A DNA stretch of 62,975 nucleotides, taken from contig DASUII010000297.1 in NCBI GenBank assembly GCA_036279835.1, positions 1 through 62,975 on the forward strand. Reading direction: 5' to 3'. A program made the translations under genes and the position numbers. The notes beneath the pieces were generated by a model. The model was given only the letters and a program-made list of their open reading frames with translations. It was not told the DNA's origin and searched no databases. This document shows, one piece after another, positions 1 through 62,975 of this stretch; within the stretch, counting starts at the first letter, position 1; the number at the start of each line of letters is the position of its first letter. The DNA is from Pseudonocardiaceae bacterium (GTDB taxonomy: Bacteria; Actinomycetota; Actinomycetes; Mycobacteriales; Pseudonocardiaceae).

Positions 1-100
1 CAAGCCACACTCGAGCAGGTCCGCGGCAGCGATCACCTCGGTGGTCGATGGACTGCACGGGTAACGAATCCCTCGGCGTGCCCAGGATGACCTTACCTGC

Positions 101-1627
101 TCACCGTGGTGGTGGCGACGACGTCCGGTGGGTACCGATGATTTTCCAGATCTTGCCGTTTGCCTTAGATAGCAGGTAGAGCTCGCCATGGCTATCGGTG
201 CCGAACCGCAAATCAACTCGCGAGCTCCCCGCAAGCTGCTGCATGGTGACCGGCTGCGCTCCGTCGGTCAAGAGCGCGAGCTCATAAATTGTGGCTAGTT
301 TACCGCCCGAGTGCATCTGTCGGGTGTCGGCGTAGAACACTCGTCCCGGCACGAAGTCGGAGAACAGATACTTGCCGCGCAGCTCGGGGACGCCGCTACC
401 TTGGTAGACGAAACCGCCGACCACCGCGTGCCCACTGGTCTGGCACGGCGGCTGACCCGGCGGTGGGTTATGAGCGAAAGCCACTACAGGGTAGGTGTAG
501 GCGTATTTGCTGTCATCAGCAGGCGGAGTAAAAACGCCACAAGAGGGGTCGCCGGCCTTGAACATAAACGGGCCTTCCCGCTGGCTCCAGCCGAAATTAT
601 CTCCGGAGTGCACCTCATAGATCGATTCGATCTGCTGCTCGCCGATGTTGGCCAGGAACATCCGGTGGTCGTTGCCAGAGTCCCAACTGAAGCGGACGGG
701 ATCACGCAGACCGGAGGCGTAGATTTCCCGGAGGGCGACGCCCGGCTTGCCTACAAAGGGATTGTCCGGCGGAATTCCGTAGTTTCCGTTGGTACCGTTA
801 GCGCCCCGCGGATCGATTCGCAGGATTTTTCCTTGCGGAACTCTCAGATCTTGGGGCACCGTGGTCACCATACCCGGGCTCTCTTCACCGACCACGCCAC
901 CGTCACCGACGGCGATATACAGCAATCCGTAATCCTTGCCGCCGGGCTGTGCGGTCGGGTTGAAACCGATTTGCTGGAGTCCGTGTATGGTATCGGCGAA
1001 TCCGAGCCGGAGCACTTCCCTTCGCGTTCCCTTGAATGTACTCGCGGCTGGATCAGCTGCCTTCCACTCGGTCACCACAGCTTGAGCAGGCATCTCCTGC
1101 GGATAGGGCAGGTCGGGTATCTTGGTTTGCGGAACCTTCGGATTAAGCGCAGGGCCAGCCTCGGTGTGAGCGGTGTAAAACTTACCAGTTTTACTGAACT
1201 CCGGGTCGAAAGCTGCGAAGACTAACCCGTTTGAGAGACTCTTGGTATTTAAGAAGTTCGGGGCGAACTCCGCACCGACGTCAAGGTAGATTTGTGGCTT
1301 ACCATCTTTAATGACATACATCTTGCCGTTGAGGTCGGGTACGAATAGGCGCCCCGAACCGTCCGGGATCTCACCCAAATAATTGATTCGGGCCCAACGG
1401 TCAAGGTTGTCACCGGGCGGTGGCAACGGGTCCGGCTTCGACGGCGGTATCGTCGCGAACTCCTGAAGAGTCAACCCCAAGCCGGAAGCAATCGGGTCCG
1501 CAAGCGGATGAGCGAGCGGCCCGACCGCCTGGGGCGCGACGCCTTGTGGTGTCGAGCACGCTGTCGCCGCAAGAACGGTAGCAAATGCTGTGACAACAGT
1601 GAAACAGCGGCCTAGATATCGGGGCAT
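101..1627 (-). CDS. Secreted or lipoprotein PQQ-dependent sugar (glucose/sorbosone) dehydrogenase-like beta-propeller protein
   Basis: 508-aa ORF. The N-terminal hydrophobic signal ends in LAATAC (lipobox-like Cys). The body (DGSGRLFVPD, GDNFGWSQREGP) resembles the soluble aldose/sorbosone dehydrogenase family as I recall it. Confidence 0.7.
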   Translation of the reverse strand: MPRYLGRCFTVVTAFATVLAATACSTPQGVAPQAVGPLAHPLADPIASGLGLTLQEFATIPPSKPDPLPPPGDNLDRWARINYLGEIPDGSGRLFVPDLNGKMYVIKDGKPQIYLDVGAEFAPNFLNTKSLSNGLVFAAFDPEFSKTGKFYTAHTEAGPALNPKVPQTKIPDLPYPQEMPAQAVVTEWKAADPAASTFKGTRREVLRLGFADTIHGLQQIGFNPTAQPGGKDYGLLYIAVGDGGVVGEESPGMVTTVPQDLRVPQGKILRIDPRGANGTNGNYGIPPDNPFVGKPGVALREIYASGLRDPVRFSWDSGNDHRMFLANIGEQQIESIYEVHSGDNFGWSQREGPFMFKAGDPSCGVFTPPADDSKYAYTYPVVAFAHNPPPGQPPCQTSGHAVVGGFVYQGSGVPELRGKYLFSDFVPGRVFYADTRQMHSGGKLATIYELALLTDGAQPVTMQQLAGSSRVDLRFGTDSHGELYLLSKANGKIWKIIGTHRTSSPPPR

Positions 1628-2143
1628 GAGCGCATCATATCATGGTAAACCAATACCTGATGTATCGGATACGGGGCGTGTCGTGATGATGCAAACTAGG
1701 CAATTCTTCGTTTCTCGATAGGACGGTACATCGACCCGACGTGCGCTCGCGGATGCGCGGGAGTCCGACCAAGGCATCGGCGACGTCGGAGTCGGTAAGC
1801 GCCACCGCCGCGGACCTCAGGACACCATGTCCAGAAAGAAGCGCACACAATGAGCGAGACGATTTTCGCCACCCCGCTACGGCGTCCAGAGATCGGCGGA
1901 TAGCACCCGGCGTTGCTGTGTGTTGCGTCGACCTCGTTCCAGCCAGGGTGAGCAGCGCTCGCTGGACGTGCCCTGCGGCGGTGGATGTATCACCAGCGGG
2001 CGGCGGGCGCTCCTTTCCTATGAGTCTTGTCCGCTTGAGGTGGATAGGAGGATGACCGAGGAGGTCGTTGTGACAGTCGAGTGCTGGCGGGATTCGGGCG
2101 GAGAACGTGCTGACCATCAGCTGCGTCCTGGGCCTCGGGATGC

Positions 2144-2856
2144 TTGCCCGGCTGCAGGATCGCCTCACGTGCCCGGCTGGTCAATGCCACAGACTCCGAG
2201 CGACGCCACATCGAGCGCGACCTGCACGACGGCGCCCAACAGCACCTGGTTGCCCTGGCGATCAACCTCCGGCTAGCACAGCGCATCGCTGATAACAACC
2301 CCGCTCAGTGCGGAGCGTTAATGGTCGAGCTCGCCGCGCAGCTCCAAGCCGGGATCGAGGAGATCCGGCGACTCGCACACGGCATCTATCCCCCGCTACT
2401 GGCCTCGGGTGGTCTGGCTCAAGCGATCCCGGCGGCGGCAGCCAAGGCCTCAGTCACCACCAAAGCCACCATCAACCGCATTGGCAGGTACTCGCCCGAG
2501 ATCGAGACAGCGGTGTACTTCTGCTGCCTAGAAGCTCTGCAAACACCACCAAACACGCCGGTTGTGCCGCGACACCCACAATCAGCGCCATCCACGACGG
2601 CGCCGACCTGACCGTCACAATCTCCGACAACGGCTGCGGATTCAACCCAGCCACCACGACACACGGGATAGGACTGACCAACATGGCCGACCGAGTCGCC
2701 GTCGTCGGCGGCAACCTTCACATTGACTCGCGCCCTCACGAGGGTACCCGTGTCACCCTCGCCATTCCCATCCCCATTCCCGGATTGTGTTCCCTACCAT
2801 CGACGACCGCACCGCCCTCCGCCATCCGAAGGCAGGGCCTGACGATTCCAACGTAA
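2144..2856 (+). pseudogene. NarL-type sensor histidine kinase remnant (HisKA_3 + HATPase only, frameshifted, no sensor or TM region)
   Basis: ERRHIERDLHDGAQQHLVAL (H-box) through YFCCLEALQ lies in the frame of ORF 2144-2611. The expected continuation NTTKHAG...DNGCGF...GIGLTNMADRV...GTRVTLAIP lies in the frame of ORF 2308-2856. The switch sits at an A-run near 2545-2550. No N-terminal sensor domain and no adjacent response regulator are present. Confidence 0.75.
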
Positions 2857-3185
2857 CGTAGGTGCCGGCACCTCCTTGCGTTCACTGGCCTGCACCCTGT
2901 CCGCACGGAGTTCGGGTCGCAAGACTCATCGAGTGCAGGATGACTATCCCAACTACTCAAGGGCCCGGGGAATACGCACGGAGTGACGCACGGTGAGTGC
3001 GCCCACAATGACGACCTCACGCCCTGCATGGGCGCCAGTCCGGGAGGGCTCGCCCGCCAGCAGCTTCATCGGCACGCGCCGGGCCGATGCCGCACTCGAC
3101 GGAACCGGCGCCCATCTAGAACGCAACCTCGTGGACGAATCACGTGAAGTAAACCAAGTCCCGCATGACTGATAGGAGAGAGACC

Positions 3186-3422
3186 ATGGCCATCAATGTG
3201 ATTGACGCAGTGTGGGGATCCAAAGAGGGATCGATAGATGTTACCCCCATCGTGACTACCCTCACGAGCCCTCCCCTCAATATCTTCACTATCGCAGCCA
3301 ACAGCGCGACTCTCGGCGATCCCTCCCCAGGGATCCACAAACACCTCACCGTGAGGTATATGAATGTCGTCGGGGGCGTCATCCACACTGCCGCGTGCGA
3401 AGAGGTCAAGTCGCAACGTTGA
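3186..3422 (+). CDS. Small single-domain protein, DUF3395-like beta domain (I.A.WG..DVT...GDP.PG..K.L.V.Y pattern)
   Basis: An ATG at 3186 is preceded by GGAGAGAG. The 78-aa product MAINVIDAVWGSKEGSIDVTP...LGDPSPGIHKHLTVRY is a paralogue of the next ORF. GC is lower than in the surroundings. Confidence 0.55.
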   Translation: MAINVIDAVWGSKEGSIDVTPIVTTLTSPPLNIFTIAANSATLGDPSPGIHKHLTVRYMNVVGGVIHTAACEEVKSQR

Positions 3423-3451
3423 GCCAGTTGACGACTATATCGAGCATCAGC

Positions 3452-3676
3452 GTGATAGGAGCAGTCTATGGCGCCGAGCAGGGATCGGAAGACGTCACTA
3501 CGACTGTACAAGAACTCGTAGATAGCGGCGTTACCAAAATCACGGCAGATGACAACACCTTCGGAGATCCCGCTCCAGGGCACCTCAAGAACTTCGGCAT
3601 GCTTTATCTGCTACTGGGAGTACCCGGCGTCAAGGCCCTTTCTTGCCAGGAGGGGGAAACTGTCGAGATCACTTAG
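3452..3676 (+). CDS. Second small DUF3395-like domain protein (tandem paralogue); start uncertain
   Basis: An in-frame GTG at 3452 (alternative TTG at 3428) gives VIGAVYGAEQGSEDVTT...FGDPAPGHLKNFGMLY. This aligns along its whole length with the 3186-3422 product. It is in a different frame from the upstream gene. Confidence 0.5.
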   Translation: MIGAVYGAEQGSEDVTTTVQELVDSGVTKITADDNTFGDPAPGHLKNFGMLYLLLGVPGVKALSCQEGETVEIT

Positions 3677-3706
3677 GTCAGGCCGCTGAGTCTGCAGCCC
3701 TGAGCC

Positions 3707-5566
3707 TCAGGGGATGCGGCGTACCGCGCCCCTGTCGGCGCTGGTAGTCAGCGCCGCGTAAGCGCGCAGGGCCTTCGTCACCGGCCGGTCGCGGTTCCGC
3801 GGCTGCCATGGGCGTTCGTTGGCCTCCATCTTGGCGCGGCGCTCGGCCAGCACCTCGTCGGCGACCCGGAGCTCCAGCGTGCGGCTCGCGACGTCGAGGA
3901 CGACGGTGTCACCGTCCTCGATGAGTCCGATCACCCCGCCCGCGGCGGCCTCAGGGGAAATGTGCCCGACCGAGATGCCGCTCGACCCGCCGGAGAACCT
4001 GCCATCGGTGATCAGCGCGCAGACCTTGCCCAGCCCGGCGCCCTTGAGGAACGCGGTGGGGTGCAGCATCTCCTGCATCCCCGGTCCGCCGGCCGGCCCC
4101 TCGTAGCGGACGACGATGACGTCGCCGGGCTTGACCTTCTTGGTCAGGACGACGGAGACGGCCTCCTCCTGGCTCTCGACGACCAGTGCCGGGCCGGAGA
4201 AGTGCCACAGCTCCTCGGGGATGCCCGCGGTCTTGATCACCGCGCCGTCGGGAGCGATGTTGCCGCGCAATACCGCGAGCCCGCCGTCCTTGGTATACGC
4301 GTGCTCGACGTCGCGGATGCAGCCGCCTGCGACGTCAGTGTCGAGAGCTGACCAGCGGTTATGCGTGGAGAACGCCTCCGTGGTGCGCACCCCGCCGGGC
4401 GCGGCGTGGTACAGCTCAACGGCGATGTCCGACGGGCGTTCGGCGCGGACGTCCCACTCCGCGAGCCACGCCTGTAGCGACGGGGAATGTACGGTGTGCA
4501 CGCCGGTGTTCAGCAGCCCGGCGCGCCACAGCTCGCCGAGGATCGCGGGGATGCCACCGGCCCGGTGTACGTCCTCCATATGGTAGTCGGAGTTCGGTGC
4601 GACCTTCGCCAGGCACGGCACCCGGCGGGAGATCGCGTCGATCGCGGCCAGGTCGAAGTCGATCTCGCCCTCCTGCGCAGCGGCGAGGATGTGCAGCACG
4701 GTGTTGGTGGAGCCGCCCATCGTGACGTCGAGCGCCATAGCGTTCTCGAACGCCTCCCGGGTGGCGATCGAGCGCGGCAACACCGAGTCGTCACCCTCGC
4801 CGTAGAAGCGCGTGGCCAGCTCCATCACCGTGCGCCCGGCCTGCAGGAACAGCTCCCGGCGAGCCGCGTGCGTGGCCAGCGTCGAGCCGTTGCCGGGCAG
4901 CGCCAGCCCGAGCGCCTCGGTGAGGCAGTTCATTGAGTTGGCGGTGAACATGCCCGAACACGACCCGCAGGTCGGGCATGCCGCGCGCTCGACGACCTCG
5001 AGCGCATCGTCGTCGACCGCCGAGGACGCCGACGCCGCGATCGTGGTGATCAGGTCGCTGGACGGGTGCACGGTGTCGCCGACGACGACGGACTTGCCGG
5101 CCTCCATCGGGCCGCCGGAGACGAAGACGGTCGGGATGTTGAGCCGCATCGCGGCGTTGAGCATCCCCGGGGTGATCTTGTCGCAGTTCGAGATGCACAC
5201 CAGCGCGTCGGCGGCGTGGCCGTTGACCATGTACTCGACGGCGTCGGCAATCACCTCGCGTGAGGGCAGCGAGTAGAGCATGCCGCCGTGGCCCATGGCG
5301 ATGCCGTCATCGACGGCGATGGTGTGGAACTCCTTCGGCACGCCGCCGGCCTCACGAATCGTCGACGCCACCAGGTCGCCGAGGTCCTTGAGGTGCACGT
5401 GGCCGGGCACGAACTGGGTGTAAGAGTTAGCGATCGCGACGATCGGCTTGCCGAAGTCGTCGTCGGTCATCCCAGTGGCGCGCCAGAGCGACCGCGCTCC
5501 CGCCGCGTTGCGACCGTGGGTAGTGACGCGAGAACGCAGGTTCGGAAATGGGACCGGCACGGGCAC
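3707..5566 (-). CDS. ilvD: Dihydroxy-acid dehydratase
   Basis: 619 aa. [49 protein letters not shown] is near-identical in pattern to the enterobacterial IlvD N-terminus, and the length is right. Confidence 0.95.
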
Positions 5567-5726
5567 ACTCCAACCGGATCGGTGACGAGCTGGTCTCAGC
5601 CACGGTAGTCGTGGAAGCCGGTGTGTAACCCATCACGCACAGTACGACCGACAATCGGCGGCGAGCTGCCGTTGCCAGGTCACCAGCGCGACCGCCGCTC
5701 GCGAGGCCTTGTCGAGCCGGATGCTG

Positions 5727-6260
5727 CTAGCGCTTGTGCCCCAGGTAGATACTGTCGACCCTAGGATCCCGGTCATGATGAACGGTAAGAAGGTGCTTGA
5801 ATCCGAGGGTATCTAACAGTTGCAGGTGATGCCTGTTAGTAGACCGTGTGCGTAGAAGAATCCATGTAGGCAATGTCTCGGGAAGCCCTAAGAGCTTCTG
5901 GTATAGCAGGCGAGCATGTCCGCGTCCTCGCGCCGCGGGACGAACAGCAATGGTGCTGACGTAGATGCAGATTCCTATTTGCGGCAAGCGGTTGTCGCGG
6001 TGAAAGGTTCGGAAGGAAAGAAACCCTTGCAGTTGGTCGCACTCGATTAACAGTAGGCAATGTTGCATAAGCAATTCATCAAAGTAGCTACTCGATGCGC
6101 TGCCACTGGCACTTGCTAGTACTGCCTGGGTTGTGCTACTTCGAGTAGTTAGCGGTGGAACGAATTCGTCTGACACTTCTTCGACGAGTGACTCAAGGCT
6201 ACGTTGTTCTAACTGTGTCATCTTCCCGGGCATGCGCCACAGGATTTCGATAGTCATCAT
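5727..6260 (-). CDS. GNAT family N-acetyltransferase on a low-GC islet
   Basis: The acetyl-CoA binding motif IAVRPAARGRGHARLLY is present. The start at 6260 is preceded by GGGGAG. GC is about 50 percent by eye against a much higher flanking GC. Confidence 0.7.
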   Translation of the reverse strand: MMTIEILWRMPGKMTQLEQRSLESLVEEVSDEFVPPLTTRSSTTQAVLASASGSASSSYFDELLMQHCLLLIECDQLQGFLSFRTFHRDNRLPQIGICIYVSTIAVRPAARGRGHARLLYQKLLGLPETLPTWILLRTRSTNRHHLQLLDTLGFKHLLTVHHDRDPRVDSIYLGHKR

Positions 6261-6397
6261 CACTCCCCTACTCGGCTTCGATGGGGTGACTCGTGTGCAC
6301 TCGAACCAGGCGACGACGCATCGTCTCATCAGACCGGTCGGATCGCATCGGATCATCCACGGGCCGTGGCTCTCGCTCCTAGGACTAGCCTCAACGC

Positions 6398-6880
6398 ATG
6401 GGCACGATCAAACCGGGTGCAACACCGAACTGGCGCACCCAGGGCGTGCGGGTCATCCCCGGCGCCGCGCTGGACACCGACACTCCGCAGACACCGGGGA
6501 TGACCCGTGCCGCCGCGGTCACCCACGACCGGACGGGCTCGGAGAAGCTGTGGGCCGGAATCGCCACCATCTACCCCGGCGCGAAGACCGGGGCGCACCA
6601 TCACGGGGAGCTGGAAAGCGTGATCTACGTGATCCGCGGCCGGGCCCGGATGCGGTGGGGCGCCAACCTCGAATTCACCGCCGAAGCCGGCCCGGGCGGG
6701 TTCATCTTCGTGCCGCCGTTCGTGCCGCACCAAGAGATCAACGCCCTCAACGACAAGCCGCTGGAATGCGTGGTGACTCGCAGTGGACAGGAACCGATCG
6801 TGGTCAACCTCGACATCGACGGGGTGGCCGAGCCCGAACACGTGCCCTGGGTCGATCCAGCCCACACGGTGGTCCACTGA
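6398..6880 (+). CDS. Cupin domain protein
   Basis: 160 aa with GAHHHGELESVIYVIRG ... FVPPFVPHQE, typical cupin metal-binding motifs 1 and 2. Confidence 0.75.
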   Translation: MGTIKPGATPNWRTQGVRVIPGAALDTDTPQTPGMTRAAAVTHDRTGSEKLWAGIATIYPGAKTGAHHHGELESVIYVIRGRARMRWGANLEFTAEAGPGGFIFVPPFVPHQEINALNDKPLECVVTRSGQEPIVVNLDIDGVAEPEHVPWVDPAHTVVH

Positions 6881-7109
6881 ACACCGTCAGACAAAAGAGC
6901 TATTCCGGCAGAGGCGGCTATCCTCGGCGCCCGAGAGTACAGTTGATGTTGACGCTGACGCGGCGTACCAGAACGCGGATGCTGTGGGTCTGGGCCGCCA
7001 GCGGCGCAGCGGGTGATGTAGTAGCGGGTGGTTTGGCAGTTCCGCAGGCGGACCGTGGTCACCGCATGCTGCGAGGTGGTATGGGCGTTCCGGGTCGTGG
7101 AGTTGCTGG

Positions 7110-8555
7110 ATGACGTCCCGGCGTGGGGCCGACGACGGCGGACGAGACCGCGATCAGCATGTTGTTCTGTCCTCGGCCGATAGCCGGGGGTTTGTTTCGC
7201 TGCGTCAGCCGGCTACTCCCCGACCGGAGCGGTACGCCGTCGGGCGGTCGCTGCGCAAGCGGGTGCCCCGATCAGCGCTGGGTGACTGGAGCGTGCCCGA
7301 AAGCCGCGTCGACCCGGTGCAACAGATCATTACGACCCACCAAGGTCGGCTGGACCGGCTGATCCCGGTCCGGATTGGTCGAATGATCGCCTCCCCCTAC
7401 GCCTTCCTCCGTGGCGCTGCCGCGATCATGGCCGAGGACTTCGCTCACCTGCCATCCACCGGTATTACCCCGGTTATCTGCGGTGATGCGCACCTGGGCA
7501 ACTTCGGCTTCTACGCCTCACCCGAGCGCGATCTCGTCTTTGACCTCAACGACTTCGACGAGGCGCACCCGGGGGCCTGGGAGTGGGATCTGCGCCGGCT
7601 GGTGACCAGCGTGTGGGTCGCCGGTCGGCAGAACAGTTCCCCAGAGCACGCGTGCGAGGAGGCTGCTGCGCGCTGTGTTGCTGCCTACCGCGAGCACATG
7701 GCCTACCTTGCAGAGCAGCCGCTGTTGGCCCGCTCCTATGAGCGGCTCGACCTCGACCGGCTACAGACCACCGCGACCCGCGACACGCTGCGCAAGGAGA
7801 TGAAGCGGGCAGCACGACGGGCGCGCCGACGGACCAGCGACCGCGCCCTGCCGCGTTTCACCCAACAACGCGACGGCATCCGCCACATCGTCGAGGAGCC
7901 CCCGCTCATCACCCGCCTGGACACCGGCCAGGCCGACCGGATCGCCGAGGCACTGGACTCCTACCTGCGGACGCTGCCTCCCCACTGGGCGCGCATTCTA
8001 GCCGGATACAGCATCATCGACATCGCTCACAAGGTCGTCGGGGTGGGCTCGGTGGGTCTGCGTTCCTACATCGCGCTGTGTCAGGGCAGCAGCCCCGACG
8101 ATGTCGTGTTCCTCCAGCTCAAGCAGGCCCGCCGGTCCGTCGTCGCGCGGTTCGTGCATGGCGATTCGGCCTGGCACGCCCACCAGGGCCAGCGGGTGGT
8201 GGAGTACCAGCAGGCGCTGCAGACCGTCAGCGATCCGCTGCTGGGATGGACCAGCGTCGGAGACCACCAGTACTACGTCCGACAATTCCGGGACATGAAG
8301 GGCGCCGTGACCGTCGACGGCATCGACGCCTGCGCGCTGGCCGACTACGCCGGGGTCTGCGGCCTACTGCTGGCCAAGGGCCACGCCCGCACCAGCGGCG
8401 CCTCCATGATCGCCGGCTACCTCGGCAGCAGCGACAAGGTGGACCGGGCCATGTGCCGATTCGCGCTCAGTTACGCCGAGCAAACCGAGCGCGACTACCA
8501 GGCCCTGCTAACCGCCGTCGCCCAAGGTGTCCTCCACACTGAGGCCAGCCAATGA
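7110..8555 (+). CDS. DUF2252 family protein
   Basis: 481 aa. GDAHLGNFGFYASPERDLVFDLNDFDEA and the overall layout match DUF2252 as I recall it. The exact start is uncertain. Confidence 0.75.
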   Translation: MTSRRGADDGGRDRDQHVVLSSADSRGFVSLRQPATPRPERYAVGRSLRKRVPRSALGDWSVPESRVDPVQQIITTHQGRLDRLIPVRIGRMIASPYAFLRGAAAIMAEDFAHLPSTGITPVICGDAHLGNFGFYASPERDLVFDLNDFDEAHPGAWEWDLRRLVTSVWVAGRQNSSPEHACEEAAARCVAAYREHMAYLAEQPLLARSYERLDLDRLQTTATRDTLRKEMKRAARRARRRTSDRALPRFTQQRDGIRHIVEEPPLITRLDTGQADRIAEALDSYLRTLPPHWARILAGYSIIDIAHKVVGVGSVGLRSYIALCQGSSPDDVVFLQLKQARRSVVARFVHGDSAWHAHQGQRVVEYQQALQTVSDPLLGWTSVGDHQYYVRQFRDMKGAVTVDGIDACALADYAGVCGLLLAKGHARTSGASMIAGYLGSSDKVDRAMCRFALSYAEQTERDYQALLTAVAQGVLHTEASQ

Positions 8556-8760
8556 TCAGCTGCCATACCACCCAACCACAGTCCGGATTATGAGACGGTC
8601 AGAGCCGGAAGCACAGGGGCACTACCTGGACAAACAGCAACCACAAAGGCGCGGGCGTGGGCATGAGAGGCAGTATCAGACTACGGTTCATGCCCACCAA
8701 GTCCACAATGGACTCGGTCGACGACTAGTAGAGAGGTCGATCCGGGCTGATCATCCGAAC

Positions 8761-9300
8761 TTACCCGCGCCATCTGATCGGCGCACCCATCGGGGCCAAT
8801 CCAGTGCCGTCGCCAGATCCCTGTGGGTCATGACCTGCCGGACGGCGTTCAGGCGGCGGGATCGGTGCTGCGCAGCTGGATGGCGTTGCGGCGCCGGGTG
8901 ACCGCAAGCTGGCAGCTGGCTCCGGATTCCAGCGCAGCCCCACCGTCAGCTGCGTAGAGTCCACATCGGACGGTGTAATGGTGACGTCGGCGACGAGGGT
9001 GCGGAGCAGTCGCTTGCGATCCTTGTCGCTGGTGGTCTCGGTCGCCCACAACACCGGCAGGTCAGCCACCGTCGCGGCCAGCTACTCGGGGCTGGGCAGC
9101 TCGGGCTGGGTCTGGGATTGGGTGGCCAGGGCGGCATTGGCCGCGGCCAGCTCGGCCAGCGCGGTCTCCCATCGGGTCTCCAGGCTGCGCGGGTGGAAGA
9201 CCTGGCGGGTGCGGCGCCGGCCGAACAGGTTGCCGATGCGACGGCGGCGCGCACCAGTGTGGAGGTGGGCTATCTGCTCGATGAGTGGCTGGTCGGACAC
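8761..9300 (-). pseudogene. C-terminal remnant of a large serine recombinase (frameshifted, catalytic domain missing)
   Basis: Three minus-strand frames carry consecutive pieces: ...RSLETRWETALAELAAANAAL..., then ...DLPVLWATETTSDKDRKRLLRTLVADVTITP..TQLTVGLRW, then ..GASCQLAVTRRRN. This is the typical tail of actinobacterial large serine recombinases. There is no room for the N-terminal domain before the next gene. Confidence 0.6.
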
Positions 9301-9395
9301 CAGGTTGCGGAGACCACCCAGACGAGCTGCCGTTAGTGGCGATCGGGAAGTTCATCAAGCCTGCGGTCCGTGATACCTCGCTGACGAGGCTCCCC

Positions 9396-10658
9396 CTAGT
9401 GTCCGACGGCTCCATCGCGAAGGGCCGCTGGCGGTAGTCTGGTTCCCGCTGGGTCAGCGCGGTCGCGGAAAGCCGGGAAGGTGCGGCGTCCGCGTGCGAT
9501 CACCAGTGTGGGGCGTTGCAGCGCAGCGAGGTCGGCGAGGGGATCGCCGTCGACCACCAGCAGGTCGGCGCTGTAGCCGGCGTGCAGGGTGCCCGCTGTC
9601 GTGGCGAGCCCGAGGGCGTCCGCGGTCGTGACAGTGGCCATTTCGAGAATTTGCTCGCGGGTGAAACCCCAGTCTTCGAGGGCGCGGAGGGCGGCCGGGA
9701 AGGTGTCGAACGGAGCCATGCCGGCGTCGGTGCCGGTGATCAGGCGCACACCGCGATCGGCCATCCAGCGGACCCGGCCGATGATTTGCTGAGCACGTTG
9801 CGCACCATACTTGTTGGCGAAGGGGCGCCAGTTGTTGCTATTTGCGGGGCATACCGCGATGCCTGCGGTGACGAGATCGGCCACGGTCTGCTCATCGGGT
9901 TCGAAGACGCCGGGTCCGGTCAGCCAGGTGCAGTGCTCGATGGTGTCGACACCCGCATCGACACAGGTCCGGATGCTGCTGGTGCCGTGGGCGTGCGCGG
10001 CGACCGGTAGCCCGAGTCGCCGAGCCTCGTCGACTACGGTGCGCAACTGATCGGTGTGGAACTGCGGCTGCCACATCGCGGCCCCACCTGGGGTCATGCT
10101 TCCACCGGACACCATGACTTTGATCACGTCAGCCCCAGCGGCCGCATTACGTTGGATCTGCTCACGGATCTGGTCTGGACCATCGACCTCTCCGCCGAGG
10201 AACCAGCAGTGCCCACCTGGCGGAGTCAGCGGGGCGGTCGCGGCCAGGATGCGCGGCCCGGCCAGGTCACCAGCATTGATGGCCTCGCGCAGCTCCACCG
10301 TTAACCCGCCACGGTCGCCGAGGTCTCGCACAGTGGTAACCCCGCAGTGAAGTAGCTGTTGGGCTCGGCCGGCCATCGCCAGCGCCAAGCGCGCCGGATC
10401 GGCCGGAGCGATCAGGTTCTCCAGCCGATCCGGTCCCACATTGAAGGCCAGATGCACGTGAGCGTTGATCAGCCCCGGCAGGATCGTCGCTGACGGGAAC
10501 GCCAACTCCATGGTGTCCGCGCCGGCCGCCGCGCGGACCTCGTCCAGCAAACCGACGGCAACGATCGACTCGCCCTCGACCAGAACCGCGCCACCGTCGA
10601 CGCGCTGGCCGGCCGGACCGGTGAGAACCTGGGACGCAGACACTAGGTACCGCATCAC
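9396..10658 (-). CDS. Amidohydrolase family metallo-hydrolase
   Basis: 420 aa with LPGLINAHVHLAF (HxH metal motif) and later HAHG and DAG motifs, consistent with an imidazolonepropionase/aminoacylase-like fold. Confidence 0.85.
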   Translation of the reverse strand: MMRYLVSASQVLTGPAGQRVDGGAVLVEGESIVAVGLLDEVRAAAGADTMELAFPSATILPGLINAHVHLAFNVGPDRLENLIAPADPARLALAMAGRAQQLLHCGVTTVRDLGDRGGLTVELREAINAGDLAGPRILAATAPLTPPGGHCWFLGGEVDGPDQIREQIQRNAAAGADVIKVMVSGGSMTPGGAAMWQPQFHTDQLRTVVDEARRLGLPVAAHAHGTSSIRTCVDAGVDTIEHCTWLTGPGVFEPDEQTVADLVTAGIAVCPANSNNWRPFANKYGAQRAQQIIGRVRWMADRGVRLITGTDAGMAPFDTFPAALRALEDWGFTREQILEMATVTTADALGLATTAGTLHAGYSADLLVVDGDPLADLAALQRPTLVIARGRRTFPAFRDRADPAGTRLPPAALRDGAVGH

Positions 10659-10681
10659 TGGCTGCTCCTCCTAGTCGGGAA

Positions 10682-11830
10682 TCAGGCGCCGGAGCGCGCC
10701 GCCGAGCTGGGGGCGGGCCGGGCCAGGGCACACGAGAGAGCGAGCAGCTCCGCTACGTCAGCGTCGAGGTCAGACTCTCGCGGGCCGGCGAAGATGATCG
10801 GCACTCCGGTAGGCGCTAGCTCGTTGGCATGGGTTCGCAGGGCGCTCCGTAGCTGCTGCGCCCGCATCGCGGCGGTACTCGGTTTCCCACCGGCTACCTC
10901 AACCCGGGGTAGATAGGGGCTGATCCTGACCAGGCCATCCCGGCACTCGATGACGCGGCGGTAGTAGCGGCGATGCATGGAATAAAACGTCGTGACGTGC
11001 CTCCACCGGCTGGTGGGCACCCGGTGGAGGGCGTCCTCGGGAAAGGCCTGATACATCAGCCGCCACAACGGCTCTAGACCGCGGTAATCGTGCAGATGGC
11101 GCCACCACCGTCCGACGGCCCGGAACCGACCCACCAGTCCGGAATAAACGATCCCGATGGGGAAAGCGACGATCCCGGTGACCAGGACACCGTGGCCGAT
11201 GGCGAAGACGCCAGGCGAGAGCGGATGACCGACCCAATTGACGACGGTGGCGGTGGTGCGGAACAGCGGGCCACCGACGAGTTTCGCGGTCAGAGCAGCG
11301 GCGATGATCCACAATCCGTGCCGCAGCGGTGGCTCGGACAACCGCGAATAGCGCCACGCGGCGCGGAATTCCACGACCAGCGCATAACCGACATAGAGCG
11401 ACGGGATCAGGTAGAACACCCGGACTGGAACACTCGCCATGGTCACGCTGTAGAGCGCCCCACGCTCAGCCGGCGGTATGGCAAATCGCGCAGCGACCAA
11501 CGCAACGCACGCCCCGGCGCAGAGCGAGGCCTCTCGCCGAATGCGAGACCGCGGCGTGCCTGCGGCATCGAGGAAGAACCAGATCACCAGGAAGTGGAAG
11601 GTCATTACCGCGATGTTCTCCGGCACCTTCGATGCACCAGGGCCGACGGCGACGTTGATGGCGGCGGCCACCGAGTCCTGCCCGAGCAGGTACACCGACT
11701 CGGCGGCGCCGAGGGACGCGGTGACCAGCCAAAGACCGCGGTGCAGTGGTGCTCGGCGAAGCTGGTTGCCCGTCCACAGCAGGCCCGCGAACGCAGCGAA
11801 TGCCTGGAGGAGAGCCAGGTTCACAGCCAA
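10682..11830 (-). CDS. Polytopic membrane protein with conserved cytoplasmic C-terminal domain (MAB_1171c/DUF6545-like), module 1
   Basis: 382 aa with multiple hydrophobic helices, then WWRHLHDYRGLEPLW...HRRYYRRVIECRDGLVRISPY. It is a paralogue of 13880-15025. Its start overlaps the stop of the upstream peptidase gene by 10 nt. Confidence 0.7.
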   Translation of the reverse strand: MAVNLALLQAFAAFAGLLWTGNQLRRAPLHRGLWLVTASLGAAESVYLLGQDSVAAAINVAVGPGASKVPENIAVMTFHFLVIWFFLDAAGTPRSRIRREASLCAGACVALVAARFAIPPAERGALYSVTMASVPVRVFYLIPSLYVGYALVVEFRAAWRYSRLSEPPLRHGLWIIAAALTAKLVGGPLFRTTATVVNWVGHPLSPGVFAIGHGVLVTGIVAFPIGIVYSGLVGRFRAVGRWWRHLHDYRGLEPLWRLMYQAFPEDALHRVPTSRWRHVTTFYSMHRRYYRRVIECRDGLVRISPYLPRVEVAGGKPSTAAMRAQQLRSALRTHANELAPTGVPIIFAGPRESDLDADVAELLALSCALARPAPSSAARSGA

Positions 11831-12354
11831 CCCTGCCGATCGCCGAGTGCATCCTGGAGTCGCCGCACAGCCGGCTCAGCCGACGGTCGAGCGCTCACGT
11901 AGTCGAGCACCGACGCCCATTCCATGATGATCGTGGCGACTAACTCGGCTTCCTGCTCCTGCTCGGTGTCGTAGTGGGTCCGCCGCAACGCCCGTCGGAT
12001 CACCTCAAGAGACAGGTCTGGCATCATCTGCCGCCAGTACTCATCGTCAGTGTCGTCGCTGTGGTGATCTGCGAGTATATGACCGACTTCGTGCAAGATG
12101 ATGTGATCTTGGTGCACGCGGGTTGTCTCAGCCTGATAAAGAATGTAGTCAGTCGACCCGGTGGCCAGCCAGAGACCAAACGGCCCCGGTACCGGCAACG
12201 AGTAGCTCACCAGCCGGATCGGTCGGCCTCGACGTTTTCCCAGCCGCTGACACAGCAGGTCTACCCGCAAAGGCGGGTCGATGGCCAAGGCACGCAACTC
12301 ACGCCGGCAGCGGCGGCGAAGCTCCCGTTCCCGCACTGCTTCCCCCATCAGCAC
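11821..12354 (-). CDS. HExxH zinc-peptidase-like protein (ImmA/IrrE, COG2856-like), module 1
   Basis: 177 aa with a HEVGHILADHH motif. It lies immediately downstream of an XRE regulator and is a paralogue of 15022-15573. Confidence 0.7.
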   Translation of the reverse strand: MLMGEAVRERELRRRCRRELRALAIDPPLRVDLLCQRLGKRRGRPIRLVSYSLPVPGPFGLWLATGSTDYILYQAETTRVHQDHIILHEVGHILADHHSDDTDDEYWRQMMPDLSLEVIRRALRRTHYDTEQEQEAELVATIIMEWASVLDYVSARPSAEPAVRRLQDALGDRQGWL

Positions 12355-12420
12355 AATGACAGCTCATCAGCGTTAGCGTCTTATGTCCGGTGACGTCGTC
12401 GACCCGGTTTGGGTACGCGT

Positions 12421-12891
12421 TCACTCGTTCGAGCGTGATCCGCGCTCGGTTTGCTCCAGCTTGTAGATCACATCAAGCAGGTCCATGACTTGCTTGCGCC
12501 GTTCGTCGGAGAGCTCCCCGGCGCGCATCGCCATGACCCGCGCGTCTTCCCGGTCGGCGTTGACGGCCCGCCGCTGTCGCTCGGTCTCTAGGGCTGCCAG
12601 CTGGGTACTGACGCGGTCGGTCACCCTGTCGTCGAAGAAGTAAGCGGCCGGCACCCCGAAGAAGTTCGCCAACGCCTGCAGATGCTTCAGCGTCGGGTTG
12701 TCCTTCTTACCCTTGCGAAGCTGCCAGATGTAGCTCTGCGAGATCGTCACATCACTGGCGTCACGGATCGCTGACGCCACGTACTCGTTGCTGTACTCGC
12801 GCCCGTCTGGCTCAGTTACCCGCGTGAAGAGGCAGTTGAGCTTGTCCGCCAGACTCCGACCGTCTGGTTCAACATCGCAAATCCGGGCCAC
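12421..12891 (-). CDS. XRE family helix-turn-helix transcriptional regulator, module 1
   Basis: 156 aa. ISQSYIWQLRKGKKDNPTLKHLQALANFFGVPAAYFFD is a classic Cro/C1-type HTH. Confidence 0.85.
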   Translation of the reverse strand: MARICDVEPDGRSLADKLNCLFTRVTEPDGREYSNEYVASAIRDASDVTISQSYIWQLRKGKKDNPTLKHLQALANFFGVPAAYFFDDRVTDRVSTQLAALETERQRRAVNADREDARVMAMRAGELSDERRKQVMDLLDVIYKLEQTERGSRSNE

Positions 12892-13022
12892 ACCTCAGTC
12901 TAAACTCATGTGCGAGCAAACGCACGAGTGAATGTTACCTTGGTCGCAACCACGTCACCACCGCTGCGTGGTGCATGACGGCATCGTGTGGTACGCCGCC
13001 GCTGATGCCTGGGGAGGGCTCG

Positions 13023-13847
13023 ATGGATCCGATAGCAACGACAGGCCTGTACACCGCAATGATTCGGGCCCGGGAGTCCGCCCGCCCAGACCGCCTGTTC
13101 TCCGACCCCTTCTCCGAGGCACTGGCCGGGCCCCAGGGCGGCGACGTGCTCGCCTGGATGGAGGATCGTTGTCCAGGCGTTTCGGATCACCAAGTCATCC
13201 CGATCCGAACCAGGTTCTTCGACGGCACGCTTGAGCGCATCCTGGGTGAGTCCGGAGTGGATCAGCTCGTAGTCCTCGCGGCCGGAATGGACACCAGGGC
13301 GCTCCGGCTGCCGCTGCGACCCGATCTTGCCCTGTTCGAACTCGACCGGCCCGAGGTGCTGGACCTCAAGGCCGCTCGCCTGGCGCAGTGCAACGCGGTA
13401 CCCCACTGCCGGCGGATCCCGATCCCGGTCGACCTCGGTGGGGACTGGTCCGCGGCACTGCTGGGTGGTGGCTTCGATCGGCAGCGGCCGGCGGTCTGGC
13501 TCGTCGAAGGCCTGCTGCACTACTTGACCAATGATCAGGTTCATCGCGTGCTGGGCACCCTAAGCAGGCTGGCGGTCACCGGAAGCTGGTTGCTCACCGA
13601 CGTGGTCGGCCACTCGTTCCTGACCTCGCCGCACGTGGCCGCCTTCCTGGCAATGATGGCCGCGAACGGCTCTCCCTTCCGCTTCGGCACAGACCAGCCG
13701 GAAGACCTCATGCGGCTGCACGGCTGGCGGCCGCAGGTGACCCAGTTCGGCGAGGACGGGGCCGACTTCGGCCGGTGGACCATGCCCGTGCCCGACCGCG
13801 AGGATCCACACTCGCCCCACGGCTACTTACTCGTCGCCGATCGCTGA
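13023..13847 (+). CDS. Class I SAM-dependent methyltransferase (TIGR00027-type putative O-methyltransferase)
   Basis: YTAMIRARES..DRLFSDPF.., VVLAAGMDTRALRL, ELDRPEVLDLK and WLVEGLLHYL are present. The ATG at 13023 is preceded by GGGGAGGG. Confidence 0.85.
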   Translation: MDPIATTGLYTAMIRARESARPDRLFSDPFSEALAGPQGGDVLAWMEDRCPGVSDHQVIPIRTRFFDGTLERILGESGVDQLVVLAAGMDTRALRLPLRPDLALFELDRPEVLDLKAARLAQCNAVPHCRRIPIPVDLGGDWSAALLGGGFDRQRPAVWLVEGLLHYLTNDQVHRVLGTLSRLAVTGSWLLTDVVGHSFLTSPHVAAFLAMMAANGSPFRFGTDQPEDLMRLHGWRPQVTQFGEDGADFGRWTMPVPDREDPHSPHGYLLVADR

Positions 13848-13879
13848 CCCGCTGGCCGCACAGCCAGTGGTACCCCCGA

Positions 13880-15025
13880 TCACGCCTTGCGCGCGGTGGT
13901 GTGCAGCACTCGCGAGAGCGCCACGAGCTCGTCAACGTCAGCATTCAAGCCTGCCGCGGTCGGCACCGCGACGGGCGTGGCATCTGGTGGCGCGGGCTCG
14001 CCTGCGGCATGGGCCCGCAAAGCGTCTTTGAGTAGGTGAACCAGCGAGTCATCTTTGCGACCGTTCTGCCGCAGCTGCGCTACGTGCGGACTGATGCGGA
14101 CCAAACCGTCACGGCACTCAATGACTCGCCGGTAGTAGCGGCGGTGCACTCCCCGCAGACTGACTGCGTCGCGCCAGGGGCTGCTGGGGACGCGGGTCAA
14201 CTCGTGCTCGGGAAACTCCCCGTGCAGCGCTGTCCAGAGCGGACCGAGATACTGGTAGATCCGGCGGTGACGCCACCAGACTCGCAGCGCTGCTAGCCGC
14301 AGGACCGCGGCCGGATAGCTGAGACCGGTGAGGAATAACAGGACGCCAGGTAGGAGTAGGACGATCCCGGTCACGAGAACCGGATGCGGCATCGTGCCAT
14401 GAGCCCAACGAACGATATTCGCCGCCACGAACGAGACGTTGGCTACCACAATCGCGGTCAGACCCACCGACGCCAGCAGTAAACCCCGGCGCAATCGCGG
14501 TTCTGCTCTTCGTGCATGGCGCCGGGTCAACACCCACGCCGCCACGAACGCAAACAGCAGGTACGAGTTCGCGGTCGTGTAGAACAGGCCGATACTGGGC
14601 ACGCCAACGGGTCCCTGGTGTTCCTCAGCGGGCAACACAGCGGCCGCGGTGCGGAGAGCAGCGGGCATGATCGCGTCCGCGATCGTCAATACCACCACGG
14701 CGGAACTCAGCGGAAGGGCATGCCACCAGGCGCGGGTCCGGGCACTGCGGGTGTCGAATGCGGAAAACAAGAAGAAGCAGATCAGGCTGTACGCTCCGAC
14801 CAACAATAGCGCGTGTTGAACCAACCGCGACGCCATGGGCTCAAGGCCGAGGAAGTCAACACCCCTGGTGGCCATAATTCCGAAGGGATACGCTATAGCC
14901 CAACAGGTGACTAGGCCGGTGATTGCCCGCAGCCGCACGTCTCGCGGTTTGCGCGCCAGAAGGTACAGCATCAACAGCAGCACAGCGGCGGCTGCGAGAC
15001 CCTGCGCTACCTGCAGTCCGGTCAC
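13880..15025 (-). CDS. Polytopic membrane protein (MAB_1171c/DUF6545-like), module 2 paralogue
   Basis: 381 aa with the same architecture and C-terminal signature HRRYYRRVIECRDGLVRISPH. There is a 4-nt start/stop overlap with the upstream peptidase gene. Confidence 0.7.
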   Translation of the reverse strand: MTGLQVAQGLAAAAVLLLMLYLLARKPRDVRLRAITGLVTCWAIAYPFGIMATRGVDFLGLEPMASRLVQHALLLVGAYSLICFFLFSAFDTRSARTRAWWHALPLSSAVVVLTIADAIMPAALRTAAAVLPAEEHQGPVGVPSIGLFYTTANSYLLFAFVAAWVLTRRHARRAEPRLRRGLLLASVGLTAIVVANVSFVAANIVRWAHGTMPHPVLVTGIVLLLPGVLLFLTGLSYPAAVLRLAALRVWWRHRRIYQYLGPLWTALHGEFPEHELTRVPSSPWRDAVSLRGVHRRYYRRVIECRDGLVRISPHVAQLRQNGRKDDSLVHLLKDALRAHAAGEPAPPDATPVAVPTAAGLNADVDELVALSRVLHTTARKA

Positions 15026-15573
15026 AGCCAGCCTAGCCGATCATTCAACGACATGCCTATGCGCTGTGCCGTGGTGTCCGTCGAGGACTGCGGTGCAACA
15101 TAGTCGAGAACTGAAGCCCATTCCAAGATAATCGTGGCTACGGTCTCCGCCTCACGTTCCTGCGCGGTGTCGTAGCAGGTACGTTGCAGCGCCCGACGAA
15201 CGGCATCGGTTGCCAGGTCAGGATACCGATTGCGCACGGCATTGGGCTCTGTGTCCGGGTACAACTGAGCGAACAGATCGTCGTCTTGCTCGTCGCTGCT
15301 ATGCCCAGCGAGAATGTGGCCCAGTTCGTGCAGAACGATGTGCGCCTGGTGCGACGTGGTGGTCTCTTGTTGGTAGACGATGTAATCTGCTTGGGCAGTG
15401 GCGATCCATACGCCGAACGGCCCGGGTACGGGGATCGGGTGGGGAAGCAAACGAATGGATCGGCCACGTTGCTTCGCGACCCGCCGGCACAACTCAGCGA
15501 CATCCAGTGGAGGGTGGATGTCCAGTTCATTCAGCATCGCCCGACACCACCGGCGCAGCTCTCGTTCCCTCAT
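15022..15573 (-). CDS. HExxH zinc-peptidase-like protein (ImmA/IrrE-like), module 2 paralogue
   Basis: 183 aa with a HELGHILAGH motif. By eye it is roughly half identical to 11821-12354 over the full length (ATIILEWASVLDYV versus ATIIMEWASVLDYV). Confidence 0.7.
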   Translation of the reverse strand: MRERELRRWCRAMLNELDIHPPLDVAELCRRVAKQRGRSIRLLPHPIPVPGPFGVWIATAQADYIVYQQETTTSHQAHIVLHELGHILAGHSSDEQDDDLFAQLYPDTEPNAVRNRYPDLATDAVRRALQRTCYDTAQEREAETVATIILEWASVLDYVAPQSSTDTTAQRIGMSLNDRLGWL

Positions 15574-15660
15574 TCGCCATCCTCCCCTTAGGTAGGCCTC
15601 TCCACAGCATCACAGACGCTGCTGTCACTTTCCTGGATTTATCGACGTAGCGAGCCCCGT

Positions 15661-15975
15661 TCACTCGTTCGGGAAATAATCCAGTGTGACGGTTGCACTC
15701 AGTGCGCAACGTTGAGCAGCTACTGGACCAGATGGAACCGTCCCTCCCTGTGGCAGTCCCGCTGCACCTCGGGTCGCACACTGGTCGCGTACCCGAGGAG
15801 GGGCGGCAGGCTGGGGAGCTCGCCTCGGTCGACTGTCACCGATTGTTCTGGCGACGTGCTCGTTGCTGAACTCGTGCCCAGTCCGCGGCTTCACGGCCGC
15901 GACCAGGTAGTTCAGTGCACTGCCAGGCTCCGGCCGATCCGCTCGACGACGCCGCTGACCCCTCGCCCCTGAGAT
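15661..15975 (-). pseudogene. Decayed XRE regulator of module 2 (start codon lost, HTH region deleted)
   Basis: My own translation gives ..ADRPEPGSALNYLVAAVKPRTGHEFSNEHVARTIGDS, which aligns to VEPDGRSLADKLNCLFTRVTEPDGREYSNEYVASAIRDAS of 12421-12891. No ATG, GTG or TTG sits at the equivalent start. The HTH block is absent, and a GELP.. segment resembling the module-1 C-terminal GELS region follows in another frame. The last codons (..NE-stop, tcactcgttcg on the plus strand) are shared with the module 1 gene. Confidence 0.6.
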
Positions 15976-16282
15976 TTTCCACCAACGTAGAAGTCTAACA
16001 TGTCACTCGTTGTACAACAGTTGATATATCTGCCGGCCAGGCTTAGACTGCCGCCTTGGATGATTTCGACTGACGTGTACCACTGCTTCTGGATCCATGG
16101 ACTCAGGTGAAGTTGATCGGGTTCGATCGTCGACTGGGCCCAGAGACGAGCTAGTTGGTGCTCCGATCGGGGGAGGGGGTATCGCACGAAGGTGGCTCTG
16201 GAGCGAGCGACGGTTCGTGGCGCGGAAGCCATCGTGAAGATCTCTTGCTCGGTCGGTGACGACAAAGTTATGTTGAGGCGGG

Positions 16283-17329
16283 ATGCCCATGACAACTTCG
16301 GTCGAGACTTCTCATGCGGAAGGCTCGAAAGACGACGCTTGGCCAGCAAAGGCACTGTTGTGGGACCAACGTGAGCCGGTTGCCGGGATGAGGGTGCCGA
16401 CCTGCTCGTTGTTTCCCTCAGATTCTCCGAGACTGTCTGGCGAGGACGTGGAACATTCCCGTGCGCTCGCCGAGTCGGGAGCAACATTCCCGGCGATTAT
16501 TGTGAATCGCGTTACCATGTGCGTCATCGACGGGATGCACCGATTACGTGCGGCCGCACTTCGCGGCCAGCGTGATATCGACGTGCAGTTCTTTGACGGC
16601 GATGGACATGATGCATTCGTGCTCGCCGTCAAGGCGAACATCGCTCACGGGTTGCCGCTGTCGCTGGCCGACCGCACCGCCGCGGCGGCACGTATCATCA
16701 GTTCACACCCGCAATGGTCTAACCGGGTAATCGCATCAACGGTGGGTCTTTCTCCCAAGACGATAGGTGCGATACGTCGTCGTTCAACTGAGGACGATCC
16801 TCAGTTGAACGCCAGGATCGGTCGCGACGGGAGGATCCGTCCGCTCAACACAGCCGAAGGACGTAGGATCGCCGGCGAACTGATGGAGAACCGGCCGGAT
16901 GCTCCTCTTCGGGAGATTGCCCGCGCGGCTGGGATCTCCCTGGGAACTGCGCAGGATGTGCGTGAGCGACTTCGCCAGGGCAAGCATCCAATTCCCCGGA
17001 AGCGGCATCATGGGAAACGGCAACAAAGTCAACTGGGGGGCGACCAACCCGAAAGTCAGCAGAGTAGCGTGTTCGCCACGGGCACACCTATCAGCGTATC
17101 GATCCTGAACGACCTGAAAAAAGATCCTTCGCTGCGTTTTTCTCATGCGGGACGCGCGCTGCTTCGCCTGCTGCACGTCCTCGCCCTTGGTAGAAGCGAT
17201 TGGGAACAGTTGATCGACAGCGTTCCGGTGCACTGCGTGCCCATGGTTTCCCAAGCGGCCCGCGCCTGTGCGGCCGCGTGGCAGGAATTCGCAGAACACC
17301 TTGACGGACATGCTCGGCGTAAGGGGTGA
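16283..17329 (+). CDS. StrR-like pathway regulator (ParB-like nuclease domain + HTH)
   Basis: SLFPSDSPRLSGEDVEHSRALAES...IIVNRVTMCVIDGMHRLRAAALRG matches the StrR/KasT/NovG-type N-terminus. The start may instead be the internal ATG at 16388. It contains an in-frame TTA codon at 16544-16546. Confidence 0.85.
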   Translation: MPMTTSVETSHAEGSKDDAWPAKALLWDQREPVAGMRVPTCSLFPSDSPRLSGEDVEHSRALAESGATFPAIIVNRVTMCVIDGMHRLRAAALRGQRDIDVQFFDGDGHDAFVLAVKANIAHGLPLSLADRTAAAARIISSHPQWSNRVIASTVGLSPKTIGAIRRRSTEDDPQLNARIGRDGRIRPLNTAEGRRIAGELMENRPDAPLREIARAAGISLGTAQDVRERLRQGKHPIPRKRHHGKRQQSQLGGDQPESQQSSVFATGTPISVSILNDLKKDPSLRFSHAGRALLRLLHVLALGRSDWEQLIDSVPVHCVPMVSQAARACAAAWQEFAEHLDGHARRKG

Positions 17330-17335
17330 GATGAT

Positions 17336-17920
17336 GTGCGTGCTGTGAGGGATGGCGCGACAGGTGGGACCGAACTCCGCAGCGCTACGTTCCGCGTCGT
17401 GATGGGTTTCTTTCCTACCGGTGTCGCGCTGCTCACGTGTGGATCCGGCGGTGATACCGACGTCATCACCGCAAACGCGGTTACTTCGATCTCGTTGGAA
17501 CCTCCGCTAGTCCTCGTCGCGGTAACCTCCCGGGGTCGGATTCGGCGCAGTATCGAGAGGCAGAGGAGTTTCGCGGTCAACTTCCTGGCGGAGGATCAGG
17601 GCGGGTTGGCTAGTTTGTTCAGCAAATGGAACCGTCCCAGGGGCGTCGCGGCCATTAAGATCCTCGGTGGCGAGGTAAGTCGCACTGGTGATGCCCTTCT
17701 CGCGAGGGCGGTCGCAGGCCTGGAGTGCACGTTGGTGCGGAAGTGCCCGGGCGGCGACCACATCATGTTTATTGGGCAGGTGATCGCTACCTACACCGAC
17801 GACGAGATAGAACGGCGGCCGCTGCTGTTCCACCGAGGTAGGTATTCGACTGTCGCCTCGTGCGGCTGCGGCATACCCGTTACCGGCTTAGTGCAGAGCC
17901 TGCCAGAGCGTGTCGACTAG
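17336..17920 (+). CDS. NAD(P)H:flavin oxidoreductase (flavin reductase family)
   Basis: 194 aa. FRVVMGFFPTGVALLT...ANAVTSISLEPPLVLVAV...FAVNFLAEDQ is typical of the flavin reductase domain. Confidence 0.85.
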   Translation: MRAVRDGATGGTELRSATFRVVMGFFPTGVALLTCGSGGDTDVITANAVTSISLEPPLVLVAVTSRGRIRRSIERQRSFAVNFLAEDQGGLASLFSKWNRPRGVAAIKILGGEVSRTGDALLARAVAGLECTLVRKCPGGDHIMFIGQVIATYTDDEIERRPLLFHRGRYSTVASCGCGIPVTGLVQSLPERVD

Positions 17921-17952
17921 GGATTCATCTGACTGGGATCGGAGACACGGCC

Positions 17953-27327: not shown

Positions 27328-28304
27328 GCCGCGTCCTCCTCACTGCTGGCGTCGCCCTCGACCTTGTGCCCGGTCAGGGCCAGGAAGACCTCGTCAAGGC
27401 TAGGTTGGCCGAGCGCGAACTCGCTGGTCTCAAGGCCCAGTTGGGACAGCACGCCCAGCGCACGGGTGGCCCGATCGGTGTCGGAGACCCGCGCTGACAG
27501 TGCGACCGGATCGGACTCCAGATGCACCGGCACACCGAGCTCGTGGGCGAGGACCCGCTCAGCTTCGGGCCGTTTCTCGGGATCACGCAGCCGGACGCTC
27601 AACACGCCCGAGCCGATCGACGACTTCAGCTCTCCGGTAGTCCCCTCCGCGATGACCGTTCCGTGCTCGATGACCGCGATGCGGTCGGCAAGCTGATCGG
27701 CCTCGTCGAGGTACTGGGTGGTCAACAGCACGGTGGTGCCCGTTTCGACGAGTGCCCTGACGATCCCCCAGACCTGGTTGCGGCTGTTCGGGTCAAGGCC
27801 GGTGGTCGGCTCGTCGAGGAACAGCAGTTCGGGTGTGACGACGATGCTCGCGGCGATGTCCAACCGGCGGCGCATGCCACCGGAGAACGTCTTCACCAGC
27901 CGATGCCCGGCTTCAGCCAGGCCGAAAGTGCCGAGCAGCTCGCTCGCCCGGTCCTTCGCCTGCCGCCACGAGTATCCCTGTAACCTGCCCATCATGATCA
28001 GGTTCTCCACCCCGGACAGCCCCTCATCGACTGAGGCGAACTGCCCAGTGAGGCTGATCCGGCGCCGAACCGCGTCGGCCTCGCGCACCACGTCGTGACC
28101 GTAGACGCAGGCGGTGCCGCCGTCCGGGCGTAACAGCGTGGCCAGCATGCGGATGATCGTGGTCTTGCCGGCGCCGTTCGGGCCGAGGACGCCATAGACC
28201 ACACCCGCCGGCACGGCAAGGTCGACGCCGTCCACCGCTTTCGTCGTGCCGAAGGCCTTGACCAAGCTCGACGTCTCTATCGCCAAAGTGGGGTGCGACT
28301 TCAC
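27324..28304 (-). CDS. ABC transporter ATP-binding protein, daunorubicin-resistance DrrA family
   Basis: Walker [10 protein letters not shown], signature FSGGMRRRL and Walker [13 protein letters not shown] are present, with the DrrA-type C-terminal extension. Confidence 0.9.
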
Positions 28305-28455
28305 AACCAGCTCCTAGCTATGTCCACCGAGTCAGTACGGCGCGGTCGCCTTCCTTCACAGCGGACCACGGTATCTCCGATTCAGGTCAGTTCCTGGCCG
28401 CGATTGCGGCGACGTTGTCTCTTTGGCGGGAACGAGCTGCCGCGCCCACCGCGTC

Positions 28456-28484
28456 TCGAGCCGATCTCGTCGAGTCTTCAAGTC
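28456..28484 (+). promoter_or_regulatory. Three TC-initiated heptamers at 11-nt phasing (TCGAGCC / TCGTCGA / TCAAGTC), candidate SARP site upstream of the monooxygenase gene
   Basis: Read directly. The heptamers start at 28456, 28467 and 28478, about 75 nt upstream of the proposed GTG start at 28559. Confidence 0.4.
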
Positions 28485-28558
28485 CAGCCAACGAGGCTGG
28501 GCGCCGGCGTGGCGTCCGCGTTGAACCCGACCGGAGCGAAACGATTCGAGGAGCAGGG

Positions 28559-30160
28559 GTGGCCGACACAGAGGTGGACGTGCTGGTGGTCGGCGGCGCG
28601 CTCGGTGGCCTGTCGGCGGCGATGTTCCTCGCCCGGCGCGGTGTGCGCGTGCTCCTGGTCGAGCGGCACGGTGGAACTTCGATCTATCCGAAGGCGGCCG
28701 GCCAGAATCCTCGCACCATGGAACTCCTGCGCATCGGAGGTGTCGCCGAGGAGGTCATGGGGGCCGCCGACATCCGTGGCCGGCAAGGTGATTTCACCAT
28801 CAAGATCGCGGAAACTGTCGGTGGCAAGGTCCTCCACACGTTCGCCGAAAGTTTCCGGGAGCTGATCGAGGCGACCGAGCTGTGCAGTCCCATGCCGTGG
28901 GCGCTCGCCGCGCAGGACCGGGTCGAGCCGATCCTGCTCGCGCAGGCGGAGAAACACGGCGCGATCAGCCACTTCTGCACCGAGCTGCGCTCCTTCGACC
29001 AGGACGGTGAGGGTGTCAGTGCGCGGTTGCGGAGACGGACGGACGGCCGGCTGCAGGTCGTGCGAGCCCGCTATCTGGTGGCGGCGGACGGGCCGGAGAG
29101 CATGATCAGACAGCGGCTGGGAATTCTCCGGCACGGCTACGGAACCCTGGCCCATTTCGTCGGTGTGATCTTCGAAGCCGACCTGTCCGCGGTCCTCCCG
29201 GCTGGGTCGAACGGCTGGTACTACCTGCAGAACCCGAAGTTCACCGGCACGTTCGGACCGACCGACAGGCCGGATCGGCACACCTTTTTTGTGCAGTACG
29301 ACCCAGCCCGCGGAGAATCGGCGGAACAGTACACCGCAGCTCGGTGCACCGAGCTGATCAGGATCGCAGTGAACGCGCCGGAACTGGTCCCCACATTGCT
29401 CGACATCCAGTCCTGGGAGATGGCGGCGCACATCGCGGATCGGTGGCGAGATGGCCGGGTGCTGCTGGTCGGCGACGCGGCCAAGGTCACCCCACCCACC
29501 GGTGGCCTCGGGGGCAACACGGCGATCGGCGACGGTTTCGACGTGGCCTGGAAACTTGCCGCGGTGCTGAAAGGGGAAGCCGGCCAGGGCTTGCTGGACA
29601 GCTACGAACGGGAGCGCAAGCTCGTGGCCGACCTGGTGGTTGGTGAATCGCTGAGCATCTACGCTCAGCGATTGGCCCCGCACCTGATCGGCAGCGTGCC
29701 CGAGAGACGCGGGACCGCCGAGGTCGTCCTCGGATTCCGCTACCGCTCCGACGCCGTCATCATCGATGATGACGATCCGGCCCCGGTCGAGGATCCGTTA
29801 CAGCCCAGCGGCCGCCCCGGTTTCCGAGCACCTCACCGGTGGGTGCGCCACGGCGATGCGCGCTTGTCCATAGTGGACCTTCTCGGCGATGGCTGGGTGC
29901 TGATCGCCGGAAACGACGGCGGCGGGTGGTGTGAAGCCGCCCGGCAACTGGAAACTGAGCTCGTTATCCGGCTCGACGCCTACGCGGTCGGCACCCACCT
30001 GGTCGACCTGGACGGCGTTCTCGTGGACGACTACGGCATCTCCTCGGCGGGAGCGAGCCTGGTCCGTCCGGATGGAATCATCGCCTGGCGCACCGGCAGC
30101 CGGCCCGACGATGCCGTCACCAGGCTCCGCGACGTGCTCACCCGCGTGCTGGCTCGTTGA
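28559..30160 (+). CDS. FAD-dependent aromatic hydroxylase (aklavinone 11-hydroxylase DnrF/RdmE-like)
   Basis: A GTG at 28559 follows GAGGAG. VLVVGGALGGLSAAMFLARRGVRVLLVERH is the GxGxxG motif, followed by GDAAKVTPPTGGLGGNTAIGD. The ~533-aa length with a C-terminal extension resembles RdmE. Confidence 0.82.
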   Translation: MADTEVDVLVVGGALGGLSAAMFLARRGVRVLLVERHGGTSIYPKAAGQNPRTMELLRIGGVAEEVMGAADIRGRQGDFTIKIAETVGGKVLHTFAESFRELIEATELCSPMPWALAAQDRVEPILLAQAEKHGAISHFCTELRSFDQDGEGVSARLRRRTDGRLQVVRARYLVAADGPESMIRQRLGILRHGYGTLAHFVGVIFEADLSAVLPAGSNGWYYLQNPKFTGTFGPTDRPDRHTFFVQYDPARGESAEQYTAARCTELIRIAVNAPELVPTLLDIQSWEMAAHIADRWRDGRVLLVGDAAKVTPPTGGLGGNTAIGDGFDVAWKLAAVLKGEAGQGLLDSYERERKLVADLVVGESLSIYAQRLAPHLIGSVPERRGTAEVVLGFRYRSDAVIIDDDDPAPVEDPLQPSGRPGFRAPHRWVRHGDARLSIVDLLGDGWVLIAGNDGGGWCEAARQLETELVIRLDAYAVGTHLVDLDGVLVDDYGISSAGASLVRPDGIIAWRTGSRPDDAVTRLRDVLTRVLAR

Positions 30161-31154
30161 CCGCAGCGCCGGTCTCGTCACCGGTCACGATCGTCGTGTC
30201 ATGGCCTGTCGAGCGAGAGAGTCGCTCCGCCAGGCCGCGAACGTAGTCGATGAGCTCAGGGGGCTCGTGAATCTCGAACTCGATGTCGAACATGCCGATG
30301 GTCAGGGCAAGCCACTGCAACGAATCGGCTGCGGTGCGCAGCCGGCAGGTCTGGTCGTCGACGGACTCCAGCACGCCGTCGGTGGGCCGTATCCGCTCCG
30401 CGATCACCTCGACCGGTGCGTGCAGGGTCACTAGTGCGCGGTAGCGGGCGAGCGAGGAAGTGATCGCCTGCGCAACGTAGGCGGCTGCATCGGCGGCAGG
30501 CAGTTCCCGTGGCTTGAACCGGAGCCCGGTCGCCAGCGGGGACTTCAAACGGTCAACGCGGAAGGTCCGCCAGTCCCCCCGGTCCAGATCCCACGCCATC
30601 AGGTACCACTTCCTGATGACATACACCAGACGGTACGGCTCGACGATCCGGTTGCTTCCGATTCCGTCACGCTTGCAGTACGAGAATCGCAGCCGCTCGT
30701 GATCCCGGCACGCCTGAGCGATCACGGCGAGGTGACCCGGGTCCACGAGGGGCCCGGACGCGATAAACGGCACCGTGTAGGTCTGCACGGCGTTCACTCG
30801 GCGGCGCAAGTGGCCCGGTAGGAGCTGCTCCAGTTTGGCCAGCGCGCGGACCGACGTCTCCTCGATTCCGGCCACCGTGCCACCCACCGCCGTGCGGAGC
30901 CCGATGGCTATCGCGACGGCTTCCTCGTCGTCGAGCAGAAGGGGCGGCAGGGCGGCTCCCGCCTCGAGCCGGTAGCCGCCCCTGACCCCCGAGATCGCCC
31001 GTACCGGATAGCCGAGCTCACGCAGGCGATCGATGTCGCGGCGCAGGGTCCGGGGACTCACGTCGAGCCGCTCGGCGAGCGTCGGACCCGACCAGTCCCG
31101 GCAATTCTGCAACAGCGACAGCAGACGCAGCATGCGCGACGACGTATCAGCCAT
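30138..31154 (-). CDS. HTH + WYL domain transcriptional regulator (YafY-like)
   Basis: MLRLLSLLQNCRDWSGPTLAERLDVSPRTLRRDIDRLRELGYPV is the N-terminal HTH. The central WYL-like segment is ..IRKWYLMAWDLDRGDWRTFRVDR. Confidence 0.85.
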   Translation of the reverse strand: MADTSSRMLRLLSLLQNCRDWSGPTLAERLDVSPRTLRRDIDRLRELGYPVRAISGVRGGYRLEAGAALPPLLLDDEEAVAIAIGLRTAVGGTVAGIEETSVRALAKLEQLLPGHLRRRVNAVQTYTVPFIASGPLVDPGHLAVIAQACRDHERLRFSYCKRDGIGSNRIVEPYRLVYVIRKWYLMAWDLDRGDWRTFRVDRLKSPLATGLRFKPRELPAADAAAYVAQAITSSLARYRALVTLHAPVEVIAERIRPTDGVLESVDDQTCRLRTAADSLQWLALTIGMFDIEFEIHEPPELIDYVRGLAERLSRSTGHDTTIVTGDETGAAVNEPARG

Positions 31155-31330
31155 GGTTCCTAGGATGCCCTCAACCGCGGTCAGAACTTGACCTAATTGA
31201 GGCTAGCGTCCCAGGACCAGTGATCAAGGTCGTGCGGAGAACCCAGGATGAGGCCGCCCCAAGTCGGGCTCAAGCCAAAGCCATGATGCTCGCATTTGCC
31301 CTTCCCCCCGGAAACACCGAGAGGTCAACG

Positions 31331-32752
31331 ATGGCACTGGTGATCACCGACCGCGATCAGGACTGCCGCTCCCCCGTTCAGCGGCTGACACGATTGCTGG
31401 ACGCCGGCTCGGCAGTCGCGTTGCGGCCGCATGATTCCAGTGGTGTGCAAGCCGTGCGCGGCCGAATCGACGCAGCGATGGTGGTCGCTTATTGCACGGA
31501 CGCCACCACCATGGGCGGGGCGATAGGAGTGGACGGGTGCCAGCACATCGTGGCGGCGATCGAAACCGCGGTACGGGAACGGTGCCCGGTGATTGGTCTG
31601 TGGCACTGCGGTGGGGCACGGTTGACCGAAGGGGTGCGGTCACTGCACGGGATGGGACACGTGTTCGCCGCAATGACCCGCGCGTCGGGCCGGGTGCCAC
31701 AGTTGTCGGTGGTGCTCGGCCCGGCGGCGGGTGGCGCAGCCTACGGTCCCGCGTTGACCGACGTGGTGATCATGGATCCGGACGGCAAGGTCTTCGTCAC
31801 CGGGCCGGACGTGGTGCGCAGCGTGACCGGTGAGCAGATCGCAATGGACTGTCTCGGCGGCGCCGAGGCGCATAGCCGCAGGTCCGGCGTCGTGCATGTG
31901 GTCGCCGAGGACGAGCAGGACGCCTACCTGCGGGCACGGCGGATCACCGGTTTCTTCACCATGCCCGGCTTCTTCGACCTCAGCGGGGTCCGCGACGAGG
32001 GAAACCCGTGCAGGCTGCTACCCGAGCGGCCGAGGCGCGCCTACGACGTCAAGCCGTTGCTGCGGCACATCCTTGACACCGATGTCGACGGCAGTTGCAT
32101 GTTCGAAGAGTTGCAGGCTCGGTGGGCGGCCAACATCGTCATCGGGTTCGGCCGGCTCGGTCGGCGTGCGGTCGGCGTGATTGCCAACAATCCCCTCCGT
32201 AAGGGTGGCTGCCTCGATTCCCTGTCCGCGGAAAAGGCGGCTCGGTTCGTCCGCTTGTGCGATGCATTCGGAATACCGCTGGTCGTGGTCGTGGACGTGC
32301 CCGGCTTTCTGCCCGGCGTCAGCCAAGAATGGGAGGGTGTGGTGCGGCGTGGCGCGAAATTGCTCCATGCGTTCGCCGAAGCGGTGGTGCCTCGCGTGAC
32401 GCTGGTGACCCGCAAAAGCTATGGCGGTGCTTACATCGCGATGAACTCCCGCTCACTCGGCGCAACCGCGGTATTCGCGTGGCCCGCCGCGGAGGTCGCG
32501 GTGATGGGCGCGCGGGCAGCCGTGGGCATCTTGCACCGCAAGGAGCTGGCGGCCGCACCGGAAGAGGAGCGGGAGGCGTTGCACGAGCTACTGGTGGCCG
32601 GACACGAGCGTGCCGTCGGTGGGCTCGGGTTGGCCTTGGCGATCGGAGTCGTGGATGAGGTCATTGATCCCCGCCACACGCGGCGCAAGCTCGCAGAGGC
32701 GCTGGCCGCCGCCCCTGCGACCAGAGGTAGTCACAGCAACATCCCGCTCTAG
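31331..32752 (+). CDS. Acyl-CoA carboxylase carboxyltransferase (beta) subunit / decarboxylase alpha-type protein
   Basis: It has the two-domain carboxyl transferase layout (..GGARLTEGVRSLHGMG.., ..VVLGPAAGGAAYGPALTD.., ..VVDVPGFLPGVSQEWEGVVRRGAKLL..). The ATG at 31331 is preceded by GAGAGG. No biotin carrier or biotin carboxylase gene is nearby. Confidence 0.85.
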   Translation: MALVITDRDQDCRSPVQRLTRLLDAGSAVALRPHDSSGVQAVRGRIDAAMVVAYCTDATTMGGAIGVDGCQHIVAAIETAVRERCPVIGLWHCGGARLTEGVRSLHGMGHVFAAMTRASGRVPQLSVVLGPAAGGAAYGPALTDVVIMDPDGKVFVTGPDVVRSVTGEQIAMDCLGGAEAHSRRSGVVHVVAEDEQDAYLRARRITGFFTMPGFFDLSGVRDEGNPCRLLPERPRRAYDVKPLLRHILDTDVDGSCMFEELQARWAANIVIGFGRLGRRAVGVIANNPLRKGGCLDSLSAEKAARFVRLCDAFGIPLVVVVDVPGFLPGVSQEWEGVVRRGAKLLHAFAEAVVPRVTLVTRKSYGGAYIAMNSRSLGATAVFAWPAAEVAVMGARAAVGILHRKELAAAPEEEREALHELLVAGHERAVGGLGLALAIGVVDEVIDPRHTRRKLAEALAAAPATRGSHSNIPL

Positions 32753-32765
32753 CGATCCTTGGTCG

Positions 32766-33770
32766 CTAGCTCGCCCAGGTGTCTTCAGTGACGGGGCTGC
32801 GGTCGCGAAGCGAGTCCCACCAGGCCCTGTTGTCGACGTACCAACGAATGGTCTCCCGGACACCTGCGTCGAAGTCGATGTGCGGTCGCCACCCAAGTTC
32901 CTGACGGATCTTGGTGGAGTCCAGCAGGTAGCGCCGGTCGTGGCCGGGTCGATCGGGAACGATGGTCTTCATCGCCTGGGGCAGGCCAAGTTCGTCGAGG
33001 ACGAGGTCGGCTACCTGTTCGACACTGGCCTCGACCCCGGTGCCGACGTGGTAGGTCTCGCCGATCCGGCCACGTTGCAGCACGGCCCCGATCGCGCGGC
33101 AGTGATCGATCGCATGGATCCATTCGCGCCGGTTGTCCTTGGACTTATAGACCGGCAATGACTGATTGTCCAGGGCCCGTGTAGTGAATAGCGGAAGGAC
33201 CTTCTCCGGGAATTGGTGTGGTCCGTAGTTGTTCGCGCAGTTGGTGATCGTAACCGGCAGTCCGAACGTTTCGTGGTAGGCCCGGACCGCGTGGTCGGCA
33301 CCAGCCTTGCTCGCATTGTACGGCGTTCGCGGACGGTAGGGACTGTCCTCGGTGAAGGCGTGATCGGCGTCGAGTGCCAGGTCACCATATACCTCACAGG
33401 TGGAGATATGATGGAACCGTCTCACCCCAGCCTGTCGACAGACCTCAAGCAACGTTTGCGTGCCCAACACGTTGGTGCGGAAGAACCGTCCAGGGTCCAG
33501 TACGGCAAGGCTGTTGTGGGACTCAGCGGCGAAATTTACAACGACGTCGATCTCGAACTCGGACAGCACGCGCTGCACCAGGGCGCTGTCACCGATATCG
33601 CCCTGTACGAAGGTGATTCGCTGGCGAATATCAGCGAGGTTGGTTTCGGTGCCCGCGTAGGTGAGCGCGTCCAGCGCTACAATAACATCGTTCGGGCGCT
33701 CGCCCATCCAATAGCGGGTGAAGTGCGAACCGATGAAACCTGCGGCACCGGTTACCAGCATCGAGGTCAT
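32766..33770 (-). CDS. rmlB: dTDP-glucose 4,6-dehydratase
   Basis: MLVTGAAGFIGSHF and PYNASKAGADH (YxxxK) are present. The gene is full-length at 334 aa with no frameshift visible. Confidence 0.92.
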   Translation of the reverse strand: MTSMLVTGAAGFIGSHFTRYWMGERPNDVIVALDALTYAGTETNLADIRQRITFVQGDIGDSALVQRVLSEFEIDVVVNFAAESHNSLAVLDPGRFFRTNVLGTQTLLEVCRQAGVRRFHHISTCEVYGDLALDADHAFTEDSPYRPRTPYNASKAGADHAVRAYHETFGLPVTITNCANNYGPHQFPEKVLPLFTTRALDNQSLPVYKSKDNRREWIHAIDHCRAIGAVLQRGRIGETYHVGTGVEASVEQVADLVLDELGLPQAMKTIVPDRPGHDRRYLLDSTKIRQELGWRPHIDFDAGVRETIRWYVDNRAWWDSLRDRSPVTEDTWAS

Positions 33771-34110
33771 ATCCGCACACTACCGTCGAATGCGGCCGTT
33801 CGCGGGCCAGCTGCATACCGCGCCTGCCGTCCGCAGTCGCAGCACGGTCGAGCTCCAGGTAGCCGAACTCGTGCCTACTGCGGCCAAGATCTGGCCGCAA
33901 GGTCCGCTAGCGTAGGCGTCATGACGAGGTAAGGTACCGTGCCAACGAGGTGCACTGACCAACGGCTGGAGCAGGACGAGCGCGCCGGTCGTTCGAGCCG
34001 TCTTCAACTCAGGCTGGGTCCAACGGCGATGGGGTGGTCCAGTCGAGGGTCGCCCGGCAGTGATGTCATCCGCACAGATTCCAGACCATTCAGCCACCCG
34101 GGGAACAATC

Positions 34111-36399
34111 ATGCAACAGCAGTTCATCCAGATCGTCGGCGCCCGTGAGAACAACCTCAAGGATATTTCGGTCGAGATTCCCAGACGCAAGATCACGGTA
34201 TTCACCGGAGTCTCGGGCTCGGGGAAGTCGTCGCTCGTCTTCGATACCATCGCGGCGGAATCCCAGCGCCAGCTCAACGAGACATTCACATCGTTCGTCC
34301 GCAATCGGCTGCCACGGTACGGCCAACCCGACGCGGACGTCATCGCGAACCTCTCCACCGCGATCATTATCGACCAGAAGCGTATCGGTGGAAACTCACG
34401 GTCCACCGTGGGCACCATCACCGATATATACTCGCTACTGCGGCTGCTGTTCTCCCGGGCGGGACAGCCGTGGGTCGGCTACTCGAACGCTTTCTCGTTT
34501 AACGATCCCGCTGGGATGTGCCCGGACTGCGAGGGGCTGGGCCGCCGAGTGCAGCTTGACCTTGACAAGCTCCTGGACAAGTCGAAGTCGCTGAACGAGG
34601 GCGCAATCATGCATCCGGCGTTCGGGGTCGGGAACTGGTTCTGGAAGCTTTATGCGAATTCCGGTCTTTTCGACAACAACAAGAAGCTTGGCGACTACAC
34701 CGAGCGCGAATGGCAGACGTTGCTGCATGGCCGGGAGGGAACGATCCCGCTGGAGTGGCAAGGCGGACAGATCAACTCGAAATATGAGGGCGTCGTCGAA
34801 AAATTCGACCGGCTTTACCTTCGCAAGGAACCCGACGAGATGAGCGCGAAGAACCGGGCGGCGCTCGAGCGAGTCGTCTCGTCGTCCACCTGCCGAACCT
34901 GCGGCGGCAAGCGGCTGAACAAGGAAGTTCTCGAGTGCCGGATCAATGGGCGAAACATTGCCGAACTGGCGTCACTGGAGATCGGGGATTTGATGGCGAT
35001 GATCAAGCGGGTGGACAACCGCACGGTCACGTCCGTGGTGGATAGCCTCACCGAGCGGTTGGGCCATCTCATCGAGCTCGGGCTGGACTATCTCAGCCTC
35101 GATCGGGAGACCTCGACGCTGTCTGGTGGCGAGTCACAACGGATCAAGATGGTCCGCCACCTCAACAGCAGCCTCGTCGAGGTGGTCTACATCTTCGATG
35201 AGCCGACGATCGGGCTGCACCCGCGAGACGTTCAACGGCTGAACACTTTGCTCCGGGAACTGCAGGACAAGGGCAACACGGTCCTGGTGGTCGAGCATGA
35301 CCGCGACGTCATTGAGATTGCCGACCATATCGTGGACCTTGGACCGCGCGCGGGTAAGGAGGGCGGCGAGATCGTCTACCAGGGCAGCGTCCGGGGCCTG
35401 CACGACTCGGACACGCTCACCGGACGATTCATGCGGCGGCAACTCCCGCTCAAGGCCGAATTCCGTTCACCGAGCGGGCATATGGTCGTAGCCAACGCGG
35501 CCCTGCATAACCTGAAGAACATCACCGTCAAGATCCCCACCGAAGTGCTCACCGTGGTCACCGGGGTGGCCGGGTCCGGCAAGAGCACCTTGATCCACGA
35601 CGTTTTCCTCGCTCAGCACCCCTCTGCGGTCGTCATCGACCAGTCGGCGGTGAGCACCAATCGGCGGTCCAATCCGGCGACCTACACGGGGATCATGGAC
35701 GAGATCCGGCGGCTGTTCGCCCGCGTCAACCGGGTCAACGCCTCGTTGTTCAGCTTCAACTCCGCCGGGGCGTGCCCGAACTGCCAGGGGCTGGGCATCA
35801 TTTACACCGATCTCGCCTTCATGGATCCGATGATCACGACCTGCGAGGTGTGCGACGGTCATCGGTTCACCGACGAGGTTCTCCGGTACACCCTGCGCGG
35901 GCGGTCCATCAGCGACGTGCTGGCCATGAGCGCCGCCGAGGCAGCCACGTTCTTCACCGAAACGAAGATTACCCGCGTTCTCCAATCGATTATCGACGTC
36001 GGGCTGGGCTACCTGCAGCTAGGACAGCCGCTGAACACGTTGTCCGGCGGTGAGTGTCAACGCATCAAGCTCGCGATCGAGTTGGGTAAACGCGGCACCG
36101 TCTACGTGATGGACGAGCCGACCACCGGCCTGCACATGTCGGACATCGACAGCCTGCTCAACGTTATCAACAGGCTGGTCGATCAACGGAACTCCGTGAT
36201 CGTCATCGAGCACAATCTCGACGTCGTCAAGAACGCCGACTGGATCATCGACCTCGGTCCGAGCGGCGGCAGCGCGGGTGGGCAGGTGATGTTCGAGGGC
36301 ACCCCAGATCATCTGCTCGAAGCCGAGAACTCGCTCACGGGCCACTGCCTGCGCCAATCGCTAACCCATGCGTCACATTTCCGTCAGGTGGCCCGATAG
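34111..36399 (+). CDS. UvrA-like double ABC ATPase (DrrC-like anthracycline resistance candidate)
   Basis: [47 protein letters not shown] is followed by a second Walker [11 protein letters not shown], and zinc-finger CxxC pairs. At about 762 aa it is shorter than canonical UvrA, as recalled for DrrC-type paralogues. Confidence 0.88.
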
Positions 36400-37655
36400 C
36401 GAGCCGTGAGCGCTTCAAGGGTCGGCACCACGTCGTTCGGGCTGGGGCAGTCGAGCATCTCGTTGCGAATCCGGGTGGCGCCTTCCCGGAAGCACGGCTC
36501 ACTGATCAGGGCGGCGAGGTTGTCCCGCACGCTGCTGGCGTTGCGGTCCTGCTCTGGCGCCAGGAAGAAGCCCGCCCCGAACTTCTCCAGCTGGCGAGCG
36601 CGGAACACGTCGTCCCACTGCCAGGCGAAGGCCAGCTGGGGCACGCCGTAGAGCGCCGCGGTAGCCCAGGTGCCCGCGCCGCCGTGGTGCACGACGGCCG
36701 AGCAGCTCGGCAGCACAACGTGCAGCGGCACGCTCTCCACGATCCGGACGTTAGCCGGCACAGTGGGCAGCCGCTCGCGCTCGCCGGCCTTCATGGTGAG
36801 GACAACTTCTACGGCCAGGTGACCGGTCGCTTCCAGCACGTCTTCGACGGAACCGATCCCTGAGAAGCCCGTTGTGCGCTCCGTCATCCCCTGGGTGATG
36901 CAGATCCGCGGCCGTTGCGGCTCGGCGCGCAGCCAGTGCGGGACCACGGCGGGCAAGGGACCGTTGTAGGGAACATAACGCATCGGCACCAGCAGCCGGT
37001 CGGAGTGGAACCGGACGCTGGGCGGCATCTGGTCGATCGTCCACTGGCCGCTGATCACGTCCGGGCAGAACCGGGCACCGAACCGCTCAAGGGTCCAGCT
37101 GAGCCACTCCTCGAACGAATCGTCGTGGTATTCGGGCGGTTCGAACTCGAGCTCTTCCTGGAACCGATCGTGTACCCGCAAGAACAGGTCGGGACCCCAG
37201 AGCAGCCGGGCGTGCGCCGCGCCGCAGACGTGTGCGGCGATGCCCCCGGCGAAGGTGAACGGTTCCCAGATCACCAGGTCCGGTCGCCACCACCGGGTGA
37301 AGTCCACCATCTCGTCGATCATCGAGTCGTTGTTGATCTGTGCGTAGAATGTCGCGGTGAGCATTGTGGTCGACGCCGCAAGGAAGGCGACGTCGAGCAG
37401 CTCCGGTCGGTTCTCCAGGTAATCGGGATTCTGGTGCAGAGCAAAGACACCAGGAGCCGCCGCACCCATCACGGCCTCGACCTGGTGATCGGTGCCGACT
37501 GGCACCGCGGTGAGCCCGGCCCTGGTGATGCTGTCGGTCAGTGCGGGCTGGCTCACCACCCGGACCTCGTGACCCGCGGTCCGCAGTGCCCATGCCAACG
37601 GGACCACCCCGTTGAAATGTGCGTCCATCGCGAACGCTGTCACCACTACCCGCAT
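36384..37655 (-). CDS. GT1 family glycosyltransferase (DnrS/AknS-like aminosugar transferase)
   Basis: The ATG at 37655 is preceded by [43 protein letters not shown] and the C-terminal HHGGAGTW nucleotide-sugar motif are present. Confidence 0.88.
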   Translation of the reverse strand: MRVVVTAFAMDAHFNGVVPLAWALRTAGHEVRVVSQPALTDSITRAGLTAVPVGTDHQVEAVMGAAAPGVFALHQNPDYLENRPELLDVAFLAASTTMLTATFYAQINNDSMIDEMVDFTRWWRPDLVIWEPFTFAGGIAAHVCGAAHARLLWGPDLFLRVHDRFQEELEFEPPEYHDDSFEEWLSWTLERFGARFCPDVISGQWTIDQMPPSVRFHSDRLLVPMRYVPYNGPLPAVVPHWLRAEPQRPRICITQGMTERTTGFSGIGSVEDVLEATGHLAVEVVLTMKAGERERLPTVPANVRIVESVPLHVVLPSCSAVVHHGGAGTWATAALYGVPQLAFAWQWDDVFRARQLEKFGAGFFLAPEQDRNASSVRDNLAALISEPCFREGATRIRNEMLDCPSPNDVVPTLEALTARYRAT

Positions 37656-37678
37656 CGCATGTCTCCTCACGAACGCGA

Positions 37679-38977
37679 TCAGTGGCCAGTGAGCGGGAAC
37701 CTCAGCACCGCTCGCACCACGGGTGATCTGATCCGCCGCAGTACCGGCCCGTTCGCGCTGAGCCCAGGCATGCGCCTCGCAATCCCCCGCAGGGTGGCGG
37801 TGGCCTGCAGCCGCGCTAGCGGAGCGACAACGCTCTCATAGGTCCTGCCGGCCAGAGACAGGTTCAGGTAGTCCGTCCGGTGCGGACGGTCGAGGTCGAA
37901 CCGGTCCGGATCCGTATTGGCAGCAGGATCGCGGTTGGCCGCGTCGACCAGCACCACGACGTGGCTGTCCTCCTCGATCTGCTGCCCGGCCAATTCGAAG
38001 TCCTGTTGCGCTATGCAGCTTTGCATCCGGACCGGCGGGGCCCAGCGCAGCGTTTCGTCGATGGCGTCCGATGCGCGGCCGGGATCGTCGCACAGCACCT
38101 TCCACTGGTCCTGGTGTTCCAGCAAGGCCATCACCGCGTTGCTGATCACGGCCGTGGCAATCTCGGCGCCGGCCACGGCTGCCAGCACACAGATGGCAAG
38201 GACGTCGTCCTGGGCGAGGTCGCGTTCCCCGGCGGTCGCGAACAGCGCGCTCACTGCGTCATCGCGCGGCTCGGCCAGGCGGGCGGTGACCACCGTGCCG
38301 AGCAGCGTGCGCAGCCGGGCGACCGCGTCCATCAGACAGCGGGCGACTCTGAGCTGCGGGGGGCACAAGGTGGCGTCCAGCGCGATCCCGAGCCGTGGCG
38401 CCAGCTCAGCCAGCTCCGCTCGAGTCGCGTCTGGCAGGCCGAGCACCCGGGCGAGCGAGTTGATCACGATCGGTCTGGACAGGTCCGCCACCAGATCGAA
38501 CTCGCCATCGAGCCGGTCGAGCACCTGCTCGACGACCCGCTCGATGTCGACTTGCCAAGCGCCGACGACGTCGGCGCCCAGCACCGGCGCAACCATCCGG
38601 GCCAGCCGCTGGTAGTCGTCGCCGGGCTGGGTGAGCAACGCGCCGTCGAGCGGCGTGACATGGCACAGCTGCCACGCCTCCCACACGTTCTGGAAGACGT
38701 GGTCCTGGGCGCCGGCGGAGCCCGGATGGCGGGTGCCAAGCCGAGAGTCCTGGAGGAGCTGGGCGGCTGGCGCCGCGCCCGCGGTTACCCAGGTGGCCAT
38801 GTTGCTCCGGTAGAGCGGCCCCCGCTCCCGGACCTGGCGGCCCATCGGCTCCGGGTCGTCAGTCTCGCCCCGCAGGAGCAAGGCGTACGGATCGCCGAGC
38901 GCGCCCATGACGAACTGGAAGCCGCGGACCGTCAGCAGATGGCGACCCAGCTCGCTGTCCGTAGCGGTAATCGACAT
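37679..38977 (-). CDS. Cytochrome P450-like glycosyltransferase auxiliary protein (DnrQ/AknT/DesVIII-like) lacking the heme-ligand cysteine
   Basis: The length and helices are P450-like, but the heme loop reads YLNLSLAGRTYESVVAPLARL with no Cys. The ATG at 38977 is preceded by GAGGAG. It lies immediately upstream of a GT. Confidence 0.8.
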   Translation of the reverse strand: MSITATDSELGRHLLTVRGFQFVMGALGDPYALLLRGETDDPEPMGRQVRERGPLYRSNMATWVTAGAAPAAQLLQDSRLGTRHPGSAGAQDHVFQNVWEAWQLCHVTPLDGALLTQPGDDYQRLARMVAPVLGADVVGAWQVDIERVVEQVLDRLDGEFDLVADLSRPIVINSLARVLGLPDATRAELAELAPRLGIALDATLCPPQLRVARCLMDAVARLRTLLGTVVTARLAEPRDDAVSALFATAGERDLAQDDVLAICVLAAVAGAEIATAVISNAVMALLEHQDQWKVLCDDPGRASDAIDETLRWAPPVRMQSCIAQQDFELAGQQIEEDSHVVVLVDAANRDPAANTDPDRFDLDRPHRTDYLNLSLAGRTYESVVAPLARLQATATLRGIARRMPGLSANGPVLRRIRSPVVRAVLRFPLTGH

Positions 38978-38987
38978 GGCTAGCTCC

Positions 38988-39920
<933 letters not shown>

Positions 39921-41015
39921 TCACTGGCAGGTGACTGGCAGGTGTCGTGGCCGTTGGCTGGTCGGTGCCAGCACCAGCAACGACAGGTCGTAGGGCACGG
40001 TCGGTGACGGCAGCAGCGACACAGACTCGACGGCAAGCCCGGCGGTTTCGGCGAAGGCAGCCCATTCGTCGCGGGTACGCAGGCGCCCGCCCAGAAAAAC
40101 GAGCATTCGGAGATCGAGCTCGGTGAAGTCCTCGTTGGTCGACGCTTCCGGCGGGTCGTCCCGTTCGTAGACGAGGATCCGGCCGCCGGGCACGAGCGCG
40201 TCCGCGCAGCGCTCGAGGATCCGTCGGGCGTCCTCGTCCGACCAGTTCAGCAGCACGAAGGACAGGATTACGACATCGGCGGTTCGCGGCAGCGGCGCGA
40301 AGAAGTCGCCCTCGATCACCTCGATCCGGTCGGAGAACCCTTCGGCGGCGATATACCGGTGGGCGGCGTCCGCGGTCCCGGGGCGCTCCAGAACCGTCGC
40401 GGTGACATGGGCAGCGGCGCGAGCGATCGCCGTCACAAATCCGCCCTGGCCCCCGCCGACGTCCAGCACGTGTTTCACCGCCGTCCAGTCATAGGCAGCA
40501 GTCGGGCCTTCGTAGGCGACGTCCTGGTCGCAGGCAAGCAGGGAGTCGAAGGATTCGCGCAATTCGGGCGTCGCCGCGAGGTCGTCGTAGAACGGCTTGC
40601 CGTACACCGACTCATAGGTCGGTTTGCCGGTGCGCACGGCGTCCAGAAGCCGGGTGAAGCCCAAGTCGGCGCGTGCGACAGCCTGGGTCAGGTCGTGCCA
40701 GGCGCGCTGCGCGGCCGGGTGATCGCTGGCGAGCATCTTCCCGACCGCCGTTGGCGCGAAGTGCCCGGGAACCGTCTGCGTCAGAATTCCGATAGCCACC
40801 AGGTGGCGCATCAGCCGGAGAAGCGCGTGCGGATCGGTGTCGGTCTTCGCGGCGAGCGCTTCAGGACTCGTGACGCCGGCCTCGATGTGGTCGACCAGCC
40901 GAAGGGTCGCGGCCACCCGCACCACCATGGGGGTGTGCAGGCTGCCAAGACGGATAAGCGTTCTGAGGGCATCGGCGTCTGGCGGACCGGGACAGACCTG
41001 GGGATCGGCGGTCAT
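39921..41015 (-). CDS. Class I SAM-dependent O-methyltransferase fold protein (DnrK carminomycin 4-O-MT / RdmB 10-hydroxylase family)
   Basis: [10 protein letters not shown] is the SAM motif I, followed by ..[28 protein letters not shown]. The ATG at 41015 forms an ATGA overlap with the stop of the cyclase gene. Confidence 0.85.
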
Positions 41016-41449
41016 GAGCGCCAACCGCAGTCCTCGGGCCATGGTTCGCCCAGCTGCCGGTACGTCCCGAGGTAGTCCGGCCAGTCGCGGTGATCGAGGA
41101 TCTTCCCGTCAACCACGCGGATAAGGTGGATCTGCTCGCCGGAGAAACGGCGCCCGGTCGGCGGCATACCCACCACGTTGCCCACGTGCCTGCCGTAGAG
41201 CACCAGGCGCGCCCGGACCCATTCGCCACGCTGCTCATACCCGATCTCATCGAGGTGGGCTTCGTCGGAAAACGCGTATTTCAACCACCCGACGGCCTTG
41301 CCGAACGCCTCCGGCCCGCGCAGGTCCGGGTGGTGCTCCAGGGCACCCGGATTCAGGTACTCAGGGTGGATGAACTCTTCAAGGTCGTCGATTTTTCCCG
41401 TGTTGTACGCCTCCACCATGCGGCGAACGACGGCGATCTGCTCACTCAT
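41012..41449 (-). CDS. SnoaL-like polyketide cyclase (aklanonic acid methyl ester cyclase DnrD/AknH-like)
   Basis: 145 aa from the ATG at 41449. [34 protein letters not shown]...[24 protein letters not shown] is the NTF2-like ester cyclase pattern. Confidence 0.85.
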
Positions 41450-41601
41450 GCCAGGAAACGCTCCTCTCGCGGGATTGCACACGGCGAAGCGGCCGGATCC
41501 GGAGGTGTTGAATTCACCTGCAATTATGGGAGCTGCCCGGCGATCACACAAGTGACCGGTCGCGAATTCCGATCGTTCCCAAGCCGATGACCCGTTGACT
41601 C

Positions 41602-41630
41602 TCGAGTCGGCCTCCACCGATTTTCGAGAC
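41602..41630 (+). promoter_or_regulatory. Three TC-initiated heptamers at 11-nt phasing (TCGAGTC / TCCACCG / TCGAGAC), candidate SARP site in the divergent cyclase / methyltransferase promoter region
   Basis: Read directly. The heptamers start at 41602, 41613 and 41624, about 55 nt upstream of the GTG start at 41683. Confidence 0.4.
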
Positions 41631-41682
41631 GGGACCCGGACACTGGTGAATCGCGAAGGAGCATTGACCGGCAGGAGCCCAC

Positions 41683-42543
41683 GTGCAGGCCTCGTACTAC
41701 AAGCAGCAAGTCACGCAGGTGTTCCACCACGCAGCGACGACGTACGATCGCCTGGGCGTCGAGTTCTTCACCCCGATGGGACATCGTTTGATCGAGCTTG
41801 CCGGCCCAGCGCCCGGTGAACGCGTGCTCGACGTCGGATGCGGTCGTGGCACCTGCGTATTCATGGCGGCCGATCGGGTCGGCCAGGGCGGCCAGGTAAT
41901 GGGTATCGACCTTGCGCCGGCCATGATCGAGGAGGCTAAACGGGAAGCGGTCAGGCTGGGCGTGACAAATGTCGAATTGCGGGTGATGGACGGGGAAGCG
42001 CCGCAACTGCCGGCCGGGTCCTTCAACGTTGTGACGGGCAGCTACAGCTTGATTTTCCTGCCCGAAGCGCCCGCCGCGCTGGCCCGTTACACTCGAATCC
42101 TCGCCGACGGTGGACGAATTGCGTTCACTAGTCCTACTTTCCGCCAGGGAACATTCCCGTTTCTGCCACCGATGTTCACCGCGCTGATCCCCCAGGAACT
42201 GCTGAACTACCTGCCGACCGAATGGCAACCCGAATCGATGGTCCGCCGGTTCAACAGCTGGCTCGAGCAGGCCGTCGACCTGGAAGGGACCTTGTCGCGT
42301 GCCGGATACGGCGAGGTCACCATCGTCGACGAGCCGGTGCGGCTGACCGCCCGTTCGGGGCAGGCGTGGGTGGACTGGTCACATACCCATGGCATGCGGC
42401 TGCTGTGGCAGAACCTTCCCGCTGATCAGTGCCAGGAACTGCGGGAACGGCTCATCGCCGGGTTGGACGCGATGCGTGACGGCGACTCGCCGTTGACCAT
42501 CGACGTCCCGGTCCGTTTCGTCACCGCCAGGGTATCCCGGTAG
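41683..42543 (+). CDS. SAM-dependent methyltransferase (aklanonic acid methyltransferase DnrC/AknG-like)
   Basis: 286 aa with [10 protein letters not shown] (motif I). It is divergent from the ester cyclase operon, as I recall for dnrC/dnrD. Confidence 0.8.
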
Positions 42544-43508
42544 TCAGCAAGCGTGTCGAAGGCGGCGGCCACCGACTCCCGGTCCCGTTCCGCGGGGCCG
42601 GGGCGTGCGGGCAGTAACGGCACCACGGCGCCGCGCCCGGTGCGGACGACGGGATGGCGGCGCGCGATCCGGGTGAGCCCCTGCCCCGGACCGGCCTCCA
42701 CGCAGACAACGTCGTTGCACCAGCCCAGCATCGCGTCCAGCGCCGGCCAGAAACGCACCACGGCCACGGGGTGACTCGCCCAATAAGCGGGATCGGCGAC
42801 CTTATCGCCGGTCAACGGCTCACCTGTGTACCCGGAATAGAGCAGTAGCCGAGGCGGCATCACCGGCGTGGCGGCGAACCGCTCGATGGCGCCGCCGGTG
42901 GCCTCGGCGAGCATGGGACTGTGGAACGCGGTGAGCGACGGGACTCGCTGGCAGGTCACACCGGTATCGCGCAGGGCCACCGCAACCGCGTCGAGCGGAC
43001 CGTTCGGCCCCGCGACAATAGTTTGGCGGGGGGCGTTCACCGCCGCCACAACCACCTCCGGCGTCAGGAATGGTTCGAGCGCCGCCGCTGCGGCTGCGAC
43101 CGCGAGCATGCCTCCCGGCGGCGCGGCGGCGAGGCGTCGCACCCGATCGAGGACGAGCGTGGCGGCGTCATCAAGGGTGAAGACGTCGGCGAGGGTGGCA
43201 GCGGCCATCTCCCCCACGCTGTGACCCAGCAGCGCAGCCGGCCTTATTCCCCAGCTCAGCAGCATCCGACCCAGGGCGTAGTCGACCGCGAACAGGAGCG
43301 GCTGCGCGCGGGTGACGTGATCGATGGAGACCACCGCATGCTCGGCGAGCCAGTCACTGCGCAGTGGCTTGCCCTCGTCGCCGAAGGCCGAGAACACCTC
43401 GTCCATCGCCGCGGTGAACTCTGGTTCGTGCAGGTACAGACCGCTGGCCATCCGGGTGTGCTGGGAGCCTTGGCCCGGGAACATCAGTGCGACGCACCGG
43501 CGATTCAC
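42426..43508 (-). CDS. Acyltransferase, malonyl-CoA:ACP transacylase fold (DpsD-like)
   Basis: MFPGQGSQ and the GHSVGEMAA active-site serine motif are present. It is the last gene of the KS operon. Confidence 0.85.
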
Positions 43509-44554
43509 GGTACTTGCCCACTCACGTCACCCCACGACGGGCGTTCGAGCATTTCGACGACCGCGCACGACCAGCTGAACCCGGACCCCACGCTCGCCAG
43601 CAGGCACAGGTCTCCTCGACCGAGCACGCCTGCAGTGACCAGGTGGTCGAATCCGGCGATCGGATCGCCAGCACCGAGGTGACCGACGCACCGGCTCCAC
43701 GACCACGTCGTGATGTCCGGGTCGATGCCGAACCGGGTGAGGAAGCAGGCCTCTAGCCGCCGCCATCCCATGTGTGGCAACGCGATCCGGTCAATGTCGC
43801 CGAGCTCGACCCTAGCCGCGGCCAGCGCGCCGGCCAGCGCGGCCTTCTGCCCGGCGGCGATCCGCGCCGTGCTGAAGGAGCGTCCAGCCTCGGCGACGTA
43901 CTCCCGCTTACACCACTCGAGGTCCACCGTCGGCTGGTCGACGAGAGTCGGCTTCCCGAACGGGTCCCCTCCACGGTGCATCCCTTCCAACTCGGGATCG
44001 GAGATCGTCACCAGGCTGCGTAACCTGGCGAAGCCCGCGTGGCGCGACACGACGATCGCAGTGCCCCCGTCGGCGTAGACGGTTCCCGGATCGCTGCGCC
44101 ACCGGTCGAAACCTGGCGGGCTCATCCGGTCTCCCGTACTGATCAGCGCCGCGGACCGCTCCGCCGATGTGGCTAGGTAGCCACGGGCCAGCTCGATGGC
44201 GGCCATGGCGCCGTTGGAAACCTGCCGGACCTCCATCGCCGGGCACTGGTTGCGCACGGCGACACGTTGGACGTACGACGCGGGCGCCCATAGGTGATGG
44301 CCCTGGAAATACAGGCTCGCGTGCAGGACGAGATCGATGTCCGGCGGGCCACAGCCCGCGCGGTCCAGCGCGACGCGGGCGGCACGAGCGGCCATTTCCG
44401 GGGCGGACTCCTTGTCGGCGACCGCGACGGACAGCATTGCCGTCGTGGCGGCCAGCCTCTCGTCGCAGTCCCCTGCCGCCAGGGCCTGCGCGGTTGTCAC
44501 CGCCGGTGGTAGCCAGGTGCCGCAGCCCGCCAGGTACAGGTCACCGTTCATCAA
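43505..44554 (-). CDS. KSIII (FabH)-like starter-unit enzyme with Ser in the nucleophile position (DpsC-like, propionyl starter)
   Basis: 349 aa. The region equivalent to the FabH Cys reads [18 protein letters not shown], with Ser-Asn-Gly in place of Cys-Ser-Gly. It lies between the CLF and the AT. Confidence 0.82.
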
Positions 44555-45759
44555 GCCCTCCGCACGATCATCGCGCTGTTGAAACCGCCGAAGCCGCGCG
44601 CCAGTACCAGCGCGGCGTGCCCGGTGGTCGGCCGGGGCTCGGCGAGGACGAGGTCGATGGCGAAGTCCGGAACCACTTCGGACACGTTCGCGGTGGCGGG
44701 GATGACGCCCTCATGAAGTGCGACCATCGCGGTGACCACATCGAGGGGACCGGCGCCGGAGCAGAGCCGTCCTGTCAGCGTCTTCGGCGCCGTCACCGGT
44801 ACTGCGTGGGGACCGAACACCGCTTCCAGTGCGGCCGCCTCGGCGGCGTCGAGTTCAGGCACCGCGGCAGCATCAGCGAAGACCACCGCCACCTCGGACG
44901 CGTCAAGGCCGGCATCGGCGAGTGCCGCTTCGATCGCGCGACACAGGTTCGAGCCCCGACCGGAATCCGGTGGTGGGTCGAAGCTCGCCCCGTAGCCCGC
45001 GATCTCCCCGTATACCCGGACGTCACGTCGCCTTGCCCGGACGACGTTCTCCAGCGTCACGATGGCCCCGCCTGCGCCTGGTACGTGCCCGCAGGCCCGA
45101 AGGTCGAACGGCAGATACGCGGTGGTGGGGTCGTCGCCACGGCTCAGCCGGCCGGAAGAGACCTGCGCGGCAATCCCGTACGGGCACAGCGATGAGTCGA
45201 CCGCGCCGGTGACCATCATCGTGGCGCCGGCGGTGACCTTGCGTCGGGCGTGGGCGATTGCGTCGAGGCCACCGGCCTGCTCCGCGACCATGACACCGAC
45301 CGGTCCCCGCAGGTCGTGACGGATGGCGATCTGACCGGAGTTGACCGCGTAGAACCAGGCAAAGGACATGTATGCGCTGACGTAGTCGGGGCCCTTGCCC
45401 CACAAGTTCTGAAGCTCTCGCTGGCCGAAGTTGAAGCCGCCGCACGAACCCGCCGTCACCACGCCCACGCTGAGCGGGAACGCGGAGTCGTCGGCCGCCG
45501 CATCCCGGATCGCCCAGTCGGCGGCGGCAAGTGCGTACCGGGTCATCGGGTCGGTTTGGGGAAGGAGGCGGCTCGGCAGGTGGTCCTTGGCCACAAAATC
45601 GGTGACCTCACCGGCCAGCCGGGACGGGAACGCACTCGCGTCGAAGCGCTCGATGGGCCCGATCCCGGTCCTCCGATGCAGCACGGCATCCCAGTAGCGC
45701 TGAAGTCCCAGCCCGTTCGGAGCGACAACCCCGACGCCCGTGACCACGGTGGCAGTCAT
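44551..45759 (-). CDS. Type II PKS chain length factor (KSbeta)
   Basis: 402 aa. The active-site position carries Gln ([10 protein letters not shown]). It is coupled to the KSalpha gene. Confidence 0.92.
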
Positions 45760-45766
45760 GGCGCAA

Positions 45767-47026
45767 TCACCGATCGAATCGGCCGAGGAGCATGGCGCTC
45801 TGGAAACCGCCGAAGCCGCTGCCTACGGTGAGGGCCATGGCGACCGGATGTTCGCGTGCGGTCAATGGCACGTAATCCAGGTCGAGCTCAGGGTCTGGCT
45901 GGTAAAGGTTTGCCGTCGGCGGTATGACACCGTGCTCGATGGTCAGGGCACTGGCCGCCACCTCGATCGACCCCACCGCACCCAGGGAGTGACCGATCAT
46001 CGACTTGATCGAGCTAATCGGCACCCGGTAGGCGTGCTGACCGAGCGCACGCTTTAACGCCGCGGTCTCGTGCCGGTCGTTTTGTTTCGTAGCCGTGCCG
46101 TGGGCGCTGACGTAGTCGACCGCCGATGCGGCACACCGCGCTTCGTCGAGTGCAGCGATGATAGCTGCCGCCATCTCGGCACCGTCAGCGCGCAGGCCGG
46201 TCATGTGGTAGGCGTTGCTTCGCGACGCGTACCCGCCGATCTCGGCGTAGATGTGCGCGCCACGCTTGCGAGCGACCTCGGCCTCCTCGAGGATCAGGAT
46301 GGCGGCGCCCTCCCCCAACACGAAACCATTACGAGTGCGGTCGAACGGGCGGGACGCGCTGGCGGGTTCGTCGTTGTGATCGGAGGTTGCCTTGATCGCG
46401 TCGAAGCACGCGACGGTGATCGGGGCGATAGGCGCGTCCACGCCTCCGGTGATCATCACGTCGGCCGCTCCCTCGCGGATGAGCTCGCAGGCGTAGCCGA
46501 CCGAGTCGATCCCCGATGTGCACCCCGCCGAAACGACGCACGTCGGCCCCTCGGCGCCGACCAGCCAAGCCAGCTCGGCGGCCATTGAACTCGGGACGAA
46601 ATAGTCGTAGAGGTAGGGCGTCGCGCGGGTGTGATCGACCAGCCAGCTCATCCCGCCGCCGCTGACCGCGACGTACTCAGTTTCCAACTTCTGCGTGCAG
46701 CCGACCGCGCTGCCGAGACTTACGCCCACTCGTGGCGCTGACCGCTCGTCGATTTCCAGACCGCTGTCCTCGACGGCTTCACGACCGGCGACCACGGCGA
46801 ACTGGGCGGCCCGGTCCAGGCGTTCCCGGTCGGTTACGGATAGGCCGGCCAGCTCAGGATCGAAGTCGCACTCAGCCGCTATTCGGGAGCGAAAAGCTGA
46901 CGGGTCGAACGCGCTGATCGCGCGGGTCGCCGTGCGTCCGGACACGAGGAACTCCCAAAAGGCTTTGGTCCCGATTCCGCCGGGGGCTATCACGCCGAGG
47001 CCGGTGATCACGACGCGGCGGGTCAT
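45767..47026 (-). CDS. Type II PKS ketosynthase alpha
   Basis: 419 aa with the VVSAGCTSGIDSVGYA active-site Cys and downstream H..H motifs (SAHGTAT, IGHSLGA). Confidence 0.95.
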   Translation of the reverse strand: MTRRVVITGLGVIAPGGIGTKAFWEFLVSGRTATRAISAFDPSAFRSRIAAECDFDPELAGLSVTDRERLDRAAQFAVVAGREAVEDSGLEIDERSAPRVGVSLGSAVGCTQKLETEYVAVSGGGMSWLVDHTRATPYLYDYFVPSSMAAELAWLVGAEGPTCVVSAGCTSGIDSVGYACELIREGAADVMITGGVDAPIAPITVACFDAIKATSDHNDEPASASRPFDRTRNGFVLGEGAAILILEEAEVARKRGAHIYAEIGGYASRSNAYHMTGLRADGAEMAAAIIAALDEARCAASAVDYVSAHGTATKQNDRHETAALKRALGQHAYRVPISSIKSMIGHSLGAVGSIEVAASALTIEHGVIPPTANLYQPDPELDLDYVPLTAREHPVAMALTVGSGFGGFQSAMLLGRFDR

Positions 47027-47397
47027 CGTGCCCTCTTCGACGAGGCGGACCAGGTGGTGGGCTCGGGTGCGGTGCGCAGCTGGCGAGTCAGGTACAGGTT
47101 CGGTTCACTGGTGCTTAGCACGCGCAACGCGGCGGTATGCGGCGTGAAGTCCGGATGGCCGATCGCCACCCGGAACGACGCGGTGTCCCGCCACCAGGCG
47201 ATGTTGAGATAATGGTGTTCGTTGCCCTCGTCGGCATGGCGTAGCAGCATGTGACCGAGGAAGCCGGGCTGGCGTCCCATGAACGCCGACGTGGCGGTGA
47301 ACGCCTGCTCGAACTGGCCGCATGACCCGTGCACCGCGAACCTGTTGACGAACGTGACCGCTCTGTCGCCGACGGCATCGAATGGTGGGACGGGCAT
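47023..47397 (-). CDS. ABM-fold anthrone monooxygenase (DnrG/AknX-like)
   Basis: About 124 aa. FVNRFAVHGSCGQFEQAF...YLNIAWWRD..SF is the ferredoxin-like ABM pattern. AAGGAG precedes the TTG/ATG starts at 47400/47397. There is an ATGA overlap with the KSalpha start. Confidence 0.8.
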   Translation of the reverse strand: MPVPPFDAVGDRAVTFVNRFAVHGSCGQFEQAFTATSAFMGRQPGFLGHMLLRHADEGNEHHYLNIAWWRDTASFRVAIGHPDFTPHTAALRVLSTSEPNLYLTRQLRTAPEPTTWSASSKRAR

Positions 47398-47466
47398 CAA
47401 GGTTCTCCTTTTCTTACCCGAACGACTGTGTGCCGCCGCTCTCGCGGGCCGCTTGAACCCGAGTCG

Positions 47467-47484
47467 TCAAGTGCAGCTCAAGTG
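47467..47484 (+). promoter_or_regulatory. Perfect direct heptamer repeat TCAAGTG x2 at 11-nt spacing, candidate SARP site in the divergent oxygenase-KS / KR-ARO promoter region
   Basis: Read directly. The repeats lie at 47467-47473 and 47478-47484, 38 nt upstream of the KR start at 47522. Confidence 0.45.
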
Positions 47485-47521
47485 GCAGATGTGAGGCTTC
47501 GCGCCAACCGAAGGGAGAACC

Positions 47522-48307
47522 ATGTCCCCCCAAGCCCGCGCGGTCGCCCTCGTCACCGGAGGAACAAGCGGTATCGGTCTCGCGGTGGTGCGTTCCCTCG
47601 GTGGGAGCGGGGCGCGCGTGTTGCTGTGTGCACGCAACGAAGACAACGTCACCCTGACCGTCAAGCAGCTACGCGAGGCCGGTATGGATGTCGATGGCCG
47701 GACATGCGATGTGCGAAACCCGGGCGCCGTCGCCGACCTGGTGGCTGCCACTCGTGACCGCTTCGGCCCGATTGACATCCTGGTCAACAACGCCGGCCGT
47801 GGCGGTGGCGGCGTCACCGCGAAGATTTCCGACGAACTCTGGCTCGATGTCATTGAAACCAATCTGAACAGCGTCTTCCGGGTGACGAGAGCTGTGCTCA
47901 CCACCGGAGGCATGCTGGAGCAGGAATGCGGCCGGATCATCAATATCGCCTCGACTGGCGGAAAGCAGGGCGTCGCGCTCGGTGCACCGTATTCCGCGTC
48001 CAAACATGGGGTCGTCGGGTTCACCAAGGCGCTCGGCCTGGAACTGGCGAAAACCGGGATCACCGTGAACGCCGTCTGTCCCGGTTACGTAGAAACGCCG
48101 ATGGCGCAGGGCGTTCGGCAGCGCTACGCCGACCTCTGGGGTGTCACCGAGGAAGACGTGCGCGAACGGTTCAACGCGAAGATCCCGCTCGGCCGCTACT
48201 CCACCCCCGAAGAAGTGGCGGGCATCGTCGGCTATCTGGTGTCCGACACTGCCGCGTCGATCACCGCCCAGGCCATCAACGTTTGCGGCGGTCTCGGTAA
48301 CTACTGA
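47522..48307 (+). CDS. Polyketide C-9 ketoreductase (SDR; DpsE/ActIII-like)
   Basis: ALVTGGTSGIGLAVV, NNAGRGGGG and YSASKHGVVGF are present. The ATG is preceded by GGGAGAA. Confidence 0.9.
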   Translation: MSPQARAVALVTGGTSGIGLAVVRSLGGSGARVLLCARNEDNVTLTVKQLREAGMDVDGRTCDVRNPGAVADLVAATRDRFGPIDILVNNAGRGGGGVTAKISDELWLDVIETNLNSVFRVTRAVLTTGGMLEQECGRIINIASTGGKQGVALGAPYSASKHGVVGFTKALGLELAKTGITVNAVCPGYVETPMAQGVRQRYADLWGVTEEDVRERFNAKIPLGRYSTPEEVAGIVGYLVSDTAASITAQAINVCGGLGNY

Positions 48308-48327
48308 AGCCTGCCGGAGGGATGCAC

Positions 48328-49326
48328 ATGTCGGAGTCAGCTATCCGAAAGACCGAGCACGAGATCGTCATCTCGGCCCTGCCTCCGGCCGTGTTCAGGC
48401 TGCTCGTCGACGTGGGCAACTGGCCGACCGTCTTTCCCCCCACGGTCCATGTCGAGCACCTCGAACGCGGCGACACCGAGGAACGCTTCCGGATCTGGGC
48501 GACGGCCAACGGTAAGGCGCGCGGCTGGACCTCCCGGCGCGAGCTCGACCATGACGAGCTGAGGATCCGGTTCCGCCAGGAGGCGCCCGCGCATCCCGTA
48601 GCGGCGATGGGCGGCGAGTGGATCGTCGAGGAACTCGCCGGCGGGCGCAGCCGAGTGCGGCTGCGGCACGACTTCCGGGCGGTCGAGGACACCCCGGAGG
48701 CAATCGCCTGGATCCACCAAGCTGTCGATCGCAACAGCGAAACCGAGCTTTGCGCGCTGCGCACCGCCGCGGAACGCGGCGAAGGGGACCAGCGGCTGTT
48801 CACTTTCACCGACACCATCCTGGTGGACGGTGCTGCCGCCGACAGCTACGAGTTCCTTTACCGAGCAAAGGAGTGGGAGCAGCGGCTGGCGCATGTCGAC
48901 CGGGTATCGGTAGATGAGGAGATCCCCAACCTGCAGCTGCTAGAAATGGACACCCGCGCGGCGGACGGCTCGACGCATACCACCGTTTCGGTGCGGGTCT
49001 GCTTCCCTGAGCACCTGATCGTCTACAAGCAGCTGCGCACGCCTGCGTTGCTGTCCCTGCACACTGGGCAATGGACGATCCGGAGCGACGGCGACGCAAC
49101 CGTGGTCACCGCACAGCACACGGTGGCGATCGCCTCAGAGGCGGTCGCCGGCGTCCTCGGCGAGCAAGCGACCGTCGAAGACGCCCGCGAGTTCGTTCGC
49201 TCCACGTTGAGCTGCAACAGCCTCGTCACACTGGACGCAGCCAAAACCTACGCGCAACGCCACTGCGTCAACCGTCAGGTCACGGAAAGGGCGCCGTCGA
49301 GGGCGAAGACCGCGCCGCTCGCGTAG
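48328..49326 (+). CDS. Didomain aromatase/cyclase (SRPBCC; DpsF/AknE1-like)
   Basis: It has two START/Bet v1-like halves ([30 protein letters not shown].. and ..[23 protein letters not shown]..). The alternative start is at 48322. Confidence 0.88.
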
Positions 49327-50021
49327 GCGGCTTCCGGTGAGGTGAGCTGGATGATCCACCACGCAATCTCGGCCGGCTCGCCGATCCGGCCGACGGGCAC
49401 CTGCGCGCGCATCCCATCGAGGAACTGCGTGTAGTCCTGCTGGGGCATCCCCGCTCGTACTCCCGCACCAGTGTTGATCACGCCGGGTGCCACGCCCACC
49501 ACACGGATCCCCCGTGGTCCCAGCTCAACCGCCCACGACCGGGTCAGGAGATCCAGGGCAGCTTTGGTCGCGCCATACACCGCGTTTCCCGACCAGGAGC
49601 GCAGGCCGAGCGCGCCTGCCGAGCCGACATTGACGATAACGCCCGAAGCGGCTTGCAGCGCGCCGAGCACGGCTTGGGTCACCAGGATCGGCGCGACGAG
49701 GTTCGTCGCGACCTGTGCTTCCACGAGTTCCCGGTCGAGCTGACCGAGCGCCCCGAAACCACCCGTGGCGGCGTTGTTCACCAGGACATCGACTCGACCC
49801 AGCTCACGATGCGCAGTCTCGGCGATCACGCTCGGGGCATCGGGATCGGTGATGTCAACCGCGAAGGGGTGAATCCTGTCGTAGCCCGTAGCCGTGACCT
49901 TGAGCGCGGAGTGGGTGCGCCCGAGGATGAGAACACTATCGCCCTGCTCGGCGAAGGCCTGTGCGGTCGCACGACCGATGCCCGAGCCACCCCCGGTGAC
50001 GATCACCGCTCGACGAGTCAT
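49275..50021 (-). CDS. SDR family oxidoreductase (aklaviketone reductase DnrE/AknU-like candidate)
   Basis: 248 aa with [11 protein letters not shown] and YGATKAALD. There is an ATGA-type overlap with the downstream GT. The functional assignment rests on cluster context only. Confidence 0.7.
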
Positions 50022-51322
50022 GACCGCGACGCCAAGTCACGCCCGACGCGGTGCTCGGCGGTCAGTTTCTCGAGTACCGGCACGATGTCGTTTGGACTTG
50101 GAGTTCCCACGATCTCGGTACGGACCCGCGCCGCCCCGACCGCGAAGGACGGATCGTCGAGTATCGAGACGATGTGGTCTCTCAACCCTTCCACCGACAA
50201 CTCCTCGGGATCATTGACGAAAGCCCCGGCTCCGCAGTCGGCCAGTGCGAGCGACTTCTCCATCGAGTCCCACATCATGTCCGGCACAATCAACTGCGGC
50301 ACCCCGTGGGACAGCGCGGTCATAAACGTTCCGGATCCGCCGTGGTGGACGATGGCATCGCAGCTGGGGAGCAGGGCGTTCAACGGCACGAAGTCCACTG
50401 CGCGGACATTAGGCGGCAGCTTCCCCAATCGAACCAGCAGATCGGCTGGCAGGGTGGCAACGACCTCGACATCGAGGCCGTCCACAGCCGCTATCACATC
50501 CCGGGCGGCGACCGTACCGCCATCAGGCGCCTCGCCCAGCGACACCCCGAGCGTAAGGCACAGGCGCCGGGGGTACGGTGCCAGCTCCCGGAGCCAGCCC
50601 GGTAGAGCGGAGCGACCGTTGTAGGGCACGTAGCGGACCGGAACGTAATGCAAGTCCAGCGGCGCGCGCATGGAGGTCGGAGTCGGGTCGATGGTCCACT
50701 GCCCGACCACCATCTCTTCGTCGATCTCAGCCGCCGATCCGCCGTTGCGCTCGAGCGTCCAGGCCAGCCACTCGGTCAACGGGTCGTCGTGCCGCCCCGC
50801 CGGCTGCTGGGCGAGCAGGCCTCGGAACGCCGCCCGGTTCCTCGCTACCTGATCTGGACCGAATAGCAGCCGGGCATGTGCGGCGCCGGAGATCCGCGCC
50901 GCGACGGGCGCGCCCAACGTCAACGGGTCCCAGACGATGAGGTCCGGTTTCCAGCCGACCGCCAGCTCCACCAGCTCGTCCACCATCGGTTCCGGGCACA
51001 CGTTCTGGAACACGAACGACGTCATCGCCGTGAACATGCCCAGCGCCTTCTCCCAGGTGAAAGGATCGTGCCGGGTGTTGCTCATGGCCAGGCCGCCAAG
51101 GTTACGATCGTTGAAGCTCTCGTTGGCCTGTTGCGTCTCGGGCTCGAGATTGAGCACGGGACCGACCCTGGCCGCGGGCAGACCCGCGGCCACGATGTCG
51201 TCGGTCAGATCCGGTTGGCTGGCGACGATGACTTCGTGACCGGCGGTCCGCAGCGCGGAGGCCACGGTAACCTGGGCGAAAAAATGGGAGCGTGCTGCGA
51301 ATGTGGTGAACATGACTCGCAT
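50018..51322 (-). CDS. GT1 family glycosyltransferase (second sugar transferase, DnrH-like candidate)
   Basis: 434 aa. [37 protein letters not shown] and the HHGGSGTF motif are present. Confidence 0.88.
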
Positions 51323-51328
51323 GGGAGC

Positions 51329-52156
51329 TCATTTCCGGACGCTGGCCATCAGCAATGCCGCCGTGTCACTCTTGGAAGCCGATTCTTGGGCCACGGCCAT
51401 CACATACTGGCCGTACTCGGACTTGGCGAGTCGTGTGCCAAGGCGATGGCACGCCTCGGCAGTGATGAAGCCCATCCTCATTGCCACCTCCTCCAGGCAG
51501 GCGATCCGGACGCCTTGGCGCTCTTCGAGGGCGTGAACGTACTGGCTCGTCCGCATGAGTGACTCCGGTGTCGCGGCGTCGAGTATCTCGAAGCCGCGCC
51601 CGAGCTCCACCAGCCGGGTTCGGCCGCGGTCGGAGTAGGCGCGGTTCAACTCGGCGATATCCCTTTCGCCCCGTTCGGCGAACACCAGCTCCTTGGCCAG
51701 GTCGACCACGTCGCTGTGGTAGAAGTACAGGCCGGTGATCGCGCGAGTCGACCAGCGGAACAGCACGCAGCCGGGCACGTGCTGGGCGTGGAGTTCGAGC
51801 AGGTCCCTGAGTCGGTGGCCGTGGAAGATGTTGTCACCAAGAATGACAGCGACGTTCTCACCGCCGATGTGGTCCGCTCCGATGATGAAGGTATCGACCG
51901 GGCTGCCGGGACGATCCTGTCCGGCGTAGTCGATGGCCAGCCCTAGCTGGGAGCCGTCACCGAGTAGCCGCCGGATCTGAGACAGGTCAGCCGGATCTGC
52001 GATGACCAGGATGTTGCGGATCCCGGCCAGCATGAGCACCGATAGCGGGTAGTAGATCAGTGGTTTGCCGCCGACCGGTACGAGCTGCTGGGGAACCGCG
52101 AGGGTGATCGGGTGCAGGCGTACGTTCGCGCCGTCCGCCAAGATGATGCCCTTCAC
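51329..52156 (-). CDS. Degenerate glucose-1-phosphate thymidylyltransferase (RmlA/DnmL-like) with substituted catalytic motifs and an internal deletion
   Basis: A GTG at 52156 forms a GTGA overlap with the upstream gene. GIILADGANVRLHPIT stands against canonical GIILAGGSGTRLYPIT. PQQLVP stands against SKQLLP and ILDAAT against WLDTGT. About 30 residues are missing between GCVLFRW and ITGLYFY. Confidence 0.75.
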   Translation of the reverse strand: MKGIILADGANVRLHPITLAVPQQLVPVGGKPLIYYPLSVLMLAGIRNILVIADPADLSQIRRLLGDGSQLGLAIDYAGQDRPGSPVDTFIIGADHIGGENVAVILGDNIFHGHRLRDLLELHAQHVPGCVLFRWSTRAITGLYFYHSDVVDLAKELVFAERGERDIAELNRAYSDRGRTRLVELGRGFEILDAATPESLMRTSQYVHALEERQGVRIACLEEVAMRMGFITAEACHRLGTRLAKSEYGQYVMAVAQESASKSDTAALLMASVRK

Positions 52157-53637
52157 GGGATTTCCCGCGATGCGGAGCCTGCTCCCGCCGACAGGCTGTG
52201 CAGACACGCCACCAGGCTGCGAGCCTGGACATTGAGGTAGTGGCTGTGTCGCAAGAGGTCGACAAGCTGGTGCAGGGTCATCCACCGATATTCGGATCCT
52301 CCAGCGAGATCCACGTCAACCTCGACGATGAGGTACCGGTTGACGGCGTTGAAGAAACGGCCGCCCTCCTCGGAGAGATCCGCCGCGAAGCGGATCTGGT
52401 GAGGCGCAGCTTCCAAGACAGTGTCGAGGAAACGCGGCCTGCTGCCCGGGGGCAACACCCGCAGGCTCTCCGGCGTGCATTGTACGGTGGGCGCGATTTC
52501 GACGACGTCGACATAACCGGGCTCGGCGCGGGCGTGCACAAGCGCATGCAACACACCCTCAATCCGCCGGACCAGGAACGCGACGATTCCGGTTCCCTTC
52601 GGTTCGATCATCGGCTGGGTCCAACTGGCGACCTCGCGCGATCCGCCGACCACGTCCACGCCGATGACGTCGAAGAACAGGCCGCTCTCATGGGATATCG
52701 TCCCGTGCACCCAATGCCAGTCCGGCAACTGCGCGAGCGGAACTCCGCAGGTGCGCACCTCAGCCTCTGCCCGGACTCCGGTGATCCAGCTCAAGATCTC
52801 GTAGGTCGGATGAAGGCTGCCCGCCGCCGCACTGCAGGACCGAACCACTGCATCGTGGAAGGTTGTCTCGCCGGCGAACGCACCGTCGAAGAACGGGAGC
52901 AGGTTTGCACCCGCGAAGGGAAGGCAGGACAGCACGGTCCGCGCGTCCATGTTGATCAAATTCTCGACCGTGAGCAGCCGGTGCAGCTGTCCAATGGTGA
53001 GCCAGTGAAAGTCCTCCCACGCCGCGACGTCCCGGTCAATCTCGACGATCATGTTCCGATTGCGTTTCTGGTAGAACCACGCGCCCTGCTCCGACTGCAG
53101 CACGTCCGCGACGACCAAATGCCCCTCAGGATGGCGGAAGTACTCCAGGTAGGGCACGGCCTTGCCTTGGTGGACCCTCGTGTAGTTGCTCCGCGTCGCC
53201 TGCACTGTTGGCGACAGCTGCAGGCCGTTGCAGTTGCCGGGTTCAAACTTCGCCTGCATCAGGCAGTGCAGCACTCCGTCGAACTCCTTCATCAGGATGC
53301 CGAGAATGCCAACTTCGGGTTGATTGACGATCGGCTGGCCCCATTTCGGGACTGGGGCATCCGGAATCCGCACGTCGAGGCCTTCTATAGCGAAGAATTT
53401 CCCACTGTGATGCGTGATGTTCCCGGTGCTGGGATCTCGGCTCCAGCCGACCAGTTCCTCGAGGCGCAATCGCTCGACCCGGTGCGTAGTGTGTTCCGCG
53501 CGGCCGGCGAACCAGTCCCAGAACCGTGCCATCCCGTCCCCGAGCCCGTCTGTGGCGAGAGCAGATTTGGCGATCCGGGGCGGCAGCCGGGTGTCCGGCT
53601 GCGATAGGATCGGTGGCGTAGTCAGGGAAGCAGCCAT
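52153..53637 (-). CDS. NDP-hexose 2,3-dehydratase (DnmT/TylX3/EvaA-like)
   Basis: About 494 aa with internally duplicated halves (HHSGKFFAIEGL...QAKFEPGN and HESGLFFDVIGV...HARAEPGY), typical of the 2,3-dehydratase family. Confidence 0.88.
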   Translation of the reverse strand: MAASLTTPPILSQPDTRLPPRIAKSALATDGLGDGMARFWDWFAGRAEHTTHRVERLRLEELVGWSRDPSTGNITHHSGKFFAIEGLDVRIPDAPVPKWGQPIVNQPEVGILGILMKEFDGVLHCLMQAKFEPGNCNGLQLSPTVQATRSNYTRVHQGKAVPYLEYFRHPEGHLVVADVLQSEQGAWFYQKRNRNMIVEIDRDVAAWEDFHWLTIGQLHRLLTVENLINMDARTVLSCLPFAGANLLPFFDGAFAGETTFHDAVVRSCSAAAGSLHPTYEILSWITGVRAEAEVRTCGVPLAQLPDWHWVHGTISHESGLFFDVIGVDVVGGSREVASWTQPMIEPKGTGIVAFLVRRIEGVLHALVHARAEPGYVDVVEIAPTVQCTPESLRVLPPGSRPRFLDTVLEAAPHQIRFAADLSEEGGRFFNAVNRYLIVEVDVDLAGGSEYRWMTLHQLVDLLRHSHYLNVQARSLVACLHSLSAGAGSASREIP

Positions 53638-53639
53638 CC

Positions 53640-54080
53640 TCAGTCCATCCCATCCCGGGTGACTCGCCGATGCCGGACCAGCCACGCCGTCCCGGAATGC
53701 ACGAGGGTGTCCGCACAAACCGTGCTGCGGCGTACGACGACGTCGCCGCCCGGGGGGGTTTCAAGCACGAGGGCATAACATCGGGTCGCGACGGTCTCAG
53801 TGGCGGTTTCGACGGTAAGCATCCCGATCCAGTGCCGCCGGGTGATCCCCGCCTCCGCGAATTCGTCCGCGACGGCACGCGCAGCCAGCGCGATGTTCTC
53901 GGCACCGGATACCGACTTGGCGCCGACCTCGAAAATGGCGTCCTCAGTGAACATGCCAGCCCATTCCAGGGTGCGGCCGGCGTCCAGTAGCTGCATCTGC
54001 CGCGTGTAAAACTGCTGAACCTCGGAGTAGAGGTTCGGATCGGTCGAAGGCGAACCGACACTCATCAGAACATCCACCAT
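53640..54080 (-). CDS. NTF2-like (SnoaL_4 / ActVI-ORFA / DpsH-like) protein
   Basis: 146 aa from the ATG at 54080. YSEVQQFYTRQMQLLDAGRTLEWAGMFTEDAIFEV...RRHWIGMLTV is an NTF2-fold pattern. It is divergent from the ACP gene. Confidence 0.6.
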   Translation of the reverse strand: MVDVLMSVGSPSTDPNLYSEVQQFYTRQMQLLDAGRTLEWAGMFTEDAIFEVGAKSVSGAENIALAARAVADEFAEAGITRRHWIGMLTVETATETVATRCYALVLETPPGGDVVVRRSTVCADTLVHSGTAWLVRHRRVTRDGMD

Positions 54081-54242
54081 GTCCGTCCTTCGCAAGTCGA
54101 TCGACGGCGAGACTTCACCGTGCCCACCGGGACTCGAAGCGCGCTGGACAACCCGCAGTCCATCACCGTTCAAGCGCGATTCCACGGTGCGCGTTAAGGG
54201 TGGCCGCCAGAGGCCCCAACAGCCGGAGCGAAAGGCGGAACC

Positions 54243-54497
54243 ATGGCCAAGTTCAGCCTGGATGAACTGAAGCAGATCATGCGGCAATGTGCCGGCGAGG
54301 ACGAGTCGGCCGACCTGGACAACGACTTCGAAGCCGTCACCTTCGACCATCTCGGCTACGACTCGCTCGCCATCCTCGAGACGGCGGGCCGGATAGAACG
54401 AACCTATGGGCTCAAGCTGCCAGAGGAAGGACTATCCGAGATCACGACTCCCGGTGCGCTCGTCGCGTTCGTCAACCGCGTGCGGGAAAAAGTGTGA
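54243..54497 (+). CDS. Type II PKS acyl carrier protein
   Basis: 84 aa and acidic, with the [10 protein letters not shown] phosphopantetheine attachment Ser. Confidence 0.9.
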
Positions 54498-55366
54498 TGG
54501 CCGGGGCCAACAGCGCGCCGAGCCTGAGCGGCCGCACGATCGTTGTGACCGGCGCGACCTCCGGCATCGGCCGGGCAGCCGCTATAGGGCTGGCCCGGTT
54601 GGGTGCCGGGCTGGTCATCGTCGGCAGGGACACCACCCGGCTCGAATCGGTCACGCAAGAGATCGCCGCGGTGGGCCAGTCGGCCCCGACCGCGTTCCAG
54701 GCCGACTTCACTCATCTCGATCGAGTGCGGGAACTCGGGGAAAAGCTGCGCTGCAGGTACGAGCGGATTGATGTTCTCGCCAGCAATGCGGGCGCCATAT
54801 TCTGGAGACGGATCATTACCGCGGACGGGTTCGAGGCCACGATCCAGGTCAATCATCTCGCCGGGTTCCTGCTCGCCAACCTGCTCCGTGGCCGACTCGA
54901 CGGCGGACGGCTGATCATAACCTCGTCCGACTCATATACCGAAGGCAAGTCGGACCCCGAGGACCTCAACAGCGACCGAATCCGCTATGGGGCGGGCCGT
55001 GCTTACAGCACGTCGAAACAGGCCAACATCCTCGTCGCTCGCGAAGCCGCCAGGCGGTGGCCGGACGTCCTGCCGGTCAGCTATCACCCGGGCCAGGTGC
55101 GCACCCGGATCGGTCGAGGGACCTTCGCCGCGCCCTATTTCCGGCTCAACCCTTTCCTGCGTAGCGCGGCGAAAGGCGCAGACACCCTGGTGTGGTTGGC
55201 GACCGCGCCGGCCACGGACCTGGTGCCCGGCGGCTACTACGCCGACCGCGGGTTACGTGAACTCAGTGGACCGACCGCTGCCCCCGAGATTGCCTCCCGG
55301 CTGTGGGACTCCAGCATCGCTGCCCTGGGGCAGGGCATCGAACACAGTGAAGGGAAACGACAGTGA
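54497..55366 (+). CDS. SDR family oxidoreductase (DnrU-like ketoreductase candidate)
   Basis: 289 aa with [13 protein letters not shown] and YSTSKQANI. The start overlaps the ACP stop (TGATG). Confidence 0.78.
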
Positions 55367-56187
55367 TCAGTTACCCCCCCGGCACCCCGGCGTGGTTCGA
55401 TCTCGGTTCGCCGGACGTGGCAGCCTCCGCTCGCTTCTACAGCGATCTGTTCGGCTGGACCGCGAGCGTGGTCAGCGACCCAGGAGCTGAGGGCTACACC
55501 ACCTTTATGCGCGATGGTCAGCTGGCCGCCGCCGTCGCCCGTCACCAGATCGACACGCCGTACCACCGGCCGTACGGCCCGGACCAGCAGGAGGGCATGC
55601 CCGCCATCTGGACGGTCTACTTCGCGACTGACGACGCGGACGCGCTGACTCAACGCGCCGTGGCGGCGGGCGGCGAAATCATCATGTTGCCGATGGATGT
55701 GCTCAACCTCGGCCGGATGGCAGTCTTCGCCGACCCGGAGGGAGCCGCCTGCGCGGTCTGGCAGAGCATCTCCATGGACGGCGCCGAGGTGATCGGGCAG
55801 CCGCGCTCGATGAACTGGGTCGAGCTGGTCACCCGGGACATCGAGGGGGCGAGGGCATTCTACGGGCAAGTTCTTGGCATGGCGGCCAAAGACTTCTCGT
55901 GCGCGGGGTTGACCGACCCGATCTGGCAGATCGGCGGGCAGCCCGTCGCGGGAACCAGAGAGCTGGGCACGACACATGCGGTACGACCGCACTGGGCACT
56001 CACTTTCGGCGTCGAAGATTGTGACGCGATGGCGCGGCGTGCAGTGGAACTCGGTGGCACCACCGATAATCCCCCCGCAGATACCCCGCTCGGGCGTCGC
56101 GCCGACCTGATCGATCCCCACGGCGCCGGTTTCTCGGTGCTTGCCAAGGCTCCAGATTTCCCTGGTTCGAGCGGATCGTCGTCATGA
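55363..56187 (+). CDS. Two-domain VOC (glyoxalase/bleomycin-resistance fold) protein (DnrV-like)
   Basis: It has two repeats of the VOC module ([24 protein letters not shown].. and [24 protein letters not shown]..). It is translationally coupled to the P450 gene. Confidence 0.8.
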
Positions 56188-57419
56188 GCGGAGCACCTCG
56201 TGTCGGGGCCGATCCGTTCACTTGCCCCGCACAATCCATTCAGCGCAAACCGGAAGTGCACGATGCGCTCCGGAGAGGCGGCCCGATCGTCGAGGCCAAC
56301 GCGCCAGCCGGCGGCCCGGTCTGGGTCATCACCGAGGGTTCGCTGGCCAGGCAGGTGCTCGCCGACCCACGCTTTGTGAAGGATCCGGAACTGGCACCCG
56401 CCTCCTGGCACGGTGTCGAGGACGGGCTGGACTTCCCGACGCCCGAACTACGCCCTTTCACACTCATCACCGTCGACGGTGAAGAGCACCGAAAACTGCG
56501 CCGGATTCATGGGCCCGCCTTCACTCCGCGCCGGCTTGGCGTGTCTTCGGAGCGGATCGCGGGAATCGCCCGCGATCTGTTCGCTGAGCTCGCGCAATCC
56601 TCCGGACAGGCCGGCGAACCCGCCGAGCTGATCGGCGGATTTGCCTACCACTTCCCGCTGCTCGTCATCTGCGACCTGCTGGGCGTCCCGGTCACCGATC
56701 CCGTCATGGCCCGAACCGCGATCAGCAGTCTCAAGGCGATCGCGCTAGGCACCGCGGGCGATCAGGAGCCCGACCCCTCGGCGCTGGAAAAGCTGCTTAT
56801 GCAGACCGTGCAGACTGCCCGTGAGGGTGGGCAAGACTCCATGACCCGCGTGCTCTACGAGCGCGTGTGCGCCGAGTTCGGCGATGTCCCGGATGAATAT
56901 CTGATCTACATGATCACCGGGCTGATCTTCGCTGGGCACGATACGACCGGATCCTTCCTCGGCTTCCTGCTGGCGCACGTCCTAGCGGGTCACCTCGACC
57001 CGGACGCGGACACGGATGCCATGACCGACTTCATCGAGGAAACTCTGCGCCTACATCCCCCGGTGCCCTACACGTTGTGGCGGTTCGCCGCGACCGACCT
57101 GGAGATCGCGGGTGTTTCGCTGTTGCGAGGGGCGCCCGTGCTGATCGACATCGAGGGCATCAACACCGACAGCCGCTGCCACAACGAGCCGCACACGCTG
57201 CGCCTGGATCGCGATCTCAGCCTACGGCTGACCTTCGGTGGTGGTCCCCATTACTGCATCGGCGAACAACTTGCCCTGCTCGAATCGAGGGCCATGATCC
57301 AGGTACTGCGCAGCGAGTTACCGGCTGCGCGGCTCGCTGTGCCGTTCGAGGAGCTCCGGTGGGGACGGAAAGGCTCGCAGACGGCCCGCCTCACCGAGCT
57401 GCCCGCCTGGCTCCGGTAG
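56184..57419 (+). CDS. doxA: Cytochrome P450, DoxA-like anthracycline C-13/C-14 oxidase
   Basis: 411 aa with the heme loop [14 protein letters not shown]. Long stretches (KPEVHDA.., [69 protein letters not shown]) match my recollection of S. peucetius DoxA. It follows a DnrV-like gene. Confidence 0.85.
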
Positions 57420-57726
57420 ATGATGCTTTCGGTATTCGGCAAGACACATGACACCACGGCAGTCGCCGAGAACGGACCACTCGATATCCTCGACCCGGGC
57501 AACGCGATCGGTGATCTGGCCACTTGGGACCCGGATGCGCACGCCTTCTGCACACCGCAGGACGCGAATTACTCGACTGGCAAAAAAAGGATTCAACACC
57601 TCTCTCACCAAGCTTCGCTACGTCATCGCGAACTTCAAGTTTTGGCAATGCATATACACCGTTACGACTATCCCTAACTGAGCCGTTCGGGTTACTACAG
57701 AAACCGTAGGCTTACACTTGGACGAG

Positions 57727-58365
57727 GTCTGTTGCGTCGGTGGAGAGCAAGATCAGGCAGGCTTGGTCGATGCGTCGTCGCTGTCGTCGAGTGCCAGTAT
57801 CGAGGTCCAGCTTCGTGGGAGTTTCGCTTCTCACCGGATGATCACGCTCGCGGTTCGCTGGTACCTGCGCTACGGGCTCTCCTATCGAGACGTTGAAGAA
57901 CTGCTGGCCGAGCGTGGCATCACCGTCGATCACGTGAGCTGTACCGGTGGGTGCAGCGGTTCACCCCGCTGCTCATCGACGCAGCACGACCCTGCCGGCG
58001 CACCCCTGGCGACCGGTGGTCCGTCGACGAAACATATGTCAAAGTCTCTGGGCGATGGGTCTATCTGTATCGGGCGATCGACCAGTTCGGCCAGGTCATC
58101 GACGTGCTTGTGGCCGAGAAACGGGATCTAGCGGCTACCCGCCGGTTCTTCACCGGTGCGCTGGAGCACGGTCCATCACCGACCGAATTGACCACCGACC
58201 GTGCGCCGCCTACCCGCGGGTGCTCGATGAGCTGCTGCCGAGCGCCTGTCACGTCACCGAGCAGTACACCAACAACCCGATCGATGCAGACCACGGCCGC
58301 CTGAAATCCCGACTGCGGCCCATGCGCGGGCTCAAACGGCTGCGCTCAGCGCGAGTAATCAGCAC
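57727..58365 (+). mobile_element. IS6 family insertion sequence remnant (transposase with two frameshifts, 3' end and right inverted repeat missing)
   Basis: GGTCTGTTGC at 57727 resembles the IS6/IS26 terminal repeat. The transposase pieces lie in three frames: LAVRWYLRYGLSYRDVEELLAERGITVDH, then YRWVQRF..WSVDETYVKVSGRWVYLYRAIDQFGQVIDV..TDRAP, then AYPRVLDELLP..NNPIDADHGRLKSRLRPMRGLK. Similarity stops after ..ARVISTG. Confidence 0.75.
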
Positions 58366-58668
58366 GGGACTGTCAACGGCAGGCGAAAACCCAGTTTTCA
58401 CGTGCCGTCGACACCTCGCTCAATGCTCGCTACCTGGGCAAACAGTCGCGATGAGTGGGTACGCTACATTGTGCGGACGGTCCTCAGCACCGGTCGTCCT
58501 CTTACGTTGGACAATGCGGAACACGCATATCAGCTGTTCAGGCAAGAGAAGCTCGTCGACGAGCGCGAACTGCAGGTGGAGCCTCCACTCGAGATCGAAG
58601 CAAGCTCAGACACGGCAGAGCGCCCGCTGGCGATTGTTCGCATCTCCGACGTCACCGGTGTGAACGCT

Positions 58669-59970
58669 CTAGCGCCGCTTGGGCGCTAGGAGAGGCGCCG
58701 ACCCGGAATGCCTTGGCATGCGGGAACCGAGGATCTCGGCTGCTTTGCGGTCGGAGGCCGCCACCCATGCTGCGTAGACACGCAGTGTGGTTGCCCCTCC
58801 CCCGCCGTGACCGAGGCGGCCAGCCACGGTCCGCAGGTCGATGCCGGCGCTGAGCAGCTCGGTCGCCGAGTAATGCCGCAATGCGTGAATATGCGTGTCG
58901 ATGCCCAGCCGGTCGGCCATGTCCTTGTATCGACTGGACACACCGTGCGGTGAGTAGGGAACGGTGGGCACCGCCTGCCGGTAACCGGTGAAGACGTACA
59001 TGTCGTCAGTCAACTCCAGCTCGAGCTTGGCCAGCCTTGCCCGCCATCGTTGCTTGAGTTCCCGGAGCAGCACCACGGTCTCGGTGTCGAGCGCGATGCG
59101 GCGCATCTGGTGGGTCTTGGTGTCCTTCTCGGTGCCGATGCCCTTGCGCAGTCGGTAACTGCTGCGGATCTCGATCTGGCCCACATCAAGGTCCACTCGC
59201 GTCCACCGCAGGATGCACACTTCGCCACGGCGCAGGCCGGTCGTCATGACCAGCCAGACGAGCGTGCCCCAGTCCTCGTCCATCCGGAACGCTTCATCGA
59301 CCAACCGGGCCGCCTCGGCGGGCGATGGCGGATCGGGCTCTGGAGGCTTCTGTTTCGGCCGCTGGGCCATCCGCGCCGGATTGGATTCCAGCCAGTCCCA
59401 CCGCACCGCCGCAGACAGGGCGCCACTGATGATCGCGTGAATCTGCCGGACCGTGGAGGCCGCCATCGGCTTGCACACGTGCGGCTTGCACTTCACCGCC
59501 ACACAGTCATGCCCGCCGGCCGCCTTGTGCTCGACAAAGGGTTGCCGGTCACACCGGATGCGGCACCGCCGCAATTCCGCGTACAGGGTTTCGAGATGGC
59601 GCACAGAGAGCTTGGCGATTGACATAGACCCGAGGGCAGGCTTGATCGTGCGCTCGATGTAGCCCAAATAGGTCTCGCGGGTGCTGTCCTCATGCTCGAC
59701 AACCCCCAACCACTCGTCGATGACCTGGCTTAAGGAGACCGCCGAGGACGGTCGGCGCGCCTTCTCCGCTGCGGCGACCAGGCGGTTGAGGGTCCGTCGC
59801 GCCGTGCGGCGGGCCGCGTCGTCGGTGCCGCACACCGTCTCCCGCAGATACGCCGGTCTGCCGGTCACCGGATCGGGCCCGGCGCGGACGCGCAGCGAGT
59901 CGCCGCGAGCCTCGATGTTGCCCTGGATCCGCTCGCTCCCACGCCTGGCACGGGCTGCGGTCATACCCAC
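58669..59970 (-). CDS. Tyrosine-type site-specific integrase
   Basis: 433 aa with ..TGLRRGEV.. (Arg I) and HALRHYSATELLSAGIDLRTVAGRLGHGGGGATTLRVYAAW (H-x-x-R ... Y). It is adjacent to a tRNA-like segment. Confidence 0.9.
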   Translation of the reverse strand: MGMTAARARRGSERIQGNIEARGDSLRVRAGPDPVTGRPAYLRETVCGTDDAARRTARRTLNRLVAAAEKARRPSSAVSLSQVIDEWLGVVEHEDSTRETYLGYIERTIKPALGSMSIAKLSVRHLETLYAELRRCRIRCDRQPFVEHKAAGGHDCVAVKCKPHVCKPMAASTVRQIHAIISGALSAAVRWDWLESNPARMAQRPKQKPPEPDPPSPAEAARLVDEAFRMDEDWGTLVWLVMTTGLRRGEVCILRWTRVDLDVGQIEIRSSYRLRKGIGTEKDTKTHQMRRIALDTETVVLLRELKQRWRARLAKLELELTDDMYVFTGYRQAVPTVPYSPHGVSSRYKDMADRLGIDTHIHALRHYSATELLSAGIDLRTVAGRLGHGGGGATTLRVYAAWVAASDRKAAEILGSRMPRHSGSAPLLAPKRR

Positions 59971-60048
59971 CGCCTAACTCATGCCCAAATTCATGCCCAT
60001 AGATCATCTTACGGAAGCGGGATAACACTGTTTCAGCTGGTAGGTAAG

Positions 60049-60125
60049 TGGGGCGGGTGGGGATCGAACCCACGACCTGACGGATTATGAGACGGCCAGA
60101 CTCAGACGCTTAACACCTCTACCAG
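60049..60125 (-). other. tRNA-like 3' segment (T-arm + acceptor 3' strand + CUCAUAA loop motif), probably an att site or tRNA remnant rather than an intact tRNA
   Basis: The minus strand reads ..CTCATAATCCGTCAGGTCGTGGGTTCGATCCCCACCCGCCCCA, ending at 60049. The T-stem GTGGG/CCCAC and loop TTCGATC are canonical. No complementary 5' acceptor strand (GGGGCGG) is present, and only 3 of 5 anticodon-stem positions pair. Confidence 0.45.
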
Positions 60126-60370
60126 TGCAAATAGGGACCACGGAGTCCGAATCATGGGCATAGAGCGCACCGTTGGACCACAGTTCGTGCCCATCACCAT
60201 GCCCACGGCATCCACAGTGGACCATCGATCGTGTCGCGAGCGTGGCACCAGGCACCCGAGGCGTTCGCCTAGCCCGGCGAGCCAGCACCCCGATGGGCGT
60301 GCGGGCATCCGACAGACAGAGATCGACCCCAGACTGCCTACAGCTACAGTGGGCAATCGTCTCCCCGGCG

Positions 60371-61315
60371 CTACGAAGCGCGGAATCTTGTGTCGGCATG
60401 CCAGGTGAGGAAGTCCTCGTTCGGCTGATCAAGGCGCCGTCGAGGCATGCCGATCGTTTCGCCAGACATCGCACGCTGGTAGAACTCCTCGCCATTGCCC
60501 CAGTCCGCCCGCAGATTCGGGCTGACCAGCAAGGTTTTCTTGTGTGGGTGAATCCCCAGGTAGCCGCGGTCGAACAGGGCGTGTACGTCGGAGCGGAGCA
60601 GGAGGCCGTTGTCGATCCGGTTCTCGCCGTGGTCGGTTACGGGACGGATGTGCGCTGCCTGCAGCACAGGAACGATCTTGCTTCCGGTCACCGCGCAACG
60701 TCGGCCGTAGGCTTCCTGGACGAGTGCCTTGAAGGCCGCTTGGCCGACCCGGACCGAAGCGAGGCGGGGTGGTCCGAAGACCTCACCCGGGACGGCGCCG
60801 GAAACCAAATTCAAATGCTGTCTTAATAAGGCCTCGAGGACCTGCTCGAGGTAGCTGCCCTCAGGCGTGGTCAGGTCGTAACTACGACCCTGAACGATGT
60901 TGCTTGCCCATCCCGGCGGAGCAGCTGGCGCGTCGTCCGGGTCGAAGAACCGGACATCCCGGAGCATGATGCAGCCGATCTCCGGGTCGACATCACTGTA
61001 ATCCAGTATCCCCCTCCGGTACTTGCGGATCCGGGTAAGCATCTCTACGCGCGTCGCGCAGCCGTTGTCCTCGCCAAAGAACTCCCACGCTTGGGACATC
61101 GGCAAGGACGCCCAACCGCTCAGGAAGCCGCCACCGACGATGCGGTTACCGTGCGAGTAATGCGACTTGAAGAGGAAAGGAGCACCTTCAGGGATCACTC
61201 CGAAGCGGCGCCCGCCGCTGGGCTGCCAGAAGTTCACCTCAGTCGCGCCACGCCTCTGAAGGAACCGGTACCAGCCCCAGTCTGTGACTCCGACATACGC
61301 GCGCACAACCGCCAT
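60371..61315 (-). CDS. HNH endonuclease with an uncharacterised N-terminal domain (possible type IV restriction-like nuclease)
   Basis: The C-terminal block RRCAVTGSKIVPVLQAAHIRP...NGLLLRSDVHALFDRGYL is an HNH_2-type motif. The probable start is the ATG at 61315 (MAVVRAYVGVTDWGWYRFL). Confidence 0.75.
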   Translation of the reverse strand: MAVVRAYVGVTDWGWYRFLQRRGATEVNFWQPSGGRRFGVIPEGAPFLFKSHYSHGNRIVGGGFLSGWASLPMSQAWEFFGEDNGCATRVEMLTRIRKYRRGILDYSDVDPEIGCIMLRDVRFFDPDDAPAAPPGWASNIVQGRSYDLTTPEGSYLEQVLEALLRQHLNLVSGAVPGEVFGPPRLASVRVGQAAFKALVQEAYGRRCAVTGSKIVPVLQAAHIRPVTDHGENRIDNGLLLRSDVHALFDRGYLGIHPHKKTLLVSPNLRADWGNGEEFYQRAMSGETIGMPRRRLDQPNEDFLTWHADTRFRAS

Positions 61316-61685
61316 AATGCCAAGATCAGTACGAAGGCAGCTCGACCTGGGGTCAGAGGCCAACTCCGCCAACCTCACCAGCGCACTCGACGCCCAAATT
61401 GGGGCTATTTCCATCGATCTGACCAGAGGCAGACGGTGAGGCACCACCCCTCCGCTGGGGCACATGCCTCACCCCCTCACCGGGCCACCGCCCTACCTCT
61501 GATCTGCGACGAGGCAGGCAACTCGGCGAGGCAGACCAACGCCACTACCCCCAAATCAGCCGCCTGCAGCGGTCTGAATGGGGTTCCCCGACCTGCCTCG
61601 TGTCGTCCTCACCGACGGCCGTGCTTCGGCTCGAAGGTCAACCCGCACCCGGCCTGGACCGTGCCATCCAGCCGTCCGCGAGCCG

Positions 61686-62066
61686 TTAGCTGCGCCGTTC
61701 GGCGCGCTGCGCGAGCATGTGCAGCCGGGACCGCAGTTCCTCGTTGCTAATGCCCGGCGCCTCATCTGCCAGTGTGATCACGGCCCACAGCACCGAGCGT
61801 GCCGCCGCGAGTTCCACGGTCCCTGTAAGCCGGTCCAGGAACGGCTGCGGACGGGGGTTCACGACCGAGATCCACCACTGCCCGCCGCACGCCGCGCACA
61901 ACCACGCCTCAACCTTGGGTGAGGCACACGCCAGCCGGGTCACACCACCTGCGGAATCGCAGTACGGGCAGCCGCCAGGGGCGGGCTCGGTCATCCGGGG
62001 TTCATCCGCACCGCGCCGGGGGAGCTGGTACCGGCTGGCCGCCAGGAGCCGATTCGGGGGCATCAC
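61686..62066 (-). CDS. Hypothetical small protein with a CxxC...CxxC zinc-ribbon-like motif
   Basis: CPYCDSAG...LCAACGG is present and the GC3 bias is consistent with coding. The probable start is the internal ATG at 61994. No family was recognised. Confidence 0.35.
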   Translation of the reverse strand: MMPPNRLLAASRYQLPRRGADEPRMTEPAPGGCPYCDSAGGVTRLACASPKVEAWLCAACGGQWWISVVNPRPQPFLDRLTGTVELAAARSVLWAVITLADEAPGISNEELRSRLHMLAQRAERRS

Positions 62067-62288
62067 TCAACTGGCGGCCAGCCGGGGTCGTGGGATCGAT
62101 CACGAAACCAGAAGGAAGCAACAACGCTGCGAAACACGCTGGGCAGCGCCGCTGGCCCTGCATCGGGCCGTACTGGGGAACCCAGGACGGCAGCGACCGG
62201 CGGCACCCGGTCAGCAACAACCCCGGGCCCTGCATCGTCGGCAGGTGCGCCGTCCCGTCTGAGGTGAGCACCCACGACGCCCGCCAGC

Positions 62289-62711
62289 TCACGACACGCA
62301 CCTGGGGCATCGGCCACGACCCGGGTCGACCATGCTCGCCGCGAAGAATCGGGCGCTGCAATACGCCTCGTAATTCCCCCGCACCCGGCCAGCCCGCAGC
62401 TCCTCAGCACTTACCTGATGAGCCATCCCGGTCTCGGCGTCCACCACCTCGATACCCGGCACATGCCGCATCGGGATCACAGCCGGGGCTGATGACCGGC
62501 GCCAGCGGAAACGGTCGGACACAGCGCGGTGCCTGGCCATAGCGCTCCCAACGTCGCGGCAGTTTGTACGGTGGCTGAGGGGCCGCTCCCCAGTGGCGGT
62601 CTGCAGCGCTCCCTGTGCCGTCCTGCCATGGGTCCTGCTTCCGGCTGGCCGGGTTCTCCTCAACCCGGAGTGACGTCCCTCGGGGAAGGACGTAACAGTT
62701 TCAGCGTCCAA
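62289..62711 (-). CDS. Hypothetical protein (C-terminal CPRC motif), mobile-element context
   Basis: This is an ORF only. The C-terminal part (..EELRAGRVRGNYEAYCSARFFAASMVDPGRGRCPRCVS) looks protein-like. The start is uncertain. Confidence 0.3.
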   Translation of the reverse strand: MDAETVTSFPEGRHSGLRRTRPAGSRTHGRTAQGALQTATGERPLSHRTNCRDVGSAMARHRAVSDRFRWRRSSAPAVIPMRHVPGIEVVDAETGMAHQVSAEELRAGRVRGNYEAYCSARFFAASMVDPGRGRCPRCVS

Positions 62712-62975
62712 TCCGCCTCATGCCTGGTGAAAGCCAACCGGAGGAAGGTCGCTGAGAACAGTGCAGGTCGGTGGAAGTGCTGATGCAGAACAGCAAGACC
62801 GGCTCTCTACGCACCGTGTACTGTCCGATACGTCCTCTGACCCGAATCCGCGAGTAAGTGGGAGACACGCGTCGTGAGATGACGATAGGTGCCCTGTTGA
62901 CCTGGGATGATGGTCTTTGCGAAGAGAGCGATCACCCAGGGGAAAGGGCACCTATCTGGTGGGCAGGATACGCGG

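Follow-up and report, generated by a model that had tools for sequence, protein, structure and literature searches.

The window analyzed here, a stretch of 62,975 nt from a Pseudonocardiaceae bacterium, carries two copies of a cassette which, as predicted from sequence, is widespread: a Cro/C1-type (XRE) repressor gene, a gene for a small HExxH protein (PEP), one for a seven-transmembrane (7TM) protein (MEM) and usually then a putative small-molecule-modifying enzyme. Copy 1 is complete and copy 2 partly decayed. The evidence favors reading the cassette as an ImmR/ImmA-like repressor-protease pair with a membrane input. In the mechanism that we propose tentatively, with somewhat less than even confidence, a membrane-sensed signal would activate the peptidase, the repressor would be cleaved and the cargo enzyme induced.

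Organization of Copy 1

Copy 1 extends over 12891-10682 of the minus strand, with all three genes of the triad intact and co-oriented. The three-gene operon of the earlier note is correct to that extent, but the unit continues into an amidohydrolase gene which had been overlooked, and the operon consists of four genes (XRE1-PEP1-MEM1-amidohydrolase).

12421-12891, minus strand: XRE1, Cro/C1-type helix-turn-helix (HTH) repressor, 156 aa (PF01381 HTH_3, E = 1.6e-5)
11821-12354, minus strand: PEP1, predicted minimal IrrE/ImmA/CapP-like zinc peptidase domain, HEVGH, 171-177 aa depending on the start
10682-11824, minus strand: MEM1, 7TM and cytoplasmic helical DUF6545 domain, 380 aa (NF042915, 256 bits; PF20182, E = 1.3e-25)
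9396-10658, minus strand: AMI, amidohydrolase of the prolidase/carboxypeptidase-like branch, 420 aa (PF01979, E = 1.6e-44)
12892-13022, no strand assigned: divergent intergenic region 5′ of XRE1, with TAGACT preceding the GTG start by 5 nt

The Cro/C1 repressor claimed for this copy was confirmed, as XRE1 scored 25.2 bits against PF01381 (cut-off 23); it also matched the PADLOC capH model (E = 5.5e-10). Its HTH lies at approximately residues 45-86, and the N-terminal segment, an AYFFDD motif and the C-terminal helix are conserved in the family. AMI starts 23 nt after the stop codon of MEM1, is preceded by an AGGAGG Shine-Dalgarno sequence and is presumably the regulated cargo of copy 1. It reached 248 bits against NF051886, under the cut-off of 500. 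An amidohydrolase is kept at the same position in six related loci (L001-L003, L006, L086, and L094) and in others.

In each copy, the stop codon of PEP and the start codon of MEM share a 4-nt overlap (GTGA). Overlaps of 10 and 4 nt had been reported; the second holds for copy 2, and the first arose because a TTG at 11830 was taken as the start of MEM1. The start used by homologues is the GTG at 11824 (VNL...; P0001 has 380 aa), and with it the overlap is again 4 nt. In annotated relatives, the two genes overlap by up to 10 nt or lie up to 9 nt apart.

The TAGACT element lies so close to the XRE1 start that the transcript may be leaderless. A motif scan of 12892-13022 showed none of the AGTTGA/TCAACT boxes which form a conserved operator-like inverted repeat in other clades, an absence that counts against the proposed switch. 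The SAM methyltransferase gene noted between the copies was found on the opposite strand (12975-13847, plus) and is of the TIGR00027/LCM type.

Copy 2 and Its Relation to Copy 1

15022-15573, minus strand: PEP2, predicted paralogous minimal peptidase, HELGH, 183 aa
13880-15025, minus strand: MEM2, paralogous 7TM-DUF6545 protein, 381 aa (NF042915, 267 bits; PF20182)
15835-15945, minus strand: XRE remnant, pseudogene of 37 codons (hmmsearch, tblastn, blastn, and GC3)
16018-16050, minus strand: putative degenerate promoter/operator (compared with L017, L020, L026, and L081)

Copy 2 consists only of PEP2 and MEM2, both intact. A second Cro/C1 repressor had been claimed here and is absent: the family HMM aligns only to profile positions 11-47 (approximately 15945-15835), without the HTH, and tblastn with XRE1 returned nothing upstream of PEP2. 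The frame assigned to this repressor has no ATG, GTG or TTG at 15975, and the sole ORF of the region (15894-15661) has a GC3 of 0.54 versus 0.68-0.82 in real genes. Between the remnant and PEP2 lie 278 nt without a match to any XRE gene, about 80 nt less than relatives have there. The same indel-free sequence of the region was recovered in four independent soil metagenome assemblies, and assembly error as the cause of the loss is thus ruled out.

Relatives of copy 2 carry AGTTGA, TTGAnn-17-TAnnnT and TCAACT 5′ of the XRE gene. In the window, the -10 element is TAAGCC and the left arm AGTCGA, with the TCAACTG box retained, from which we infer that 16018-16050 is the degenerate promoter/operator of the lost XRE gene.

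The two copies had been described as diverged, about half identical by eye, and this agrees with identities of 55% for PEP1/PEP2 and 37% for MEM1/MEM2. They are not a tandemly duplicated triad. PEP2 and MEM2 are 72-74% and 56-60% identical, respectively, to cassettes on other contigs (for PEP2, L017, L020, L026, and P0238), and each copy has much closer counterparts in other organisms than its partner in the window, so a local tandem duplication is rejected. The copies belong to different old paralogous lineages.

No cargo enzyme follows MEM2, the next gene being convergent. Copy 2 borders a deoxy-aminosugar natural-product gene cluster, with genes for a StrR-like regulator, a SARP, a DegT aminotransferase, an NDP-sugar epimerase, a sugar C-methyltransferase, a BBE oxidase and an ABC-2 transporter. 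This raises the possibility, unlikely in our view, that the cassette, and copy 2 especially, senses a product or intermediate of the cluster and tunes biosynthesis or self-resistance, which would be a special case of the switch and not another mechanism. Such a role was suggested for NeoI/NeoH/NeoG-aphA of the neomycin cluster. In accordance with it, a sister subfamily (approximately 40% identical) is named "ParH-like protein" by NCBI, a Streptomyces clavuligerus pair adjoins a RiPP precursor gene, and neoGH-aphA is described as a regulatory operon, with neoGH called "regulatory" and no more (PMC10991966). On the other hand, most loci are outside obvious biosynthetic clusters, and copy 2 has neither a repressor nor an undamaged promoter.

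The Small HExxH Proteins

The motifs HEVGH and HELGH, on which an ImmA/IrrE-like zinc peptidase had been proposed, are present as claimed, but the proteins of the window are below threshold for PF06114 and the signals of kinship are weak though convergent. PEP1 had no match in Pfam (PF06114 included), NCBIfam or PADLOC; PEP2 approached PF06114 (E = 0.0028, below threshold) and, weakly, PADLOC capP (E = 0.0015). In the wider family, 9 of 42 members reach PF06114. The HE[VIL]GH motif was found in 117 of 120 homologues, and H88, E89 and H92 (H88-E89-x-x-H92 in PEP1), E133 and E137 are invariant over 42 diverse members. PEP1 has an acidic loop at residues 98-106, and PEP2 an insertion of 12 aa that is characteristic of the clade to which it belongs.

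The AF2 model of PEP1 combines five helices with a three-stranded sheet, and the order of these elements is that described for the CapP peptidase domain (bioRxiv 10.1101/2022.04.27.489752). Its best Foldseek matches are CapP (7t5t), IrrE/PprI and Mtb PrpR (E 0.03-0.3, about 0.03 for CapP and IrrE; TM ~0.41), and BlaR1 ranks 23rd (E = 1.7). A profile search of PDB sequences found neither IrrE nor CapP. With 171-183 aa versus 240-280 in CapP and IrrE, the PEP proteins do not have the HTH-like linker and the GAF domain of these two proteins. PEP is most likely an IrrE/ImmA/CapP-type zinc peptidase reduced to its catalytic domain.

The Membrane Proteins

MEM1 and MEM2, at 256 and 267 bits, are clear members of the DUF6545/MAB_1171c family (PF20182; NF042915, cut-off 100 bits), as had been suspected. 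The AF2 model of MEM1 (pLDDT 89.5) is a 7TM bundle, and counts of K and R indicate an N-out/C-in topology. Mean identity is 37% in the membrane part and 68% in the DUF6545 core. The conserved cytoplasmic tail reported earlier was corroborated, HRRYYRRVIECRDGLVRISP being the same in both copies and mostly invariant over 30 family members. The fold matches are weak and all to 7TM receptor folds; MEM2 also showed a weak, sub-threshold match to PF16927 HisKA_7TM (E = 1.2e-5). From sequence and model, MEM looks more like a receptor than a transporter. Its external loops are short with no recognizable ligand-binding domain, which counts against a sensor.

If MEM were a transporter, it would import or export what the adjacent enzyme uses or makes, with PEP as an accessory or processing enzyme and XRE as an ordinary local regulator which is not a protease substrate. 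The neighboring enzymes would indeed need access to a substrate, the NCBI family name is "MAB_1171c family putative transporter", and the mutant of Mycobacterium abscessus was placed among transport mutants in which drug susceptibility is altered (PMC8707978). The name, however, is a prediction for which no support was found: no transporter family in Pfam or NCBIfam is matched, the single 7TM bundle of the model shows no internal repeat, and conservation is highest in the 140-aa cytoplasmic helical domain and not in the membrane part. It would also remain unexplained why MEM is almost always translationally coupled to an HExxH protein, and we consider this explanation decidedly improbable.

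The earlier statement that the triad had no experimental characterization was not overturned. The sole experimental literature found for the family concerns transposon-mutant phenotypes in M. abscessus, where the MICs of clarithromycin and cefoxitin were lower for a MAB_1171c mutant and its biofilm was reduced by about half. This phenotype would fit the switch, but the screen included no complementation and a polar effect may be responsible (PMC8707978).

Distribution, Co-divergence and Cargo of the Cassette

In metagenome loci, the PEP-MEM pair is near-obligate: MEM follows PEP immediately in 48 of the 52 eligible loci (92%), and the XRE1 family is directly upstream of PEP in 37 of 61 (61%). 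The remaining loci, approximately 40%, count against the switch and indicate that PEP-MEM can exist without this XRE family, as in copy 2. XRE, PEP and MEM co-diverge: pairwise distances correlate for PEP-MEM (r = 0.82) and PEP-XRE (r = 0.72), and none of 2000 permutations reached either value.

The tighter linkage of PEP to MEM than to XRE, and the persistence of PEP-MEM pairs in copy 2 and in XRE-less variants, would also suit a catalytically active PEP that cleaves MEM, or some other protein of the membrane or cytoplasm, and not XRE. They would likewise suit a nonproteolytic anti-repressor which DUF6545 sequesters at the membrane and which is released on the signal. The acidic loop SDDTDDE of PEP complements electrostatically the basic invariant helix HRRYYRR of MEM. 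The invariance of HExxH and the glutamate argues instead for catalysis, every characterized relative (ImmA, IrrE, and CapP) cleaves the adjacent XRE-type repressor, and XRE co-diverges with PEP, so that such a role for PEP is improbable.

The flanking cargo varies, and its members are enzymes. The 41 downstream co-directional ORFs include 16 amidohydrolases, four FAD_binding_3 proteins, and two P450s; PIG-L, NUDIX and glyoxalase/bleomycin-resistance proteins occur once each. Genes for FAD monooxygenases, AMP-binding enzymes, alpha/beta-hydrolases or TetR are located 5′ of the XRE-less variants. This variable cargo, together with the co-transcribed amidohydrolase, is the best clue to the purpose of the cassette. 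Its absence from copy 2 and some other loci counts against the switch.

Plasmids of Streptomyces, Tsukamurella and Saccharopolyspora and a prophage of M. abscessus carry the genes in the same order. These locations, the multiple divergent copies, the "toxin" annotation of some homologues and the matches to capH and, weakly, capP bring to mind a toxin-antitoxin-like or phage-defence system, with XRE as antitoxin or repressor, PEP as a protease activated by stress or DNA damage and MEM as a membrane-damaging effector released on derepression. COG2856-Xre pairs were predicted as three-component systems of this kind, with an Xre regulator, an HExxH protease of ~160 aa and a postulated third component left unknown (Makarova et al. 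2009, PMC2701414); the third components discussed there are RelE/PIN toxins, and the one here is a 7TM protein. Yet neither PADLOC nor PHROGs gave a match for MEM or PEP1, the neighbors are catabolic or modifying enzymes and not defence genes, and relatives occur on only two phage records and two IMG/VR contigs. MEM differs from small pore-forming toxins in its size, its well-folded 7TM structure and its conserved cytoplasmic domain, and in copy 2 it is intact after the loss of the repressor, which would be lethal if it were a toxin. A defence role is quite unlikely.

A Putative Membrane-Controlled Switch

In the switch that we favor, XRE1 would repress its own four-gene operon. PEP, a bare catalytic domain without a sensor domain of its own, would be made in stoichiometric coupling with MEM, whose variable membrane bundle would perceive the signal, which is probably a small molecule of lipophilic or membrane-active character, and whose conserved DUF6545 domain would hold or control PEP. 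On the signal, PEP would cleave XRE and derepress the operon, and the cargo enzyme, here a peptide/amide hydrolase and elsewhere an FAD monooxygenase, P450 or alpha/beta-hydrolase, would act on the sensed compound. Copy 2 would then be an orphan sensor-peptidase pair with a decayed repressor gene, either idle or acting on XRE1 or another repressor.

Similarly to this cassette, ImmR/ImmA (ICEBs1 and phage phi105), DdrO/IrrE (Deinococcus) and CapH/CapP (CBASS and other defence operons) have an XRE-type repressor gene adjoining that of an HExxH peptidase of the IrrE/M78 fold, and there the peptidase is known to cleave the repressor and derepress the adjacent operon. The capH match of XRE1 and the predicted fold order of PEP, shared with CapP and IrrE, add to the likeness. 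None of these systems, however, has a 7TM-DUF6545 partner, to which PEP is translationally coupled; they regulate DNA-repair, excision or immunity genes and not small-molecule enzymes, and nothing ties the cassette to DNA damage.

BlaI/BlaR1-BlaZ and MecI/MecR1, of beta-lactam-inducible resistance, offer a functional analogy, since a membrane sensor and HExxH zinc protease cut a cytoplasmic repressor there and a drug-modifying hydrolase is induced along with the sensor genes. No homology to the cassette was detected. BlaR1 unites an M56 membrane protease and an extracellular penicillin-binding domain in one protein, whereas the sensor and protease of the cassette would be two proteins and the external loops of MEM are all short; BlaI belongs to the winged-helix proteins and is not an XRE. 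If the proposal is true, ImmR/ImmA (CapH/CapP) logic would be joined to a BlaI/BlaR1-BlaZ-like purpose.

The cluster regulators NeoI/NeoH/NeoG (neomycin) and ParI/ParH/ParG (paromomycin) may be the same triad with the drug-modifying aphA after it, a lead to which the NCBI name "ParH-like protein" also points. The ParH-like subfamily is only approximately 40% identical to PEP1. If they are homologous, their architecture would be that of the proposed cassette with a drug-modifying enzyme.

Organization of the Two Copies

The feature consists of two cassettes of genes on the minus strand. Copy 1 is composed of a Cro/C1-type repressor gene (XRE1), a gene for a small HExxH protein (PEP1), a gene for a membrane protein with a cytoplasmic DUF6545 domain (MEM1), and an amidohydrolase gene (AMI). 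Copy 2 contains PEP2, MEM2, and a remnant of its XRE gene.

Copy 1
12891-12421, minus strand: XRE1, 156 aa, with an HTH_3 domain just above the Pfam threshold
12354-11821, minus strand: PEP1, with the motif HEVGH
11824-10682, minus strand: MEM1, 380 aa, NF042915 (MAB_1171c family), C-terminal DUF6545
10658-9396, minus strand: AMI, amidohydrolase, 420 aa, PF01979

Copy 2
15573-15022, minus strand: PEP2, with the motif HELGH
15025-13880, minus strand: MEM2, NF042915
12975-13847, convergent to MEM2: TIGR00027/LCM methyltransferase, the next gene after MEM2

In the earlier note copy 1 was described as a triad. This holds for XRE1, PEP1, and MEM1, which form a complete cassette, and falls short in the extent of the unit, since the amidohydrolase was missed. 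AMI starts 23 nt past the MEM1 stop, preceded by an AGGAGG Shine-Dalgarno sequence, and an amidohydrolase is also located behind MEM in the nearest relatives of copy 1 and in many others; copy 1 is therefore a four-gene unit. The full PF01979 domain of AMI (153 bits, cut-off 25) places it in the amidohydrolase superfamily. Its closest NCBIfam family, the Xaa-Pro dipeptidase NF051886, scored 248 bits, under the cut-off of 500, and its specific function was thus left without assignment. The HTH_3 domain of XRE1 (PF01381, residues 50-85) scored 25.2 bits against a gathering threshold of 23, and the protein matches the CapH model of PADLOC with E = 5.5e-10. Downstream of the HTH, the segment AYFFDD and a C-terminal helix are conserved. 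The stop of PEP1 and the start of MEM1 overlap by 4 nt (GTGA), identically to copy 2; the 10-nt overlap proposed previously was an artefact of choosing TTG 11830 as the start, while homologues start at GTG 11824.

Distribution and Linkage of the Cassette

The MEM profile retrieved 1,880 clusters at 50% identity (E <= 0.001), nearly all of 370-400 aa. The longer homologues carry no extra Pfam domain, and no domain fusions that would hint at partners were found among the MEM homologues. Named carriers belong to Streptomyces, Kitasatospora, Amycolatopsis, Actinophytocola, Pseudonocardia, Nocardia, Tsukamurella, and Mycobacteroides, and a PEP relative is found in 116 plasmid records and in one M. 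abscessus prophage (two records).

To count linkage, the PEP profile was used to retrieve 80 metagenome loci, and those with enough sequence were evaluated. The scan of genome contigs, performed with a single sequence and not a profile, gave one locus, and look-ups of metagenomes, plasmids, and encoding contigs were added. MEM is directly 3′ of PEP in 48 of the 52 loci and the XRE family of this cassette directly 5′ of PEP in 37 of the 61; in some of the remaining loci the XRE gene lies behind MEM or is convergent to it. Pairwise distances are correlated (PEP-MEM r = 0.82, PEP-XRE r = 0.72), with none of 2000 permutations as high. XRE, PEP, and MEM are passed on together and diverge together. 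The feature that had been noticed is real, conserved, and far from chance, although its details had been described partly wrongly. As had been supposed, no experimental characterization of the triad was found in the literature searched.

Decay of the Repressor in Copy 2

PEP2 and MEM2 are intact and retain all family-invariant residues. The region upstream of PEP2, which had been thought to carry a second repressor, encodes one no longer. A tblastn search with XRE1 found nothing there, and the HMM of the XRE family recognized profile positions 11-47 alone (approximately 15945-15835), that is, a 37-aa N-terminal remnant in which the helix-turn-helix of PF01381 is absent. DNA similarity to the XRE genes of copy-2 relatives is confined to the first ~90-115 nt; the following 278 nt match nothing and are ~80 nt too short. 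These three comparisons rule out an intact second XRE gene. The sole ORF of the region has a GC3 of 0.54, compared with 0.68-0.82 in real genes. The same sequence, without indels, is present in contigs of four independent soil metagenome runs, which rules out an assembly or frameshift artefact and shows that the loss is real decay.

The promoter region kept by the relatives upstream of XRE is degenerate in copy 2, and no cargo enzyme (the enzyme gene accompanying a cassette) follows MEM2, the next gene being convergent. Copy 2 may be on its way out, or it may act via another repressor such as XRE1.

The G+C content at 14001-18000 is 0.60-0.63, compared with 0.65-0.69 elsewhere, and the lowest GC3 values (0.54-0.68) are those of PEP2, a ParB/HTH gene, and the XRE2 remnant. 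From its composition, this segment could be horizontally acquired or decaying.

Relationship of the Two Copies

PEP1 and PEP2 are 55% identical and MEM1 and MEM2 37%. On other contigs, proteins with 87-90% identity to PEP1 occur, and PEP2 and MEM2 are 72-74% and 56-60% identical, respectively, to cassettes elsewhere, which have an intact XRE. Because each copy is closer to cassettes elsewhere than to the other copy, copies 1 and 2 belong to two old paralogous lineages which lie side by side by happenstance. The tandem duplication suggested earlier is ruled out by this best-hit comparison. A recent local event is further contradicted by the closest MAG or contig relatives of copy 1 (loci L001 and L094), which have no second copy nearby.

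No operator shared by the two copies was found. Among the loci retrieved for comparison, L017, L020, L026, L029, L033, L069, L077, L081, and others have a conserved sigma-70-like candidate promoter, TTGAnn-17-TA(A/G)nnT, ~60-140 nt upstream of their XRE genes. The halves of an inverted repeat, AGTTGA ... TCAACT, flank this promoter ~46 nt apart and may be the pair of operators bound by the XRE family. XRE1 lacks such an architecture in its upstream region, and the XRE2 remnant is preceded by a degenerate form of it.

The Membrane Protein

Both membrane proteins belong to the DUF6545/MAB_1171c family, with NF042915 scores of 256.4 (MEM1) and 266.7 bits (MEM2) against a cut-off of 100, and with PF20182 matches of E = 1e-25 and E = 3e-22, respectively. 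The family is found in Streptomyces, Pseudonocardiales, Mycobacteriales, their plasmids, and a prophage. The structural model of MEM (pLDDT 89.5) shows seven membrane helices and, behind them, a cytoplasmic domain that is also helical, and K+R counts indicate an N-out/C-in topology with short outer loops. Fold matches are weak and solely to 7TM receptors, and MEM2 has a sub-threshold match to HisKA_7TM. Mean identity is 37% in the membrane part and 68% in the DUF6545 core including the HRRYYRRVIECRDGLV helix; an invariant helix reads HRRYYRRVIECRDG. Such a variable input joined to a conserved output would be expected from a receptor rather than from a transporter; the transporter reading derives solely from the database label.

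A transposon mutant of MAB_1171c in M. abscessus showed lower clarithromycin and cefoxitin MICs and reduced biofilm (PMC8707978), a phenotype which might loosely fit a role in drug response.

In BlaR1/MecR1, an M56 protease integral to the membrane carries an extracellular sensor domain as a fusion. No M56 match was obtained with the cassette proteins; PEP has no TM segment, and MEM has neither an HExxH motif nor a large external domain. The likeness is an analogy only.

The Probable Peptidase

The HExxH motif of the Peptidase_M78/ImmA-IrrE group (PF06114, COG2856) is present in both copies, as HEVGH in PEP1 and HELGH in PEP2. The family is 60-90% identical across genera, with HE[VIL]GH in 117 of 120 homologues. 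Across 42 diverse relatives, the "ParH-like" subfamily included, H88, E89, H92, E133, and E137 do not vary. Neither protein reaches the gathering threshold of PF06114: PEP1 has no match in Pfam or NCBIfam, and PEP2 reached 17.9 bits (E = 0.0028) where the cut-off is 22, with no NCBIfam profile matched. Within the wider family, 9 of the 42 members match PF06114 at E <= 0.01 (best 4.4e-5).

In the peptidase domain of CapP and IrrE, zinc is bound by two His and by a Glu further downstream, which in CapP is Glu129, 29 residues past the second His (bioRxiv 10.1101/2022.04.27.489752). E133 and E137 of PEP are on helix 131-150 of the model, 41-45 residues past H92, compared with the 29 of CapP. The AlphaFold model of PEP1 (pLDDT 72.6) shows five helices and a three-stranded sheet in the element order of the CapP/IrrE peptidase domain. 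The best Foldseek matches are CapP (7t5t), PprI (8slm), and IrrE (3dte), at a probability of 0.89-0.98 with E of only 0.03-0.1 and TM of ~0.41; the top set (E = 0.03-0.3) also includes the IrrE-like domain of Mtb PrpR. Profile searches of PDB sequences, run with the A1 alignment of the PEP family and with the wider A5, recovered no IrrE, CapP, or ImmA; the sole HExxH matches were fragilysin-like and at the level of chance.

Whereas CapP combines three domains, a peptidase, an HTH-like linker, and a GAF domain at the C terminus, PEP is a single domain of 171-183 aa, missing the linker and GAF that CapP and IrrE use for regulation. The capP HMM matches PEP2 only, at profile positions 3-83 of 242.

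Cargo Genes and the Defence Alternative

The co-directional ORFs directly 3′ of MEM were assigned with Pfam, and in annotated examples they overlap the MEM stop.

Table. Pfam assignments among 41 co-directional ORFs directly 3′ of MEM
Amidohydrolase: 16/41
FAD_binding_3 monooxygenase: 4/41
P450: 2/41
PIG-L deacetylase: 1/41
NUDIX: 1/41
Glyoxalase/bleomycin-resistance: 1/41

Loci without an upstream XRE often have, as their 5′ gene, one that codes for an FAD monooxygenase, an alpha/beta-hydrolase, an AMP-binding enzyme, or a TetR regulator. No defence genes were found among the genes 3′ of MEM or the 5′ genes of these loci.

These enzyme neighbourhoods disfavour a toxin-antitoxin or defence module. 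CapH/CapP sits upstream of an anti-phage immune operon, whereas here the downstream genes are MEM and an amidohydrolase, for which PADLOC gave no match; PADLOC and PHROGs did not support PEP1 or MEM as members of a defence system either. Growth arrest by a toxin and its neutralization by a cognate antitoxin, as predicted for COG2856-Xre pairs, have their sole support in the "toxin" labels of some homologues. The survival of MEM2 without a repressor also speaks against such a module.

Proposed Mechanism

The cassette is best classed with the repressor/ImmA-type protease switches, as a variant whose 7TM-DUF6545 partner is obligate and whose cargo is an enzyme. In the mechanism considered most likely, XRE would repress the operon, and PEP would be made in a fixed ratio with MEM, the DUF6545 domain of which would hold or gate it. 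A signal perceived in the 7TM bundle would activate PEP, XRE would be cleaved, and the operon with its cargo enzyme would be induced. Such a switch follows the logic of ImmR/ImmA, DdrO/IrrE, and CapH/CapP, except that a separate membrane protein replaces their cytoplasmic sensor domain; the purpose resembles that of BlaI/BlaR1-BlaZ. To our knowledge, the characterized repressor-cleaving ImmA/IrrE/CapP proteases all answer cytoplasmic cues, namely RecA, RapI, or single-stranded DNA. Coupling to a 7TM protein would widen the protease switch to signals at or in the membrane, and would supply a function for DUF6545/MAB_1171c, now labelled "putative transporter". Because the cargo includes amidohydrolases, flavin monooxygenases, P450s, and hydrolases, and the M. 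abscessus member affects drug susceptibility, the cassettes may mark inducible drug-modifying enzymes and their cognate sensors. If so, they could serve resistance surveillance, ligand finding, and the design of orthogonal inducible switches for actinomycete engineering.

A bolder reading, which we consider rather unlikely, is that PEP-MEM is an unrecognized two-protein receptor, in which a GPCR-like 7TM sensor binds diverse lipophilic ligands and, through DUF6545, gates a bare ImmA-type protease, leading directly to repressor proteolysis. Gating could occur, for instance, by release of an autoinhibitory acidic/His loop; the fast-evolving 7TM part would set the ligand specificity of each paralogue, and the adjacent enzyme would provide the matched detoxifying or modifying activity. 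If true, the cassettes (1,880 MEM clusters) would be a large unexplored reservoir of inducible antibiotic or xenobiotic sensing-and-inactivation units in Actinobacteria, including cluster-situated units such as NeoI/H/G-AphA.

Genomic Surroundings and Variant Loci

A role as cluster-situated regulator is compatible with the protease-switch model. Copy 2 borders a deoxy-aminosugar natural-product cluster, and the NCBI name of a sister subfamily is "ParH-like". NeoI/H/G may be the same XRE/PEP/MEM triad. In the neomycin cluster, neoGH-aphA is described as a regulatory operon (PMC10991966); nothing further in the literature searched links the cassette to NeoI/H/G or ParH.

The cluster (16283-30157) starts directly beside copy 2. 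Its regulators are ParB_N/HTH (StrR-like) and SARP (BTAD), and its sugar genes code for a DegT/DnrJ aminotransferase, an NDP-sugar epimerase/dehydratase, and a sugar C-methyltransferase (Methyltransf_14). The cluster also contains a flavin reductase, an acyl-CoA-dehydrogenase-like flavoenzyme, a BBE-like FAD oxidase, an ABC-2 transporter pair, and an FAD aromatic hydroxylase. These genes point to a product that is glycosylated and bears a modified amino sugar. As listed, the ORF carrying the DegT aminotransferase domain spans 18369-19892 and shares sequence with the 3′ half of the SARP gene (17860-18945); the aminotransferase probably starts much later, near 18950. An HTH_11-WYL-WCX regulator (30141-31202, minus strand), with the architecture of CapW/BrxR-type ssDNA-sensing repressors, adjoins the FAD hydroxylase gene.

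On the other side, an 840-bp gap (8556-9395) between a DUF2252 gene and the amidohydrolase contains no convincing gene. Two minus-strand ORFs, 8761-9069 and 9082-9300, suspected to be fragments of a serine recombinase, gave no Pfam match.

Some of the retrieved loci show variant arrangements. Mycobacterium phage Adler, an M. abscessus prophage (L091, 3474-7087), carries a whole cassette in the order XRE, PEP-like, 406-aa membrane protein, and cytochrome P450 as cargo, with overlaps of 4 to 8 nt. In an S. clavuligerus megaplasmid (L089, 3356-5661), an LxmA-leader family RiPP precursor gene occupies the usual XRE position, directly 5′ of a "ParH-like" PEP and a MAB_1171c gene. In two loci (L095, 8001-9217, and L096, 1915-3095), a close PEP2 relative lies behind an intact XRE. 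In place of the ~380-aa MEM, these loci next encode a 186-aa protein that matched no Pfam family and may be a truncated or replaced partner.

By its best hits, the organism carrying the two copies is probably a Pseudonocardiaceae-like actinomycete. It is widespread: near-verbatim copies of the region 9396-16300, sharing a fraction of 0.88-1.00 of the 31-mers sampled, occur in at least 13 metagenome runs of soil and wetland from eight studies.

Follow-up and report, generated by a model that had tools for sequence, protein, structure and literature searches.

The window analysed here, a stretch of 62,975 nucleotides, carries 39 contiguous intact genes between positions 16283 and 57419 (∼41 kb), with no interrupted ORF in the cluster. 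A Pfam scan of every ORF in this interval agreed with the domain content listed in an earlier note on the same DNA: polyketide synthase and cyclase domains (KSalpha, CLF, KSIII, acyltransferase, ABM, KR, ARO/CYC, PF04199 cyclase, SnoaL cyclase); tailoring domains (two small-molecule methyltransferases, an NDP-hexose C-methyltransferase, an alpha/beta esterase, an FAD aromatic hydroxylase); a VOC protein followed by a P450; two EryCIII-type glycosyltransferases with a P450-like helper; sugar-gene domains (NTP-transferase, 4,6-dehydratase, 2,3-dehydratase, DegT aminotransferase, 3,5-epimerase, 4-ketoreductase); and acyl-CoA-dehydrogenase-like, DrrA/DrrB, UvrA-like, SARP, flavin reductase, BBE oxidase, WYL regulator and carboxyltransferase domains. 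All six local gene orders listed there were also present.

Genes were compared with S. peucetius DNA (CP022438, and L056, a Logan contig whose encoded DpsC is exactly that of S. peucetius). For DnrP, DnrQ, DnrS, DrrC, DnrV, DnmJ and DnrI the comparison was instead with other Streptomyces clusters, which also served for DnrU, covered only in part by L056; the identity of DnrK and DoxA was judged only against PDB entries of those names, whose source organism is unstated by the search. Identities were 52–81% to S. peucetius DNA (26 genes covered), 55–82% to other Streptomyces clusters and 79–92% to a Pseudonocardiaceae metagenome-assembled genome (MAG), with DnrP/Q/S and DrrC at 58–79% to a Streptomyces contig (L067) and DoxA/DnrV/DnrU at 68–74% to Streptomyces. 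The best solved-structure matches were dnr enzymes or their closest solved relative (DnrK, DoxA, DnmZ, RdmC).

The polyketide synthase genes comprise DpsA KSalpha (45767–47026, −; Ketoacyl-synt, Cys169/His309 intact, 78% to L056), the DpsB chain-length factor (44551–45759, −; Ketoacyl-synt, with Gln in place of Cys, 70% to L056), the DpsG acyl carrier protein (54243–54497, +; 60% to L056, DSL motif intact, its PP-binding domain taken from gene calls on independent contigs with an identical locus), the propionyl-starter KSIII DpsC (43505–44551, −) and the DpsD acyltransferase (42426–43508, −; PF00698, GHSxG intact, 65% to L056). DpsC is 72% identical to S. peucetius protein P0304, which bears the UniRef name "Daunorubicin-doxorubicin polyketide synthase" and occupies the dpsC position. 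Reduction, cyclization, methylation and oxidation are assigned to DpsE C-9 ketoreductase (47522–48307, +; adh_short, 74% to L056), DpsF aromatase/cyclase (48328–49326, +; Polyketide_cyc, 61% to L056), DpsY cyclase (22902–23681, +; PF04199, 76% to S. peucetius), the ABM anthrone oxygenase DnrG (47023–47397, −; 52% to L056), DnrC aklanonic acid methyltransferase (41683–42543, +; methyltransferase domains, 66% to L056), DnrD aklanonic acid methyl ester cyclase (41012–41449, −; SnoaL, 81% to L056), DnrE aklaviketone reductase (49275–50021, −; SDR, 68% to L056) and DnrF aklavinone 11-hydroxylase (28559–30160, +; FAD_binding_3 and Rng_hyd_C, 69% to S. peucetius); a SnoaL_4 protein in the DpsH position (53640–54080, −; PF13577) is 60% identical to the L056 gene in the same place. 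Late tailoring is represented by the DnrP 15-methylesterase (38988–39911, −; GxSxG intact, 405 bits to PDB RdmC, 74% to L067), the DnrK carminomycin 4-O-methyltransferase (39921–41015, −; a gap-free alignment to PDB DnrK at 561–563 bits, with RdmB at 372), the DnrU 13-ketoreductase (54497–55366, +; SDR, 72–74% to Streptomyces orthologues), the VOC protein DnrV (55363–56187, +; two Glyoxalase domains, 68–72% to Streptomyces) and the P450 DoxA (56184–57419, +; heme Cys intact, 68–73% to Streptomyces), which scored 636 bits against PDB DoxA and only 138 bits against the next-best P450 in the PDB.

Among the sugar genes are DnmJ aminotransferase (18780–19892, +; DegT_DnrJ_EryC1, E 3e-106; 77–81% to Streptomyces, 92% to a MAG), DnmV 4-ketoreductase (19906–20877, −; Epimerase/RmlD domains, 71% in a partial alignment with S. 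peucetius), DnmU 3,5-epimerase (20874–21509, −; PF00908, 78% to S. peucetius), DnmT 2,3-dehydratase (52153–53637, −; PF03559, E 9e-158; 63% to L056), the nitrososynthase-type flavin monooxygenase DnmZ (21496–22716, −; 571 bits to PDB DnmZ 4zxv, 477 bits to the ORF36 nitrososynthase, 68% to S. peucetius) and the NDP-hexose C-methyltransferase DnrX (23697–24908, +; Methyltransf_13/14, 75% to S. peucetius). The glycosyltransferase DnrS (DnmS; 36384–37655, −; EryCIII-like N and C domains, 73% to L067) adjoins its P450-like helper DnrQ (DnmQ; 37679–38977, −; weak p450 match, 58% to L067), in which a catalytic-motif check of the ORF found no heme-Cys motif; a second glycosyltransferase, DnrH (50018–51322, −; EryCIII-like domains, 74% to L056), belongs to the baumycin branch. 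Two steps appear to be served by non-orthologous genes that leave the predicted function unchanged. The putative DnmL function falls to a short RmlA-type glucose-1-phosphate thymidylyltransferase (51329–52156, −), whose best NCBIfam model, TIGR01207 rmlA, scored 283 bits, below its 360.65-bit cut-off, and which shares only ∼35% identity over 113 aa with the 355-aa S. peucetius DnmL; it is 83% identical to a MAG gene at the same place, a position that differs from that of dnmL. The putative DnmM function falls to a dTDP-glucose 4,6-dehydratase (32766–33761, −; TIGR01181, 407 bits, above cut-off) with only 45–48% identity to dnmM of Streptomyces and Nonomuraea.

Resistance genes include the DrrA ATPase (27324–28304, −; ABC_tran, 73% to S. 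peucetius; its DrrA1-3_C match of 22.2 bits is below the 27.4-bit cut-off), the DrrB ABC-2 permease (26500–27327, −; PF01061, 74% to S. peucetius) and the UvrA-like resistance protein DrrC (34111–36399, +; UvrA TIGR00630, 789 bits; 79% to its L067 Streptomyces orthologue).

Five gene types had been regarded as foreign to dnr clusters, and three of them, the StrR-like regulator, the flavin reductase and the carboxyltransferase, are indeed additions. The BBE-type oxidase (24924–26480, −; 579 bits to PDB AknOx) is instead a canonical DrrD/DnrW/DauW orthologue, an AknOx-type FAD oxidase, by identity and position: it shares 65% identity with an intact protein of S. peucetius type encoded on contig L054, another match (P0011, 64%) heads a 90% cluster holding S. 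coeruleorubidus and S. peucetius proteins, and it lies between drrB and dnrX as in CP022438 (drrA-drrB-drrD-dnrX). Likewise, the WYL regulator (30138–31154, −; HTH_11, WYL and WCX domains) is the canonical DnrO orthologue, in the S. peucetius position and with 71% identity across 340 aa to Q54822 of S. peucetius, an HTH_11 and WYL protein divergent from dnrN in CP022438. Both DnrN and DnrO had been reported missing; DnrO is thus present, and only DnrN gave no tblastn match in the window at E≤1e-3.

The palindrome GGYCA-N5-TGRCC is probably the DnrO operator. Three exact matches were found against 0.5 expected, a count reached in none of 100 shuffles, and all three candidate boxes lie in divergent promoter regions: GGTCAGTTCCTGGCC (28385–28399) between drrA and dnrF, kept at that position in related clusters; GGTCAGAACTTGACC (31179–31193), 25–39 nt upstream of dnrO; and GGCCAAGATCTGGCC (33882–33896) between dnmM and drrC. 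Among nine related loci, the dnrO-upstream box is exact in seven, including S. peucetius and Nocardia, and has one mismatch in two further Streptomyces loci. If DnrO binds this box, a product-sensing WYL regulator would control drrAB/dnrF, dnrO/carboxyltransferase and dnmM/drrC.

The added carboxyltransferase (31331–32752, +; PF01039, E 1e-123) is an acyl-CoA carboxyltransferase beta subunit closest to AccD6 (660 bits to PDB M. tuberculosis AccD6 versus 379 to PccB). An orthologue adjoins dnrO in a MAG (89%), where it sits in the place of Nocardia dnrN; the counterpart in N. rhodomycinica is 47% identical. The window contains no biotin carboxylase or BCCP partner; the enzyme probably raises the supply of malonyl-CoA (or methylmalonyl-CoA).

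The other two additions lie at the left end. The StrR-like call was borne out: this StrR/NovG-family pathway regulator (16289–17329, +) shares 55% identity with S. glaucescens StrR across 305 aa, has 1080 homologues at E<1e-30 and carries a PF27534 NovG_helical match (precomputed annotation on the identical gene in contigs L060/L061). Within its ORF lies a perfect StrR/NovG operator palindrome, GTTCAACTG-N11-CAGTTGAAC (16782–16810), with no mismatch to GTTCRACTG-N11-CRGTYGAAC; even with up to 3 mismatches allowed, the window has no other such site. S. glaucescens strR has an operator-like site with 1–2 mismatches at homologous codons. This intragenic site is 0.5–1.1 kb from the genes proposed as targets, and no promoter was detected near it. 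The gene immediately precedes fre-dnrI-dnmJ in the same orientation, and its product probably activates dnrI, the role of DnrN in Streptomyces. The flavin reductase (17336–17920, +; PF01613, E 2.6e-34) matches HsaB/HpaC/StyB-type reductase subunits in NCBIfam and has a 34% identical homologue in the N. rhodomycinica cluster; because nitrososynthases (ORF36/DnmZ) require externally reduced flavin, it probably supplies DnmZ. Since neither gene was found beyond dnrI in the closest MAG loci, L010 (∼3 kb) and L009 (∼2 kb), both may be recent, marginal additions. The SARP activator DnrI itself (17953–18945, +; 330 aa, BTAD and Trans_reg_C) shares 71–73% identity with its orthologues in Streptomyces and Nonomuraea (66% in L013, where the alignment is longer) and 81–85% with those in two MAGs. 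Its stop codon is lost (TAG to TCG at 18748–18750 relative to a MAG), leaving a 63-aa tail that overlaps dnmJ and could impair DnrI.

This gene arrangement is not an assembly artefact, since other soil metagenome assemblies, at least six in number, contain independent contigs that overlap the cluster and encode identical proteins in the same order. The cluster edges fit positions 16283–57419, with Xre/ImmA-like and DUF6545 modules on the left and an IS fragment, an integrase and an HNH gene on the right. Proteins identical to those of the cluster occur in soil-metagenome contigs only; related clusters are present in Streptomyces, Nonomuraea and Nocardia genomes, and the closest genome relatives of the host, an uncultured soil actinomycete, are two MAGs labelled Pseudonocardiaceae.

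By orthology, DpsC/DpsD would prime the DpsA/DpsB/DpsG synthase with propionate to give a decaketide, which DpsE, DpsF, DpsY, DnrG, DnrC, DnrD, DnrE and DnrF would convert to epsilon-rhodomycinone. TDP-L-daunosamine would be made by DnmT/J/U/V together with the thymidylyltransferase and the 4,6-dehydratase, and attached by DnrS/DnrQ; DnrP, DnrK and DoxA (with DnrV) would complete the pathway. The predicted product is daunorubicin, possibly doxorubicin, with baumycin and 13-dihydro side branches expected from DnrH, DnrX, DnmZ and DnrU and self-resistance from DrrAB, DrrC and DrrD. The suggestion of altered sugar decoration was not upheld: a different sugar is not predicted because the sugar and baumycin gene set matches that of S. 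peucetius, only dnmL and dnmM being non-orthologous, with the same predicted function.

We consider it very likely that the interval holds an intact orthologue of dnr/dau, the type II polyketide cluster for daunorubicin, doxorubicin and baumycin, differing from S. peucetius only in accessory features. The earlier note's reading of a complete daunorubicin/baumycin-type cluster held when the genes were compared directly with S. peucetius DNA and solved dnr enzymes, and no characterised cluster is nearly identical to it. Counterparts were found for 36 of the 37 genes in what we take to be the S. peucetius dnr/dps/dnm/drr set. The block dnrO-dnrF-drrA-drrB-drrD-dnrX-dpsY-dnmZ-dnmU-dnmV is identical in order, and DnmT/J/U/V/Z, DnrX, DnrH and DnrS/Q are all shared. 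Overall, the genes follow the Streptomyces order in circularly permuted form. Unlike S. peucetius, the window lacks dnrN, has an AccD6-type carboxyltransferase as the gene divergent from dnrO, carries a StrR-family regulator upstream of fre-dnrI-dnmJ and an added flavin reductase, and has non-orthologous genes in the predicted roles of dnmL and dnmM. These differences are accessory. The proposal that regulation may differ is plausible, with a StrR-family regulator gained and dnrN missing, and regulation is probably the main real difference. Because the departure from the textbook Streptomyces version lies mainly in the regulators, this is the known daunorubicin/doxorubicin/baumycin pathway rather than a new one.

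The cluster occupies window positions 16283-57419 as 39 contiguous genes, none of which is interrupted, and Pfam scans of candidate ORFs across this interval recovered all of the domains that the earlier note had named there. The 84-aa ACP was found through gene calls on independent contigs carrying identical proteins, and most start codons were set from such calls. All checked catalytic motifs were intact: Cys169/His309 of KSalpha, the CLF Gln, the ACP DSL, the DoxA heme Cys, GxSxG of DnrP, GHSxG of DpsD, and the His/Cys pair of the BBE oxidase. The limits originally proposed for the cluster fit well because both flanks are non-biosynthetic, the left carrying GSDH, IlvD, GNAT, DUF2252, and amidohydrolase genes, two Xre/ImmA-like plus DUF6545 modules, and an LCM-type methyltransferase, and the right an IS240-type DDE fragment, a tyrosine integrase, and an HNH protein; the GC content of the window is ∼65%. 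The two left-hand modules (10682-12354 and 13880-15573) are paralogous, each consisting of a DUF6545 membrane protein and a small ImmA/Xre-like gene; they have a 61-nt stretch in common at 82% identity and enclose the LCM-family methyltransferase (PF04072; 12975-13847), a family to which we take TcmP to belong. Modules and methyltransferase probably lie outside the cluster. At the other edge, the IS240/IS6-type DDE transposase fragment, integrase, and HNH endonuclease gene (57947-61465) directly adjoin doxA, an independent 29.6-kb contig terminates near the IS fragment, and the window contains no tRNA gene that could have been the integration site of the integrase.

Gene by gene, the region follows the dnr/dps/dnm/drr cluster of Streptomyces peucetius, which we take to comprise 37 genes and for 36 of which the window holds counterparts, with 52-81% amino-acid identity where compared. 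The S. peucetius references were ATCC 27952 DNA (CP022438; here L055) and a contig with the exact S. peucetius DpsC (L056); for genes outside these two, other Streptomyces dnr-type contigs were used. The minimal type II PKS (KSalpha, CLF, and ACP) is present with intact active sites at 60-78% identity to L056 (DpsA 78%, DpsB 70%, and DpsG 60%), and the propionate starter module, DpsC (KSIII; 72% identical to P0304, the protein at the DpsC position in S. peucetius) and DpsD (AT; 65%), directly follows CLF, with the order dnrG-dpsA-B-C-D kept. The aglycone enzymes are all present at 52-81% identity to S. peucetius (DpsE 74%, DpsF 61%, DpsY 76%, DnrG 52%, DnrC 66%, DnrD 81%, DnrE 68%, and DnrF 69%), as are the baumycin-branch proteins DnrH (74%), DnrX (75%), and DnmZ (68%); DpsH reaches 60%. 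For TDP-L-daunosamine, DnmT (63%), DnmU (78%), DnmV (71%), and DnmJ (77-81%, other Streptomyces contigs) span 63-81%. Those other contigs also served for the DnrS/DnrQ transferase pair (73% and 58%) and for the late-step proteins DnrP (74%), DnrK (71%), and DoxA (68-73%) with DnrV (68-72%), all of which are present, and the order dnrU-dnrV-doxA is conserved (DnrU 72-74%). The resistance genes drrA (73%), drrB (74%), drrC (79% to a Streptomyces orthologue), and drrD (65%) complete the set. Matches to structures in the PDB were 563 bits and gap-free for DnrK (10-hydroxylase RdmB, 372 bits), 636 bits for DoxA (next P450, 138 bits), 571 bits for DnmZ, and 405 bits for DnrP (to the RdmC esterase).

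Two stretches of the S. peucetius gene order, dnrO-dnrF-drrA-drrB-drrD-dnrX-dpsY-dnmZUV and dpsG-dpsH-dnmT-dnrH-dnrE-dpsF-dpsE-dnrG-dpsABCD-dnrC-dnrD, are identical in the window. In Streptomyces the arrangement is dnmM...dnrI|doxA...drrC; in the window dnrI and doxA form the two ends and dnmM and drrC are neighbours, so that the one is a circular permutation of the other, with two halves swapped. The thymidylyltransferase (51329-52156; 275 aa), for which the best NCBIfam model was TIGR01207 at 283 bits (under the 360.65-bit cut-off), most resembles the short RmlA type, and its gene stands between dnmT and dnrH, as in a related MAG. It is not a dnmL orthologue, DnmL of S. peucetius having 355 aa and being ∼35% identical to it over a part only. 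The 4,6-dehydratase (32766-33761) is intact and 45-48% identical to dnmM of Streptomyces and Nonomuraea, again not as an orthologue; at the dnmM position of CP022438 no gene is called, and a frameshift in S. peucetius dnmM is on record in the literature. We see no reason to expect the different sugar decoration that had been predicted.

Among the five genes that the earlier note regarded as foreign to dnr clusters, the StrR-like regulator, the flavin reductase, and the carboxyltransferase are indeed additions, but the BBE oxidase and the WYL regulator are canonical members. The BBE oxidase (24924-26480) is DrrD (also DnrW or DauW), the S. peucetius counterpart of which, a FAD_binding_4 plus BBE gene, lies between drrB and dnrX; this gene is split into 420 and 153 aa in the ATCC 27952 assembly (L055 14737-16381) and whole, with 523 aa, in a different assembly of S. 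peucetius type (L054 14809-16380), to which the window protein is 65% identical. A 64%-identical match, P0011, has S. coeruleorubidus and S. peucetius proteins in its 90% cluster. By fold family the oxidase is of AknOx type (579 bits, PDB), with FAD_binding_4 and BBE domains and the motifs GGHC and GRCPGIGVGGH, whose His and Cys we presume to be the bicovalent FAD tethers of AknOx. As described for drrD (PMC11043234), the gene is directly downstream of drrAB; one review describes DrrD/DnrW/DauW as a transcriptional repressor (PMC11676270).

The WYL regulator (30138-31154) is DnrO: it aligns along its entire length, with 71% identity, to S. peucetius Q54822, a 340-aa ‘putative repressor’ (L055 10001-11023) with HTH_11, WYL, and WCX domains; the same domain order is found in the window protein. 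In CP022438, the Q54822 gene is divergent from a 202-aa Response_reg plus GerE gene, dnrN, and dnrO and dnrN have been described as having a bidirectional promoter in common (PMC12979805). DnrO has been called a TetR-family regulator (PMC12979805, PMC6215055, PMC6534649), a label at odds with its YafY-type domain content; a literature search on DnrO and WYL returned only unrelated matches. The reference cluster is thereby clarified as well, in that its DnrO is a WYL/YafY-type protein and its DrrD an AknOx-like oxidase. The claim that regulators of DnrN/DnrO type are missing thus fails for DnrO and holds for DnrN, since S. peucetius DnrN gave no tblastn match in the 63-kb window at E<=1e-3. The three-tier set of DnrO, DnrN, and DnrI is therefore incomplete, with DnrO and DnrI (∼72% identical to other Streptomyces dnr-type contigs) only, but the missing DnrN is an accessory feature and the cluster stays in the dnr/dau family.

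The StrR-like regulator (16289-17329) is 55% identical over 305 aa to S. glaucescens StrR. Local Pfam and NCBIfam searches of its ORF gave weak HTH or IS21 matches only, and the family was set by representative search, cluster names, and precomputed Pfam: an identical gene on other contigs carries PF27534 (NovG_helical), 1080 homologues were found at E<1e-30, a protein among the closest relatives (P0413, 54% identical) shares a 90% cluster with StrR of S. glaucescens, and the homology spans the ParB-like N-terminal region, the central HTH, and the NovG_helical domain. Taking GTTCRACTG-N11-CRGTYGAAC as the published StrR/NovG operator consensus, we found a perfect match at 16782-16810, the only site in the window even at three mismatches. 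This predicted operator lies inside the strR-like ORF (codons 167-176, encoding RSTEDDPQLN), and S. glaucescens strR has a site with one to two mismatches at the homologous codons 164-173 (RSTEGLPQSN; L065 3491-3519); an intragenic StrR-type operator is suggested to be a family-wide trait. A sigma-70-type promoter scan around the box gave nothing informative.

The flavin reductase gene (fre; 17336-17920) encodes an HpaC/HsaB-type reductase subunit and is separated by 6 nt from the strR-like gene before it and by 32 nt from dnrI after it, all three genes running in the same direction. At 18748-18750 dnrI has TCG where an 85%-identical MAG gene has a TAG stop, and the resulting extension (18745-18945) adds 63 codons for a product of 330 aa, overlapping dnmJ by 166 nt in another frame. 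Because the same 330-aa DnrI is called on three independent metagenome contigs, the lost stop is not a sequencing error.

The carboxyltransferase (31331-32752), absent from the S. peucetius set, is closest to Mycobacterium tuberculosis AccD6 (660 bits, compared with 379 bits for S. coelicolor PccB, both in PDB), which it matches over the full length and in size (473 aa; PDB 4fb8/4l6w). Unlike AccD6, it is encoded within a secondary-metabolite cluster, divergently from dnrO. As no biotin carboxylase/BCCP alpha subunit is encoded in the window, this partner would have to come from elsewhere in the genome. The gene is kept beside dnrO in a related MAG (89% identity). The slot between doxA and dnrO is occupied by dnrN in a Nocardia assembly (L066 9209-9817) and by the carboxyltransferase in the MAG (L010 3562-5004), and in Nonomuraea rhodomycinica a carboxyltransferase gene lies next to a DnrN-like one with the same orientation (L008 792-2914).

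Alignment of seven clusters revealed a palindrome, GGYCA-N5-TGRCC, conserved upstream of dnrO, with extended arms of roughly AATCGC/GCGATT. There are exactly three matches in the window as compared to 0.5 expected (0 of 100 shuffles reached three), and they occur only in divergent promoter regions: between drrA and dnrF (28385-28399), dnrO and the carboxyltransferase gene (31179-31193), and dnmM and drrC (33882-33896). Upstream of dnrO, an exact copy of the box occurs in S. peucetius, in Nocardia and N. rhodomycinica, in two more Streptomyces loci, and in MAG locus L010, and the copies of S. ruber and NPDC047886 deviate at one position; between drrA and dnrF, the MAGs and N. rhodomycinica have a second box, and S. 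peucetius and three other Streptomyces have a version of it with one mismatch (positions are L055 9963-9977 and 12735-12749, L066 9963-9977, L008 5027 and 7794, L010 5188 and 7961, and, in the second MAG, L009 2536). The protein binding this candidate box is likely DnrO, because it is the only palindrome-type regulator common to these clusters. A pattern with N6 spacing matched in coding DNA only, N5 being the correct spacing, and TCGAG (DnrI-type) motifs, about twice as dense in intergenic DNA as in the cluster overall, were too weak for use.

Exact matches to the KSalpha and BBE proteins were found only on soil-metagenome contigs (Logan assemblies SRR22969580/81/83, SRR22391448, SRR25158402, and SRR21778114; ENA ‘JX_farmland’ ERZ1761205), on all of which the gene order is the same, the JX_farmland scaffold covering dnmU to dpsE and the SRR22969581 contig drrC to doxA. 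The shared order in independent assemblies rules out a chimera and indicates a recurrent uncultured organism. Among one-genome-per-species GTDB contigs, the closest loci were those of two Pseudonocardiaceae MAGs (BBE protein 88%, genes 79-92%), followed by Streptomyces (S. ruber, S. prasinopilosus, CA-179760, and NPDC047886) and then by an S. kasugaensis-labelled assembly, N. rhodomycinica, and the Nocardia assembly; the Streptomyces, Nonomuraea, and Nocardia relatives are all ∼55-82% identical. The Pseudonocardiaceae placement of the host follows the labels of the two MAGs.

Judged from its sequence, then, the region is a further member of the dnr-type family, carried by an uncultured host and varying in its regulatory layer. 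Applying established dnr biochemistry to the orthologues, we would expect a propionate-primed decaketide to be converted through aklanonic acid, aklaviketone, and aklavinone to epsilon-rhodomycinone, to which DnrS/DnrQ would add daunosamine to give rhodomycin D; DnrP, DnrK, and DoxA/DnrV would then yield daunorubicin and possibly doxorubicin, DnrH, DnrX, and DnmZ baumycins, and DnrU 13-dihydro products. DrrAB would export the product, DrrC would protect DNA, and DrrD would act as an oxidase. The flavin reductase may give DnmZ its reduced flavin, and the AccD6-like subunit, together with a housekeeping alpha subunit, may raise extender supply. In regulation, the StrR-like protein would activate fre-dnrI(-dnmJ) in place of DnrN, driving fre-dnrI from the operator within its own gene. 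DnrO would sense glycosylated products, as has been described (PMC12979805, PMC7105598), and gate the three divergent promoters, acting directly via GGYCA-N5-TGRCC on drrAB, drrC, and the carboxyltransferase gene in the old dnrN slot. That control of the daunorubicin cluster has been rewired here along both lines, with a StrR-type protein for the DnrN step and direct DnrO control through the box, is a tentative reading, quite possible but short of probable.

A competing view, which we consider unlikely though it deserves attention, is that the strR-like and flavin reductase genes are mere neighbours and that the true left edge of the cluster is dnrI. Neither gene was found beyond dnrI in the closest MAG loci (∼3 kb in L010 and ∼2 kb in L009), GC falls to 60% in 16-18 kb, and the sole StrR box, which is inside strR itself as in the streptomycin cluster, may serve autoregulation only. 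However, the tight co-directional spacing up to dnrI speaks for membership, as does the flavin reductase in the N. rhodomycinica cluster; in addition, a nitrososynthase-type enzyme, which this cluster has, requires a reductase, and StrR-family regulators are typically pathway-specific. Less probable than this is a product other than daunorubicin/baumycin, either of the carminomycin/rubeomycin/barminomycin type as in Nonomuraea (Actinomadura) roseoviolacea or with its terminal sugar oxidised by an AknOx-like oxidase, even though several proteins have their nearest named relatives among Nonomuraea (N. rhodomycinica and N. roseoviolacea included), a carboxyltransferase and a flavin reductase also occur in the only Nonomuraea cluster examined, that of N. 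rhodomycinica, and AknOx, a sugar oxidase, is the closest match to the BBE oxidase, the role of BBE in dnr clusters being unsettled (PMC11043234). Each tailoring gene has a one-to-one dnr counterpart with no tailoring enzyme to spare, the S. peucetius cluster equally has a BBE gene, DoxA is a clear orthologue, and the DnrK orthologue aligns gap-free with DnrK and scores well above RdmB.

Slightly more doubtful still is the notion that the daunorubicin-type cluster is silent or decaying and no longer properly activated. DnrN is absent, dnrI has exchanged TAG for TCG and runs into dnmJ, mobile-element genes sit directly beside doxA, and blocks of genes have the opposite orientation to those of the 88%-identical MAG; yet each of the 39 ORFs is intact and catalytic residues are kept, identical proteins recur in several soil metagenome assemblies independent of one another, suggesting that the lineage is maintained and fairly abundant, and a StrR-type regulator with a perfect predicted operator is placed to replace DnrN. 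By far the least plausible, with nothing found in its favour, is that this cluster has already been characterised or that the assembly is chimeric, given that the MAGs are the best matches among genomes (79-92% amino-acid identity), that the junctions are spanned by overlapping contigs of other samples (JX_farmland and SRR22969581), and that cultured strains reach at most 82%, well away from the near-identity that, according to the earlier note, would have removed any novelty.

The dnr-type pathway thus extends past Streptomyces to Nonomuraea, Nocardia, and uncultured Pseudonocardiaceae-like soil bacteria, and the 52-82%-identical variants of DoxA, DnrK, DnrS/Q, DnrH, and DnmZ are candidates for doxorubicin engineering, in which DoxA is a bottleneck (PMC12979805). 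Testable ideas on how anthracycline production and self-resistance are coupled follow from the candidate DnrO boxes at the resistance promoters, the absence of DnrN, and the regulator of StrR type. If the box is a DnrO operator, it would imply direct control of drrAB/dnrF by DnrO, a link that would then also exist in S. peucetius, so that both the textbook DnrO-to-DnrN-to-DnrI cascade and the TetR-family label of DnrO would need revision. The picture of the pathway itself is unchanged by these findings, which are useful rather than surprising.

StrR-family activators are known from aminoglycoside, aminocoumarin, and glycopeptide clusters, and the window regulator has the same domains and operator type as StrR of the (hydroxy)streptomycin clusters and NovG of the novobiocin cluster. 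Unlike them, it belongs to a type II PKS anthracycline cluster, in which there is no second StrR box, and we know of no described case of a StrR-type regulator in such a cluster. The two MAGs, SC-B1_metabat2.bin.10 (contig JBOHGX010000136; L010 and L057) and SC-M_metawrap_bin.9 (L009), are 79-92% identical to the window gene by gene and share with it the DnrO boxes, the carboxyltransferase beside dnrO, and the placement of the short RmlA gene between dnmT and dnrH. In the 88%-identical MAG, however, the doxA-to-dnrQ block is inverted and doxA abuts the carboxyltransferase gene, and the MAG dnrI keeps the stop codon that the window has lost; a search for direct or inverted repeats at the rearrangement breakpoints turned up nothing convincing to account for the inversion. 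The uncharacterised N. rhodomycinica cluster (JABWGO010000001, L008) likewise has the carboxyltransferase (47%) and flavin reductase (34%), a WYL-type DnrO (79%), the second DnrO box between drrA and dnrF, and DrrAB, DnrF, BBE, DnrX, DpsY, DnmZUV, DnmJ, and DnrI at 64-80% identity, but its gene order differs from that of the window and it has kept a response regulator resembling DnrN, encoded in the same direction as the carboxyltransferase.
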